In this document: piece after piece, positions 1 to 32,000 of the stretch
How the letters are laid out: each line of letters starts with the position of its first letter
Numbering within the stretch: the first letter of the stretch is position 1
Assembly: GCA_001430755.1 (NCBI GenBank)
Contig: CP013062.1
Location: 1,216,027-1,248,026 of the forward strand
DNA: 32,000 nt
Direction of reading: 5' to 3'
Source: Candidatus Peribacter riflensis
Lineage (GTDB): Bacteria > Patescibacteriota > Gracilibacteria > Peribacterales > Peribacteraceae
The notes under the pieces: generated by a model
The model's input: the letters and a program-made list of their open reading frames with translations, nothing else
Database searches by the model: none
Told to the model about the DNA's origin: nothing
Program-made: the position numbers and the translations under genes

Positions 1-404
1 GTTTAGACAAAGATAGCGAAGGATTGCTGCTGTTCACCAATGACGGCGTGCTTGCCAACCGTCTCACCCATCCAAAATTCGATCACGAAAAAGAGTACGA
101 AGTCACCGTGACGTATCCCATCACCGAGGGGGCGCTGGAGAAAATGCGGAAGGGGATGATGATTCTCGGCGAAAAGACGAAGCCGGCGCTTGTACGCAAG
201 ACGGGAACGAAAACATTTTCGATCACGCTCACCGAAGGCAAGAACCGCCAGATCCGGCGCATGTGTCAGAAAGTGGGCGCGGAGGTGGTGCGTCTGGTGC
301 GCACGCGGATCATGACCATCCGCGATCTCCAGTTGAAACCGGGGCGCATGCGTGCTCTGACGGATGCGGAACGGGTGGGACTCCTGGCTGCCGTTGGTCT
401 ATAA
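1..404 (+). CDS. RsuA/RluB/RluF-family rRNA pseudouridine synthase, C-terminal part (5' end lies upstream of the window)
   Basis: Frame 3 is open from base 3. The translation starts LDKDSEGLLLFTNDG, the catalytic-Asp motif of this family, and later contains GKNRQIRRM. TAA stop at 402-404. Confidence 0.85.
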   Translation, partial: LDKDSEGLLLFTNDGVLANRLTHPKFDHEKEYEVTVTYPITEGALEKMRKGMMILGEKTKPALVRKTGTKTFSITLTEGKNRQIRRMCQKVGAEVVRLVRTRIMTIRDLQLKPGRMRALTDAERVGLLAAVGL

Positions 405-490
405 TAAGAAGGAAGAATTATGAACGAAGCATCGGAGAAGACCCTCATTATTCTTCATTCTGTATCCATCATTCTTTTCTTTCCCAGGAT

Positions 491-1954
491 ATGAAATTTA
501 TTCCCCACGGCGCAGCGCGCGAAGTGACCGGAACCTGCCACGAAATCCAGGTGCAGACACCGGGAGGGATGCGGCGCGTGCTGCTCGATTGCGGTCTCTT
601 TCAGGGCAAGCGCGCGGAATCGGCACAGAAGAATGCTGTATTCACGTTCGATCCCGGCAAAGATATCGATGCCGTTGTCCTCACCCATGCGCACATGGAT
701 CACGTGGGGCGCATTCCCGTGCTCTTTAAGCGCGGTTTTGCCGGGCCGGTCTTCTGCACGTACGCCACCAAAGATCTGGCCGAGGTGATGCTGCAGGATG
801 GCGGCTACATCCAGGAGAAAGACGAAGAGTACTTCCGCAAGCACATTAGCAAATCCCGTCTGCCCACCGAAGGTCCGCTCTATACGCAAGCGGATGCCAA
901 ATCGTGTCTGGTGCTCTTCCGGGGCGAGAATATGGGCGAGTGGTTTCCTGTCTGCGACGGGGTCAGGGCGCAGTTCATCGAGGCCGGGCACATCGTGGGG
1001 GCAGTGATGGTCGTGCTCGAGGTCACGGAAAGCCCGTCTCCGTCCGGCTCCGTGTCCGCTTCGCCGGGACTGCGCCGTGGCAATCCGGCTGTTCGCCGGA
1101 TTGGATTCAGCGGAGATCTGGGTCGCAACTTGCTCCCCATCATCCGCGATCCCGCCCCCATGCCTCCGGTCGAGACACTCATCTGCGAGAGTACGTACGG
1201 CAACCGTGCGCATGAAGATATCGATACCGCACGCCATCACCTGCGCGACGCAATCGTGCGCACGGCGCAGCGCGGCGGCAAAGTGCTGATTCCCGCTTTC
1301 TCGCTCGAACGCGCGCAAGAAATCCTCTTCGACCTCCATTTACTCTGGGATCAGAAAGAGATTCCCGCACTGCCCGTGATCGTGGATTCGCCGCTCACCA
1401 CCAAGGTGACCGAGGTCTTCATGAAACACCCGGAGTGTTACGACAAAGACATGTATGAGAAGTTCCTCGCCAAGGCGAAGAATCCGTTCCAGTTCTCGCT
1501 CGTGCGCTTCACCGAAACGCCAGAAGAGAGCAAGGCGCTCAACACGACTCCGGGTCCGATGGTCATTCTGGCGGGGTCGGGCATGTGCGAGGCGGGACGC
1601 ATCCGGCACCATCTGAAGAACGGCATTGAGGATGCGCGAAATACGGTGGTCGCGGTGGGGTACATGGCCGAGAACACGCTGGGCCGCCGGCTGATTGACC
1701 CGACCGTGACGCAGGTGAAGATCTTCGACGAGCTCCTGACAAAGAAGGCCGAGGTCGTGAGCATCGCCGCGTACTCCGGTCATGCCGATATGGCCGACTT
1801 GGACCGCTTCATCCTGCAGACGGAGGGCGTGCAGCATCTCATTTTGGTCCACGGGGAGCCGTCGCAAATGGATCCGCTGGCGGAGCGCATGGCGCACGTG
1901 CGGTCGGGCATGACGATCCACAAGCCGGCCCGGGAGGAAGAAGTGGCGCTCTGA
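491..1954 (+). CDS. MBL-fold metallo-hydrolase of the beta-CASP (CPSF73 / RNase J-like) RNA-metabolising family
   Basis: ATG at 491 (MKFIPHGAAREVTG), preceded by AGGA. Motifs seen: HxHxDH (THAHMDHVG), AGHIVGA, SGDLG, ESTYG, C-terminal SGHAD and VHGE, in the order expected for MBL plus beta-CASP motifs A-C. The ORF-track start at 263 overlaps the upstream gene and has no in-frame Met before 491. TGA stop at 1952-1954. Confidence 0.85.
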   Translation: MKFIPHGAAREVTGTCHEIQVQTPGGMRRVLLDCGLFQGKRAESAQKNAVFTFDPGKDIDAVVLTHAHMDHVGRIPVLFKRGFAGPVFCTYATKDLAEVMLQDGGYIQEKDEEYFRKHISKSRLPTEGPLYTQADAKSCLVLFRGENMGEWFPVCDGVRAQFIEAGHIVGAVMVVLEVTESPSPSGSVSASPGLRRGNPAVRRIGFSGDLGRNLLPIIRDPAPMPPVETLICESTYGNRAHEDIDTARHHLRDAIVRTAQRGGKVLIPAFSLERAQEILFDLHLLWDQKEIPALPVIVDSPLTTKVTEVFMKHPECYDKDMYEKFLAKAKNPFQFSLVRFTETPEESKALNTTPGPMVILAGSGMCEAGRIRHHLKNGIEDARNTVVAVGYMAENTLGRRLIDPTVTQVKIFDELLTKKAEVVSIAAYSGHADMADLDRFILQTEGVQHLILVHGEPSQMDPLAERMAHVRSGMTIHKPAREEEVAL

Positions 1955-2075
1955 ACGGAGTGCGGCTCTCTGGAGGGCGAATGTCTGTGTTCGGTTTCCA
2001 TTCAACAATTTTGCATTCGCGCAAGAACTCGCGCGGAGCGGGACGGCATAAAAGTGATACAGTGGCGCAAAGTCC

Positions 2076-5000
2076 ATGTTCCGGGCGTTTCGCACTCTCT
2101 TCTCGGCAGCATTTCTCAAGGGCGGGTTCGGCCTTGTGGGCATTGTCGCGCTTGCGTGGGCGCTCAATCAGGATGTGCAGAGCCCGGGTTTTCTGCGGGC
2201 GCAGACAGCAACATCGGGCGCCTTGGTCTGTTGGGGGAATGACTACGGGTATGCTCCGCCAGCCGGCGATTGGACTGATGTGACGGCCGGCTCAGCGTTC
2301 GCGTGTGCCATACGCGCCGCCGATGGCACGGTGGCGTGCTGGGGGGATAACCCCTACGGCCAAACGAATGCGCCTGCCGGACGATTTCAGAAGATCGATG
2401 CCGGAACGATGCATATGTGTGGCATCAAAGAAGACGGCTCGGTGGCCTGCTGGGGGACGAACAGCCATGGAGAATCGAATCCTCCCACGGGTAGATTCAT
2501 CGACATTACGGCGTCCCTCTCGTATTCCTGTGGCATCAAAGAAGACGGAACGATCGTCTGCTGGGGAGAGAATGTGAAAGGACAATTGAATGCGCCAACC
2601 GGAACATTCGTGCAGCTGACGGCGGAGGGCAATCATGGGTGCGCCCTGAAAGCGGATGGAACAGTCATGTGTTGGGGGGAGAATGTCAGCGGGTCCACCA
2701 CTCCTCCGGCAGGCACGTTCCGTCTCGTCGAAGCGGGATATGCCTATACGTGCGGCATCAAGACGGATGGAACACTGCAATGCTGGGGTCATGGCGGCGA
2801 AGGGCAAACCACCGCGCCGGCGGGGGCATTTTCTGATGTGGAGCTGGGAGTGAACCATGCGTGCGGTCTCCGGCAGGACGGGACGATCGTGTGTTGGGGA
2901 ATGAGCGTCGGCGGTCAAACGAATCCGCCCACGGGAACCTTCACGGATATTGGTGTGGGGCTGTACCATGGTTGTGCGATTAGAGTCTCTGCGGGGAACA
3001 GTTCCTCATCCGTCTCCGTACAGTCCTGCCCATTGGGGTACACCTGCTCGAAGATCACGTCGTTTTCGTGCGGGTCCTTGCAGCTTCCGCTTTGCACACT
3101 CGAATACAGCGGCTCGTGCGGAACACCCTCCTGTCAAGGGGTGTGTTTCCGGTGTCAGTCGAGCTCTTCTTCCACTCCCTCTGCGAGTATCACAGGTTCT
3201 GTGCAGCTCCCCAGCAGTGTTCCTCGCGGGGGCACCATCGTGTACCGCGTGACTGCTACGAATAACGGCAGTCAGCCTCTTTCGCAAATCGACGTGTATG
3301 TGCAATCAGCCGCGGCCAACACATTTGATGCCTCGCTCTCTGATTCCAGATGTGTCGGAGGCACGAATACGCAGAGTGTTGCCAACTGCGCCATTCCAAC
3401 GCTGGCGGCCGGGCAGTCTGTGACTGTGGATGTCGGGTTCAGGCTAGGGGCCGCTTTGTCATGTTCTGCGGTCATCAATTCCACTGTCTCGGTCAGAAGC
3501 ACGACCCCCTCGACCGTCTGGAATAGTGAGCTATTGCTGACGCCGGTGACCTGCGTGTCATCGAGCTCGAGTAGTAGTGTGCAAGGGAGCAGTTGTGTCG
3601 ATTCTGACGGCGGTATGAACCTTGATGTCGCCGGCACCGTCACCAGCACGTCCTGCAGCGGTTTTCCGCCGACGTGCATCACGGAAACGCACGCAGATGA
3701 GTGCGATGATCGTCCCGGTTATGAGAATGATATTGTTGAGTATTTCTGTGGCGGAGCGACGACAACGGATTGCGCAAACGGAAAGATCTGCCGCAACGGC
3801 GCCTGTGTTTTGAGTGCTTCCTCCTCTTCCTCCGCTGGGCAATGTATCGAAGGCATGCAGTACTGGGTGCCGGTGACTCTGACGCCTGCCAAAGACCTCA
3901 GGGCCTCGTGGCCCGGCACCGGCGACGCGTCGTACGTCGCCTATCTGAAGAGCACCAACGAAGTTTATCTCTCGCGCCTGTCGCTCTCTGGTCTTTCGAT
4001 CACCAAGGCAACGGATGCGCGGATTTCGGGTGGCAGTTCGCTTGTAGATGTGGTGGCCCTCACGCCTTCCGATATCTTCGTGGTCTACGACGACTCTGCC
4101 AGCCAGCGCTGCAAAGCCGTTCTGGTGCGCTGGTCAGGCGGCAATGCTGTCATCGGAACGCCGGTGGATGTGCCGGCATCGCAGTACAACCCCCGCTGTG
4201 ACACCGTGCTCATCGCCCGCAAGCTCTCGGAGGGCAGGATTGCGCTGCTCTGGGGCCTTGACCAGAACTATCCCACGCGCCTCGGCGCGACTACGGCGAC
4301 GGTGGATGTCGCTGCCGGCACGATCGCATTTGGCCCCATTCCCCAGGAGCTCTCTTATTTCGTTGGGACCTATCAGGGCTCCCCCTTCGGGGACAGGGGC
4401 AAGCAGGTGGAGGTGGTGGTGCGCGATGCGAATACCATCGCGATCATCGGCAGGGCCGGCGGCGCCATAGTTTCTCAGCCCCGGTGGTTCGCCAATCTGT
4501 TCGCGTGGACCACATCCAGAAGCGGGGGAGTCGGTGCGGCGGGCATGTGGGTGCGCGATTGCGCGATCAACGGTTCCACGTTCACCTGCGATGATCAGTC
4601 GGGAGGCAGCGTTGGCGCAACCGGCTATGAAGTGAGCGGGGCAAAGGTCGGATCGAATTTCGTCGTTGCGCCGACGTTGATCGGCAGCGGGCCCGGCGTC
4701 TCGGTTGAGGGCAAGACCGTCTCGGGATGGGGAGGTGCTCAGATTCCGGAATGGGAGAATAGCTGGACCAGCTTTTATACCTTTGTGCCGCTCTCGAACG
4801 GGCAGTTTATGATCACGGCGAAGACGCAGAATTCCACGATGGCTGCGCTGGGGCGCATCACCACCAGCGATATCGTCTGGTCGGCAATTACATCTCCTCC
4901 CGGCAGTAAGGTAGTCATTCCGGCAGGCGCCCAGGACAAATTTCTCTTCTTCTACTATCCGGATTCCGGTCAGTCGAATGGCCAGACCGCTGTGACGGCC

Positions 5001-5723
5001 GGCCAGTACACGGCGGATTGTCCGGGTTGCGGCAACGGGCAGTTGGATCCGGGCGAACAGTGCGGCGAACCGGGCTTGTCGTGTTCCGCGGGCCGGACAT
5101 GCCAGAGCTGCCAGTGCACTCTCATTCCTGCATCATCCTCTTCATCGCGTCCCGCGGTCTGCGGCAATGGCCAACTCGAGGGAGTGGAACAGTGTGAACA
5201 GGGAGTCCCCTGCGCACTTTCGGGAAGGCAGTGCAATTTCGGCACCTGCCAGTGTGTGCTTATCGTGCCATCCTCTTCCAGCTCCAGCGCGTCATCCGTT
5301 CCGGTTACGCCGGCGTCTTCCTCGCTGTCCGCTGCCTGCGGCAACGGTGTCCTGAATACGGGGGAACGGTGCGATACGACGGGCAATCTCGGCTGCGCCG
5401 CAAGCGAGACGTGCCAGAGCTGCACGGCGTGCACCCGCTGCGGCAACTTCGTCCTCGAGGAGGGCGAAGGGTGCGAAGTCGGCATTGCGTGTTCCTCGAG
5501 TCTGGCCTGCAACATCGGCACCTGCCGGTGCGAGACGGTCTTTAGCGGGATACAGACGCAGGCGCCTACCTGCGGTGACTTCCGCATCCAGCCGGGGGAG
5601 GACTGCGAATACGGCATCACGACGCCACAGCCGCCCTGTACCGGCAACGCTGTCTGCAACGTGCAGACCTGTCGGTGCCCCGCCGGCACGGCGCGCCACC
5701 CCCGTAACGCCCGTCTTCAGTGA
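2076..5723 (+). CDS. Giant secreted/surface protein 1 (1215 aa): N-terminal hydrophobic signal/anchor, 7-blade RCC1-like propeller, DUF11/CARDB-like domain, CxDxD Cys module, unknown beta-rich domain, 5 type-A Cys-rich repeats. No C-terminal anchor tail.
   Basis: Uninterrupted 3.6 kb ORF. N-terminus GGFGLVGIVALAWAL. Seven ~37 aa CWG..G....P.G.F......H.CG...DG repeats. TIVYRVTATNNGSQPL resembles the DUF11 conserved repeat. Five CGNG..E..E.C..C..C..C.C repeats at the 3' end. It ends CRCPAGTARHPRNARLQ with no TGP/AAGAAAG/RRR tail. Confidence 0.9.
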   Translation: MFRAFRTLFSAAFLKGGFGLVGIVALAWALNQDVQSPGFLRAQTATSGALVCWGNDYGYAPPAGDWTDVTAGSAFACAIRAADGTVACWGDNPYGQTNAPAGRFQKIDAGTMHMCGIKEDGSVACWGTNSHGESNPPTGRFIDITASLSYSCGIKEDGTIVCWGENVKGQLNAPTGTFVQLTAEGNHGCALKADGTVMCWGENVSGSTTPPAGTFRLVEAGYAYTCGIKTDGTLQCWGHGGEGQTTAPAGAFSDVELGVNHACGLRQDGTIVCWGMSVGGQTNPPTGTFTDIGVGLYHGCAIRVSAGNSSSSVSVQSCPLGYTCSKITSFSCGSLQLPLCTLEYSGSCGTPSCQGVCFRCQSSSSSTPSASITGSVQLPSSVPRGGTIVYRVTATNNGSQPLSQIDVYVQSAAANTFDASLSDSRCVGGTNTQSVANCAIPTLAAGQSVTVDVGFRLGAALSCSAVINSTVSVRSTTPSTVWNSELLLTPVTCVSSSSSSSVQGSSCVDSDGGMNLDVAGTVTSTSCSGFPPTCITETHADECDDRPGYENDIVEYFCGGATTTDCANGKICRNGACVLSASSSSSAGQCIEGMQYWVPVTLTPAKDLRASWPGTGDASYVAYLKSTNEVYLSRLSLSGLSITKATDARISGGSSLVDVVALTPSDIFVVYDDSASQRCKAVLVRWSGGNAVIGTPVDVPASQYNPRCDTVLIARKLSEGRIALLWGLDQNYPTRLGATTATVDVAAGTIAFGPIPQELSYFVGTYQGSPFGDRGKQVEVVVRDANTIAIIGRAGGAIVSQPRWFANLFAWTTSRSGGVGAAGMWVRDCAINGSTFTCDDQSGGSVGATGYEVSGAKVGSNFVVAPTLIGSGPGVSVEGKTVSGWGGAQIPEWENSWTSFYTFVPLSNGQFMITAKTQNSTMAALGRITTSDIVWSAITSPPGSKVVIPAGAQDKFLFFYYPDSGQSNGQTAVTAGQYTADCPGCGNGQLDPGEQCGEPGLSCSAGRTCQSCQCTLIPASSSSSRPAVCGNGQLEGVEQCEQGVPCALSGRQCNFGTCQCVLIVPSSSSSSASSVPVTPASSSLSAACGNGVLNTGERCDTTGNLGCAASETCQSCTACTRCGNFVLEEGEGCEVGIACSSSLACNIGTCRCETVFSGIQTQAPTCGDFRIQPGEDCEYGITTPQPPCTGNAVCNVQTCRCPAGTARHPRNARLQ
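2217..2990 (+). repeat. Seven tandem ~37 aa (~111-114 bp) RCC1-like blades, a predicted 7-blade beta-propeller
   Basis: Seven in-frame units each contain CWG, then G(Q/E)..(A/P)P.G.F, then H.CG(I/L)..DG(T/S). This is consistent with the short RCC1_2-type repeat. Confidence 0.75.
5017..5678 (+). repeat. Five type-A Cys-rich repeats forming the stalk of protein 1
   Basis: Examples: CGNGQLDPGEQCGEPGLSCSAGRTCQSCQC, CGNGQLEGVEQCEQGVPCALSGRQCNFGTCQC, CGNGVLNTGERC..., CGNFVLEEGEGCEVGIACSSSLACNIGTCRC, CGDFRIQPGEDCE...CNVQTCRC. Poly-Ser linkers separate them. Confidence 0.8.
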
Positions 5724-8700
5724 TCCGCATGATTCTTTCTTCCCTCCGCTTCCGGCAGATTGCCATCCTCCTCGCACTCGTCGTGACGGGGATGCTCATC
5801 GGCAACTTCGTGGGCAGTGGAGGGCGCTGGCAGGCGCAGGTGGCGCCGCCGGCCGTCTGCGGCAACAGCCGGTGCGAGCTCGGCGAGCGGAGGACGCTGC
5901 GCATCCCGTCACTTCCGATTTTCAGAACCGAGAATGACGGTGAGGTCATCATCGGACACGCGGTCTCGTACGCGGGCGATACCGACGGCAACGGCGCGGG
6001 CGACCTGCTCGTTGTGGGGACAGAAGCAGATTACGGGTCATACGATTCTGCTGCCCGCAAGAAGGTGTGGCTCGTGCGCATGGAACAGGACGGACGGATG
6101 AAATCGTACAGCCAGATCGCCGGACCGGAGTGGGGGTACCAATATGCTGAAGGAGGTTTCGCTGCAGGAGTTACGCTGGTGCAAAATCCCCAGGGTACCC
6201 CCGTGTACGCGGTCAGCAGCAACGAAAACAGCTATCCGAACTACACGGCTATCCGTTTCTATGACCAGTCAGGAGGTGCGATGGGAACATCCGGCGACGG
6301 CATCACCAATCTGCCGCATCACGTGCTCGCCGGCATCGGCGACATCGACGGCAATGGCATCGGCGATCTGGCGGTGGCCAACCAGTATGCAGACACCCCC
6401 TACGGCATGGGCAAAATCACAGTGGTGTTGCTCGAAGCGAATTACTCGGTCAAGTCTACGCATGTCATCGCTTCGGAAGGGGACGGTTTCGGCACCGATG
6501 ATCTGGCGATGGGCGGTCGGTCGATCACAGCGCTCGGCGATCTGGATGGCGATGGCTTGAAAGAAATCGCCGTGGGTAACGGCAATACCGGCGGCGGTGA
6601 GATGGGTTCGGTGTACATCTTGTCGCTGCGCGCGGATGGCAGTGTGGCAGACAAGCGGCTGCTGACACCCGGCAGCGATTTCACGCTGCAGGGCGAGCTC
6701 AACGGGTTTGCCAACAGCCTCGCGGGGGTCGGCGACTGGAACGGCGACGGCGTGCCCGATCTCGCCGTGCTGTCGTACGAGTACGTCGAACACCCTCCTC
6801 TTGTCGGGTCACACGCGTCGCCTGTCATTCACATTCTCTTGCTCACGGCGCAGAAAGGGGTGGCGGGTACGCAATCCTTCCGGTATGCGGATCTGGGGGC
6901 GTTCGCCGGAGCCGCCGTTTTCGGCAACGGCTGGCCGCTTGCTGCCATGCCCGATCAGGACGGCGACGGCAAGATGGAACTGATCTTGGGCGTGCCCGGC
7001 GACGGCTCGTGCGGGGGGCAGATTTCGAACCCGCAGGGGGCAGTGCACGTGATCCTGTCGCGCGCGATGACCGCGTGCCCGGGCGACTGCAATTTCTGCC
7101 CGCAATTGTCCTACACGCCCGCGCGGTCATCGCGGTACTTCTTTACTCCCGGCTACAGCACCCTTCCCCCGCTCGCGAGCTGCGGTAACAGCCAGTGCAA
7201 CGCGGGCGAGATGAATCCGGTTGTGCTGCAGGGGGCGGATGCGAATCAGCCGTACGTTGCGCTCTCTCTGTTCATGGGCACGAAATCCCTCGATACCTTG
7301 GGCGATTTCGACGGAGACGGCGTCGATGATCTGGTACTGGGGGGCGTGACGCAGAATGTGGCGGGTGTGGATCGTTACGGCATGAACGAGGTGCAGATTG
7401 TCCGTCTCAATTCCAACGGCACCCAGAAATCGGTCACCCGCATCTACGAAGGCACAAGTGGGCTGCAGACGGGCGATGCCGATGGTTCGTACATTGGCGC
7501 CATCGTCGCCTCGATCGGAGATCTCGATGCGGACGGCGTGCGCGATATTGCCGTATCGGCATTCCCGCAGTCCCGCACTCCCACATCGTATGCAGTATGG
7601 ATTCTGCTGCTGCGGTCGGATGGCACGGTGAAGTCGGCGCGCAAGATCGCAGCGGGGCAGGGCGGATTCACCGGTTCCATTGCGGAGAAGTTTGGTACGG
7701 CGCTGGAGGGAATCGGCGACTTCGACGGCGACGGCGTGCCCGATCTGGCCGTGGGTGATCCTGGTTACAGCACCTACAACACGGCCAAGGAAGGTCGGGT
7801 GCACTTGCTCATGCTCAACCGCAACGGGACGGTGAAATCCTCCAGGACCCTGTGGGCCTCGTCGTTCACGGCTGTGCCGAATACCAGCGACATGCTGCGT
7901 GCCTCGCACCCGTACATCCGGTTCGGGTCTGCGGTTGCATTTCTGGGCGACGTGCACTCTGACGGCAGAAAGTTCCTGGCGGTGGGGGGCGGCGAGAGCG
8001 TCTGGACCATGGCGTTCAATGTCGACGGGAGCCTGAACACGGTCAAGCGCACGCAGGGGACCGCAGTGTCACCCGCCGGCGATCAGGATGGCGACGGAAA
8101 GACAGACCTCATAATTTCGTACTCGCCTGATGAGCCTGCAGAAATCTGCCCTGAGTGTGAGCCAACCTATGACACCGCGTGGGCTGCGTACTACTCCGTT
8201 CTCACGGACGGCACACTGGAGCAGCTGTGGAATGCCAGCTACGGCAGTCTCTATCTTCCGGGTGGTGGAGGAACATGGTGGGGGAATCTTCCGGGGCGGG
8301 AGGTGGCGACCATCCGCGACTTAGACGGTGACCAGAAGCACGAGTTCATCATGCTGGATAGCGGCTCATTTACCTGCAGGGGGTCGTCGCACGTCGGCTT
8401 GGCGTGGCTGCTCTTCTCCGGCAGTTTGGGGCCCCGCTGCGAGGCCGATTGCGCCAGTGTGAATTTCTGCGCGGTACAGCAGCAGGCACCCGTGTGCGGC
8501 AACGGTACGGCGGAGTCGGGAGAGCAGTGCGGCGAACCCGGACTCTCGTGTTCCACCGGTCAGACATGCCAGAACTGTCTGTGTGTGGGAGGTACCTCCT
8601 CTTCACAGCAGAGCTTGGACGGTACGTGGGTGAATTGCCCGGCAGGGTGGGCCTGCAACAAGAGTCTGGATAGTGGAGTCTGCAATACGCGGTCGTTGAA

Positions 8701-11700
8701 TCCTCCTCCTCCGGGATGCACAACAGAAATGGGTACCACCTGCGGCACCGCCGCCTGTTCCGGCACCTGTTCCCGTATGGTCTGCGCCAGCTCCTCCTCG
8801 AGCAGTGCCGTATCGGTATCCGTGAGCTGCGGCAACGGCATCAAAGACGGCAGTGAGCAGTGCGAAAGCCCCGCAATGCGTCAGACCATGACGACGGGTC
8901 CCCGGCCCGGATGGGTTCGACACGGCGACTTCAACGCGGATGGCTGGCAGGATCTTGTAACGGTCAATTACAGTTCGGATAATGCCAATAATTCCATTTC
9001 CGTTTTTCTCAACAGAGGCGACGGTACATTCTTTACCAAAGTCGATTACCCGTTCACACCGCAGCACCAAGTCTTATCCATAGATGTGTACGATATGAAT
9101 GACGACGGAAAGGTGGATTTCATCGTGAGGAGCGGCGGAAAGCTCCGCGTTCTCAAAGGCAACGGGGACGGTACCTTCCAGTCTCCAGCATCTTTTTTAC
9201 CTGGTGATCCGTTTACCACTGGGATTGGTGCGGCATTCGGCGATTTCAACGAAGACGGGCGCACTGATGTTGTCACCGGCATCACTCTCTCCAGCGGTGT
9301 GCAATTCTTCGCAGGGCAGGGAGGCGGGGCGTTTGCGGCCGGCGTCACTGCTGCCGGATATCCGAGCCACTTGCACATCGTTACTGCGGATTTCGATGCC
9401 GACGGGCATACGGACGTCGCTTTTTTGCCTACCAACAGCGGGAATGATCCTTCCGATGCCACGTTCGAGGGGTCAGTACAGGTGTTGTACGGCAATGGGG
9501 CGGGAGCGTTCACCGCCGTGCCGATTCCGCAACCATCTTCCTCTGTTTCCAACATGATGGGATTTTTCGTCCGGGATGCAAACCTGGACGGACGTCCCGA
9601 TCTCATCGTGCGCGGCAACGGTTCGGTTTCTACCATCTGGATCAACAATGGGAACCGCACGTTTCAGGAGAAGACCACCAACGGGGGCCCAATGGGGGAA
9701 TCACGCGCGTTCTTCGATATCGATGGCGACGGAAAAATGGATGTCATCACGAGTGCCTATTCCACCGGTATGGGCAAGCAGCTGGAGGTACACAAGGGCG
9801 TCGGGGACGGGTCGTTCCAGAACACTGCCAGTTACGTCATTCCACTGCCGCATTCCTATACCTGTCTGATGACCGCTATCATCGGCGCAGATTTCAATCG
9901 TGACGGCAAACTGGACATGGCTGTGGCCCATGGGAATGCCTGCCAGGACAACATCACAAACGCCGATGCCGTCTCGGTATTCCTGAGCCCCTGCGCACCG
10001 GGGCAAACCTGCGCGAATTGTCAGTGCAGCGGCGGCGTGCCGGTTTCTTCCTCAAGCTCCAGTCTTCCGGTGGTCGTTTCCTCCTCCAGCCATTCCTCCA
10101 GTGCCAGCATCATCGTCGGCTCCTCCTCCAGCATCGCCGTGGCCTCGTTCTGTCCGAACGGAGTCATCGAACCTGCGGAGCAGTGCGAGATCGGGTACGC
10201 CTGCCCCACAGGGTCCACGTGCAATTCCTTCTGTGTGTGTTCTGGCGGTGCGTCCTCCTCCTCTTCTATTGTTTCTTCCTTCCCCTCTTCTTCTCTCTCT
10301 TCCATTCCCTCCTCTGTGAGCTCGGCACAGAGCTCCGTTTCGATTGAGGTGTTCTGCGGCAATGCCGTGCTGGAGGGTACCGAGACGTGCGAAGCGAATC
10401 ATCCCTGCCCCACGGGTCAACTCTGCATGAACTGTCTCTGCTCAACACCCAGCTACTGCGGCGACAACGTCGTCAATACGGAGGATGGCGAACAGTGCGA
10501 ATCGGACCCCGACTGTTCGCAGGGTGAAGTGTGCACGTTGAATTGTCTGTGCCATGCAGGCACGGGAGGGAACTGCGGCAATGGGACGATGGAAGCGCTG
10601 GAGCAGTGCGAGCGCAACCATCCGTGCGGAGAAGGAATGCAGTGCCAGGCGTGCCTGTGCGTCGAGGTGCCGCGTTGCGGGAACAACGTCCGTGAGCGAG
10701 GGGAGCAGTGCGAGACGAACGTCTTCTGCCCTGTGGGCTCCTCGTGCGTGAATTGTCTCTGCCAGCAGGGCATGGATTGCGGAGACGGCAATCTGGCTGC
10801 GGGTGAACAGTGTGAGAAGGACAGCCACTGCCTCGAAGGGCAATTCTGCAATATGCTCGCATGCCAGTGCGAAGGAGCCGGCGCAGGGTGCGGCGACGGC
10901 ATGCTGGAGGGCTCGGAACAGTGCGAACTGGGCAGCCCGTGCCAGAACTTCGAAGAAAGCTGCGATCTCTCGACGTGCAGGTGCACGACCGATCCGATCA
11001 TCTCCACGTGCGGCAATGCGATGGTGGATGCCGGCGAAGATTGCGACATCGGCATGCCCTGCGGCGAGGGAGAGATCTGTAATTTTGCCAATTGCCACTG
11101 CATGTCGTGGGCGACGCGCTGTGGCGACGCACAGCTCTCGGAAAATGAGCAGTGCGAGATCGGTCTGCCGTGTGCCGACCTGGCGCAGGCGTGCGACCTG
11201 AGCCGGTGTGTCTGTGCGGCACTGGAACCAGACGCGAGCTGCGGCGATGGTCTGGTGGCTGTCGGCGAGGAGTGCGAGGTGGGCGTTCCCTGTCCATTCG
11301 GGTGGTCCTGCAATTACTCGCGTTGCCAGTGTCTCAATCTGCCGATCTGCGGCGATGGGTCGCAGGATGCCGGAGAACAGTGTGAGGTGACCCTGGCCTG
11401 TTCCGAGAGCGGCATGATGTGCGATTTCTCGCGCTGTCGCTGCGTCGGGAATCTCGTGGCCTGCGGGAACGGCGTGCTTGATCCCGGTGAGCAGTGTGAC
11501 GACGGAGACACGTCTGCCGGTGACGGCTGCGATGCCCGGTGCCAGCGGGAATGGATCACGATGGTGGGCGGAACATCGATCTGCGGCAATGGTATTGTGG
11601 AGCTGCCGGAGGAGTGCGACGACAGTAATGTGCTTTCCGGAGACGGATGCTCGGGTGATTGCCGTTTGGAGATTGGCGGTGTGATACCTAATCTCGATAC

Positions 11701-12034
11701 TCCCGGGTTGAGCATCTCGCCGGAACATGCTGCAGGGCCGACCATTCAGGCAGGACAGATGGCACAGGGCGGACAAATACAGCCGGGTGGCAGTGCGGCA
11801 AGCTCGGGCGTCCCGTCACAGGGTGCCGGAACCGGGCCGGAGACCATCGTCTTCCCCGGGCAGCAGGGTGTAATTTCGCCGTTCGCGCAGCAATCACCTG
11901 CCTACTACGGTTCCGTCATTCCTCCCTTCGCTCCGGTGAGCGGACCTGTGGGGAGCACCGGACCGGCGGCCGTTGCGGTGATCGCGGCGGGGGCGGCGAG
12001 TGGGTGGGCGTGGATGCGGAGACGGCGCAGGTGA
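5720..12034 (+). CDS. Giant surface protein 2 (2104 aa): three FG-GAP/VCBS-type beta-propellers, 13 type-A and 2 type-B Cys-rich repeats, Pro/Gly/Ser spacer, TGP-type C-terminal anchor
   Basis: 6.3 kb ORF. A GTG at 5720 overlaps the upstream TGA (GTGA); an alternative ATG lies at 5729. N-terminal helix IAILLALVVTGMLIG. Many GD.DGDG.(P)DL.VG loops typical of FG-GAP. A FNADG/FNEDG/FDADG propeller. A tandem CG[ND]G..E..EQCE array. Tail GPVGSTGPAAVAVIAAGAASGWAWMRRRRR. Confidence 0.9.
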   Translation: MIRMILSSLRFRQIAILLALVVTGMLIGNFVGSGGRWQAQVAPPAVCGNSRCELGERRTLRIPSLPIFRTENDGEVIIGHAVSYAGDTDGNGAGDLLVVGTEADYGSYDSAARKKVWLVRMEQDGRMKSYSQIAGPEWGYQYAEGGFAAGVTLVQNPQGTPVYAVSSNENSYPNYTAIRFYDQSGGAMGTSGDGITNLPHHVLAGIGDIDGNGIGDLAVANQYADTPYGMGKITVVLLEANYSVKSTHVIASEGDGFGTDDLAMGGRSITALGDLDGDGLKEIAVGNGNTGGGEMGSVYILSLRADGSVADKRLLTPGSDFTLQGELNGFANSLAGVGDWNGDGVPDLAVLSYEYVEHPPLVGSHASPVIHILLLTAQKGVAGTQSFRYADLGAFAGAAVFGNGWPLAAMPDQDGDGKMELILGVPGDGSCGGQISNPQGAVHVILSRAMTACPGDCNFCPQLSYTPARSSRYFFTPGYSTLPPLASCGNSQCNAGEMNPVVLQGADANQPYVALSLFMGTKSLDTLGDFDGDGVDDLVLGGVTQNVAGVDRYGMNEVQIVRLNSNGTQKSVTRIYEGTSGLQTGDADGSYIGAIVASIGDLDADGVRDIAVSAFPQSRTPTSYAVWILLLRSDGTVKSARKIAAGQGGFTGSIAEKFGTALEGIGDFDGDGVPDLAVGDPGYSTYNTAKEGRVHLLMLNRNGTVKSSRTLWASSFTAVPNTSDMLRASHPYIRFGSAVAFLGDVHSDGRKFLAVGGGESVWTMAFNVDGSLNTVKRTQGTAVSPAGDQDGDGKTDLIISYSPDEPAEICPECEPTYDTAWAAYYSVLTDGTLEQLWNASYGSLYLPGGGGTWWGNLPGREVATIRDLDGDQKHEFIMLDSGSFTCRGSSHVGLAWLLFSGSLGPRCEADCASVNFCAVQQQAPVCGNGTAESGEQCGEPGLSCSTGQTCQNCLCVGGTSSSQQSLDGTWVNCPAGWACNKSLDSGVCNTRSLNPPPPGCTTEMGTTCGTAACSGTCSRMVCASSSSSSAVSVSVSCGNGIKDGSEQCESPAMRQTMTTGPRPGWVRHGDFNADGWQDLVTVNYSSDNANNSISVFLNRGDGTFFTKVDYPFTPQHQVLSIDVYDMNDDGKVDFIVRSGGKLRVLKGNGDGTFQSPASFLPGDPFTTGIGAAFGDFNEDGRTDVVTGITLSSGVQFFAGQGGGAFAAGVTAAGYPSHLHIVTADFDADGHTDVAFLPTNSGNDPSDATFEGSVQVLYGNGAGAFTAVPIPQPSSSVSNMMGFFVRDANLDGRPDLIVRGNGSVSTIWINNGNRTFQEKTTNGGPMGESRAFFDIDGDGKMDVITSAYSTGMGKQLEVHKGVGDGSFQNTASYVIPLPHSYTCLMTAIIGADFNRDGKLDMAVAHGNACQDNITNADAVSVFLSPCAPGQTCANCQCSGGVPVSSSSSSLPVVVSSSSHSSSASIIVGSSSSIAVASFCPNGVIEPAEQCEIGYACPTGSTCNSFCVCSGGASSSSSIVSSFPSSSLSSIPSSVSSAQSSVSIEVFCGNAVLEGTETCEANHPCPTGQLCMNCLCSTPSYCGDNVVNTEDGEQCESDPDCSQGEVCTLNCLCHAGTGGNCGNGTMEALEQCERNHPCGEGMQCQACLCVEVPRCGNNVRERGEQCETNVFCPVGSSCVNCLCQQGMDCGDGNLAAGEQCEKDSHCLEGQFCNMLACQCEGAGAGCGDGMLEGSEQCELGSPCQNFEESCDLSTCRCTTDPIISTCGNAMVDAGEDCDIGMPCGEGEICNFANCHCMSWATRCGDAQLSENEQCEIGLPCADLAQACDLSRCVCAALEPDASCGDGLVAVGEECEVGVPCPFGWSCNYSRCQCLNLPICGDGSQDAGEQCEVTLACSESGMMCDFSRCRCVGNLVACGNGVLDPGEQCDDGDTSAGDGCDARCQREWITMVGGTSICGNGIVELPEECDDSNVLSGDGCSGDCRLEIGGVIPNLDTPGLSISPEHAAGPTIQAGQMAQGGQIQPGGSAASSGVPSQGAGTGPETIVFPGQQGVISPFAQQSPAYYGSVIPPFAPVSGPVGSTGPAAVAVIAAGAASGWAWMRRRRR
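5858..7099 (+). repeat. FG-GAP-type propeller 1 of protein 2, bracketed by Cys half-motifs
   Basis: CGNSRCELGE lies upstream. Multiple GD.DG.G.GDL.V loops follow. The downstream flank is ACPGDCNFC. Confidence 0.7.
7181..8470 (+). repeat. FG-GAP-type propeller 2 of protein 2, bracketed by Cys half-motifs
   Basis: CGNSQCNAGE lies upstream. Loops GDFDGDGVDDLVLG, GDLDADGVRDIAVS, GDFDGDGVPDLAVG and GDQDGDGKTDLIIS. The downstream flank is RCEADCASVNFC. Confidence 0.7.
8828..10027 (+). other. Type-A Cys repeat split by an inserted ~370 aa FNADG/VCBS-like beta-propeller (protein 2)
   Basis: First half CGNGIKDGSEQCESP at 8828-8872. Insert with FNADGWQDLV, MNDDGKVDFI, FNEDGRTDVV, FDADGHTDVA, ANLDGRPDLI, IDGDGKMDVI and FNRDGKLDMA. 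Second half SPCAPGQTCANCQC at 9986-10027. Confidence 0.75.
10151..11671 (+). repeat. Thirteen tandem Cys-rich repeats (11 type A, then 2 type B), the main stalk of protein 2
   Basis: In-frame units of ~96-105 bp, e.g. CGNGTMEALEQCERNHPCGEGMQCQACLC and CGDGMLEGSEQCELGSPCQNFEESCDLSTCRC. The array ends with CGNGVLDPGEQCDDGDTSAGDGCDARCQRE and CGNGIVELPEECDDSNVLSGDGCSGDCRLE. Confidence 0.85.
11942..12034 (+). other. Putative C-terminal sorting/anchor signal of protein 2
   Basis: GPVGSTGPAAVAVIAAGAASGWAWMRRRRR followed by the stop. It has three parts: a motif, an Ala/Gly-rich hydrophobic helix and a basic cluster. Confidence 0.6.
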
Positions 12035-12091
12035 TCACGACGGGTGGTGGTTTGCGGGCGTATGTGCTAATTTTGGAGAAACTTCTCACTC

Positions 12092-15000
12092 ATGCGGCAA
12101 CGTATCGCCTTTCTTCCATTCGCATTCATCCTCGTCGCCGGAGTGGCGGTGGCATATGTGCGCGATTTGCCGTTGCGTACGTTGTATGGTGATGTAAACG
12201 GGGAACCCGCACTCCTGTACTGCGATGTCAATACGGGCGACCAGTGCGATATGAGTCATGGATGCCCCGGGATCTCGGGAACGATCTGCAGAGTCTCGGG
12301 CGACTACTGTTACTGCACGACCAACCATCCGGCCTGTGATGCCGTACACACGGCGGACGAGTGCGATGCCACACATCCGTGTTATGAGGGAACCTGCGTG
12401 GAAGACTGGAATCAGTGCCGCTGCATGGCTACTGCCGGGTGTGGAAACGGAACCCTGGATTTCGGTGAGCAGTGCGATGGGGCAGCGGGGTCCTGCTCAC
12501 CAGGCAGCGCCTGCAATCCCGGCTCCTGCACCTGCACCGGCACCGTTCCCTCCGCCGTCTGCGGCGATGGTGTCAAAGAGGGGGCGGAGCAGTGTGACAC
12601 TTCGGACGCGGGTTGTCTTTCGGGGCAGCATTGCGTCGGATGCATCTGCAGTTCCGCTGTCTGCGGAGATGCAAATGTCCAGGATGCATGGGGCGAAACG
12701 TGCGATTTTGCCAGCGTGTGTTCCTCATCCCTCTGCCACTCGTGCAAGTGCAGTACCTGCGGCAACGGAGTGAGAGATCAGGCGGAGGAGTGCGATATGA
12801 ACGCGCCGACCAATACCTGTCCTACGGGGTTCTTCTGCGAGAACTGTCGGTGCGAATATTCCCGGCCGCTCGCGGAAGGAACGTGTGGCAACGCACAGAT
12901 CGATCCCGGAGAAGCGTGTGATCCGGGGATAGTGAATATCGTTGATCCTTGTCCTGGCGAACCGTGGTGTGACATGGAAACCTGCCTCTGCACGGATCAG
13001 CTCGAAATGCGTTTCTGCGGTGATGGCAACGCCGATCCGGGCGAGCAGTGCGGCGAACCGACGCTCGCGGGTAATTGTCTCAACTGTGTCCAGTGCCGTT
13101 GTAGGACTGGCGTTGGCACTGATCCCCAGTGTGGCAATGGTCGTATCCAGCGCGGCGAGCAGTGCGAGAGCACTATCCAGGCCATTCAGAATATTCACGT
13201 ATGCCCCAGCCAGCCAGCCCAGCCCCGTTCCGCCTACTGTGTCTGGGGGGAATGTGCGTGCCGCGACATCACCATTGCCTCCTCGTCTTCTTCAGTCGCC
13301 AATCGAGATTGCACGGATACGGATGCACTCGACACCTTTACCGAGGGCGTGACCGAAATCTGCGTAGTAGGTCAGGCCGGTGGGTGGGTATGCGTTCCAC
13401 ACGGTGATACCTGTGCCAATACCCAGAATGTGACCGAGTATTTCTGTTCCATGGATACGCTAGGGCAACAGAATTACTTCTGCGCGAATGGCTGCCAGGC
13501 GGGGCGTTGTCTGACGGCGCAAGCCTCCTCCTCCACTTCCATTCACTACTCGCCCTTCGGAGCCATCACCGCTGCGGACGCATCGGGCATCACGGGATGG
13601 GTGTGCGATCGTGATAATTTTATGACACCGCTCGCAATCCGTCTGTGGATTGATTCTGTCCCGTCCGCGCAACAAAGCACTGCCGACAGGCCCAGCACCG
13701 CGGCGGCTGCCCAGTGCGATGGATACAACAATCATGGTTTCTACTTTCCGGCGACTTCCGCACTCTGCAACGGCGTCGCACACACTATTCTGGTGACGGC
13801 GGGAGGGATCGGGAGCAGGGGTGAGCTTGCCTCAACGATTGGCCCGCGTCAGCTCCTCTGCACAGCGCCCGCATCCAGTTCTTCCTCTACAGCGTCACTG
13901 TCCTACTCGCCCTTTGGCTCCGTGGATTCTGCGAATGAATCGGTCATCACAGGGTGGGCCTGTGACCGTGATAATTTTGCGACTGCGCTCACGGTGTATC
14001 TGTGGGTGGATTCCGTCCCGACTCCCCTGACATGGATCACTGCGAATACGGTCAGTCCCGTGGGATCACCGTATTGCGGTGGGTACCTCAGTCACGGCTT
14101 CTCCTTCCAGACGCCTGCCTCGCTCTGCGATGGAGTGCAGCATACCGTAGCGGTCACGGCTGCCAACATCGGCAGCAGAGGAACAGATGTGCCTATCGGT
14201 TCATACGCGCTCACCTGCGGTGGATCGTCTTCTTCCCATTCTTCCTCTTCAGGAGTCGCCTCTCCGCCCACGGGGTGGTTCGACTACGCCACATGCGAGC
14301 GGATGGAGGGCTGGTCCTGCGATCTGGATGCCAAGACGCAGTACGTGACGGTGGATATTTACGCCAACGGCCCCAAGGGGCAGGGAACGAAAGTACTGAC
14401 AACAACCGCGAACACGGATCGTGCGGCGATTGTCGGGGAAATCTGCGGCAATGGACCTTCCAATCACGGATTCAATATTCCGCTTCCTGCATCACTCAAA
14501 GATGGCCAGCCCCACACCCTCTATGCGTATGCACGCGACATCGTCGGCGGAGCGGCCGATGTCCTCCTCTTCATGGGAACCGAAGCGCCGTACGTAACGC
14601 CGAAAACGGTGACATGCGCTGCTCCCGTCTCCTCTTCCTCTTCCTCTTCCTCTTCATCGCAATCTTCCACGCACCGGGACTGCCTGGGCCCCGGAGGCAC
14701 CATGATTTCAGTGCCCATTGATCAGCCCTGCCCCCCGTTATCTTCCAGTTCCTCTTCGCGCTCCTCCATACCGCAGGTCGTTCATCCTCCCGTGGGACAA
14801 TTCGATACTGCGACCTGCCAGTCGCTGGATGGATGGGCGTGTGATGAAGATAATTTTTTGACGAAACTTACCATTGATATCTACATGGACGGACCGGTAG
14901 GAGTGGGGACAAAAGTGCTGACGACGGTTGCAGATGATCCGAGCAGCATCGGCATTTTGGAGCTGTGCGGCAATCAGCCCAACCACGGATTCACTGTTGC

Positions 15001-16879
15001 CCCGCCGTTATCGCTCAAAGATGGCCAGCCCCACACCCTCTATGCGTATGCCCGCGATGTGGGCGGCGGGATGGGCGGGGGGACGGGAGTTTTGCTGTGG
15101 ATGGGCCCTCCCCCGTATACGACGCCATACAGTATAGTGTGCACGGCCGGAGGCTCTTCCAGTTCTTCAGCAGGCGCCGTCTGCGGCAATAATATCAAAG
15201 AGGCTGGTGAGCAATGCGATGGGATCGTTGCGTGCTTACAACCAAACTGCATTCCAGGGGGCACCTGTCCGCATTTCCAGTGCAATACGTCTACGTGTCT
15301 CTGCTACGTATCCCCGTCTTCTTCTTCAGCCGCATCATCACAGGTGTCCTTGCCGATCAGCGCGCTCTGCGGAAACGGCGTGATCAATCCCCCCGAGGAG
15401 TGCGATGACCAGAATGTGCGTGCCGGCGATGGGTGCAATGCATTCTGCCAGCGCGAGCTTGGGTGGACCTGCGTCGAAATTCCCAGCATGTGTTCAACGC
15501 TCTGCGGAGACGGTATCCGCGCGGGTGTGGAACAGTGTGATGACGGCAATCTGTTCGACGGCGACGGCTGCTCGCGGAACTGCTGGATTGAACGACAGAC
15601 GTCGGCCTCGTCTTCTACGGGTGTGCAGACATCCTCTATGGCACCGGCGCTGCCGCTCTGCGGCAACGGGAGCATAGAAGGGAGCGAAGAATGCGAAGTG
15701 CGCGTGCGATGCGCGGACGGGAGCGCCTGTCAGAGCTGCAGGTGCATCTCGACGCAGCGTTGCGGGGATGGGCGGGTGGAGCAGCCCGAACAGTGCGATG
15801 CCAATTACCCGTGCCCCAATGGCGGCTTCTGCACGATTTCCTGCATATGCACGCAGCCATCCCTCTCCTCCTCATCATCTTCTGCCGGCGAGCCGCCTCT
15901 TGTTGGTTGCGGAAACGGCCAGATGGAAGGAACGGAAGAGTGCGAAGTGCGCGTTTCCTGCAATCAGCCCGGTGCCGTTTGTGTCAACTGTGCCTGTGAG
16001 TACGCCGTCGCCGGTTGCGGAGATGAAATGCTCTCAGATGAGGAGCAGTGCGAGAGGAACATGCCTTGTACGGACGGCGCACTCTGCGAGAATTGTCGCT
16101 GCCTCACCGAAGTTCTGCCGCCTGCAGAAGACAGTGAGCCAGAGACTAGTGTAGTTGCCGGTACAGTCTGCGGTAATTCCCAGCTCGAAGAGGGCGAACA
16201 GTGCGAGACGAATGCGGCGTGCCCGCGTCCCGGAGATCTGTGCATCGGTTGCCAGTGCCATAATCCCCCTGAGGCACGTTGCGGGAATGCGCTGCTGGAA
16301 TTATCGGAACAATGTGACGACGGCAACACCTCATCGGGGGATGGATGCTCCGACTTGTGCCAGCGCGAGAATCTCAATCTCATCGCTTCACAGCCCTTCT
16401 GTAGTAACGGTCTCATCGAGCAGGGTGAGCAGTGTGATGACGGCAATACGTTTGCCGGTGATGGCTGTTCTACCACGTGCTCCTTCGAACTCGTTTCAGC
16501 CCTTCCGGAAGAGGCTTCTCCGCTGCCGACGCTCATCCCGGGTCTGTGGCCGTCCTTCACATCCACGGTCTTCCGCCGGAGCGGGCGCACTGCCAAAGTG
16601 TCTCCCTCCATGCCCACTTTCGGCAGGACTACTTCTGCCATTTCCTCTGCTGCATTCCGCCCTGTCGCTCCGAAGGTGTCTTCCTCTTCCACTGCTGCTG
16701 TTGCGACTTCCCCTGTGTATGCAGGGGTGGCTCCCTGGCAGTATGTCTCCGCTGTTCCCTACGCTCCTCCCTCCGGCCCCGTTGGTTCCACCGGTCCAGC
16801 CTCCGTTGCTCTCATGGCAGCGGGCGCGGCGGCGGGGTTTGCCTGGTCCAGAAGGAGGAAGAAAAGTGACTTGCCCTGA
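12092..16879 (+). CDS. Giant surface protein 3 (1595 aa): N-terminal Cys-repeat array, CxDxD module, four GW-CD-D/NHGF domains, 10-repeat stalk, spacer, TGP-type C-terminal anchor
   Basis: 4.8 kb ORF. ATG at 12092 with GGAG about 13 nt upstream. Signal-like FLPFAFILVAGVAVAYV. The repeat content is listed under the repeat features. Tail GPVGSTGPASVALMAAGAAAGFAWSRRRKKSDLP. Confidence 0.9.
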   Translation: MRQRIAFLPFAFILVAGVAVAYVRDLPLRTLYGDVNGEPALLYCDVNTGDQCDMSHGCPGISGTICRVSGDYCYCTTNHPACDAVHTADECDATHPCYEGTCVEDWNQCRCMATAGCGNGTLDFGEQCDGAAGSCSPGSACNPGSCTCTGTVPSAVCGDGVKEGAEQCDTSDAGCLSGQHCVGCICSSAVCGDANVQDAWGETCDFASVCSSSLCHSCKCSTCGNGVRDQAEECDMNAPTNTCPTGFFCENCRCEYSRPLAEGTCGNAQIDPGEACDPGIVNIVDPCPGEPWCDMETCLCTDQLEMRFCGDGNADPGEQCGEPTLAGNCLNCVQCRCRTGVGTDPQCGNGRIQRGEQCESTIQAIQNIHVCPSQPAQPRSAYCVWGECACRDITIASSSSSVANRDCTDTDALDTFTEGVTEICVVGQAGGWVCVPHGDTCANTQNVTEYFCSMDTLGQQNYFCANGCQAGRCLTAQASSSTSIHYSPFGAITAADASGITGWVCDRDNFMTPLAIRLWIDSVPSAQQSTADRPSTAAAAQCDGYNNHGFYFPATSALCNGVAHTILVTAGGIGSRGELASTIGPRQLLCTAPASSSSSTASLSYSPFGSVDSANESVITGWACDRDNFATALTVYLWVDSVPTPLTWITANTVSPVGSPYCGGYLSHGFSFQTPASLCDGVQHTVAVTAANIGSRGTDVPIGSYALTCGGSSSSHSSSSGVASPPTGWFDYATCERMEGWSCDLDAKTQYVTVDIYANGPKGQGTKVLTTTANTDRAAIVGEICGNGPSNHGFNIPLPASLKDGQPHTLYAYARDIVGGAADVLLFMGTEAPYVTPKTVTCAAPVSSSSSSSSSSQSSTHRDCLGPGGTMISVPIDQPCPPLSSSSSSRSSIPQVVHPPVGQFDTATCQSLDGWACDEDNFLTKLTIDIYMDGPVGVGTKVLTTVADDPSSIGILELCGNQPNHGFTVAPPLSLKDGQPHTLYAYARDVGGGMGGGTGVLLWMGPPPYTTPYSIVCTAGGSSSSSAGAVCGNNIKEAGEQCDGIVACLQPNCIPGGTCPHFQCNTSTCLCYVSPSSSSAASSQVSLPISALCGNGVINPPEECDDQNVRAGDGCNAFCQRELGWTCVEIPSMCSTLCGDGIRAGVEQCDDGNLFDGDGCSRNCWIERQTSASSSTGVQTSSMAPALPLCGNGSIEGSEECEVRVRCADGSACQSCRCISTQRCGDGRVEQPEQCDANYPCPNGGFCTISCICTQPSLSSSSSSAGEPPLVGCGNGQMEGTEECEVRVSCNQPGAVCVNCACEYAVAGCGDEMLSDEEQCERNMPCTDGALCENCRCLTEVLPPAEDSEPETSVVAGTVCGNSQLEEGEQCETNAACPRPGDLCIGCQCHNPPEARCGNALLELSEQCDDGNTSSGDGCSDLCQRENLNLIASQPFCSNGLIEQGEQCDDGNTFAGDGCSTTCSFELVSALPEEASPLPTLIPGLWPSFTSTVFRRSGRTAKVSPSMPTFGRTTSAISSAAFRPVAPKVSSSSTAAVATSPVYAGVAPWQYVSAVPYAPPSGPVGSTGPASVALMAAGAAAGFAWSRRRKKSDLP
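12440..13261 (+). repeat. Seven type-A Cys-rich repeats at the N-terminus of protein 3, preceded by ~2 degenerate units at 12200-12440
   Basis: Examples: CGNGTLDFGEQCDGAAGSCSPGSACNPGSCTC, CGDGVKEGAEQCDTSDAGCLSGQHCVGCIC, CGNGVRDQAEECDMNAPTNTCPTGFFCENCRC, CGDGNADPGEQCGEPTLAGNCLNCVQCRC. Confidence 0.8.
13541..15150 (+). repeat. Four copies (two subtypes) of a ~110-130 aa GW-CD-D ... NHGF domain, separated by poly-Ser linkers
   Basis: R1 YSPFGAITAADASGITGWVCDRDNFMTPLAIRLWIDSV...NNHGFYF...GVAHTILVTA. R2 YSPFGSVDSANESVITGWACDRDNFATALTVYLWVDSV...LSHGFSF...GVQHTVAVTA. R3 GWFDYATCERMEGWSCDLDAKTQYVTVDIYANGP...SNHGFNI...GQPHTLYAYARD. R4 GQFDTATCQSLDGWACDEDNFLTKLTIDIYMDGP...PNHGFTV...GQPHTLYAYARD. Confidence 0.75.
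15182..16489 (+). repeat. Ten-repeat Cys stalk of protein 3, in the order A, B, B, A, A, A, A, A, B, B
   Basis: Includes CGNGVINPPEECDDQNVRAGDGCNAFCQRE, CGDGIRAGVEQCDDGNLFDGDGCSRNCWIE, CGNGSIEGSEECEVRVRCADGSACQSCRC, CGNSQLEEGEQCETNAACPRPGDLCIGCQC, CGNALLELSEQCDDGNTSSGDGCSDLCQRE and CSNGLIEQGEQCDDGNTFAGDGCSTTCSFE. Confidence 0.85.
16775..16879 (+). other. Putative C-terminal sorting/anchor signal of protein 3
   Basis: GPVGSTGPASVALMAAGAAAGFAWSRRRKKSDLP followed by the stop. Confidence 0.6.
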
Positions 16880-17004
16880 GGAGGCAGAGCCGACGAAGGG
16901 TGGCTGCGGGAGCTGCAGCAGGGTTTGCGTTCATACGGAGAAAGATGCGCCCGTAACCTGTCCATTTCTGTACGTGAGCGGGGAATAGTTGTTCTTCCCT
17001 TCCC

Positions 17005-20000
17005 ATGGGGATGAGGTTTAGTATTTCTGCCGTGCGTCCGTTTTCCAGCAGGTTTCCCTTCCGGAACTCCGTTCTCGTTGCGGGTTTTCTGTTGGCGGCC
17101 GTGTTCTCCGTCATCGTGCTTCGTTCGTTCGGTGGTCATTCGACCGCAACGCTCGGCGTGAACGACCGTTGCACGAATTTGAGCGGCAACCCTCCTCCCG
17201 GGGGTGTGCAGCTCTATCATCCCTACCAAATGCCGCATGATGTGACGCTGTACAACACCTGCACGACAGAAGAGAACTGTCCGAGTTGTACCGTGAGTCA
17301 ATGTGCCCGTTGCTACGTCGAAGAGTACGTGTGCGGAGGTATCTCGGCCGGGAGTTACTTCAAGAACACTACCGAGTGCAATCTCTGTGAAAACGGCGTG
17401 TGTACCGAGGCCGCCACGAGCTCGTTCGCTTCTGAGGGCGCCGGCCCGGAGCTTCGCCCGACCATCGAGATCGCCGAGCGCACAGGTGAGGTCTACTGTA
17501 ACGCCCCGTACGGCACGAAGTGCTACGACCTGGTATGGACGATTGCCAACGTGGGGCGCACCGAAGAATACGTATCCAGCTTCAATATCAGCACCTCGCC
17601 CGGTCTCCGCTTTTTTGAGACCGTGACCAACTGCAACAGAATGGGTGATGATAACGTCGAGTGTCCGTTTCCCGGTGGCCAGGGCAAGCACTTTCCGGCT
17701 GGTTACAGCGAAACGTGGCGGTTTCCCATCGTCGCAGATGAACCGCCGGCGACCTGTCCGAATTCTATTGCAACTTATTATGCCGCATCGGCTCTGTACG
17801 CAGGGTTCAATGGCGTGAGCTACCTTCAGATTCCCTGTACAGAGTCCGCTTCGTCCTCTTCATCTGATGGGATTCTTCATGGCTGTGTCGATCCGGATGG
17901 CAGTGATTTTTACAGAAAAGTGCGCACAGAAATATACTTCGATGGCGTGCCTGATCCTATAAAAGGCAGGACGGATTCCTGCAATGGGGACCGGGCGATT
18001 GATTACTACTGCGACTCGCCCATACAAAACATGATGTTCGGTCCGTCCCAACAACAACACCTGTGTCCCTATGGTTGTGTGAATGGCGCATGCCAGTGGG
18101 GACCGAATGTCTGCCAGAATGGCGTGATTCCTGTGCAATCGCGTCCCCAATTCATCACTGCCGTCGGATCAAAAGTCTATGTGCTGAACTTCGTCAGCAG
18201 GAGCATCTCGGTCATCAACACAGCGACCAATACCGTGTCCGCTACGATTCCCATGGGGTCCCGTATCGATGCCATCGCAGCCGTCGGGTCGAAGGTGTTT
18301 GTGGCGAATTCCGGGAACTCAACCGTCTCCGTCATCAATGCCGCCATCGATACCGTCATGACCGCCATTCCTATGAGTCCCTATCCAACCGGTTTCGTTG
18401 TCGTTGGAACGAAGCTGTATGTCTTGCAGGGGGGCGAGCCTGTCATCTCCGTCATCAATACCGTCACGAATACCGTGCAATCCACGATCCAGGTGGGGGA
18501 TTTTACCTATGACCTTGCCGCCGTTGGGACGTACGTGTACGCGGCAAATGAAAATCTCGTCATCTCCGTCATCAATACTGCAACCAATACGGTACAGACT
18601 ACGATCCCCATGAGTGCCCGCCCCAACACGCTCATTGCTGCCGGCTCAAAGCTGTACGTGACGCACTGGGATACCGGCATTGTTTCCGTCATCAACACCG
18701 CGACCAATACAGTCGAGGCCACAATCCCCGTGGGGACAAATCCCCGTTCTCTCGCAGTCGCCGGAACGAAGGTGTATGTGGCAAATGTCAGCAGTAACAA
18801 TGTTTCCGTCATCGATACGAACACCAATACCGTGCTCGCCACCATTCCCGTGGGCATGCGACCCTACGCTCTCGCCGTCTCCGGCACGAAGGTGTATGCC
18901 GTGGGGGGTACTGCGGTCACTGTCATCGATACGAACACCAATACCGTGCTCGCCACCATCGCTGCAGGGGCAAATCTTGAGGCCATCGCTGTCTCCGGCA
19001 CGAAGGTGTATGTGGCGGGCAACCACGTCGATGGAAGAGTGTTCGTCGTCGATACCCTGACCGACACTCTGTCGTGCAGCGCCGCAACGGCGGTTTCCTC
19101 TTCATCTGCCTCTCAGTGTCCCACGCCACCTCCTCCTCCTGCCGGATGCGCACTGATCTGCACGAATGGGAATCCCTGTCCGCTGTGTCATGTGCAGTGT
19201 CCCAGCTCCTCCTCAAGTTCGCGTTCTTCCTCCGCCTCAGCGATTCCGGCCGGTTCTTCTTCCAGCGCCGTCGCCAGCTCAGCAGGTCCTTCCTCTGTGT
19301 CTTCCGCCGCCCAGACCTCCCAATCTTCATCCAGCTCTCAGGCTGTGAGTTCGGTGGGTGCCCTCTGCGGCAATCGTGTCATTGAAACCGGTGAGCAGTG
19401 TGATGACGGAAACGTCGTTCCCGGAGACGGGTGCGGCCAAATCTGCCAGCGCGAGGCAGGATGGGTCTGTTCCGGCGTGCCAAGCGTGTGCACCACCGTC
19501 TGCGGCGACGGCATCCGCGCGGGAGTGGAGCAGTGCGACGATGCCAACCTGAACAACGGTGATGGCTGTTCCAGGACCTGTCAGACCGAACAGGGGGTTT
19601 CTTCTACCGCCTCTTCCCAGCCCATTGCTGTCATCTCTTCGTCGGCGGCCTCGGGCGCTCCTACCTGCGGCAACGGACAGCGCGAGGGGAGTGAGCAGTG
19701 CGAAGCGGATGCGGAATGCACCGCAGGGACCATCTGCCGGAGCTGCCGATGTATCGCACCGACACAGCGGTGTGGCAATGGAACGGTGGAAGCTCCCGAG
19801 CAGTGTGATTCAGGACATCCCTGCCCGGATGGCGGCTTCTGCACGGCCACCTGCTCCTGTGTTCCGCGCTCCTCCACTTCGGCCCGCAGCAGCGCTCCTT
19901 CCCCGTCCTGTGGCAACGGCACGCTCAATGACAGCGAGGAGTGTGAAATCAATGCACCGTGTCCCATCCCCGGTTCCGTCTGTGTGAACTGCGTCTGCCG

Positions 20001-20874
20001 TCCACCGGCGGCATCGTGCGGCAATGGGCTGATCGAAGACCAGGAGGAATGTGAGTTCGGTTATTCCTGCAGCGATCAGGGTATCTGTCAGGATTGCCGG
20101 TGCGGCCCCGGCGCAGAGACAACTGCTCTGTTGCAGGCTTCCTCCAGCGTGACGGCCCCCGCCCCTGCGCCCCTGACGCTTCCGCAAATCTGTGGCAATG
20201 CCCTCCTCGAGGGTTCGGAGCAGTGCGAGACGAATGCAGCGTGCCCGCGTCCCGGGGATCTGTGTGTGGATTGTCAGTGTCATAATCCCCCTCAGGCGCG
20301 CTGCGGGAATACGCAATTGGAATTATCGGAAGAGTGCGACGACGGCAATACACAGGATGGCGACGGCTGCTCCGGCCTGTGTCAGCGCGAGACGATCAAT
20401 CTCATTGCCTCTCAGGCCATCTGCGGCAACGGTCTCATCGAGCGGGATGAGGAGTGTGACGACGGCAACACGGTTTCGGAGGATGGATGTTCCGCTGTCT
20501 GCCAGCGCGAAGTTCTGCCACCACGGTTAGAACTCACACTCCTTCCCGAGCAGCCCGCCTCTTCGTCTGTTGCCTTTCAGCCTGTTTCCAGCGCGCCTGC
20601 AGTGACCGTCCCGGTGCGCACCGGTCCTACCCCCAAGAGGGCAGTGTCTTCCGTTCCAGCCTTCTTTCCCGCTGCACCCGTTCCCTCTGCCCTTGCTCCT
20701 TCTATTCTCGCCACAACCATCGTCCAGCCGCCCTCCTGGCAGGCGTATGCTTCCGTCATTCCCTACGCTCCGCCCACAGGCCCCGTTGGTTCCACCGGTC
20801 CGGCCTCTGTCGCCCTAATGGCCGCAGGTGCTGCGGCAGGTCTGGCGTGGATGCGGAGAAAGCGGAAACCATAG
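17005..20874 (+). CDS. Giant surface protein 4 (1289 aa): N-terminal anchor, DUF11/CARDB-like region, CxDxD module, ~8-blade YVTN-type propeller, 9-repeat Cys stalk, spacer, TGP-type C-terminal anchor
   Basis: 3.9 kb ORF. N-terminal VLVAGFLLAAVFSVIVL. Eight ~40 aa repeats of the form VSVINTATNTV.ATIPVG..P..LAV.GTKVYVAN. Stalk repeats. Tail GPVGSTGPASVALMAAGAAAGLAWMRRKRKP. Confidence 0.9.
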   Translation: MGMRFSISAVRPFSSRFPFRNSVLVAGFLLAAVFSVIVLRSFGGHSTATLGVNDRCTNLSGNPPPGGVQLYHPYQMPHDVTLYNTCTTEENCPSCTVSQCARCYVEEYVCGGISAGSYFKNTTECNLCENGVCTEAATSSFASEGAGPELRPTIEIAERTGEVYCNAPYGTKCYDLVWTIANVGRTEEYVSSFNISTSPGLRFFETVTNCNRMGDDNVECPFPGGQGKHFPAGYSETWRFPIVADEPPATCPNSIATYYAASALYAGFNGVSYLQIPCTESASSSSSDGILHGCVDPDGSDFYRKVRTEIYFDGVPDPIKGRTDSCNGDRAIDYYCDSPIQNMMFGPSQQQHLCPYGCVNGACQWGPNVCQNGVIPVQSRPQFITAVGSKVYVLNFVSRSISVINTATNTVSATIPMGSRIDAIAAVGSKVFVANSGNSTVSVINAAIDTVMTAIPMSPYPTGFVVVGTKLYVLQGGEPVISVINTVTNTVQSTIQVGDFTYDLAAVGTYVYAANENLVISVINTATNTVQTTIPMSARPNTLIAAGSKLYVTHWDTGIVSVINTATNTVEATIPVGTNPRSLAVAGTKVYVANVSSNNVSVIDTNTNTVLATIPVGMRPYALAVSGTKVYAVGGTAVTVIDTNTNTVLATIAAGANLEAIAVSGTKVYVAGNHVDGRVFVVDTLTDTLSCSAATAVSSSSASQCPTPPPPPAGCALICTNGNPCPLCHVQCPSSSSSSRSSSASAIPAGSSSSAVASSAGPSSVSSAAQTSQSSSSSQAVSSVGALCGNRVIETGEQCDDGNVVPGDGCGQICQREAGWVCSGVPSVCTTVCGDGIRAGVEQCDDANLNNGDGCSRTCQTEQGVSSTASSQPIAVISSSAASGAPTCGNGQREGSEQCEADAECTAGTICRSCRCIAPTQRCGNGTVEAPEQCDSGHPCPDGGFCTATCSCVPRSSTSARSSAPSPSCGNGTLNDSEECEINAPCPIPGSVCVNCVCRPPAASCGNGLIEDQEECEFGYSCSDQGICQDCRCGPGAETTALLQASSSVTAPAPAPLTLPQICGNALLEGSEQCETNAACPRPGDLCVDCQCHNPPQARCGNTQLELSEECDDGNTQDGDGCSGLCQRETINLIASQAICGNGLIERDEECDDGNTVSEDGCSAVCQREVLPPRLELTLLPEQPASSSVAFQPVSSAPAVTVPVRTGPTPKRAVSSVPAFFPAAPVPSALAPSILATTIVQPPSWQAYASVIPYAPPTGPVGSTGPASVALMAAGAAAGLAWMRRKRKP
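18148..19077 (+). repeat. About eight ~40 aa (~117-120 bp) YVTN-family beta-propeller repeats
   Basis: A recurring core tccgtcatcaa(t/c)ac.gc.accaatac.gt encodes SVINTATNTV at about 18216, 18329, 18449, 18566, 18686, 18806 and 18917. The last two units share an identical ~36 nt stretch, gtcatcgatacgaacaccaataccgtgctcgccaccat. Confidence 0.8.
19366..20511 (+). repeat. Nine-repeat Cys stalk of protein 4, in the order B, B, A, A, A, A, A, B, B
   Basis: The first units are CGNRVIETGEQCDDGNVVPGDGCGQICQRE, CGDGIRAGVEQCDDANLNNGDGCSRTCQTE and CGNGQREGSEQCEADAECTAGTICRSCRC. Later units are CGNALLEGSEQCETNAACPRPGDLCVDCQC, CGNTQLELSEECDDGNTQDGDGCSGLCQRE and CGNGLIERDEECDDGNTVSEDGCSAVCQRE. Confidence 0.85.
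20383..20742 (+). repeat. Copy 1 of a 360 bp block identical to 24940-25299, covering the last type-B repeat and the spacer of proteins 4 and 5
   Basis: The offset is 4557 bp. The flanking mismatches are 20382 t versus 24939 c and 20743 g versus 25300 c. Off-frame ORFs 20487.. and 25044.. begin with the same ~84 aa. Confidence 0.85.
20779..20874 (+). other. Putative C-terminal sorting/anchor signal of protein 4
   Basis: GPVGSTGPASVALMAAGAAAGLAWMRRKRKP followed by the stop. Confidence 0.6.
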
Positions 20875-20892
20875 CATCATCTTTTTCAATGC

Positions 20893-23800
20893 GTGCAACA
20901 AATGGCAAACAGCTCCTTTGAACAGAAAGTGATACGCTCAGCGGGAAATATGCCCGATTTCTTACGGTCCGGAGCGGCGGCGTCTTCTCTGCACAGGCGC
21001 AGAGGCTTTGTGGTGCTGGGGATCGCCGGGGTGGCCGTGCTGGGGTGGATATCTCTGCAGAGTCGGCAATCCATGCACATGTTCACCGCACAGGTGATGG
21101 GCGATACACCCTACTGCGGCAACAATATCCGCGAGACGGGGGAACAGTGCGACAGCGGGTATGCATGGGGCAGAATTGAGGGCTGTGGTATCAATCAGGT
21201 ATGTCAGCGTTGTCAGTGCGTCACGCTCACGTCTGCGAATCAACACTGCATAGGCACGGCATGCTATGCAGGAGTAAATAATTGTCCTTCAGGGACACCG
21301 GCATGCGATGTGACCTGTGCCTGTTCCGCGATCTGGTGGCCACACTGCGGCGATGCACGGTGCATGTCTTTCGAGCAGGGGGCAGGTGGGCGGATCATCC
21401 ATCCTTCGGCAACCGGGCCGATCCAAAACAGAGTGGAGGGCTTCGGCATGGATATCGTTCCCATGGGCGATCTGGATGCGGACCAGATCCCGGACGTCGT
21501 TGTTCTGGCTACCGGGAACGGCACCCCGTTCGTCAGCGGCACGATCCATGTGATCTATATGAATCGCAACGGCACCGCCAAGCGTATTGATCCGCTGCCT
21601 TATGTGCCGGAGCGTCAGGGTCTTGCCCCACTCAAGCTGGCCTACGCAATGGAATCAGTCGGGGATATCGACAGCAACGGCGTTCCCGATCTTGCCCTGT
21701 ATGCGTGGACCGGCACGTATACGGAAGGGGACTATGGCAATGACGAAGAGATACGTATCCTTCGGCTGCAGCGGACGGCGGAAGGGGTTTCCGTTCTTGC
21801 CGACAGGGCAAATCCGGAGCCGCAAGAACAGGCGCGCCAGGGATACGGATACGATCTGGCCTACCTGGGCAATGGCAGACTGGCTGCATATCTGGGGCGA
21901 GGTGACTCCTTCGACGAGGCGGTTGGCATTTTCCAGATTTCATCGAATGGAAACATTGCGCAGATCGGCACCGTTCAAGGAGTCTCCGGTGGGAATGTGC
22001 TTGGTGCGCCCGGCGATCTCAATGGAGACGGCGCAAATGATCTCCTGTGGAATCGGACGGTGGCTTTTCTCTCGCAGGACGGGACATCGGTCTTGTCGCA
22101 GCAGACAATCGCCTTCGGGAGCCCGTACTTCAATGATGGATTTATTCATTCGAATCCCTGGGGGGACACGGATGGGAACGGAGTCCCGGATCTGCTCCTC
22201 GGTATGGTGAGTCAGCAGGGCAAGTACGAGAATATCGGTATCGTGGGAAAGGTATTGCTCGAGCGTACTTCGGGCAATCCGCCCCTCCGGGTGAAATCCT
22301 CTCAGATCATGTATTCCCCCGAACAACCTGCGCGTTTCGGCGGAGCTTTTGGAAGGGCCGCGGCGAACGTGGGCGATATCGACGGTGACGGACAGCCGGA
22401 TATCATGATCGGCTCGCCCGAAACATTCTTCTGCGTCGATGGCACGCAAGTGCATGGATGCTCCGGCACGCATCCCGGTGCTGTTTGGGTGTACCTCTCC
22501 GGCGCCGGTGTTCCGATCTGCACTGCAGACTGCGGCTCCGCACCAATTTCTCCATCTTCGTCTTCTGCTCCGATTCCCCCATCTTCGTCTTCTGTTCCGA
22601 TTCCCCCATCTTCGTCTTCTGTTCCGATCATTCCGAGCTCCTCTTCGCAGGCGGCTGTCTGTGGGGACGGGCGCTTCGCAGCGACCAAGCAGTGCGAGCC
22701 ATCAGGCATGCTGCAGACTTTGCCTACGAACGGTATCCCCGATGCGGTCCGGGCGGGCGACTTCAACGCAGACGGCAACGCGGATCTGGTCACGCTGAAT
22801 CTAAGCCCCAATCGAACCGGCAGCATCAATGTCTTTCTCGGCGCGGGGGACGGCAGTTTCAGCCCCGGAGCGAATTATCAAGTTGGCAATGTGCAATCCG
22901 TCTTCCAGGCCGCCGATGCGCAGGGCGACGGCAAGTTAGACCTTTTGCTGGGGGCAACACACATCATGAGAGGCAATGGAGATGGCACGTTCCAGCCTGT
23001 ATCATCCCTGCTGCCGCAAGGCGCTGATGTCGCTGTAGGCGATTTTAACGAAGACGGCCGTCCCGATATCTTCACCACCACCGTATCCTCGCCCAACTCT
23101 CCGCATGTGGAGCAGCTCTTCGCAGGTCAGGCCGGGGGAGGCTTCGCCGCCGGCGTCACCGTCGCGGAGTTTCCGCACCCTTGGAGCAATATCGTCACGG
23201 CAGACTTTGACGCGGATGGCCACCTCGATGTCGCGTACCTGCCGACCGGTAATTCCAATGACCCACCGGGGCTCACCGCCAATTTCACGGTGCAGATACT
23301 CTACGGCAACGGGAACGGCGCCTTCATCTCGGTACCATTGACGCTCAGCAGTTGGACGAGCGGCGCCACCGGTCTGTGGATGGCGGATATCAACGGGGAT
23401 GGACGCAGCGATCTTTACATGGATGGCAACGGCAACGTGGGGCCATTTTGGCTCAACAACGGCAACCGCACGTTTGAAGCAAAGAACAATTATATGGGGA
23501 ATCTGAATGACCCCGCTGCGCTCATCGATGTCGATGGCGACGGCAAGGCCGATGTCATCACCGGCGGCCGTACCGCCTCGCCCACCATTGAGATCCACAA
23601 AGGCAATGGCGATGGCTCCTTTGTCCAATCACCCCTGTATTCCTTTGGAGTCACGTACCCGCTCTGGCACTCAGAAGGGAATATCGCCCAGGCGGACTTC
23701 GATCATGACGGTAGGCTGGACTTCGCCATCGCCCGGACAAGCATCGCCGATGCGGGGGCGAACTTCATCATCGTGCAGATCAGCCCCTGCGCTCCCGGAC

Positions 23801-25434
23801 AGACCTGCAGCAGTTCCTGCCAGTGCATCGGTACGCCCATTCCGCCCAGCTCGTCCTCCCGTTCTTCTTCGCGCTCCTCATCTTCTACTTCACACTCCTC
23901 CTCCGCATCTTCCGTCTCGAGCATGACCATTGCATCGTCGAGCGCGTCGCACGGTGTCAACGCGCTCTGCGGCAACGGTCTGCAGGAGGGCACCGAGCAG
24001 TGCGAAGCAGGCATTCCCTGTTACACGGGCCTCGTCTGCATGAATTGCCTGTGCATCTTCCCGCCCTCCTCATCTGCGGCGCCTCCCTCCTCCACATCTT
24101 CCGACGGCTTTGCTCAGGTCACCTGCGGCAATAGCACGTTGGAGGAGTATGAACAGTGCGAGCAGGGATTCGACTTCTGCCCGCCCGATTTTCTCTGTGA
24201 CTACACTTCGTGCTTCTGTCTGCCATCCGGGATGTTCTCGAGTGCGTCCTCTGCGGGGGTGTCTGTCGGCAGCCAGCCCCTCTGTGGCAACGGCGTTCTG
24301 GAAGTCACAGAGCAGTGCGATACGGGGAATCCGTGCCCCGGCGGGGATTTCTGCACTATTGCGTGCATGTGTGAATCACGCGGGGGGCCTGTACCCGTCG
24401 CACCTTCCACTGTCGTGCGCTGCGGCGATGGAATTCTCGGAGCAGGGGAACAGTGTGAATCCGGCATGCCCTGCAGTGACGGCGCCTTCTGCACCACATC
24501 CTGCCTCTGCCTCCGGAGTGAAACGGTCTCCCTCTGTGGCAACGGCGTGCTTAACCTCCGTGAGGAGTGCGACGACGGCAACACCGAGAATGGTGACGGC
24601 TGTGACCGGTCCTGCCGGAGAGAGGCTGCCGTTTTTGCACAGACCTGCGGTAACGGAGAACTGGAAGGAGGGGAACAGTGCGAGTTGAACAGTCTCTGCC
24701 CCCGTCCGGGGGACCAGTGCCTGAATTGCCAGTGCCGTGCCGTGTCGGAGTCGGCCTGCGGCAATGGGGTTCTCGAATTCCCCGAGGAGTGCGAGACCAC
24801 AGCCGCGTGTGCGGGTCTCTCGCACTTCTGTGCCAGTTGCCGCTGTGTCCCGTTTGTCTGCGGCGACAATGTCCGCGATCTCGGCGAGGAGTGTGACGAC
24901 GGCAACACGGCATCCGGCGACGGCTGCTCTGCCACCTGCCAGCGCGAGACGATCAATCTCATTGCCTCTCAGGCCATCTGCGGCAACGGTCTCATCGAGC
25001 GGGATGAGGAGTGTGACGACGGCAACACGGTTTCGGAGGATGGATGTTCCGCTGTCTGCCAGCGCGAAGTTCTGCCACCACGGTTAGAACTCACACTCCT
25101 TCCCGAGCAGCCCGCCTCTTCGTCTGTTGCCTTTCAGCCTGTTTCCAGCGCGCCTGCAGTGACCGTCCCGGTGCGCACCGGTCCTACCCCCAAGAGGGCA
25201 GTGTCTTCCGTTCCAGCCTTCTTTCCCGCTGCACCCGTTCCCTCTGCCCTTGCTCCTTCTATTCTCGCCACAACCATCGTCCAGCCGCCCTCCTGGCAGC
25301 CATATGCTTCCGTCGTTCCCTACGCTCCGCCCACGGGCCCCGTGGGTGCCACCGGTCCAGCCTCTGTCGCGGCGATGGCCGCAGGTGCAGCGGCGGGGTG
25401 GGCGTGGATGCGACGGAGAAAGAACAGGCGGTAG
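20893..25434 (+). CDS. Giant surface protein 5 (1513 aa), paralog of protein 2: FG-GAP propeller, nested FNADG-type propeller, 11 Cys-rich repeats, spacer, TGP-type C-terminal anchor
   Basis: 4.5 kb ORF. The start is uncertain (GTG 20893, ATG 20902 or ATG 20950), and all lie before the helix GFVVLGIAGVAVLGWI. GDLDADQIPDVVV, GDIDSNGVPDLAL and GDIDGDGQPDIMIG loops. Tail GPVGATGPASVAAMAAGAAAGWAWMRRRKNRR. Confidence 0.9.
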   Translation: MQQMANSSFEQKVIRSAGNMPDFLRSGAAASSLHRRRGFVVLGIAGVAVLGWISLQSRQSMHMFTAQVMGDTPYCGNNIRETGEQCDSGYAWGRIEGCGINQVCQRCQCVTLTSANQHCIGTACYAGVNNCPSGTPACDVTCACSAIWWPHCGDARCMSFEQGAGGRIIHPSATGPIQNRVEGFGMDIVPMGDLDADQIPDVVVLATGNGTPFVSGTIHVIYMNRNGTAKRIDPLPYVPERQGLAPLKLAYAMESVGDIDSNGVPDLALYAWTGTYTEGDYGNDEEIRILRLQRTAEGVSVLADRANPEPQEQARQGYGYDLAYLGNGRLAAYLGRGDSFDEAVGIFQISSNGNIAQIGTVQGVSGGNVLGAPGDLNGDGANDLLWNRTVAFLSQDGTSVLSQQTIAFGSPYFNDGFIHSNPWGDTDGNGVPDLLLGMVSQQGKYENIGIVGKVLLERTSGNPPLRVKSSQIMYSPEQPARFGGAFGRAAANVGDIDGDGQPDIMIGSPETFFCVDGTQVHGCSGTHPGAVWVYLSGAGVPICTADCGSAPISPSSSSAPIPPSSSSVPIPPSSSSVPIIPSSSSQAAVCGDGRFAATKQCEPSGMLQTLPTNGIPDAVRAGDFNADGNADLVTLNLSPNRTGSINVFLGAGDGSFSPGANYQVGNVQSVFQAADAQGDGKLDLLLGATHIMRGNGDGTFQPVSSLLPQGADVAVGDFNEDGRPDIFTTTVSSPNSPHVEQLFAGQAGGGFAAGVTVAEFPHPWSNIVTADFDADGHLDVAYLPTGNSNDPPGLTANFTVQILYGNGNGAFISVPLTLSSWTSGATGLWMADINGDGRSDLYMDGNGNVGPFWLNNGNRTFEAKNNYMGNLNDPAALIDVDGDGKADVITGGRTASPTIEIHKGNGDGSFVQSPLYSFGVTYPLWHSEGNIAQADFDHDGRLDFAIARTSIADAGANFIIVQISPCAPGQTCSSSCQCIGTPIPPSSSSRSSSRSSSSTSHSSSASSVSSMTIASSSASHGVNALCGNGLQEGTEQCEAGIPCYTGLVCMNCLCIFPPSSSAAPPSSTSSDGFAQVTCGNSTLEEYEQCEQGFDFCPPDFLCDYTSCFCLPSGMFSSASSAGVSVGSQPLCGNGVLEVTEQCDTGNPCPGGDFCTIACMCESRGGPVPVAPSTVVRCGDGILGAGEQCESGMPCSDGAFCTTSCLCLRSETVSLCGNGVLNLREECDDGNTENGDGCDRSCRREAAVFAQTCGNGELEGGEQCELNSLCPRPGDQCLNCQCRAVSESACGNGVLEFPEECETTAACAGLSHFCASCRCVPFVCGDNVRDLGEECDDGNTASGDGCSATCQRETINLIASQAICGNGLIERDEECDDGNTVSEDGCSAVCQREVLPPRLELTLLPEQPASSSVAFQPVSSAPAVTVPVRTGPTPKRAVSSVPAFFPAAPVPSALAPSILATTIVQPPSWQPYASVVPYAPPTGPVGATGPASVAAMAAGAAAGWAWMRRRKNRR
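21345..22533 (+). repeat. FG-GAP-type propeller of protein 5, bracketed by Cys half-motifs
   Basis: CGDARCMSFEQG lies upstream. Loops GDLDADQIPDVVV, GDIDSNGVPDLAL, GDLNGDGANDLLW, GDTDGNGVPDLLLG and GDIDGDGQPDIMIG. The downstream flank is ICTADCGS. Confidence 0.7.
22540..22647 (+). repeat. 27-bp x 4 in-frame tandem repeat encoding (A/V)PI(S/P/I)PSSSS
   Basis: The peptide is APISPSSSS APIPPSSSS VPIPPSSSS VPIIPSSSS. The unit ccgattcccccatcttcgtcttctgtt occurs twice without change. Confidence 0.9.
22660..23826 (+). other. Type-A Cys repeat split by an inserted FNADG/VCBS-like beta-propeller (protein 5), the counterpart of 8828-10027
   Basis: First half CGDGRFAATKQCEPS starts at 22660. Insert with FNADGNADLV, AQGDGKLDLL, FNEDGRPDIF, FDADGHLDVA, INGDGRSDLY, VDGDGKADVI and FDHDGRLDFA. 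Second half SPCAPGQTCSSSCQC ends at 23826. Confidence 0.75.
23968..25068 (+). repeat. Nine-repeat C-terminal Cys stalk of protein 5 (types A and B mixed)
   Basis: Includes CGNGLQEGTEQCEAGIPCYTGLVCMNCLC, CGNGVLEVTEQCDTGNPCPGGDFCTIACMC, CGNGVLNLREECDDGNTENGDGCDRSCRRE, CGNGELEGGEQCELNSLCPRPGDQCLNCQC, CGDNVRDLGEECDDGNTASGDGCSATCQRE and CGNGLIERDEECDDGNTVSEDGCSAVCQRE. Confidence 0.85.
24940..25299 (+). repeat. Copy 2 of the 360 bp identical block (matches 20383-20742)
   Basis: The evidence is the same as for copy 1. Confidence 0.85.
25336..25434 (+). other. Putative C-terminal sorting/anchor signal of protein 5
   Basis: GPVGATGPASVAAMAAGAAAGWAWMRRRKNRR followed by the stop. Confidence 0.6.
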
Positions 25435-25515
25435 AACGTGCGATCATTGGTTACTGATCAGAACAACACTGTGTCAATCAGGCAGCGGCAGCGGTTGTTG
25501 CTACACTCCAATGCA

Positions 25516-28500
25516 ATGATCAGCATGTTACGGCGTCTTCTCGGGAGCAGCGGCAAGCTTCTGGCGGTAGTGCTGGGGATTGTTCTTACTGTGACGATTT
25601 TCAATCGTTCTTCACTCCGCATTCCCTGGCTGGCGCAGGAGATGCCTGCGGATCCATGGGGTCTGGCGTGCGGTGGTACCTCGTTCTGCAATGAGTTTTC
25701 TTGGTGGTCGTTCACCTGTAATCCGGCGGCCAAATGTTGCGCAAAGCGTAATGGGGCATACGTTCAGGTTGTCGCGTGTGAGAATGTGAGCCCATCTGTC
25801 ACTCTTCCCGCGCACGGGTGGTGTGACTCTCCTGCACAGGTGGGGGATCTTTGCTACGACCCTGCTTCATGCACGTACGGAACGTGCGTTGAGTATGCTG
25901 GCCCATACTACCTCGAATGCAATCTTGCGGGCGGGGGGTACTGTCCCGAGGGCACCGGTTGTGACACGACGGGTGGTTGTGTTCTCTCCACTCCTTTCTG
26001 CGAAACAGACAGCGACTGCAACGATGGTAATTTACAGACGGTAGATACGTGTTCTGTCGGGGAGTGTAGCAATGTTCCAGGGGCCTATCCCGCCTCCTCA
26101 TCCACTCCGCCTCCTCCACCACCTCCCTCATCCTCCTCGGCTCCGGGAGGCTGCGCGTGCCCCCCCAATCCTGTCCCCGGCTGTGATCCTTTTGGTTGCC
26201 TCAATGGTCCTCCGCTTCCGGCTTTCTGTGTGTTAGTCGGCACGCCAGTCTTCAATCCTACAACCTGCGCAAACGAGTGCACCGGTTGCGATATGGAATG
26301 CGATACGGTCTATCCGCCTACTCCTTCTTCCGTCGCTCCCATCACGCTCCCTTGTGGCGGCGGGTCGGTGAGCGCTTCGACCAATGTCTTCGTGCAGGGG
26401 TCTGGAGGATGCAACTTCGCCGTCAGTACAACATTGACAGGATCACCCCACGGTTCCATCGCCTCGCCGCCAGGTGCCTCCCTGTATTGTCCTGGAGATA
26501 CGGTGACGATTGGCATGTCCTTCTCCTCGGCGGGAACCTACACGCTCGAGACCTGTTCAGAGTTCGATACCGCCTACTACGAGATGCAGGTCGACTATTA
26601 CTGCCAGCAAGAGACATGCGCCAACGGAATCTGGGGGCCAACGATTCCGGATCTCTGTACGCCGACACCAGGGGGAGGAAGCTGGTCAACGCCCTTCACG
26701 AATACGCCCCAATGCTCTCCACTGACCATTACGGTGAATGCGGCTACGGGCTGCTCCTCGGGCGGGAGCGGGGGCTCATCCGGCGGGTCGGGCGGTTCTT
26801 CGGGAGGGTCGGGTGGCTCTTCCGGTGGTTCCGGCGGATCGAGCAGCCATGCCTTCAGCAGCAGCTCCGGCGGCGGGAGCAGCGGAGTCAGCTCCGCAGG
26901 GGCCAGTAGCAGTTCACGGAGCAGTAGCTTCTCCGGTGTGAGCAGTATGGGCAGTTCGGCGAGTAGCACGCAGAGCCATTCCTCCAGTATCCCCATCCAG
27001 AGCTCTTCCGGCTCTGTTCCCTCGTCATACTCCTCCGGCATTTCCATTCAGAGTTCCGTCGGCACATCCTCTTTCAGATCTCTCGCGTCCTCGCGGTCAT
27101 CCTCCTCTTCCACGGGCTACTGCGGCAACGGGGTGCTTGATCCCATAGAAGACAGCCAGTGCGAGCCGAGTATCGGGTACGATAAGTGCTTTTTCTACGG
27201 TTTTGTCTGCGATGTGAGTACCTGCCGTTGTACGCCCTCCAGCACGAGCAGCAGTTACTCCTCCTCTTCCTGCCCGGGCGACCTCTGTAGCGGCCCGTAC
27301 GATCCCAACGGCGATGAGATCTGCGCTTCAATAGGTCTTTCCTGTGAGGAGCTCTCCGAACCTCCCTGCGCACGCTGCATCGGCGGATCTTCCTCCTCCA
27401 TCATCGTGCAGAGCAGCGCGACTTCCACCTCCTCCACCTCCTCCACCCTCTGCCCCGGCGATCTCTGCTCCGGCCCGTACGATCCCAACGGCGACAGTGT
27501 CTGCGCCTCGTATGGCCTTCTCTGTGAGGAGCTCTCCGAACCTCCCTGCGCACGCTGCATCGGCGGATCCTCCTCCTCCATCATCATCGTGCAGAGCAGT
27601 GCTACTTCCACCTCTTCCTCCCCCACCTCTCCGGGTTGCGGCAACGGCCTGCTCGATGCCGGCGAAGAGTGTGACGACAGTAACTGGAATGACGGCGACG
27701 GCTGCGATGATCTCTGCCGCATCGAGACAGGCCCGTGGTGCGGCAATGATGTGCTCGACCTGGGCGAACAGTGTGACGATGGTAACTGGGATGACGGCGA
27801 CGGCTGCAGCCGCTTCTGCCGAGATGAAGCCACGTTGGCTCCCCGCTGTGGTGACGGCTTCCTCGATCCCGGGGAGGAGTGCGACGACGGAAACCCCCGG
27901 AACGGTGACTACTGTTCCGTCCTCTGCCGTTGGGAGGGTCTCGAGCGGTGTGCCAACAACATCATCGAACCGCCCGAACAGTGTGATGACGGGAACACGC
28001 GTGACGGCGACGGCTGCAGCCGCTTCTGCCGCACAGAGCAGATTCTCGGCGGCCCGCTCTGCGGTGACGGCCTGCTCGATCCCGGCGAAGAGTGCGACGA
28101 CGGCAACACCGGCCCGGAGGACGGCTGCGACGCCTGGTGCCGCTGGGAGGGCTTCAACCGCTGCGGCAACCACATTCTCGAATGGGGCGAACAGTGCGAC
28201 GACGGCAACCTTTTCAACAGCGACGGCTGTTCCACCCTCTGCCAGCGGGAGCAGACCGCACCACTCTCTTCCTGCGGCGACGGGCGGAGGGCGAAGACCG
28301 AGCAGTGTGACGATGGCAATCCCCTCGACGGAGATGGCTGTGATCGCGGCTGCCGCATCGAATCCTTCTCCGCCGCCGCCGCCCTTCTCTGCGGCGACGG
28401 CCTGCGCGATGTCGGAGAGGAGTGTGATGATGGCAACCTCTCTAACGGTGACGGCTGCTCCTCACACTGTCTCTTCGAGCAGGGCCGTTGCGGCGACTCC

Positions 28501-29049
28501 ACTGTCCAGCGTGCATTGGGTGAACAGTGCGAACCTTCCCTCCACAACGCCTCTCTGCCGTACGGCTGCACCTCCACCTGTCGCTTCCTCCACCGTGAGT
28601 GCGGCAATGGCATTCCCAATCTGGGTGAGGAGTGTGACAGCGGCCCCCTCAATTCCAATCTGCCCGATGCCCCCTGCCGTCCCGATTGCTCCCTGCCCCA
28701 CTGCGGCGACATCGTCCTCGACCCGGTCGAGTTCTGCGATGATGGCAACCTGCTGGGCGGCGATGGCTGTGACGAATACTGCCGCCGGGAGGGAGGCTTG
28801 ATCACGCAGAGATCCTCTGCTGCTTCCACCTTTCCGTCGCTGCGGCCCGCTGCACCCGATGTCCGCGCACCAGCCCAGCCGCATGCGCCCCTCTTCGCCA
28901 CCCTGCAGACCTTCGAGCCCTGGAGGAGGGGATCCACCGTACGCGTGCCCACCCACGCTCCCGCCGGTGAGACCGGCCCTGCGAGCATGGCCGTGATGGC
29001 TGCCGGTGCTGCAGCAGGTCTGGCGTGGATGCGGAGGAAACGAAGTTGA
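25516..29049 (+). CDS. Giant surface protein 6 (~1177 aa): unique Cys-rich head, Gly/Ser and Ser-rich tracts, 2 CPGDLCSGPYDPNGD modules, 1 type-A-like and 11 mostly type-B Cys repeats, spacer, ETGP-type C-terminal anchor
   Basis: The ORF is open from GTG 25438. I prefer ATG 25516 because it yields a canonical signal peptide, MISMLRRLLGSSGKLLAVVLGIVLTVTIF. Repeats of the form CGDG.LDPGEECDDGN...GDGC...C..E. Tail AGETGPASMAVMAAGAAAGLAWMRRKRS. Confidence 0.85.
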   Translation: MISMLRRLLGSSGKLLAVVLGIVLTVTIFNRSSLRIPWLAQEMPADPWGLACGGTSFCNEFSWWSFTCNPAAKCCAKRNGAYVQVVACENVSPSVTLPAHGWCDSPAQVGDLCYDPASCTYGTCVEYAGPYYLECNLAGGGYCPEGTGCDTTGGCVLSTPFCETDSDCNDGNLQTVDTCSVGECSNVPGAYPASSSTPPPPPPPSSSSAPGGCACPPNPVPGCDPFGCLNGPPLPAFCVLVGTPVFNPTTCANECTGCDMECDTVYPPTPSSVAPITLPCGGGSVSASTNVFVQGSGGCNFAVSTTLTGSPHGSIASPPGASLYCPGDTVTIGMSFSSAGTYTLETCSEFDTAYYEMQVDYYCQQETCANGIWGPTIPDLCTPTPGGGSWSTPFTNTPQCSPLTITVNAATGCSSGGSGGSSGGSGGSSGGSGGSSGGSGGSSSHAFSSSSGGGSSGVSSAGASSSSRSSSFSGVSSMGSSASSTQSHSSSIPIQSSSGSVPSSYSSGISIQSSVGTSSFRSLASSRSSSSSTGYCGNGVLDPIEDSQCEPSIGYDKCFFYGFVCDVSTCRCTPSSTSSSYSSSSCPGDLCSGPYDPNGDEICASIGLSCEELSEPPCARCIGGSSSSIIVQSSATSTSSTSSTLCPGDLCSGPYDPNGDSVCASYGLLCEELSEPPCARCIGGSSSSIIIVQSSATSTSSSPTSPGCGNGLLDAGEECDDSNWNDGDGCDDLCRIETGPWCGNDVLDLGEQCDDGNWDDGDGCSRFCRDEATLAPRCGDGFLDPGEECDDGNPRNGDYCSVLCRWEGLERCANNIIEPPEQCDDGNTRDGDGCSRFCRTEQILGGPLCGDGLLDPGEECDDGNTGPEDGCDAWCRWEGFNRCGNHILEWGEQCDDGNLFNSDGCSTLCQREQTAPLSSCGDGRRAKTEQCDDGNPLDGDGCDRGCRIESFSAAAALLCGDGLRDVGEECDDGNLSNGDGCSSHCLFEQGRCGDSTVQRALGEQCEPSLHNASLPYGCTSTCRFLHRECGNGIPNLGEECDSGPLNSNLPDAPCRPDCSLPHCGDIVLDPVEFCDDGNLLGGDGCDEYCRREGGLITQRSSAASTFPSLRPAAPDVRAPAQPHAPLFATLQTFEPWRRGSTVRVPTHAPAGETGPASMAVMAAGAAAGLAWMRRKRS
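26761..26844 (+). repeat. (GGSGGSS) x 4, a perfect peptide repeat encoded with different synonymous codons in each unit
   Basis: The four units are ggc ggg agc ggg ggc tca tcc / ggc ggg tcg ggc ggt tct tcg / gga ggg tcg ggt ggc tct tcc / ggt ggt tcc ggc gga tcg agc. Confidence 0.9.
27271..27558 (+). repeat. Two copies, 180 bp apart, of a 36 aa five-Cys module CPGDLCSGPYDPNGD..CAS.GL.CEELSEPPCARC, each followed by GGSSSSII(I)VQSSATSTSS
   Basis: The copies lie at 27271-27378 and 27451-27558. They share long identical nucleotide runs, e.g. tgtgaggagctctccgaacctccctgcgcacgctgcatcggcggatc. Confidence 0.85.
27637..28791 (+). repeat. Eleven tandem Cys repeats, mostly type B (DUF4215/TIGR02232-like), forming the stalk of protein 6
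   Basis: Includes CGNGLLDAGEECDDSNWNDGDGCDDLCRIE, CGNDVLDLGEQCDDGNWDDGDGCSRFCRDE, CGDGFLDPGEECDDGNPRNGDYCSVLCRWE and CGDIVLDPVEFCDDGNLLGGDGCDEYCRRE. Confidence 0.85.
27838..28742 (+). repeat. Copy 1 of a ~905 bp block that appears base-identical to 30780-31684
   Basis: By-eye alignment at an offset of 2942 bp finds the first mismatch at 28743 (t) versus 31685 (c). Off-frame ORFs in the supplied track are identical between copies, e.g. 28092-28310 equals 31034-31252, and the minus-strand ORFs share long identical stretches. Confidence 0.85.
28963..29049 (+). other. Putative C-terminal sorting/anchor signal of protein 6
   Basis: AGETGPASMAVMAAGAAAGLAWMRRKRS followed by the stop. Confidence 0.6.
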
Positions 29050-29126
29050 GCAGAAGAACAAATGCTGGGCTCTGCAAGATTGCGTATCGCTCTTGGCCAT
29101 TTCTCGCGTGGTAGAGTTGGCTGGAT

Positions 29127-31991
29127 ATGAAACTGCGTCTTGTCCCACTGGAGGGTAAAACAGCGAGAGGTGCGATAGCGATCATTGTCATATGTTCGAT
29201 GGCATTCTTTGTCTCCCTCCTCGATTCATCTGCCATTCGTTCGGTGTGGAGGCGGGCCCAGGTGCCGGGGGCACTTCCTACCGCCTGCTGCGGTTTCAAT
29301 AATTGCGGGTGCATTGCGGAGAACGTGACGATGGAAGACTGTCTCACCATGGGTGGGTACTCGCTCCAGTCGGGCTTTGACTGCGGGGCCTGCACCCCCA
29401 TCGGTGTCGGGGATTGCACCTATTGTGAGGCATCGTTCGCCCCGGTCTGTGGCGGATTCTGTCCGGGTGGCCAGAGGTGCCTGCCCGGTTTTGGTTGTGA
29501 TGCTTCGGATCCTACGTTATGCGCAGAATACTGCGAATGTTCTCCAATCGATCCAGGTTCCTCGTCGAGCGTTCAGAGTTCCAGTGTATCCTCTTCCAGC
29601 TTCCGTTCCTCATCCAGTTCGCAGACTTCCTGCGCCCCTACGGGTGGCGGTTGCCCCAGTGGATTCTCGTGCACTCTCAGTTTGCAGAGTGATTGCACGT
29701 GTGCAGCGATGACGTGTTCAGACCCTGATGATTGTTGTTTTGAAACAGGAGGGTCATGTGATGCCGGATTGTGTGGGGTGGGTTCGTGTGTCAGACAGGT
29801 GCCCTGCGGGTTTCCTTCCAGCGATTCCTCATCAAGCAGCACCGTCTCATCTGGTTTTTCAAGCACCAGCAGCATCCTCCCGTCCAGTTCCTCTGCGGGC
29901 GGCGTTGCTTCATCCAGCTCCCTTGGCATTTCTTCGAGCAGCGCTCTCCCTTCCAGCTCTTCGGCAGCCAGCAGCAGTGTGACAAGTAATCAGAGCTCCT
30001 CCAGCACACAGAGCAGCAGCGCTTCGAGTGTGAGCAGTAGCCGGAGCAGTCATGCTCTCAGTTCGACATCCAGTCTGAGCAGCTCCGCAAGCAGCGGGCA
30101 GAGCCTTTCCTCCAGCATTCCCATCCAGAGCTCCACCGGTCCCGTTCCCTCGTCCTACTCCTCTAGTATTTCCATCCAGAGCTCCACCGGCACATCCTCC
30201 AGGAGTTCCTCCCGCTCCTCTTCCTCCTCCTCCTCGGCAGGGACGTCGATGCGGTCCAGCTCTTCTTCTTCTGTGCACTGCGATGCCTGTACGCTCGGGG
30301 GCGGGTGCGCGTTGTGCGGCGGAGCCGGTGAAGTCTGTGCGGTGCTCACGGATGGCGGCACGTTTGGCGGTGGAGGGTACGAATGTTTCAATCTTCCGGG
30401 CAATCATCCGGAATTTACGATCTGCGACTGCGGCGGATCATTCTCTTCCGCTTCCTCCTCTGTTCCTGTCTGCCCCGGCGATCTCTGCTCCGGCCCGTAC
30501 GATCCCAACGGCGACGATGTCTGCGCCTCGTATGACCTGATCTGCGAGGAGCTCTCAGAACCTCCCTGCGCACGCTGCATCGGCGGATCCTTCTCCTCCA
30601 TCATCGTGCAGAGCAGCGCTGCTTCTGCCAACTGTCCCGGCGATCTCTGCTCCGGCCCGTACGATCCCAACGGCGATACGGTCTGCGCCTCGAATGGCCT
30701 TCTCTGTGAGGAGCTCTCCGAACCTCCCTGCGCACGCTGCGTCGAGACATCTGCCTCTTCTTCCAGTACCTCCTCTATCGCTCCCCGCTGTGGTGACGGC
30801 TTCCTCGATCCCGGGGAGGAGTGCGACGACGGAAACCCCCGGAACGGTGACTACTGTTCCGTCCTCTGCCGTTGGGAGGGTCTCGAGCGGTGTGCCAACA
30901 ACATCATCGAACCGCCCGAACAGTGTGATGACGGGAACACGCGTGACGGCGACGGCTGCAGCCGCTTCTGCCGCACAGAGCAGATTCTCGGCGGCCCGCT
31001 CTGCGGTGACGGCCTGCTCGATCCCGGCGAAGAGTGCGACGACGGCAACACCGGCCCGGAGGACGGCTGCGACGCCTGGTGCCGCTGGGAGGGCTTCAAC
31101 CGCTGCGGCAACCACATTCTCGAATGGGGCGAACAGTGCGACGACGGCAACCTTTTCAACAGCGACGGCTGTTCCACCCTCTGCCAGCGGGAGCAGACCG
31201 CACCACTCTCTTCCTGCGGCGACGGGCGGAGGGCGAAGACCGAGCAGTGTGACGATGGCAATCCCCTCGACGGAGATGGCTGTGATCGCGGCTGCCGCAT
31301 CGAATCCTTCTCCGCCGCCGCCGCCCTTCTCTGCGGCGACGGCCTGCGCGATGTCGGAGAGGAGTGTGATGATGGCAACCTCTCTAACGGTGACGGCTGC
31401 TCCTCACACTGTCTCTTCGAGCAGGGCCGTTGCGGCGACTCCACTGTCCAGCGTGCATTGGGTGAACAGTGCGAACCTTCCCTCCACAACGCCTCTCTGC
31501 CGTACGGCTGCACCTCCACCTGTCGCTTCCTCCACCGTGAGTGCGGCAATGGCATTCCCAATCTGGGTGAGGAGTGTGACAGCGGCCCCCTCAATTCCAA
31601 TCTGCCCGATGCCCCCTGCCGTCCCGATTGCTCCCTGCCCCACTGCGGCGACATCGTCCTCGACCCGGTCGAGTTCTGCGATGACGGCAACCTGCTGAGA
31701 GGGGATGGCTGCGACGAGTACTGCCGGCGCGAGAGCGACCTGTTCCCCCAGTATTCTTCCACTTCCTCCCTCCCCTCCCTGCGACCGGCGGCATCCCTCA
31801 CCCGCACGTCCGATCAAGCCCATCCGCCCCTCTTCGCCACCCTGCAGACCTTCGAGCCCTGGAGGAGGGGATCCACCGTACGCGTCCCCACCCACGCTCC
31901 CGCCGGTGAGACCGGCCCCGCTGCTATGGCCGTGATGGCTGCCGGTGCTGCGGCAGGTCTGGCGTGGATGCGGAGGCGCAGAAAACCGTAA
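29127..31991 (+). CDS. Giant surface protein 7 (954 aa), paralog of protein 6: unique Cys-rich head, ~150 aa Ser-rich tract, 2 CPGDLCSGPYDPNGD modules, 9 mostly type-B Cys repeats, spacer, ETGP-type C-terminal anchor
   Basis: 2.9 kb ORF from ATG 29127. N-terminal helix GAIAIIVICSMAFFVSLL. The 3' 1.2 kb is nearly identical to protein 6. Tail AGETGPAAMAVMAAGAAAGLAWMRRRRKP, with TAA stop at 31989-31991. Confidence 0.9.
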   Translation: MKLRLVPLEGKTARGAIAIIVICSMAFFVSLLDSSAIRSVWRRAQVPGALPTACCGFNNCGCIAENVTMEDCLTMGGYSLQSGFDCGACTPIGVGDCTYCEASFAPVCGGFCPGGQRCLPGFGCDASDPTLCAEYCECSPIDPGSSSSVQSSSVSSSSFRSSSSSQTSCAPTGGGCPSGFSCTLSLQSDCTCAAMTCSDPDDCCFETGGSCDAGLCGVGSCVRQVPCGFPSSDSSSSSTVSSGFSSTSSILPSSSSAGGVASSSSLGISSSSALPSSSSAASSSVTSNQSSSSTQSSSASSVSSSRSSHALSSTSSLSSSASSGQSLSSSIPIQSSTGPVPSSYSSSISIQSSTGTSSRSSSRSSSSSSSAGTSMRSSSSSSVHCDACTLGGGCALCGGAGEVCAVLTDGGTFGGGGYECFNLPGNHPEFTICDCGGSFSSASSSVPVCPGDLCSGPYDPNGDDVCASYDLICEELSEPPCARCIGGSFSSIIVQSSAASANCPGDLCSGPYDPNGDTVCASNGLLCEELSEPPCARCVETSASSSSTSSIAPRCGDGFLDPGEECDDGNPRNGDYCSVLCRWEGLERCANNIIEPPEQCDDGNTRDGDGCSRFCRTEQILGGPLCGDGLLDPGEECDDGNTGPEDGCDAWCRWEGFNRCGNHILEWGEQCDDGNLFNSDGCSTLCQREQTAPLSSCGDGRRAKTEQCDDGNPLDGDGCDRGCRIESFSAAAALLCGDGLRDVGEECDDGNLSNGDGCSSHCLFEQGRCGDSTVQRALGEQCEPSLHNASLPYGCTSTCRFLHRECGNGIPNLGEECDSGPLNSNLPDAPCRPDCSLPHCGDIVLDPVEFCDDGNLLRGDGCDEYCRRESDLFPQYSSTSSLPSLRPAASLTRTSDQAHPPLFATLQTFEPWRRGSTVRVPTHAPAGETGPAAMAVMAAGAAAGLAWMRRRRKP
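30471..30740 (+). repeat. Two further copies of the CPGDLCSGPYDPNGD..CAS..L.CEELSEPPCARC module (protein 7)
   Basis: The copies lie at 30471-30578 and 30633-30740. They carry the same peptide core as 27271-27558. Confidence 0.85.
30780..31684 (+). repeat. Copy 2 of the ~905 bp identical block (matches 27838-28742)
   Basis: The evidence is the same as for copy 1. Confidence 0.85.
30789..31733 (+). repeat. Nine tandem Cys repeats forming the stalk of protein 7, almost base-identical to the last nine repeats of protein 6
   Basis: From CGDGFLDPGEECDDGNPRNGDYCSVLCRWE to CGDIVLDPVEFCDDGNLLRGDGCDEYCRRE. The offset to protein 6 is 2942 bp. Confidence 0.85.
31902..31991 (+). other. Putative C-terminal sorting/anchor signal of protein 7
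   Basis: AGETGPAAMAVMAAGAAAGLAWMRRRRKP followed by the stop. Confidence 0.6.
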
Positions 31992-32000
31992 GAGACAGCC

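Follow-up and report, generated by a model that had tools for sequence, protein, structure and literature searches.

The window analysed here, 32,000 nucleotides long, is the last 32 kb of the 1.25-Mb genome of Candidatus Peribacter riflensis (CPR, Peregrinibacteria) and differs from CP013064 by a single synonymous base. ORF listing and translation revealed seven consecutive open reading frames of 954-2104 aa, all on the + strand and together spanning positions 2076-31991, in agreement with the single-strand array of the original prediction. In order, these are g1 (2076-5723; 1215 aa; PER-ii_58_32_1094; ALM10492), g2 (5720-12034; 2104 aa; PER-ii_58_32_1095; annotated start at the ATG at 5729), g3 (12092-16879; 1595 aa; PER-ii_58_32_1096), g4 (17005-20874; 1289 aa; PER-ii_58_32_1097), g5 (20893-25434; 1513 aa; PER-ii_58_32_1098; annotated start at 20902, giving 1510 aa), g6 (25438-29049; 1203 aa; PER-ii_58_32_1099; annotated start at 25516, giving 1177 aa), and g7 (29127-31991; 954 aa; PER-ii_58_32_1102). 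Separated by -4, 57, 125, 18, 3, and 77 nt from g1 to g7, the ORFs sum to 29,640 nt (92.6% of the window), and their span covers 93.5% of it. All seven proteins carry an N-terminal hydrophobic segment, with Cys contents of 4.8-8.9% and Ser contents of 10-18%. Promoter-like matches in the window were at chance level, terminator-like matches were only slightly above the shuffle mean, and an Rfam search returned no match. The idea that the array abuts the replication origin, with head-on replication, was dropped, as the record does not begin at the origin and its gene 1 encodes a hypothetical protein.

The array of seven back-to-back giant surface-protein genes was confirmed to be real. The exact g4 and g1 proteins occur on 17-24 contigs (NCBI, JGI, ENA, and Logan), and six independent loci, 99.92-100% identical to the window across g2-g6, are free of frameshifts; the broken ORFs that had been named beforehand as grounds for discarding the array were thus not encountered at these loci. 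Apparent strain indels at locus L004 were rejected as variation, since they are runs of N. Independent assemblies break at or near a 905-nt perfect block of stalk repeats that g6 (27838..28742) and g7 (30780-31684) share on the + strand: five contigs end at window positions 26956-28463, only two of them inside the repeat, and the g6-g7 junction is crossed only by closed genomes. The repeat far exceeds short sequencing read length, and automatic gene finders call g7 only in pieces, the public gene calls holding just its 580-aa C-terminal piece. These breaks and split calls would be expected if the array were an artefact of assembly or a row of decaying pseudogenes, an explanation that is nevertheless hardly credible given ORFs that stay open for 954-2104 codons and have HMM support for domains throughout, the in-frame homology of the N-terminal part of g7 with g6, and the presence of sequence identical to the array in five closed genomes and many independent metagenome contigs.

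The modular plan that the original prediction extended to all seven proteins holds for six of them (g2-g7), whereas g1 lacks both the spacer and the C-terminal tail. From its N-terminus, g1 consists of a signal/anchor helix, an RCC1 propeller (aa ~45-305), a Cys knot, a DUF11 Ig-like domain (380-477), a CxDxDG module (505-582), a ~395-aa domain (590-984), and five repeats (985-1208), all of a 6-Cys variant type and undetected by Pfam; HMM searches matched its head to RCC1_2 six times and to DUF11. In g2, a signal anchor is followed by two FG-GAP regions (aa ~60-920), a Cys linker, a VCBS propeller lying in a split repeat (1037-1443), a 12-repeat stalk (1478-1987; ten type-B and then two type-A repeats), a 98-aa spacer, and the tail. 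The head of g5 is of the same kind, with a signal anchor, one repeat, an FG-GAP propeller (~160-540), and a VCBS propeller in a split repeat (590-984), ahead of a nine-repeat stalk (1026-1397), a 97-aa spacer, and the tail. Both heads matched FG-GAP and FG-GAP_3 (VCBS-type) in HMM searches, with scores in g2 and g5 of 136 and 97 bits for PF01839 and 197 and 169 bits for PF13517, and contain 16 and 10 DxDxDG-type motifs, respectively.

A signal, a Cys knot, seven type-B repeats (117-397), and a CxDxDG module precede four GW.CD.D…NHGF domains (484-1020) in g3, which continues with a weak repeat-like unit (aa 1031-1077), a nine-repeat stalk of the order AABBBBBAA (1093-1471), a 103-aa spacer, and the tail. 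These four tandem head domains (13541..15151, + strand; ~110-125 aa each by alignment) correspond to an uncurated beta-sandwich, for which the AF2 model is all-beta with a pLDDT of 75.6. While a word-indexed homologue search with one of them found nothing, an exhaustive profile search retrieved 5,688 cluster representatives at E<=1e-3; ten of these homologues held no informative Pfam domain. The g4 protein comprises a signal anchor, CxDxDG modules, a region without Pfam match (aa ~145-285), a 7-blade YVTN propeller (aa ~370-690; TIGR02276 matched seven times), a nine-repeat AABBBBBAA stalk (788-1174), a 97-aa spacer, and the tail. The two last proteins begin with a signal anchor and a Cys-rich head, which in g6 (60-445) leads through a Gly/Ser-rich linker to two CPGDLC…CARC modules (612-720), 11 mostly canonical DUF4215 repeats (734-1124), a 63-aa spacer, and the tail, and in g7 through a long Ser-rich linker to two CPGDLC modules, nine DUF4215 repeats (555-874), a 62-aa spacer, and the tail.

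The head assignments made from the letters alone were thus borne out, the RCC1-like, FG-GAP/VCBS, and YVTN propellers by HMM matches and the g3 domains by alignment and profile search; the Cys-rich heads of g6 and g7, described as unique, matched no Pfam family. Even at E<=1, Pfam gave nothing usable for ten head segments (g1 590-984, the g3 domains, the g6 and g7 heads, and the CPGDLC modules). The HExxH motif is absent from g1-g7, and HMM searches across the seven proteins returned no enzyme-family match, supporting the view that the heads are propellers, beta-sandwiches, or Cys knots devoid of a catalytic signature. Together with the head-stalk-spacer-tail order of g2-g7, this agrees with the proposal of a surface-protein locus rather than a metabolic operon.

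The stalks are built of 5-12 tandem disulfide modules of ~35 aa each, with poly-Ser linkers between modules. A self-built repeat HMM recognized ~77-80 solid Cys units in the array and a regular expression 77, close to the ~78 counted earlier. Two repeat types are present, the canonical DUF4215 repeat and the 6-Cys variant. The HMM search proposed with the original prediction was positive for g2-g7, which carry the DUF4215/TIGR02232 cysteine-rich repeat: TIGR02232 scored 68-305 bits in these six proteins (cut-off 20.8 bits), and PF13948 scored 54-153 bits in g3-g7 (cut-off 27) and slightly below it in g2 (26.2 bits). Neither model matched g1, the five 6-Cys repeats of which were found only by the self-built HMM. 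Two VCBS propellers, one in g2 and one in g5, are nested inside a split repeat. In g2 (8828..10048, + strand), the N-terminal half of a type-B repeat (aa 1037-1052) is separated from its C-terminal half (aa 1424-1443) by the FG-GAP_3 matches, and the joined halves score 44.7 bits over the entire repeat HMM, compared with 49.2 bits for an intact repeat. The AF2 model of the stalk shows small, mainly coil modules (pLDDT 75, pTM 0.33), the low pTM being as expected for a predicted beads-on-a-string arrangement. PDB sequence searches with g3 and with the g6 stalk gave zero matches; one stalk module superposes on a 33-39-residue module in the cryo-EM structures of PAPP-A/PAPP-A2 with 46-52% identity and an rmsd of 1.4-3.1 Å.

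Such an abundance of Cys raises the question of whether these proteins form a structural envelope or matrix, that is, a disulfide-cross-linked coat or fibre layer in which the heads serve self-assembly and not specific adhesion. A large share of the cell's cysteine resides in these proteins, many paralogues carry identical stalks, there is heavy genomic investment in envelope synthesis (Anantharaman et al. 2016, PeerJ 4:e1607), and g1, which has no anchor, could be a matrix partner. Against this, the Cys residues are grouped regularly into modules of 4 or 6, a pattern compatible with internal disulfides. Instead of one assembly domain, the heads present a variety of ligand-binding-type folds, and S-layer genes exist separately in the genome. 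We consider a structural coat improbable.

The 3′ ends of the genes are partly identical at the nucleotide level. In addition to the 905-nt block, a 360-nt perfect block covering the last repeat and the spacer is common to g4 (20383..20742) and g5 (24940-25299) on the + strand. The g6/g7 block appears to mark a recent gene conversion or duplication, and assembly curation could account for some of its perfect identity. These blocks suggest that, among tandem paralogues, recombination would keep the stalk and anchor uniform, while the heads may be swapped or diverge, which would provide several binding specificities.

Downstream of the stalk, g2-g7 share a Cys-free, Pro/Ser/Ala-rich spacer of 62-103 aa followed by a conserved C-terminal tail. 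In g4, this sorting-type tail lies at 20782..20871 (+ strand) and reads GPVGSTGPASVALMAAGAAAGLAWMRRKRKP; the equivalent + strand segments are g2 11945-12031, g3 16778-16876, g5 25339-25431, g6 28960-29046, and g7 31899-31988. Three parts can be distinguished, namely, a P-[VA]-G-x-T-G-P-A motif, then a hydrophobic stretch of 18 residues that is rich in Ala and Gly and contains an invariant AAGAAAG, and finally a cluster of Arg/Lys, the tail ending in W-[MS]-R-R-[RK]. Its short form is P-[VA]-G-x-TGPA...AAGAAAG.AW.RR[RK] and its broad consensus [AG]-P-[VAI]-G-x-T-G-P-A-[AS]-x-A-x-[MI]-[AG]-A-G-A-A-A-G-x-x-W-x-R-R-[RK]. Nineteen tail columns are invariant in the six paralogues, the heads of which are unrelated, and the same tail terminates other proteins, large and small, of Peribacteria and Peregrinibacteria, the latter being the only group in which this analysis found it. 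This invariance and the spread to other proteins speak for an enzyme that recognises the tail rather than for simple membrane anchoring; the tail thus looks like a sorting signal.

These features bear directly on the possibility that the proteins are uncleaved type I membrane receptors, with a permanent C-terminal transmembrane helix and a cytoplasmic basic tail that perhaps takes part in signalling. The topology fits (an N-terminal signal, a large ectodomain, and, at the C-terminus, a single hydrophobic segment with a basic end), as do the FG-GAP propellers of g2 and g5 with their DxDxDG-type motifs. However, the segment is short (18 residues), Ala/Gly-rich, and of moderate hydrophobicity; it falls below the 1.6 Kyte-Doolittle cut-off and is not flagged as transmembrane, and its conservation among paralogues and across genera goes far beyond what a passive anchor needs. 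The cytoplasmic part would amount to 5-10 Arg/Lys residues without a motif, the ~100-aa Pro/Ser/Ala spacer is typical of wall-spanning regions, and an integrin beta-type partner and a calf/thigh domain are absent. Membrane receptors of this kind are therefore unlikely.

None of the curated sorting-signal models fits the tail. With TIGR01167 (LPXTG), the tails score 13.3-15.0 bits (cut-off 15.9) in alignments that cover only model positions 6-34 and are confined to the hydrophobic and basic part; the canonical L-P-x-T-G is absent, with [VA]-G-x-T-G in its place. Three tails exceed the cut-off of PEP-CTERM TIGR02595 (17.9-19.8 vs 16 bits) in alignments that start at model position 4 and miss the PEP motif. 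Scores for MYXO-CTERM TIGR03901 are 11.7-15.1 bits (cut-off 20), and none of the six tails holds a Cys, the residue that is invariant and required in the MYXO-CTERM signature motif; IPTL-CTERM gave weak matches for all tails. Public sources label tail-bearing fragments inconsistently as PEP-CTERM, MYXO-CTERM, or LPXTG.

The published annotation of P. riflensis lists two sortase-like genes, one of which adjoins a DUF4215-type gene, so that the three-part signal, the N-terminal helix, and the sortase-like genes together give the layout of sortase substrates. CPR bacteria have no Gram-negative envelope or outer membrane, and more than half encode a sortase. In a Peribacteraceae MAG (locus L009), the gene for a tail-bearing 1514-aa DUF4215 protein precedes lgt, and next comes a bona fide sortase, with PF04203 and TIGR01076 scores of 63.7 and 48.4 bits, respectively, that fits none of classes A-F. 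Adjacency of a sortase to a tail-bearing gene was read directly at this one locus, the second case coming from the paper's table; no sortase was found in the neighbourhoods of five other tail-bearing genes. In two of those five neighbourhoods, a GT2 gene and a PMT gene lie beside the tail-bearing gene. A metagenome scan with the L009 sortase retrieved one 1.7-kb contig, and a search for the P. riflensis sortases by way of stalk and tail homologues yielded short proteins only.

From its sequence, the tail is probably a variant sortase signal. A sequence-conserved hydrophobic segment is not normal in sortase signals, and the invariant AAGAAAG (GxxxG-type) would suit a sorting enzyme of the intramembrane kind no less well than a sortase. 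The tail, with its TGP motif and AAGAAAG helix, might then be the signal of a non-sortase enzyme that is exosortase/archaeosortase-like, rhombosortase-like, or another intramembrane protease. In keeping with this, such a conserved intramembrane segment is more typical of signals of that type, three tails pass the PEP-CTERM cut-off, all have weak MYXO-CTERM and IPTL-CTERM matches and public labels are inconsistent, and the genome annotation includes a weak rhomboid-like gene. We nonetheless regard a non-sortase enzyme as doubtful, since the PEP-CTERM alignments lack the PEP motif, the Cys-free tail excludes MYXO-CTERM chemistry, the published annotation of this complete genome holds no exosortase, EpsH, archaeosortase, or CAAX/CPBP protease, CPR bacteria have no outer membrane, and the L009 sortase lies near a tail-bearing gene. 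The Gly in the tail motif, where LPXTG has Pro, was counted against sorting by a sortase.

Taken together, these observations lead us to propose, with a probability of roughly 60%, that the array encodes a repertoire of cell-surface binding proteins, either adhesins or recognition receptors, sorted through the tail in an uncultivated, small-genome CPR bacterium that is probably symbiotic. The proteins would be exported by Sec, and their oxidation outside the membrane would fall to DsbB and the two DsbA-like proteins annotated in the genome. The tail would hold them in the membrane and then be processed as a sorting signal, most likely by a divergent sortase cutting at T-G, which would link the protein to peptidoglycan; a FemAB/MurN-type cross-bridge enzyme is also annotated. 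The spacer would cross the wall, and the stiff stalk would push the head past the wall and the S-layer. The poly-Ser linkers may carry O-mannosylation, given the GT39 enzyme of the genome (POMT/GT39, accompanied by a DPM1-like gene). Having no tail, g1 would be either released or held non-covalently. A more specific version is possible, although we hold it only tentatively: the tail may be a distinct, Peregrinibacteria-specific sorting signal, read either by a divergent sortase that falls outside classes A-F or by some intramembrane enzyme, and jointly with this the array may be a recombining cassette system, in which a homogenised stalk-anchor module is combined with exchangeable heads, some nested in a stalk repeat. 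If true, this would provide a CPR symbiont with varied specificity of attachment to hosts or partners.

Compared with known systems, the signal-head-stalk-tail plan is closer to Myxococcus TraA and to the wall-anchored adhesins of Gram-positive bacteria than to integrins. TraA, a kin-recognition surface receptor of Myxococcus xanthus, and other MYXO-CTERM proteins likewise combine a type I signal, a variable ligand-binding head, tandem Cys-rich repeats for which a rigid stalk has been proposed, and a C-terminal sorting tag in three parts (motif, helix, and Arg-rich end), and DUF4215/TIGR02232 was itself defined on Myxococcus proteins. TraA differs in its PA14 head and TIGR04201 repeats, neither of which matched g1-g7 at E<=0.01, and in that the array brings seven paralogues together; the TraA combination of PA14 head, TIGR04201 repeats, and MYXO-CTERM tag is thus not found here. 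LPXTG/MSCRAMM-type adhesins share with the array an N-terminal signal and binding region, a stalk of repeats, and a Pro-rich spacer that spans the wall; in both, a C-terminal motif closes with T-G ahead of a hydrophobic stretch and a basic tail, and sortase genes are present. Unlike the array, they have L-P-x-T-G in place of [VA]-G-x-T-G and a stalk of Ig-like domains with isopeptide bonds instead of disulfide knots; the hydrophobic segment of the array is conserved in sequence, and the sortase near the tail-bearing gene lies outside classes A-F.

The integrin resemblance put forward in the original prediction stands for topology only. As in integrin alpha, g2 and g5 place an FG-GAP beta-propeller with Ca-binding-type DxDxDG loops on a stalk, and a single C-terminal hydrophobic segment precedes a short basic end. 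In contrast to integrin alpha, FG-GAP heads are confined to two of the seven proteins, DUF4215 repeats form the stalk in place of thigh/calf domains, the GFFKR motif and a betaI/VWA beta subunit are missing, and no integrin beta-type gene was found within the window. With PAPP-A/PAPP-A2, the array has in common a single ~35-residue Cys module, which explains the KEGG 'pappalysin' labels; the metzincin catalytic domain and HExxHxxGxxH motif of pappalysins are both absent from g1-g7. No PDB chain gave a whole-sequence match in the searches with g3 and the g6 stalk.

The original prediction did not recognise the ensemble as a described system, a view that has to be withdrawn: the design is the published TraA design, and Table S4 of Anantharaman et al. 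2016 (PeerJ 4:e1607) lists these genes (1094-1099 and 1102) within a Cys-rich "14-gene cluster". Those authors described the proteins as large, Cys-rich, and extracellular, with signal peptides and weak similarity to pappalysin and to the Cys-rich repeats of Myxococcus, observed that such proteins vary between strains, and gave attachment as the probable role, the same inference that the adhesin or recognition role drawn here from sequence would imply. The existence of the array is therefore already known, and the additions made here are anatomical. Domain-level anatomy, a sorting signal, and 3′ homogenisation are not given in that paper; we add the 6-Cys DUF4215 variant, propellers nested in a stalk repeat, homogenised 3′ ends, and a defined tail. 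Recombination that would keep anchors uniform while heads differ is part of this anatomical gain. Much of bacterial diversity belongs to the CPR bacteria, which seem to live attached to other cells; by combining seven different heads with a shared stalk and anchor in a genome of 1.25 Mb, the locus is among the clearest candidate attachment sets, and the analysis supplies a defined, testable putative sorting signal and a candidate enzyme. It also corrects misleading public labels (pappalysin, integrin, lipoprotein, serine/threonine kinase, and PEP-CTERM/MYXO-CTERM/LPXTG). Gene lengths in the published cluster match those of the window genes. The cluster also holds two housekeeping genes and genes 1089-1091; of the latter, 1091 is without the tail, and 1090 and 1091 both fall into another class of Cys repeat, made of 'GACC' units.

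ORF listing and direct translation placed seven ORFs on the + strand, namely, g1 (2076-5723, 1215 aa), g2 (5720-12034, 2104 aa), g3 (12092-16879, 1595 aa), g4 (17005-20874, 1289 aa), g5 (20893-25434, 1513 aa), g6 (25438-29049, 1203 aa), and g7 (29127-31991, 954 aa), thus bearing out the proposed single-strand array. These ORFs are separated, in order, by -4, 57, 125, 18, 3, and 77 nt and fill 92.6% of the window. The translated proteins contain 4.8-8.9% Cys and 10-18% Ser, and a hydrophobic helix, predicted as a signal or anchor, was indeed found at the N-terminus of all seven. In g2-g7, the C-terminus consists of a Cys-free spacer of 62-103 aa followed by a conserved tail. The common plan ascribed to all genes therefore holds for the spacer and tail of these six and fails for g1, which has neither and ends in …CPAGTARHPRNARLQ; g1 also carries five repeats of a variant type that Pfam does not detect. 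The modular order of the g1-g7 proteins is established, the feature is real, and the original prediction is accurate except for g1. The UniRef names "non-specific serine/threonine protein kinase" for g1 and "lipoprotein" for g5 find no support in the domain scans. Upstream, the window opens with the 3' end of rluB (1-404), and the long GTG-started ORF at 263-1954 overstates g0, the gene preceding g1, which is annotated as a beta-CASP/MBL ribonuclease-type gene (K07576) starting at 491 and encoding 487-488 aa.

The array was thought not to correspond to any described system, a view overturned by the literature. Proteins identical to g4 and g1 are encoded on 17-24 public contigs, including the closed Candidatus Peribacter riflensis genome CP013064.1 (1,248,112 bp), and the window is the final 32,000 bases of a CP013064-type genome, with a single synonymous A/C difference at 24801. 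Anantharaman et al. (2016, PeerJ 4:e1607) reported a "14-gene cluster (7.2 ± 2.4% cysteine)", as well as strain variation in such Cys-rich proteins, and list genes 1094, 1095, 1096, 1097, 1098, 1099, and 1102 in their Table S4. Since the lengths and Cys counts of g1-g7 agree with Table S4 and their coordinates with Table S2, the array has already been published as a whole, in descriptive terms, and this 2016 locus is its closest published description. New relative to that publication are the propellers nested within a repeat, the 3' modules probably homogenised by recombination, and the uncurated putative sorting tail together with its candidate enzyme, a divergent sortase. Genes 1090 and 1091 (positions 1-7457 of locus L013), upstream of the window on the opposite strand, are also giant (9-12% Cys) but belong to a second Cys-repeat class made of 'GACC…C…N.T…C' units of ~45 aa, and gene 1091 has a hydrophobic stretch at its C-terminus with no basic tail behind it. 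The published 14-gene cluster is thus heterogeneous, with the seven co-directional genes g1-g7 forming a natural sub-unit within it.

Curated HMMs matched TIGR02232/DUF4215 in g2-g7. Repeats were counted with an HMM built on the window's own repeats, which gave ~77-80 solid units, and with a regular expression, which gave 77, both in line with the ~78 originally counted. Type A repeats are canonical DUF4215 with four Cys (CGNGxxExGEECDDGNxxxGDGCSxxCxxE), and type B repeats have six (CGNGxxExxEQCExxxxCxxGxxCxxCxC); the two can be aligned position by position, type B having one additional Cys pair. The stalks of g3 and g4 are collinear (AABBBBBAA in each). An AF2 model of a B-A-A stalk segment displayed small, mostly coil modules (pLDDT 75) with a low pTM of 0.33, as would be expected of beads on a string. 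When compared with PAPP-A/PAPP-A2 cryo-EM structures, one stalk module matched over 33-39 residues at 46-52% identity, which explains the "pappalysin" KEGG labels. The likeness to PAPP-A is confined to this one Cys module, and no HExxH motif is present in g1-g7.

The heads of g1-g7 are non-enzymatic. Curated HMMs identified six RCC1_2 repeats and a DUF11 domain in g1, FG-GAP and FG-GAP_3 in g2 and g5, and seven YVTN repeats in g4, in agreement with the RCC1-like, FG-GAP/VCBS, YVTN, and DUF4215 assignments made from sequence. In both g2 (8828-10048, + strand, between aa 1052 and 1424) and g5 (22660-23844, + strand, between aa 605 and 965), a VCBS-type propeller lies inside a split type-B repeat. 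Each half-repeat matches just its own half of the repeat model, and the joined halves score 44.7 bits (g2) and 35.0 bits (g5) against the full model, compared to 49.2 for an intact repeat. The g3 head (13541-15151, + strand) contains the four predicted copies of a GW.CD.D…NHGF beta-sandwich domain, modeled by AF2 as all-beta (pLDDT 75.6) and with generic Ig-like folds as its only structural matches. This domain family, for which there is no Pfam model, comprises 5,688 cluster representatives at E<=1e-3 and usually occurs in tandem, often in 2-15 copies, with no informative partner domain in ten proteins checked. A further module of ~70 aa (CxDxDG…EYxC…CxxGxC), flanked by poly-Ser linkers, recurs on the + strand in g1 (3588-3821), g3 (13304-13516), and g4 (17878-18099 and 17161-17418); a Pfam scan of the g1 copy and the g4 segment returned sub-threshold hits for the former (DUF7107, E 0.06; ADAMTS_CR_2, E 0.12) and zero matches for the latter. 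We also observed a recurrent [RWQT]-x-A-Q-[VTE] motif, 8-20 residues past the N-terminal hydrophobic segment, in g1 (aa 40-45), g2 (36-41), g5 (63-68), g6 (64-69), and g7 (41-46), as well as in gene 1091 and in an orthologue from locus L008. It lies further downstream than the c-region of a textbook signal-peptidase site would, and may represent either a juxtamembrane motif or a cleavage site that exposes Gln as the N-terminal residue.

The six tails align as …P-[VA]-G-[SAE]-T-G-P-A-[AS]-x-A-x-[MI]-A-A-G-A-A-[AS]-G-x-A-W-[MS]-R-R-[RK]…, with 19 invariant columns. None of the curated sorting-signal models fits: LPXTG and MYXO-CTERM score below cut-off, the required Cys of the latter being absent, and PEP-CTERM places three tails above cut-off through an alignment that omits the PEP motif. 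A profile search of 5.8 billion proteins recovered 33 fragments bearing this signature; those few that have a taxon name come from Peregrinibacteria or Peribacteria, and the public labels of the fragments disagree (LPXTG, MYXO-CTERM, or PEP-CTERM). Scanning one genome per species yielded at least three confirmed loci, all matches listed being Peribacteria MAGs. The tail is thus a lineage-restricted, uncurated three-part signal. It is also found in 14 of 120 DUF4215 homologues, small proteins among them, and such strong conservation across unrelated passenger domains argues for recognition by an enzyme. A miniature version, with a signal anchor, a single DUF4215 repeat, a Gln/Pro-rich spacer, and the tail, was seen in loci L011 (9565-10270) and L012 (8873-9509), where the gene lies in the ribosomal-protein cluster of another Peregrinibacteria-like genome, flanked by pfpI and rplO and apparently split by a frameshift.

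As for the processing enzyme, two sortase-like genes (264 and 350) appear in the published P. riflensis annotation, one of them adjoining a DUF4215-type gene. The annotation further includes DsbB, two DsbA-like proteins, and a FemAB/MurN-type cross-bridge enzyme, and it has no exosortase, archaeosortase, or CAAX protease. Locus L009, from a Peribacteraceae MAG, encodes a DUF4215 protein of 1514 aa that bears the tail; lgt and then a verified sortase come directly downstream (6169-7766 for the two genes). This sortase scores 63.7 bits for PF04203 and 48.4 bits for TIGR01076, and on every class A-F model it falls below the cut-off. Among CPR bacteria, which have no Gram-negative envelope, over half carry a sortase gene. 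Given these findings, the tail would most likely be a variant sortase signal, [VA]-G-x-T↓G. Recognition by an unknown intramembrane enzyme is a serious rival, as sortase signals do not typically have Gly in place of Pro in the motif or a sequence-conserved helix such as AAGAAAG, and no sortase is found in five other neighborhoods of tail-bearing genes. Elsewhere in Peregrinibacteria, two genomes have a small gene for DUF4215 plus tail beside a DPM1-like GT2 and a PMT (GT39) gene (locus L014, 10001-13165, and the contig of protein P0191), and in P. riflensis a GT39/POMT gene neighbors a DPM1-like GT2 (genes 60 and 61). This weaker line of evidence suggests possible O-mannosylation of the poly-Ser linkers.

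In the proposed mechanism, the proteins would be exported by Sec and form their disulfides outside the cytoplasm; the tail would retain them before processing and wall linkage, the spacer would cross the wall, and the stalk and linkers would project the heads. Lacking the tail, g1 may either be released from the cell or rely on other proteins to hold it. Several binding specificities would be encoded side by side, with stalk and anchor kept uniform by recombination, and a putative role in adhesion or recognition is a reasonable reading of these sequences. The closest characterised analogue is Myxococcus TraA, which has the same design (signal peptide, variable PA14 head, Cys-repeat stalk, and MYXO-CTERM tag) but differs in head, repeat family, tag chemistry, and envelope. 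The succession of signal, head, repeat, wall-spacer, and tail is also common to Gram-positive LPXTG adhesins. The suggested integrin-like topology extends to the FG-GAP propeller, in two of the seven proteins, and to gross topology, with nothing shared beyond these.

Across six independently fetched loci, g2-g6 were 99.92-100% identical to the window and free of frameshifts, so ORF-breaking errors, a concern for the array, were not seen in this region; indels apparent in one locus were runs of N. The g6 and g7 genes share 1.2 kb at 95.8% identity, including a 905-nt perfect direct repeat (27838-28742 and 30780-31684, + strand), and g4 and g5 are 94% identical over 529 nt, of which a 360-nt direct repeat is perfect (20383-20742 and 24940-25299, + strand). 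Within each pair, the heads are unrelated, and outside the perfect blocks the paralogues are otherwise diverged. All loci but the closed genome (5/6) stop at or near the 905-nt repeat, so that the g6-g7 junction and the exact identity of the repeat copies rest on curated closed genomes. Recombination between the 905-nt copies would join the g6 head to the g7 tail with loss of the g7 head; no such fusion variant was seen. The full 954-aa g7 was not found in public protein collections, where automatic gene calling breaks it into a C-terminal piece of 580/581 aa and, in other frames, fragments of 51 and 72 aa. The published coordinates of g7 (1102) cover the whole ORF, yet its stated length is 581 (Anantharaman et al. 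2016). The g7 reading frame runs through without interruption all the same, and in its N-terminal half it is homologous, in frame, to g6. Finally, the g5 linker contains a 27-nt tandem repeat (22552-22628, 2.9 copies, 98% identity) encoding PSSSSVPIP units, and g6 a 21/42-nt repeat (26747-26837) encoding GGS units. Both are likely sites of the length variation of tens of bp reported between strains (Anantharaman et al. 2016, PeerJ 4:e1607).

Follow-up and report, generated by a model that had tools for sequence, protein, structure and literature searches.

Two very large surface proteins of the groundwater bacterium Candidatus Peribacter riflensis each contain a small Cys-rich repeat that is cut in two by a complete beta-propeller. 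In both, the VCBS propeller is a domain insertion in a canonical type-A repeat, at the loop between C2 and C3. This nested architecture is real, conserved and undescribed, and varies only modestly from designs of nested domains that are already known. It is probable, though some way from certain, that each forms a nested module of an adhesin-like surface protein, in which the two halves of the split repeat are re-joined by disulfides at the base of the propeller.

Host proteins and domain organization

Both proteins are encoded in a window of 32,000 nucleotides (the whole stretch of DNA analysed), and their features are collected in Table 1. They are members of the large Cys-rich extracellular protein cluster of the Peribacter genome paper, which that paper points to as likely attachment factors and a main source of strain variation (PMC4736985); their architecture had previously not been dissected. 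Protein 2 starts with an N-terminal signal/anchor, followed by two FG-GAP propellers, a VCBS propeller in the split repeat and Ser-rich linkers. Its C-terminal part comprises a stalk of type-A and then type-B Cys repeats, and ends with a sorting tail. Protein 5 has the same architecture, but with a single FG-GAP propeller. The tripartite tail of protein 2 scored below the cut-offs of the PEP-CTERM, LPXTG, IPTL-CTERM and MYXO-CTERM models, and only the protein 5 tail passed the PEP-CTERM cut-off (18.4 against 16). The peptides quoted in the first-pass annotation are present where it placed them, except that CGDARC starts at 21346 and not at 21345.

Table 1. Features of proteins 2 and 5, with positions and strand in the 32,000-nucleotide window
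Feature	Protein	Position (strand)	Details
Whole protein	2	5720..12034 (+)	2104 aa; Ca. Peribacter riflensis PeribacterA2_1141
FG-GAP propeller 1	2	5858..7099 (+)	Cys bracket CGNSRCELGE ... ACPGDCNFC
FG-GAP propeller 2	2	7181..8470 (+)	Cys bracket CGNSQCNAGE ... RCEADCASVNFC
Additional intact type-A repeat	2	8495-8584	
N-half of split repeat	2	8828..8872 (+)	CGNGIKDGSEQCESP; C1 + C2
Nested seven-bladed VCBS/FG-GAP_3 integrin-like beta-propeller	2	8873..9985 (+)	~371 aa; in C2-C3 loop
First beta-strand	2	8879..8893 (+)	AF2 residues 25-29 (DSSP strand list); starts 2-3 residues past N-half
Last propeller strand	2	9968..9982 (+)	AF2 residues 388-392; third strand of blade 7; ends 1 residue before C-half
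C-half of split repeat	2	9986..10027 (+)	SPCAPGQTCANCQC; C3-C6; beta-hairpin in AF2
Stalk of 12 intact type-A repeats	2	10151..11443 (+)	Reference set
Two type-B repeats	2	11462..11671 (+)	TIGR02232 / PF13948; four Cys; homologous to PAPP-A M3 module
C-terminal tripartite sorting-type tail	2	11942..12031 (+)	GPVGSTGPA + hydrophobic stretch + RRRRR
Whole protein	5	20893..25434 (+)	1513 aa; Ca. Peribacter riflensis ALM10496.1
FG-GAP propeller	5	21346..22533 (+)	Cys bracket CGDARCMSFEQG ... ICTADC
N-half of split repeat	5	22660..22704 (+)	CGDGRFAATKQCEPS; type-A HMM match
Nested VCBS propeller	5	22705..23781 (+)	
C-half of split repeat	5	23782..23826 (+)	SPCAPGQTCSSSCQC; type-A HMM match

A type-A repeat interrupted in its C2-C3 loop

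Type-A repeats, a variant of the TIGR02232/PF13948 repeat, have the Cys spacing C-x10-C-x5-C-x5-C-x2-4-C-x-C and a total of 29-32 residues after removal of any insert. A profile HMM was built from the 37 intact repeats of the window, whose own scores range from 27.9 to 49.7 bits. Once the propeller is spliced out, the joined halves score 39.3 bits in protein 2 and 34.2 bits in protein 5, inside the range of intact repeats, while Cys-fixed shuffles of the same sequences score 5-6 +/- 3.7 bits and never attained the observed values (0/500). Each half also exceeds its own shuffles when taken singly: the N-halves reach 23.4 bits in protein 2, as a partial match to HMM positions 1-14, and 15.3 bits in protein 5 (0/300 shuffles for each). 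The spliced repeats are 29 and 30 residues long and retain the canonical six-Cys spacing, and the split N-halves match the motif C-G-[ND]-G-x5-E-[EQ]-C-[ED], except that its Glu (position 10) is Lys in protein 5, which makes the split N-half not fully canonical. Against PF13948 (DUF4215; gathering threshold 27 bits), the repeat obtained by splicing reaches 17.0 bits (E 0.007), and the intact type-A arrays also stay below threshold.

Alignment locates the break precisely. In each of four MAFFT modes, every one of the 37 intact repeats spans the propeller, its cysteines C1 to C6 divided between the two flanks and the interruption falling in the C2-C3 loop, the loop that varies most in length within the type-A repeat (5 to 12 residues). 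An HMM scan of all seven window proteins recovered exactly two orphan C-halves, namely those of proteins 2 and 5. The host repeat, continuous in paralogues, is interrupted in a single loop by a domain that is complete and autonomous, and both parts of the host are kept. The first-pass annotation had proposed that a canonical type-A repeat is interrupted in these two proteins, a proposal that the spliced scores bear out, and the alignment of the flanks to intact repeats is not at chance level.

The nested propeller

The insert is a complete seven-loop propeller, as first described. It matches Pfam FG-GAP_3 with 197 bits in protein 2 and 169 bits in protein 5, and the propeller alignment contains seven Dx[DN]xDG-type loops. 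The split modules of the two proteins, taken as a whole, are ~48-49% identical. AF2 modelled residues 1030-1445 of protein 2 with a mean pLDDT of 82 and a pTM of 0.83, and Foldseek matched the propeller to UmbA4, PVL lectin, TcB/TcC, integrin alpha and CRTAC1, with a probability of 1.00 for the PVL, integrin alpha and TcB propellers.

The model has 28 strand positions, corresponding to seven blades of four strands, with an extra N-terminal strand (25-29) and a blade 7 that has three C-terminal strands. The first strand would thus complete blade 7, the closing blade, as its fourth and outer strand, in a velcro closure. This strand count agrees with the earlier suggestion that the termini of the propeller are adjacent, and such a closure would place both half-repeats at one hairpin position of blade 7.

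Conservation among relatives

Both paralogues and two further Peregrinibacteria proteins carry the propeller at one and the same point of the repeat, a positive outcome for the proposed survey of homologues. These four distinct split modules share 49-66% identity, keep both halves with identical junctions, and carry a C-half in which SPCAPGQTC is invariant (4/4). A fifth and different VCBS propeller, that of P0253, is also bracketed (25.6 bits when spliced, 0/300 shuffles). Broader searches were less informative. A word-indexed search for homologues of the protein 2 module returned only generic propeller proteins of ~700 residues, none with Cys flanks, and missed the 48%-identical paralogue in protein 5. 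A scan of genome contigs found only propellers of other phyla, with at most 30% identity near full length (up to 43% on short segments), and a scan of metagenome contigs with a two-sequence profile and generic patterns (GNGDGTF) gave no close relatives among the matches listed.

The repeat family and the pairing of the halves

The only solved structure of this repeat family is that of the PAPP-A M3 module, a member of the TIGR02232-PF13948 'Myxococcus cysteine-rich repeat', which binds Ca2+ and shares with type A a homologous N-half motif, CGxGxxxxxE[EQ]C[DE]. PDB sequence searches with type-A repeats found no solved homologue except for a marginal match to ADAM17; PAPP-A was reached through the type-B profile, which matches its residues 947-978 (E 1e-8). 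In the disulfide table of the M3 cryo-EM structure, C947-C975 and C960-C971 form a nested C1-C4/C2-C3 pattern. By hhalign, the type-A N-half is homologous to its type-B counterpart (probability 95%, E 1.7e-8); the two C-halves did not align, so that transfer of the PAPP-A connectivity to the six cysteines is an extrapolation. PAPP-A M3 also differs from type A in that the latter has six Cys and another C-half, and in that the PAPP-A repeat is intact and unsplit. The ADAM17 match, the best of the type-A profile in the PDB, falls on the Ca2+-binding segment CGNxxxExGEECD at the N-terminus of the ADAM disintegrin domain (CGNSRVDEGEECDPGS); with 16 residues and E 0.1, it is a lead and not evidence of membership.

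Because the solved PAPP-A repeat has nested disulfides, the cysteines of the N-half need partners in the C-half and should pair with them. Ser-rich linkers lie on the outer side of both halves in proteins 2 and 5, isolating them there, and no other Cys partners are thus close by. On these grounds, and from the velcro closure, we infer that the two halves come together again as an intact repeat whose disulfides would hold the ring shut. Structure prediction contributes less. With only propeller homologues in the alignment, AF2 gave a good propeller for residues 585-1060 of protein 5, and left both the flanks and an intact control repeat in the same construct below pLDDT 50. With intact repeats added to the alignment, flank confidence rose from below 50 to 62-75, over an overall flank range of 41-75 in the protein 2 run (N-half 41-62, C-half 68-75), with a hairpin in the C-half (E401-403/E406-408). 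As neither the flanks nor the control were modelled by AF2 when repeat rows were left out of the alignment, the method has little independent power here, and an alignment that includes intact repeats presupposes homology between halves and repeats and is no independent test.

Alternative explanations

One alternative accepts the insertion and supposes that the halves no longer re-associate: C1-C2 would close the N-half and two local disulfides the C-half, giving independent caps or linker knots and no covalent clamp. The even number of cysteines in each half (two and four) allows such purely local bonding, but C1 and C2 of the solved homologue, PAPP-A, bond downstream cysteines and not each other. 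The AF2 confidence of the N-half is low, and the type-A C-half does not align to that of type B. Also in line with independent halves, Glu10, invariant in 54 intact repeats and present in protein 2, is replaced by Lys in three of four split N-halves (protein 5, P0253 and P0285), and the split version may have lost a Ca2+-related or structural role tied to this residue. The C-half, by contrast, has stayed invariant in modules with the modest overall identity given above. In the unrelated protein P0227, an orphan N-half lies directly upstream of propellers and a C-half is found nowhere in the protein, which indicates that an N-half can occur without a partner; against this, every split module found retains both halves at identical junctions, and the predicted velcro closure would bring them close to each other. 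Loss of re-association therefore appears unlikely, and re-joined halves remain the preferred reading.

A different question is how far the nesting extends. The first-pass annotation held that all five propellers of these proteins are inserted in Cys repeats, the three FG-GAP propellers in a degenerate fashion. This stands for the two VCBS propellers. For the FG-GAP modules, a conserved bracket does exist: C1, G2, C6 and E10 are common to the three N-flanks (CG[ND]xxC…E) and CxxDC to the C-flanks. It might represent a strongly degenerate split repeat, for instance a four-Cys, type-B-like pair C1...C / CxxxC with nested disulfides. Such an origin would account for the retention of C1, G2, [ND]3 and E10 of the repeat consensus in the N-flanks, which score 6-9 bits with the type-A HMM, weakly above Cys-fixed shuffles (0/300, 0/300 and 3/300), for the type-B C3-x3-C4 spacing of CxxDC, and for the even Cys counts per module (6, 8 and 6). 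However, the C-flanks are at shuffle level with both the type-A and the type-B HMM, and the spliced flanks do not convincingly exceed shuffles. Moreover, a bracket of this kind is absent from all of the 120 best FG-GAP homologues, and elsewhere the Cys repeat that accompanies an FG-GAP propeller is downstream, in line and intact. Insertion of all five propellers is thus doubtful.

Two more general explanations were rejected, and together retain a negligible probability. Chance similarity of Cys-rich sequence is ruled out by the Cys-fixed shuffles (0/500 at the observed scores), and an assembly artefact by the presence of the same sequence in several independent assemblies, among them Ca. Peribacter riflensis genomes deposited at NCBI and a further Peregrinibacteria MAG.

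A model for origin, structure and function

According to the model proposed here, a six-Cys type-A repeat would have received, in a single event, an integrin-like VCBS/FG-GAP_3 seven-bladed propeller with Ca2+ loops in its C2-C3 loop, this C2-C3 loop being the hairpin tip of the repeat and its most length-variable part. The split module would then have been duplicated and have diverged within Peribacteria. The chain would run up the N-half (C1, C2), round the ring and down the C-half (C3-C6). With velcro closure, in which the first strand serves as the fourth strand of blade 7, the two halves would leave from a single hairpin-turn position, where the repeat is most likely re-formed, with C1 and C2 disulfide-bonded to cysteines of the C-half. 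By analogy with the nested PAPP-A pattern, C1 would probably bond to C5 and C2 to C4, leaving C3-C6 as a bond within the C-half. The outcome would be a disulfide-laddered pedestal that locks the propeller seam. The propeller would form a side-mounted head between Ser-rich linkers, and tension along the chain would be borne by the staple, so that the ring is not unzipped.

A wider and tentative reading is that the myxo-type Cys repeat could be a general plug-in socket in Peribacteria, a doubly disulfide-laddered hairpin whose tip loop takes whole head domains, among them two or more kinds of VCBS propeller and perhaps, through the degenerate bracket, the FG-GAP propellers. The ligand-binding propellers would then be force-shielded side branches of a tensile stalk on the cell surface of an ultra-small, probably symbiotic bacterium.

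Relation to known systems and significance

Nested domains and disulfide-closed propellers are already known, and nothing is therefore overturned. In the integrin beta-subunit, a beta-I domain is inserted in a hybrid domain, itself inserted in a PSI domain with a long-range disulfide. The Peribacter module resembles it in that a small disulfide-rich module is split by a large insert and, if the halves re-join as proposed, reunited in space by a long-range disulfide, in the head of an adhesion receptor. It differs in having an integrin-alpha-like propeller as insert and a 29-residue myxo-type repeat as host, in belonging to a CPR bacterium, and in showing no sequence relationship to PSI. In hemopexin-type propellers, a disulfide joins the first blade to the last and closes the ring. 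The N- and C-termini of the Peribacter propeller are likewise predicted to be covalently tied; whereas the hemopexin ring consists of four blades tied directly by one disulfide, the predicted tie here is a reunited mini-domain, probably with two bridging disulfides. In four proteins from other phyla (P0401, P0402, P0455 and P0494), an FG-GAP propeller adjoins an intact type-B repeat that starts right after the last strand. The two domains there follow each other in series instead of being nested, and the propeller is not preceded by a half-repeat.

The C2-C3 loop marks a place where a very small disulfide scaffold naturally tolerates insertions, which may be of interest to protein engineers, and the socket reading, if true, would make the repeat a natural loop-grafting scaffold and a means of shielding the weak velcro seam when a propeller is under load. 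For the CPR bacteria themselves, propeller heads nested in a stalk repeat, combined with the disulfide map of PAPP-A M3, provide a testable structural model for their adhesin-like surface proteins.

Architecture of the locus

After a beta-CASP/MBL nuclease-like gene, the window carries seven tandem plus-strand genes encoding very large secreted proteins (proteins 1-7). Since proteins 2 and 5 match Candidatus P. riflensis entries, the locus is the cluster of large extracellular proteins rich in cysteine pointed out in the Peribacter genome paper (PMC4736985). Both proteins begin with a hydrophobic anchor or signal and have FG-GAP and VCBS (FG-GAP_3) propellers with Ser-rich linkers between them, a stalk of Cys repeats at the C-terminal side, and a sorting-type tail consisting of a TGPA motif, a hydrophobic stretch and Arg/Lys residues. 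By regular expression, the window holds 37 intact repeats of the six-Cys type A (C1-C6; CGNGxxExxEQCExxxxCxxGxxCxxCxC), which Pfam misses at threshold, and 29 of the four-Cys type B (TIGR02232/PF13948).

Features of the locus and of the split modules in related proteins
Feature	Position	Strand	Remarks
beta-CASP/MBL nuclease-like gene	263-1954		Heads the window, before the seven large-protein genes
Protein 1, RCC1-like repeats	2200-3000		Residues ~50-300
Protein 2	5720-12034	+	Matches PeribacterA2_1141 (ALM10493.1), at least 90% identity, same protein cluster
Protein 2, FG-GAP modules	5858-7099, 7181-8470		28-31% pairwise identity among the three FG-GAP modules
Protein 2, type-A halves	8828-8872, 9986-10027
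Protein 2, blade 7 Cys1373 and Cys1403	9836-9838, 9926-9928		SYTCLMT, GNACQDN
Protein 4, SVINTATNTV repeats	18000-19100		Residues ~330-700
Protein 5	20893-25434	+	Matches ALM10496.1, at least 90% identity, same protein cluster
Protein 5, FG-GAP module	21346-22533
Protein 5, type-A halves	22660-22704, 23782-23826
Protein 5, Lys599 for Glu10	22687-22689
C-terminal tails	11942-12031, 25330-25431		Also in the proteins ending at 16879, 20874, 29049 and 31991
Identical stretch, proteins 4 and 5	20383-20742, 24940-25299		360 nt, repeat/tail region
Identical stretch, proteins 6 and 7	27838-28742, 30780-31684		905 nt, repeat/tail region
P0253, split module flanks			CGNGMLETGKQCDVP … SPCAPGQTCASCQC; Lys for Glu10 at residue 1148
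P0285, split module flanks			CGSGRFQSGKQCDLP … SPCAPGQTCASCQC; Candidatus Peregrinibacteria bacterium CG1_02_54_53; Lys for Glu10 at residue 1037

Several other features of the locus can be noted. The nuclease-like gene scores far under the cut-offs of the Cas14-type model (319 bits, cut-off 800) and of aCPSF1 (255 bits, cut-off 580); judged by these scores it is a generic beta-CASP/MBL family member, and it appears to have no relation to the surface-protein cluster. All of proteins 2-7 end alike: P-x-G-x-TGPA-[AS]-[VM]-A is followed by a hydrophobic AAGAAAG[WLF]AW and an Arg/Lys cluster. This conserved tail lies near or slightly over sorting-model cut-offs (PEP-CTERM 18.4 vs 16; LPXTG 14.4 vs 15.9), fits none of the several models scored cleanly, and may serve as a sortase or exosortase-type signal, with TG(P) as its motif, that is specific to the lineage. 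The identical stretches shared by paralogues suggest recent duplication or gene conversion, in agreement with the strain variation reported for the cluster. Protein 1 opens with repeats of yet another propeller type, RCC1-like 'CWGxNxxGQ', and finishes in type-A repeats without the sorting tail; its stop overlaps the called GTG start of protein 2 (5720-5723), and the NCBI version of protein 2, 3 residues shorter, would begin at ATG 5729. In protein 4, about eight '...SVINTATNTV...' repeats apparently form a YVTN/lactonase-like propeller. Ahead of them comes 'VCQNGVIPV', similar to the opening of a repeat N-half (protein 2 has CPNGVIEP), and a stretch with Cys comes after them; this region may be a further bracketed propeller.

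A type-A repeat split by a VCBS propeller

In proteins 2 and 5, the first-pass annotation had described a type-A repeat interrupted by a propeller, and the peptides it quoted are all where it placed them, with the exception of CGDARC, which starts at 21346. Spliced together, the flanks of the protein 2 VCBS propeller (CGNGIKDGSEQCESP+SPCAPGQTCANCQC) give 29 residues, exactly the modal repeat length, and those of protein 5 give 30. Against a type-A HMM built from the 37 intact window repeats, they score 39.3 and 34.2 bits, respectively, the intact range being 27.9-49.7. This likeness goes beyond what Cys-rich composition yields by chance: shuffles with fixed cysteines score 5-6 ± 3.7 bits (maximum 17), with 0 of 500 reaching the observed values, and each half scored alone also beats its own shuffles. 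Unguided MAFFT alignment, in four modes, splits all 37 repeats across the propeller, placing C1 on the first Cys of the N-half and C6 on the last Cys of the C-half, with the gap opening in the C2-C3 loop; the result is the same when 36 propeller homologues are included. When all seven proteins are scanned with the HMM, the only two C-half-only matches lie at the VCBS propeller sites, and N-half matches that lack a type-A, type-B or variant C-half after them are limited to the two upstream partners of these sites. In length, the C2-C3 loop varies more than any other part of the repeat (from 5 to 12 residues, off-mode in 11 of 40 repeats), which makes it the natural place for an insertion. Taken as a whole, an origin of these modules by nested insertion is very probable.

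The insert is a complete seven-bladed propeller with seven aligned Dx[DN]xDG-type loops, and the two copies match Pfam FG-GAP_3 with 197 and 169 bits. The AF2 model of the protein 2 module (mean pLDDT 82, pTM 0.83) has Foldseek matches, at probability 1.00, that include Streptomyces UmbA4, fungal PVL lectin, the TcB/TcC propeller, integrin alpha subunits and CRTAC1. Blade 7 of this propeller contains two extra cysteines, Cys1373 and Cys1403, kept in P0253 and P0285 and missing from protein 5, which probably form an intra-blade disulfide beside the seam.

Split modules in relatives

The Cys flanks are absent from the 120 best matches of a word-indexed search with the protein 2 module. An exhaustive profile search recovered, besides proteins 2 and 5 themselves, two proteins matching the whole module, P0253 and P0285, which carry both flanks at the same junctions. 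Once spliced, their halves reach 38.3 and 28.5 bits, values that none of 300 shuffles attains. Overall identity among the four modules is 49-66%, with shared junctions and an invariant SPCAPGQTC; this pattern fits one insertion with later duplication and divergence, both halves being kept under selection. The theme recurs in P0253, where a second and different VCBS propeller (residues ~554-985) is bracketed by CGDGNVTYPSEQCD … CELKNPCASGTCNGATCQC (25.6 bits spliced, 0 of 300 shuffles). There, the repeat N-half CGDGNVTYPSEQCD is paired with a six-Cys C-flank, CLSGQGGCELKNPCASGTCNGATCQC, whose own 'CE' element makes the split geometry slightly different. Glu10, invariant in 54 intact repeats (33 type A and 21 type B), is replaced by Lys in 3 of the 4 split N-halves, protein 2 retaining Glu; the change may mean that a Ca2+ ligand was lost or a contact with the propeller gained.

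The FG-GAP propellers

The first-pass annotation had placed all five propellers inside split repeats, which holds for the two VCBS propellers. The three FG-GAP propellers are Cys-bracketed, sharing an N-flank C1-G2-[ND]3-x-x-C6-x-x-x-E10, a C-flank C-x-x-D-C, one Cys in the last blade and even Cys totals (6, 8 and 6). Their N-flank keeps C1, G2 and E10 of the repeat and, at 6-9 bits, slightly exceeds shuffles with fixed cysteines, but the C-flanks do no better than shuffles with either the type-A or the type-B HMM, and the scores after splicing are not convincing. Since the C-flanks are at chance and 0 of the 120 best FG-GAP homologues has such a bracket, that they too lie in a split repeat is hypothetical rather than established. 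In other phyla (P0402, P0455, P0494 and P0401), the Cys repeat accompanying an FG-GAP propeller is an intact type B, in line and directly after the last strand (for example ...VYILSVDSGLISSCGDSQIALPETCDDGNITSGDGCYETCQIE); this pairing could be an evolutionary precursor of the nested form.

Proposed re-association of the two halves

Velcro closure is classic for integrin-type propellers. The AF2 model has four strands in each of blades 1-6 and three C-terminal ones in blade 7, with an extra strand (residues 25-29) before blade 1, and the nested propeller is thus predicted to close by velcro. The distance from the end of the N-half to the first strand is 2-3 residues, and from the last strand to the start of the C-half one residue, so both halves leave the ring where an ordinary blade has a single hairpin turn. 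The type-B profile matches human PAPP-A residues 947-978 (CGDGIIQKDQGEQCDDMNKINGDGCSLFCRQE; E about 1e-8), a domain, M3, that binds two Ca2+ ions and whose disulfides C947-C975 and C960-C971 are nested as C1-C4 and C2-C3 (PAPP-A·STC2 cryo-EM table, PMC9579167 supplement). By hhalign, type-A and type-B N-halves are homologous at a probability of 95%, and their C-halves give no alignment. By this homology, the C-half should supply a partner for each of the two N-half cysteines, C1 and C2, of the split repeat. By spacing, C4 and C5 of type A would correspond to C3 and C4 of type B, which suggests C1-C5 and C2-C4 pairs with an added C3-C6; such a nested-disulfide hairpin would also explain insertion at the C2-C3 tip.

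The main rival is that disulfides are local only and that the halves are independent caps. It is in keeping with the Cys parity of the halves (2 + 4), with the Glu10-to-Lys change and with an orphan N-half found immediately upstream of propellers in the unrelated protein P0227. Modelling of the N-half is also weak. With propeller homologues only (protein 5 residues 585-1060), AF2 modelled the propeller well and left both flanks, like an intact control repeat in the construct, below pLDDT 50; it cannot fold the type-A repeat unless the alignment is deep enough. With the 37 intact repeats in the alignment, which presupposes that the halves form a repeat, the N-half of protein 2 (residues 1030-1445) reached pLDDT 41-62 and the C-half 68-75, with a beta-hairpin predicted over C4-C6. 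Independent caps are, however, at odds with the PAPP-A connectivity and with the strict co-retention of both halves. On the strength of the velcro topology and the PAPP-A homology, covalent re-association is the somewhat likelier reading.

If so re-associated, the repeat would be a short pedestal at the ring seam, stapled twice, and would carry the propeller on its side as a binding head. As Ser-rich linkers lie on the outer sides of the module in proteins 2 and 5, chain force in the surface-anchored protein would be carried by the staple instead of pulling the N-terminal velcro strand away from blade 7. This mechanical-shielding role is put forward tentatively.

Relation to known systems

In integrin beta subunits (PSI/hybrid/beta-I), a large insert is known to divide a small disulfide-rich host whose parts a long-range disulfide joins again, hemopexin domains close their propeller ring by a disulfide, and PAPP-A itself has modules inserted into other domains. 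Nested split hosts and disulfide ring closure are therefore not new in themselves, whereas the literature searched describes neither a myxo-type Cys repeat with a propeller inside it nor a dissection of the Peribacter proteins. The split module is real, conserved and neatly explained, its mechanistic reading is plausible and unproven, and the combination is a variation on a known design rather than a wholly new kind.

Follow-up and report, generated by a model that had tools for sequence, protein, structure and literature searches.

Two adjacent paralogous genes at the end of the Candidatus Peribacter riflensis genome carry, in the part of each that encodes the stalk, a block of 905 bp that is the same in every base. 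We consider this block, with a probability of about 80%, to be a recent gene-conversion tract between the 3' stalk modules of the two paralogues. The block itself is a real feature. A sequence-only reading of the window (the whole stretch of DNA that was analysed, 32 kb in length) had claimed a base-for-base repeat, and direct comparison of positions 27838-28742 with 30780-31684 bore out its coordinates, its length, its offset of 2942 bp and the description of its flanks. All 905 of the 905 bases are equal, the exact alignment shows no scattered mismatches inside the block, and the bases next to the exact run differ at both ends. A BLAST search of the whole genome, a single contig of 1,248,026 bp, returned only these two copies, and self-comparison of the closed 1.248-Mb genome at an identity of at least 85% showed that the block is its longest repeat. 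In both genes, which we call genes 6 and 7, the block is codon-aligned and reads from APRCGDG to PVEFCDD. Nine repeats start within it and the final one is cut, which gives 8.5 Cys-rich repeats of the DUF4215/TIGR02232 type. The copies and the genes that hold them are as follows.

27838..28742, plus strand: block copy 1, with 8.5 DUF4215/TIGR02232 repeats, in the stalk of gene 6 (exact comparison, genome BLAST)
30780..31684, plus strand: block copy 2, in the stalk of gene 7 (exact comparison, genome BLAST)
25438..29049, plus strand: gene 6, encoding a predicted Cys-rich surface protein (open reading frame, profile matches, exact product on record)
29127..31991, plus strand: gene 7, a paralogue of gene 6 (open reading frame, profile matches)

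The window is the last 32 kb of the genome, and it holds an array of seven co-oriented genes whose proteins are 954-2104 aa long.

2076-5723, 5720-12034, 12092-16879, 17005-20874, 20893-25434, 25438-29049 and 29127-31991, all in the same orientation: the seven genes of the array (open reading frames)

The heads of the array proteins vary, and consist of RCC1 repeats, FG-GAP propellers, a YVTN propeller, or Cys-rich domains without a match. After the heads come Ser-rich linkers and then a stalk of TIGR02232 / PF13948 (DUF4215) cysteine-rich acidic repeats. Six of the seven proteins end in a spacer and a tail made up of the motif P-x-G-x-T-G-P, a hydrophobic stretch and RRKR; the motif takes the form HAPAGETGP in genes 6 and 7 and GPVG[SA]TGP in genes 2-5. 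The gene 6 protein has an N-terminal membrane or signal segment, a Cys-rich head, Gly/Ser and Ser-rich linkers, two CPGDLCSGPYDPNGD modules, the DUF4215 stalk, a spacer and the tail of PAGETGP, hydrophobic stretch and RRKR. Its recorded start is probably the ATG at 25516, giving 1177 aa. Gene 7 encodes a Cys-rich head unrelated to that of gene 6; behind it come a long tract rich in Ser, two CPGDLC modules, the stalk module that gene 6 also has, and a tail related to that of gene 6. The gene 7 open reading frame is intact, and public annotation divides it into products of 51, 72 and 580 aa; because of this split, the full 954-aa product has no exact database record. A metagenome scan with the gene 7 head gave one distant match, L011, with 72% identity in the CPGDLC module.

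In the profile search, the TIGR02232 scores were 304.6 bits for gene 6 and 260.6 bits for gene 7 (cut-off 20.8), and those for PF13948 were 153.1 and 132 bits (cut-off 27), with nine matched repeats in gene 6 and seven in gene 7. No anchor model among the NCBIfam and Pfam profiles matched the array proteins, and the LPXTG pentapeptide is missing from their tails. The genome has three sortase-domain genes (PF04203 matches above cut-off). As judged from their predicted products, genes 6 and 7 probably encode large Cys-rich, sortase-anchored surface proteins. A comparison of the stalk-tail module with PDB sequences matched no solved structure.

Outside the block, the two genes differ on both sides, and the features that define its edges are these.

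28743..29049, plus strand: gene 6 tail (end of the last repeat, spacer, anchor signal), the apparently unconverted right flank of copy 1, ~82% identical to the gene 7 tail
31685..31991, plus strand: gene 7 tail, the apparently unconverted right flank of copy 2 (alignment with the gene 6 tail)
27635..27837, plus strand: two extra CDDGN-type Cys repeats, found in gene 6 only, directly upstream of the block (alignment)

On the right, the first mismatch between genes 6 and 7 at the block end is a synonymous GAT/GAC difference. From there to the gene ends the identity is ~82-83%, with 51 mismatches in 295 bp of gapped alignment, so the claim that the downstream parts are similar but diverging holds. 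Of 100 aligned tail codons, 39 differ (19 by synonymous changes only, 20 by non-synonymous ones), against identity at all 301 codons of the block. The claim that the upstream parts differ strongly was equally accurate: the heads differ, and gene 6 has the two extra repeats. The CPGDLC modules (CPGDLCSGPYDPNGD) upstream are 82-92% identical between the two genes, and at the left block edge homology ends abruptly, with a Ser linker in gene 7 opposite the two extra repeats of gene 6. The alignment shows no microhomology at this edge. Homology is thus present on the right side of the tract and absent on the left. Textbook conversion needs homology on both sides, and the abrupt left edge, which shows no gradient, departs from it. 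Chance as the source of the identity is excluded. With 8% divergence, 905 bp would be free of differences with a probability of 1e-33, and even 1% divergence gives only 1e-4. For 1200 aligned bases, the chance that the 51 differences would all cluster in the final 295 is ~1e-31.

The pattern is not confined to one pair of genes. A separate exact tract of 360 bp, shared by genes 4 and 5, shows that homogenisation recurs in the array.

20383..20742, plus strand: second exact tract (360 bp), gene 4 copy, with diverged homologous flanks on both sides (exact comparison)
24940..25299, plus strand: second exact tract (360 bp), gene 5 copy (exact comparison)

As in genes 6 and 7, the heads are unrelated, here YVTN versus FG-GAP, and the tract shows the same pattern as the 905-bp block. 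At 360 bp, it is short enough for read pairs to span.

Could the identity instead have been made during assembly or curation? The two copies would then be only similar, and a short-read consensus (IDBA-UD with manual gap filling) would have equalised them, or one would have been pasted in. The genome paper (Anantharaman et al. 2016, PeerJ 4:e1607; PMC4736985), in which this genome is RIFOXYA2_FULL_PER-ii_58_14, reports one direct repeat of about the insert size, at which an alternative assembly path would exclude ~3 kb, and its authors state that paired reads place the ~3-kb segment. Since the block is the longest repeat of the genome and the alternative path loses 2942 bp, the two are the same feature. 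The warning of assembly collapse drawn from the sequence was therefore well placed, as the genome authors had to pick an assembly path at this repeat (PMC4736985). That path was picked by hand, the A2 genome had 14x coverage, and its gaps were filled with other samples (PMC4736985). Because of this, and because the repeat roughly equals the library insert in length, consensus calling could hide a few true differences between the copies. Automatic assemblies, moreover, mis-handle or vary at both repeats.

Several observations nevertheless make an artefact unlikely. The exact 1177-aa gene 6 product and the exact 580-aa gene 7 product each occur on five NCBI contigs of >1 Mb, from five separately assembled genomes, and CP013064.1 is identical in DNA to the window over 16.5 kb bar one SNP at 24801. 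The 360-bp tract of genes 4 and 5, which read pairs can span, has the same pattern. Finally, independent contigs cross each junction of the two-copy layout.

Gene 6 into block: L022, L023 and L024 (outside the five curated genomes)
Block into gene 6 tail: L024
Gene 6 tail, spacer and gene 7 head into block: L030 (100% identical over 28767-31495) and protein-level assemblies (Plass)
Block into gene 7 tail: L022 and L023

Within the block, L022 and L023 differ from this genome by only two synonymous SNPs. As the unique segment 28743-30779 has the block on both sides, two copies are forced. We found no sign of a copy created by the assembler, an outcome that would have overturned the sequence-only reading.

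How might the two stalks have become identical? We propose that genes 6 and 7 already had the same ancient module of ~400 aa, composed of DUF4215 stalk, spacer and anchor tail, behind unrelated heads, and that these pre-existing modules would have been ~10-18% diverged in DNA. One copy would have served as the template that overwrote the other by non-reciprocal homologous recombination. The overwritten stretch would have one end where the shared module begins upstream and the other at an arbitrary position, 300 bp short of the stop codon. On the left, RecA/RuvAB strand exchange may have stalled at the large heterology, and the heteroduplex, left uncorrected without MutS and MutL, would have resolved into one clean contiguous tract. 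In a profile search of the genome, recA and ruvB are present (RecA 451 bits, RuvB 247 bits). MutS domain V and the MutL mismatch-repair domain had no match in the closed genome, for which marker genes indicate 98% completeness; as a control, the search was positive in 11 of 14 reference genomes. Missing mismatch repair would be expected to lower the barrier to recombination between sequences that are 10-18% diverged. Either of the two genes may have been the donor.

The main biological rival to gene conversion is a recent replacement or insertion of a module, with the stalk copied by homology-facilitated illegitimate recombination or from the DNA of another strain. The right end would then be homologous and the left end an illegitimate, in-frame join. 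An abrupt left boundary with neither homology nor microhomology upstream is what such an event would leave, and near-identical blocks do occur in other contexts elsewhere: L024 is short of one CPGDLC module, and the downstream neighbour in L030 is a different one. However, the right end of the block grades into ordinary homology, and the left edge falls at a module boundary conserved in the genus, where a stall at heterology suffices without any illegitimate join. Specifically, this edge lies within 2-4 codons of the N-boundary of a module conserved in proteins of the congeners G005, G008, G001 and G006, and the stalk, spacer and tail module (~400 aa) has 54-72% amino-acid identity in these four. 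A module starting at this point was therefore probably present in gene 7 beforehand. The two extra repeats of gene 6 also occur in G001_Y and in the G006 gene, the only one at this locus in that congener. We infer that the conversion tract stops on the left where homology stops and that both genes already carried the module, and we regard module replacement as quite improbable.

Comparison with other strains places the identity of the two copies in perspective. Among metagenome assemblies, the differences from the 905-bp block number two per 905 bp in L022 and L023 (the synonymous SNPs given above), three in L024 and six in L030, and one protein-level assembly has several amino-acid changes within the block. 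The paralogues within this genome (0/905) are thus more alike than the alleles of different strains (2-6/905). Such a pattern is the hallmark of concerted evolution, and it excludes selection as the explanation. Although the stalk is Cys-rich and structurally constrained, extreme purifying selection on it and a very recent duplication of the whole gene are both rejected as highly improbable on synonymous-site data, since synonymous sites are all identical over 301 codons while the equally constrained CPGDLC modules and tails differ synonymously, strains differ synonymously within the block, and unalignable heads with tails that are 18% diverged mark old paralogues.

The sequence-only reading had offered gene conversion or unequal crossing-over as the cause. 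Conversion is the part that stands, given the diverged flanks, synonymous sites included, the contrast of 0/905 with 2-6/905, the second tract, and the presence of recA and ruvB. Crossing-over does not stand as the source of the identity: a single unequal crossing-over makes no two identical tracts. Conversion thus explains the identity, and unequal recombination explains its consequence, deletion and fusion. The further proposal that the stalk is homogenised while the heads stay distinct is also supported, as the block is identical and the heads are unalignable.

Comparison across the genus is less informative. Stalk DNA identity among congeners is 64-68%, so the stalk is not slow-evolving at the DNA level, and species representatives that are only ~64-68% identical are too distant to date the event. 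Heads are mostly unalignable across species, and for this reason the orthology of the gene pairs in this genome (G000) and in G001 cannot be fixed from them; at this scale, independent duplication is not separable from genus-wide concerted evolution. The G001 assembly is broken at the locus. Its contig C42 stops inside the CPGDLC modules of a gene, and its contig C21 starts in the last 131 bp of a gene tail that is 92% identical to the tail of the next gene, the first 37 nt being the same in both. The stalk of that next gene occurs only once in the assembly. The stalk of the upstream gene has therefore gone unassembled, as would be expected if it were nearly identical to its neighbour's.

Once formed by conversion, a perfect direct repeat would be a substrate for RecA-dependent deletion of 2942 bp. 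The product would be an in-frame fusion of the gene 6 head with the gene 7 tail, without the gene 7 head.

28743..31684, plus strand: the 2942-bp unit, made up of the gene 6 tail, a 77-bp spacer, the gene 7 head and block copy 2, absent from L022 and L023 (contig alignment; the ~3 kbp sequence of PMC4736985)

This fused form is present in two contigs that MEGAHIT assembled in separate ENA analyses, L022 (93 kb) and L023 (5.8 kb). Both lead from the end of gene 5 into gene 6 and on to the block, after which the gene 7 tail follows directly; the 2942 bp are missing, and the fusion is in frame. Both contigs run on past the circular junction into genome position 1, where L022 is 100% identical over 9991 bp. 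They start exactly 141 and 79 nt before the first base after the gene 4/5 tract, and these starts read as unitig ends at the gene 4/5 repeat with k = 141 and k = 79. There is no break at the 905-bp block, and the contigs carry SNPs of their own at 27408, 28602 and 28626. Taken together, the SNPs, the unitig ends and the unbroken block favour a real haplotype, and we think it somewhat more likely than not that L022 and L023 represent one in which the 2942-bp segment is absent or rare. Alternatively, the fusion could stem from assembly collapse, if low coverage happened to leave no k-mers across the junctions. Had MEGAHIT assembled the missing segment as a separate unitig, that unitig would be predicted to yield a 148-aa gene 6 tail fragment, and an exact look-up of that fragment returned no record. 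Of the suggestion that the ~2.9 kb between the copies is a deletion hotspot, the existence of a form minus 2942 bp has held up; that form may be either a real deletion or a collapsed assembly.

Other public assemblies hold further fused and mosaic forms. In the JGI contig L027 (604 kb), which is 100% identical to this genome, genes 4 and 5 are fused, with 4557 bp missing, and the crossing from gene 4 to gene 5 lies within the 360-bp tract. As L027 has no distinguishing SNPs, assembly collapse is at least as likely here as a real deletion. L030 switches inside the block from the sequence of this genome to an allele like that of L024, and then continues into DNA missing from this genome. L030 may be a true mosaic or else a chimera, its assembly having 4x coverage.

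Gene conversion and concerted evolution are known in paralogous bacterial genes, such as babA/babB in Helicobacter pylori, opa in Neisseria and tufA/tufB in E. coli and Salmonella. The Peribacter locus resembles these cases in its contiguous tract of identity, its diverged flanks, its distinct variable ends, the expected dependence on RecA, and a repeat that can act as a substrate for deletion or chimera formation. Unlike them, it consists of neighbouring, co-oriented genes, and it lies in a CPR genome of 1.25 Mb in which neither MutS nor MutL was detected. In addition, the part converted is the structural stalk and not the binding head. The pair of repeats is also unlike the template and variable repeats of a diversity-generating retroelement, which we rejected as a candidate: the copies match in every base, with no adenine mutagenesis, the block greatly exceeds such repeats in length, and a Pfam scan of the array proteins found no reverse-transcriptase domain.

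The proteins themselves combine features of two known groups. Genes 6 and 7 are members of the TIGR02232 (myxo_disulf_rpt) / PF13948 (DUF4215) family, scoring above its cut-offs with multiple repeats. That family is defined by sequence similarity, and here its repeats form a stalk with variable heads and a lineage-specific anchor tail. In overall layout, the products resemble the LPXTG/sortase adhesins of Gram-positive bacteria (MSCRAMM, Sdr and Rib-type), with a head, a Ser-rich linker, a repeat stalk, a spacer, and a motif followed by a hydrophobic helix and a basic tail, and with sortases encoded in the genome. Unlike in those adhesins, the motif is P-x-G-x-T-G-P, no anchor model matched, and anchoring is a prediction.

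What was already known of this locus is the repeat itself, as an assembly-path problem of ~3 kb (PMC4736985). The genome paper treats it as an assembly problem only, naming no genes and giving no evolutionary reading, and it is silent on the perfect identity against diverged flanks, on the second tract and on the fused forms in other assemblies. It does describe Cys-rich exported proteins, whose variation between strains it regards as the main source of genotypic variety, and it reports sortase A, recA and the Ruv pathway (PMC4736985). A literature search found no paper that links Peribacter with gene conversion. New here are the placement of the block in the stalks of two adjacent adhesin-like genes and its perfect identity set against diverged flanks and other strains. 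The gene 4/5 tract, the lack of detectable mismatch repair, and the fused and mosaic forms in public assemblies are new as well.

Why does this matter? General biology gains little, since conversion between tandem paralogous adhesin-like genes is well known and what we describe is ordinary concerted evolution. A practical consequence is that automatic metagenome assemblies, both of this species and of a congener, break or mis-assemble the locus, and gene catalogues therefore hold chimeric or truncated versions of these proteins. For Ca. Peribacter riflensis, an ultra-small groundwater bacterium, the findings point to Cys-rich surface-protein genes that are actively recombining. The structural variants, if real, would remove the whole head domain of gene 7 or gene 5. 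A broader and speculative possibility, which we consider rather doubtful, is that the seven-gene array is a recombination-driven surface variation system of a CPR symbiont. Frequent conversion without mismatch repair would keep the stalk-tail modules identical as portable homology, and heads would be deleted, swapped or exchanged between co-occurring strains. If this were true, a single population would contain the full array, the 6-7 fusion, the 4-5 fusion and mosaics of the L024 and L030 type, and head repertoires might match different host cells.

Homogenisation of the stalk may extend beyond this species. The equivalent gene pair of the congeneric genome G001 is interrupted by an assembly gap that spans the upstream gene's stalk, between the end of contig C42 (L017) and the start of contig C21. 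The latter opens with an orphan tail (L014, G001:C21:1-131) that is 92% identical to the tail of the next gene. Together, the position of the break and the similarity of the orphan tail suggest that a second species carries the same homogenised stalk.

The tails of genes 6 and 7, which lie downstream of the exact 905-bp block, are otherwise ~82% identical, but they share a 61-bp exact run (window 28886-28946 and 31825-31885), compared with ~20 bp expected by chance (P roughly 6e-4). This run, which covers the conserved ...LFATLQTFEPWRRGSTVRVP... stretch ahead of the anchor motif, could be a small patch of older conversion or else a constrained element. Outside the window, the long repeat that ranks next in similarity within the genome is a 236-bp direct repeat (C1:89138-89373 and 90601-90836) whose copies are 1463 bp apart and 99.2% identical, with 2 mismatches.

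RecA and RuvB were both found in the P. riflensis genome. Neither MutS domain V (PF00488) nor the MutL DNA_mis_repair domain (PF01119) had a match anywhere in this closed genome, which is 98% complete by marker genes. Two independent MEGAHIT contigs carrying a gene 6-7 fusion (L022 and L023) continue from window position 32000 straight to genome position 1, and this read-through confirms that the published genome is circularly closed at that junction.

Gene 7 is an intact open reading frame of 954 aa (window 29127-31991). The public annotation of the sibling genome CP013064.1 splits it into three products (51, 72 and 580 aa), with the breaks apparently introduced by the gene caller within the long Ser-rich tract. 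In the MEGAHIT contigs, gene 6 is also called from internal starts only.

In the ENA contig L030, a gene 7-like gene is followed downstream, on the opposite strand, by a gene of >1155 aa (L030:3229-7515) that has no DNA match in the P. riflensis genome and is 66-75% identical to several congeners. Two readings of L030 fit: a strain whose neighbouring gene differs, or a chimera in a contig of low coverage. Another contig, L024 (ENA ERZ28563687 scaffold_41273), carries a gene 6-type allele with one CPGDLC module rather than two. Its divergence from the P. riflensis genome is mosaic: it amounts to 2.2% upstream but 0.3% within the block, and the final ~70 bp of the anchor tail are strongly diverged. 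This pattern points to alleles recombining among themselves.
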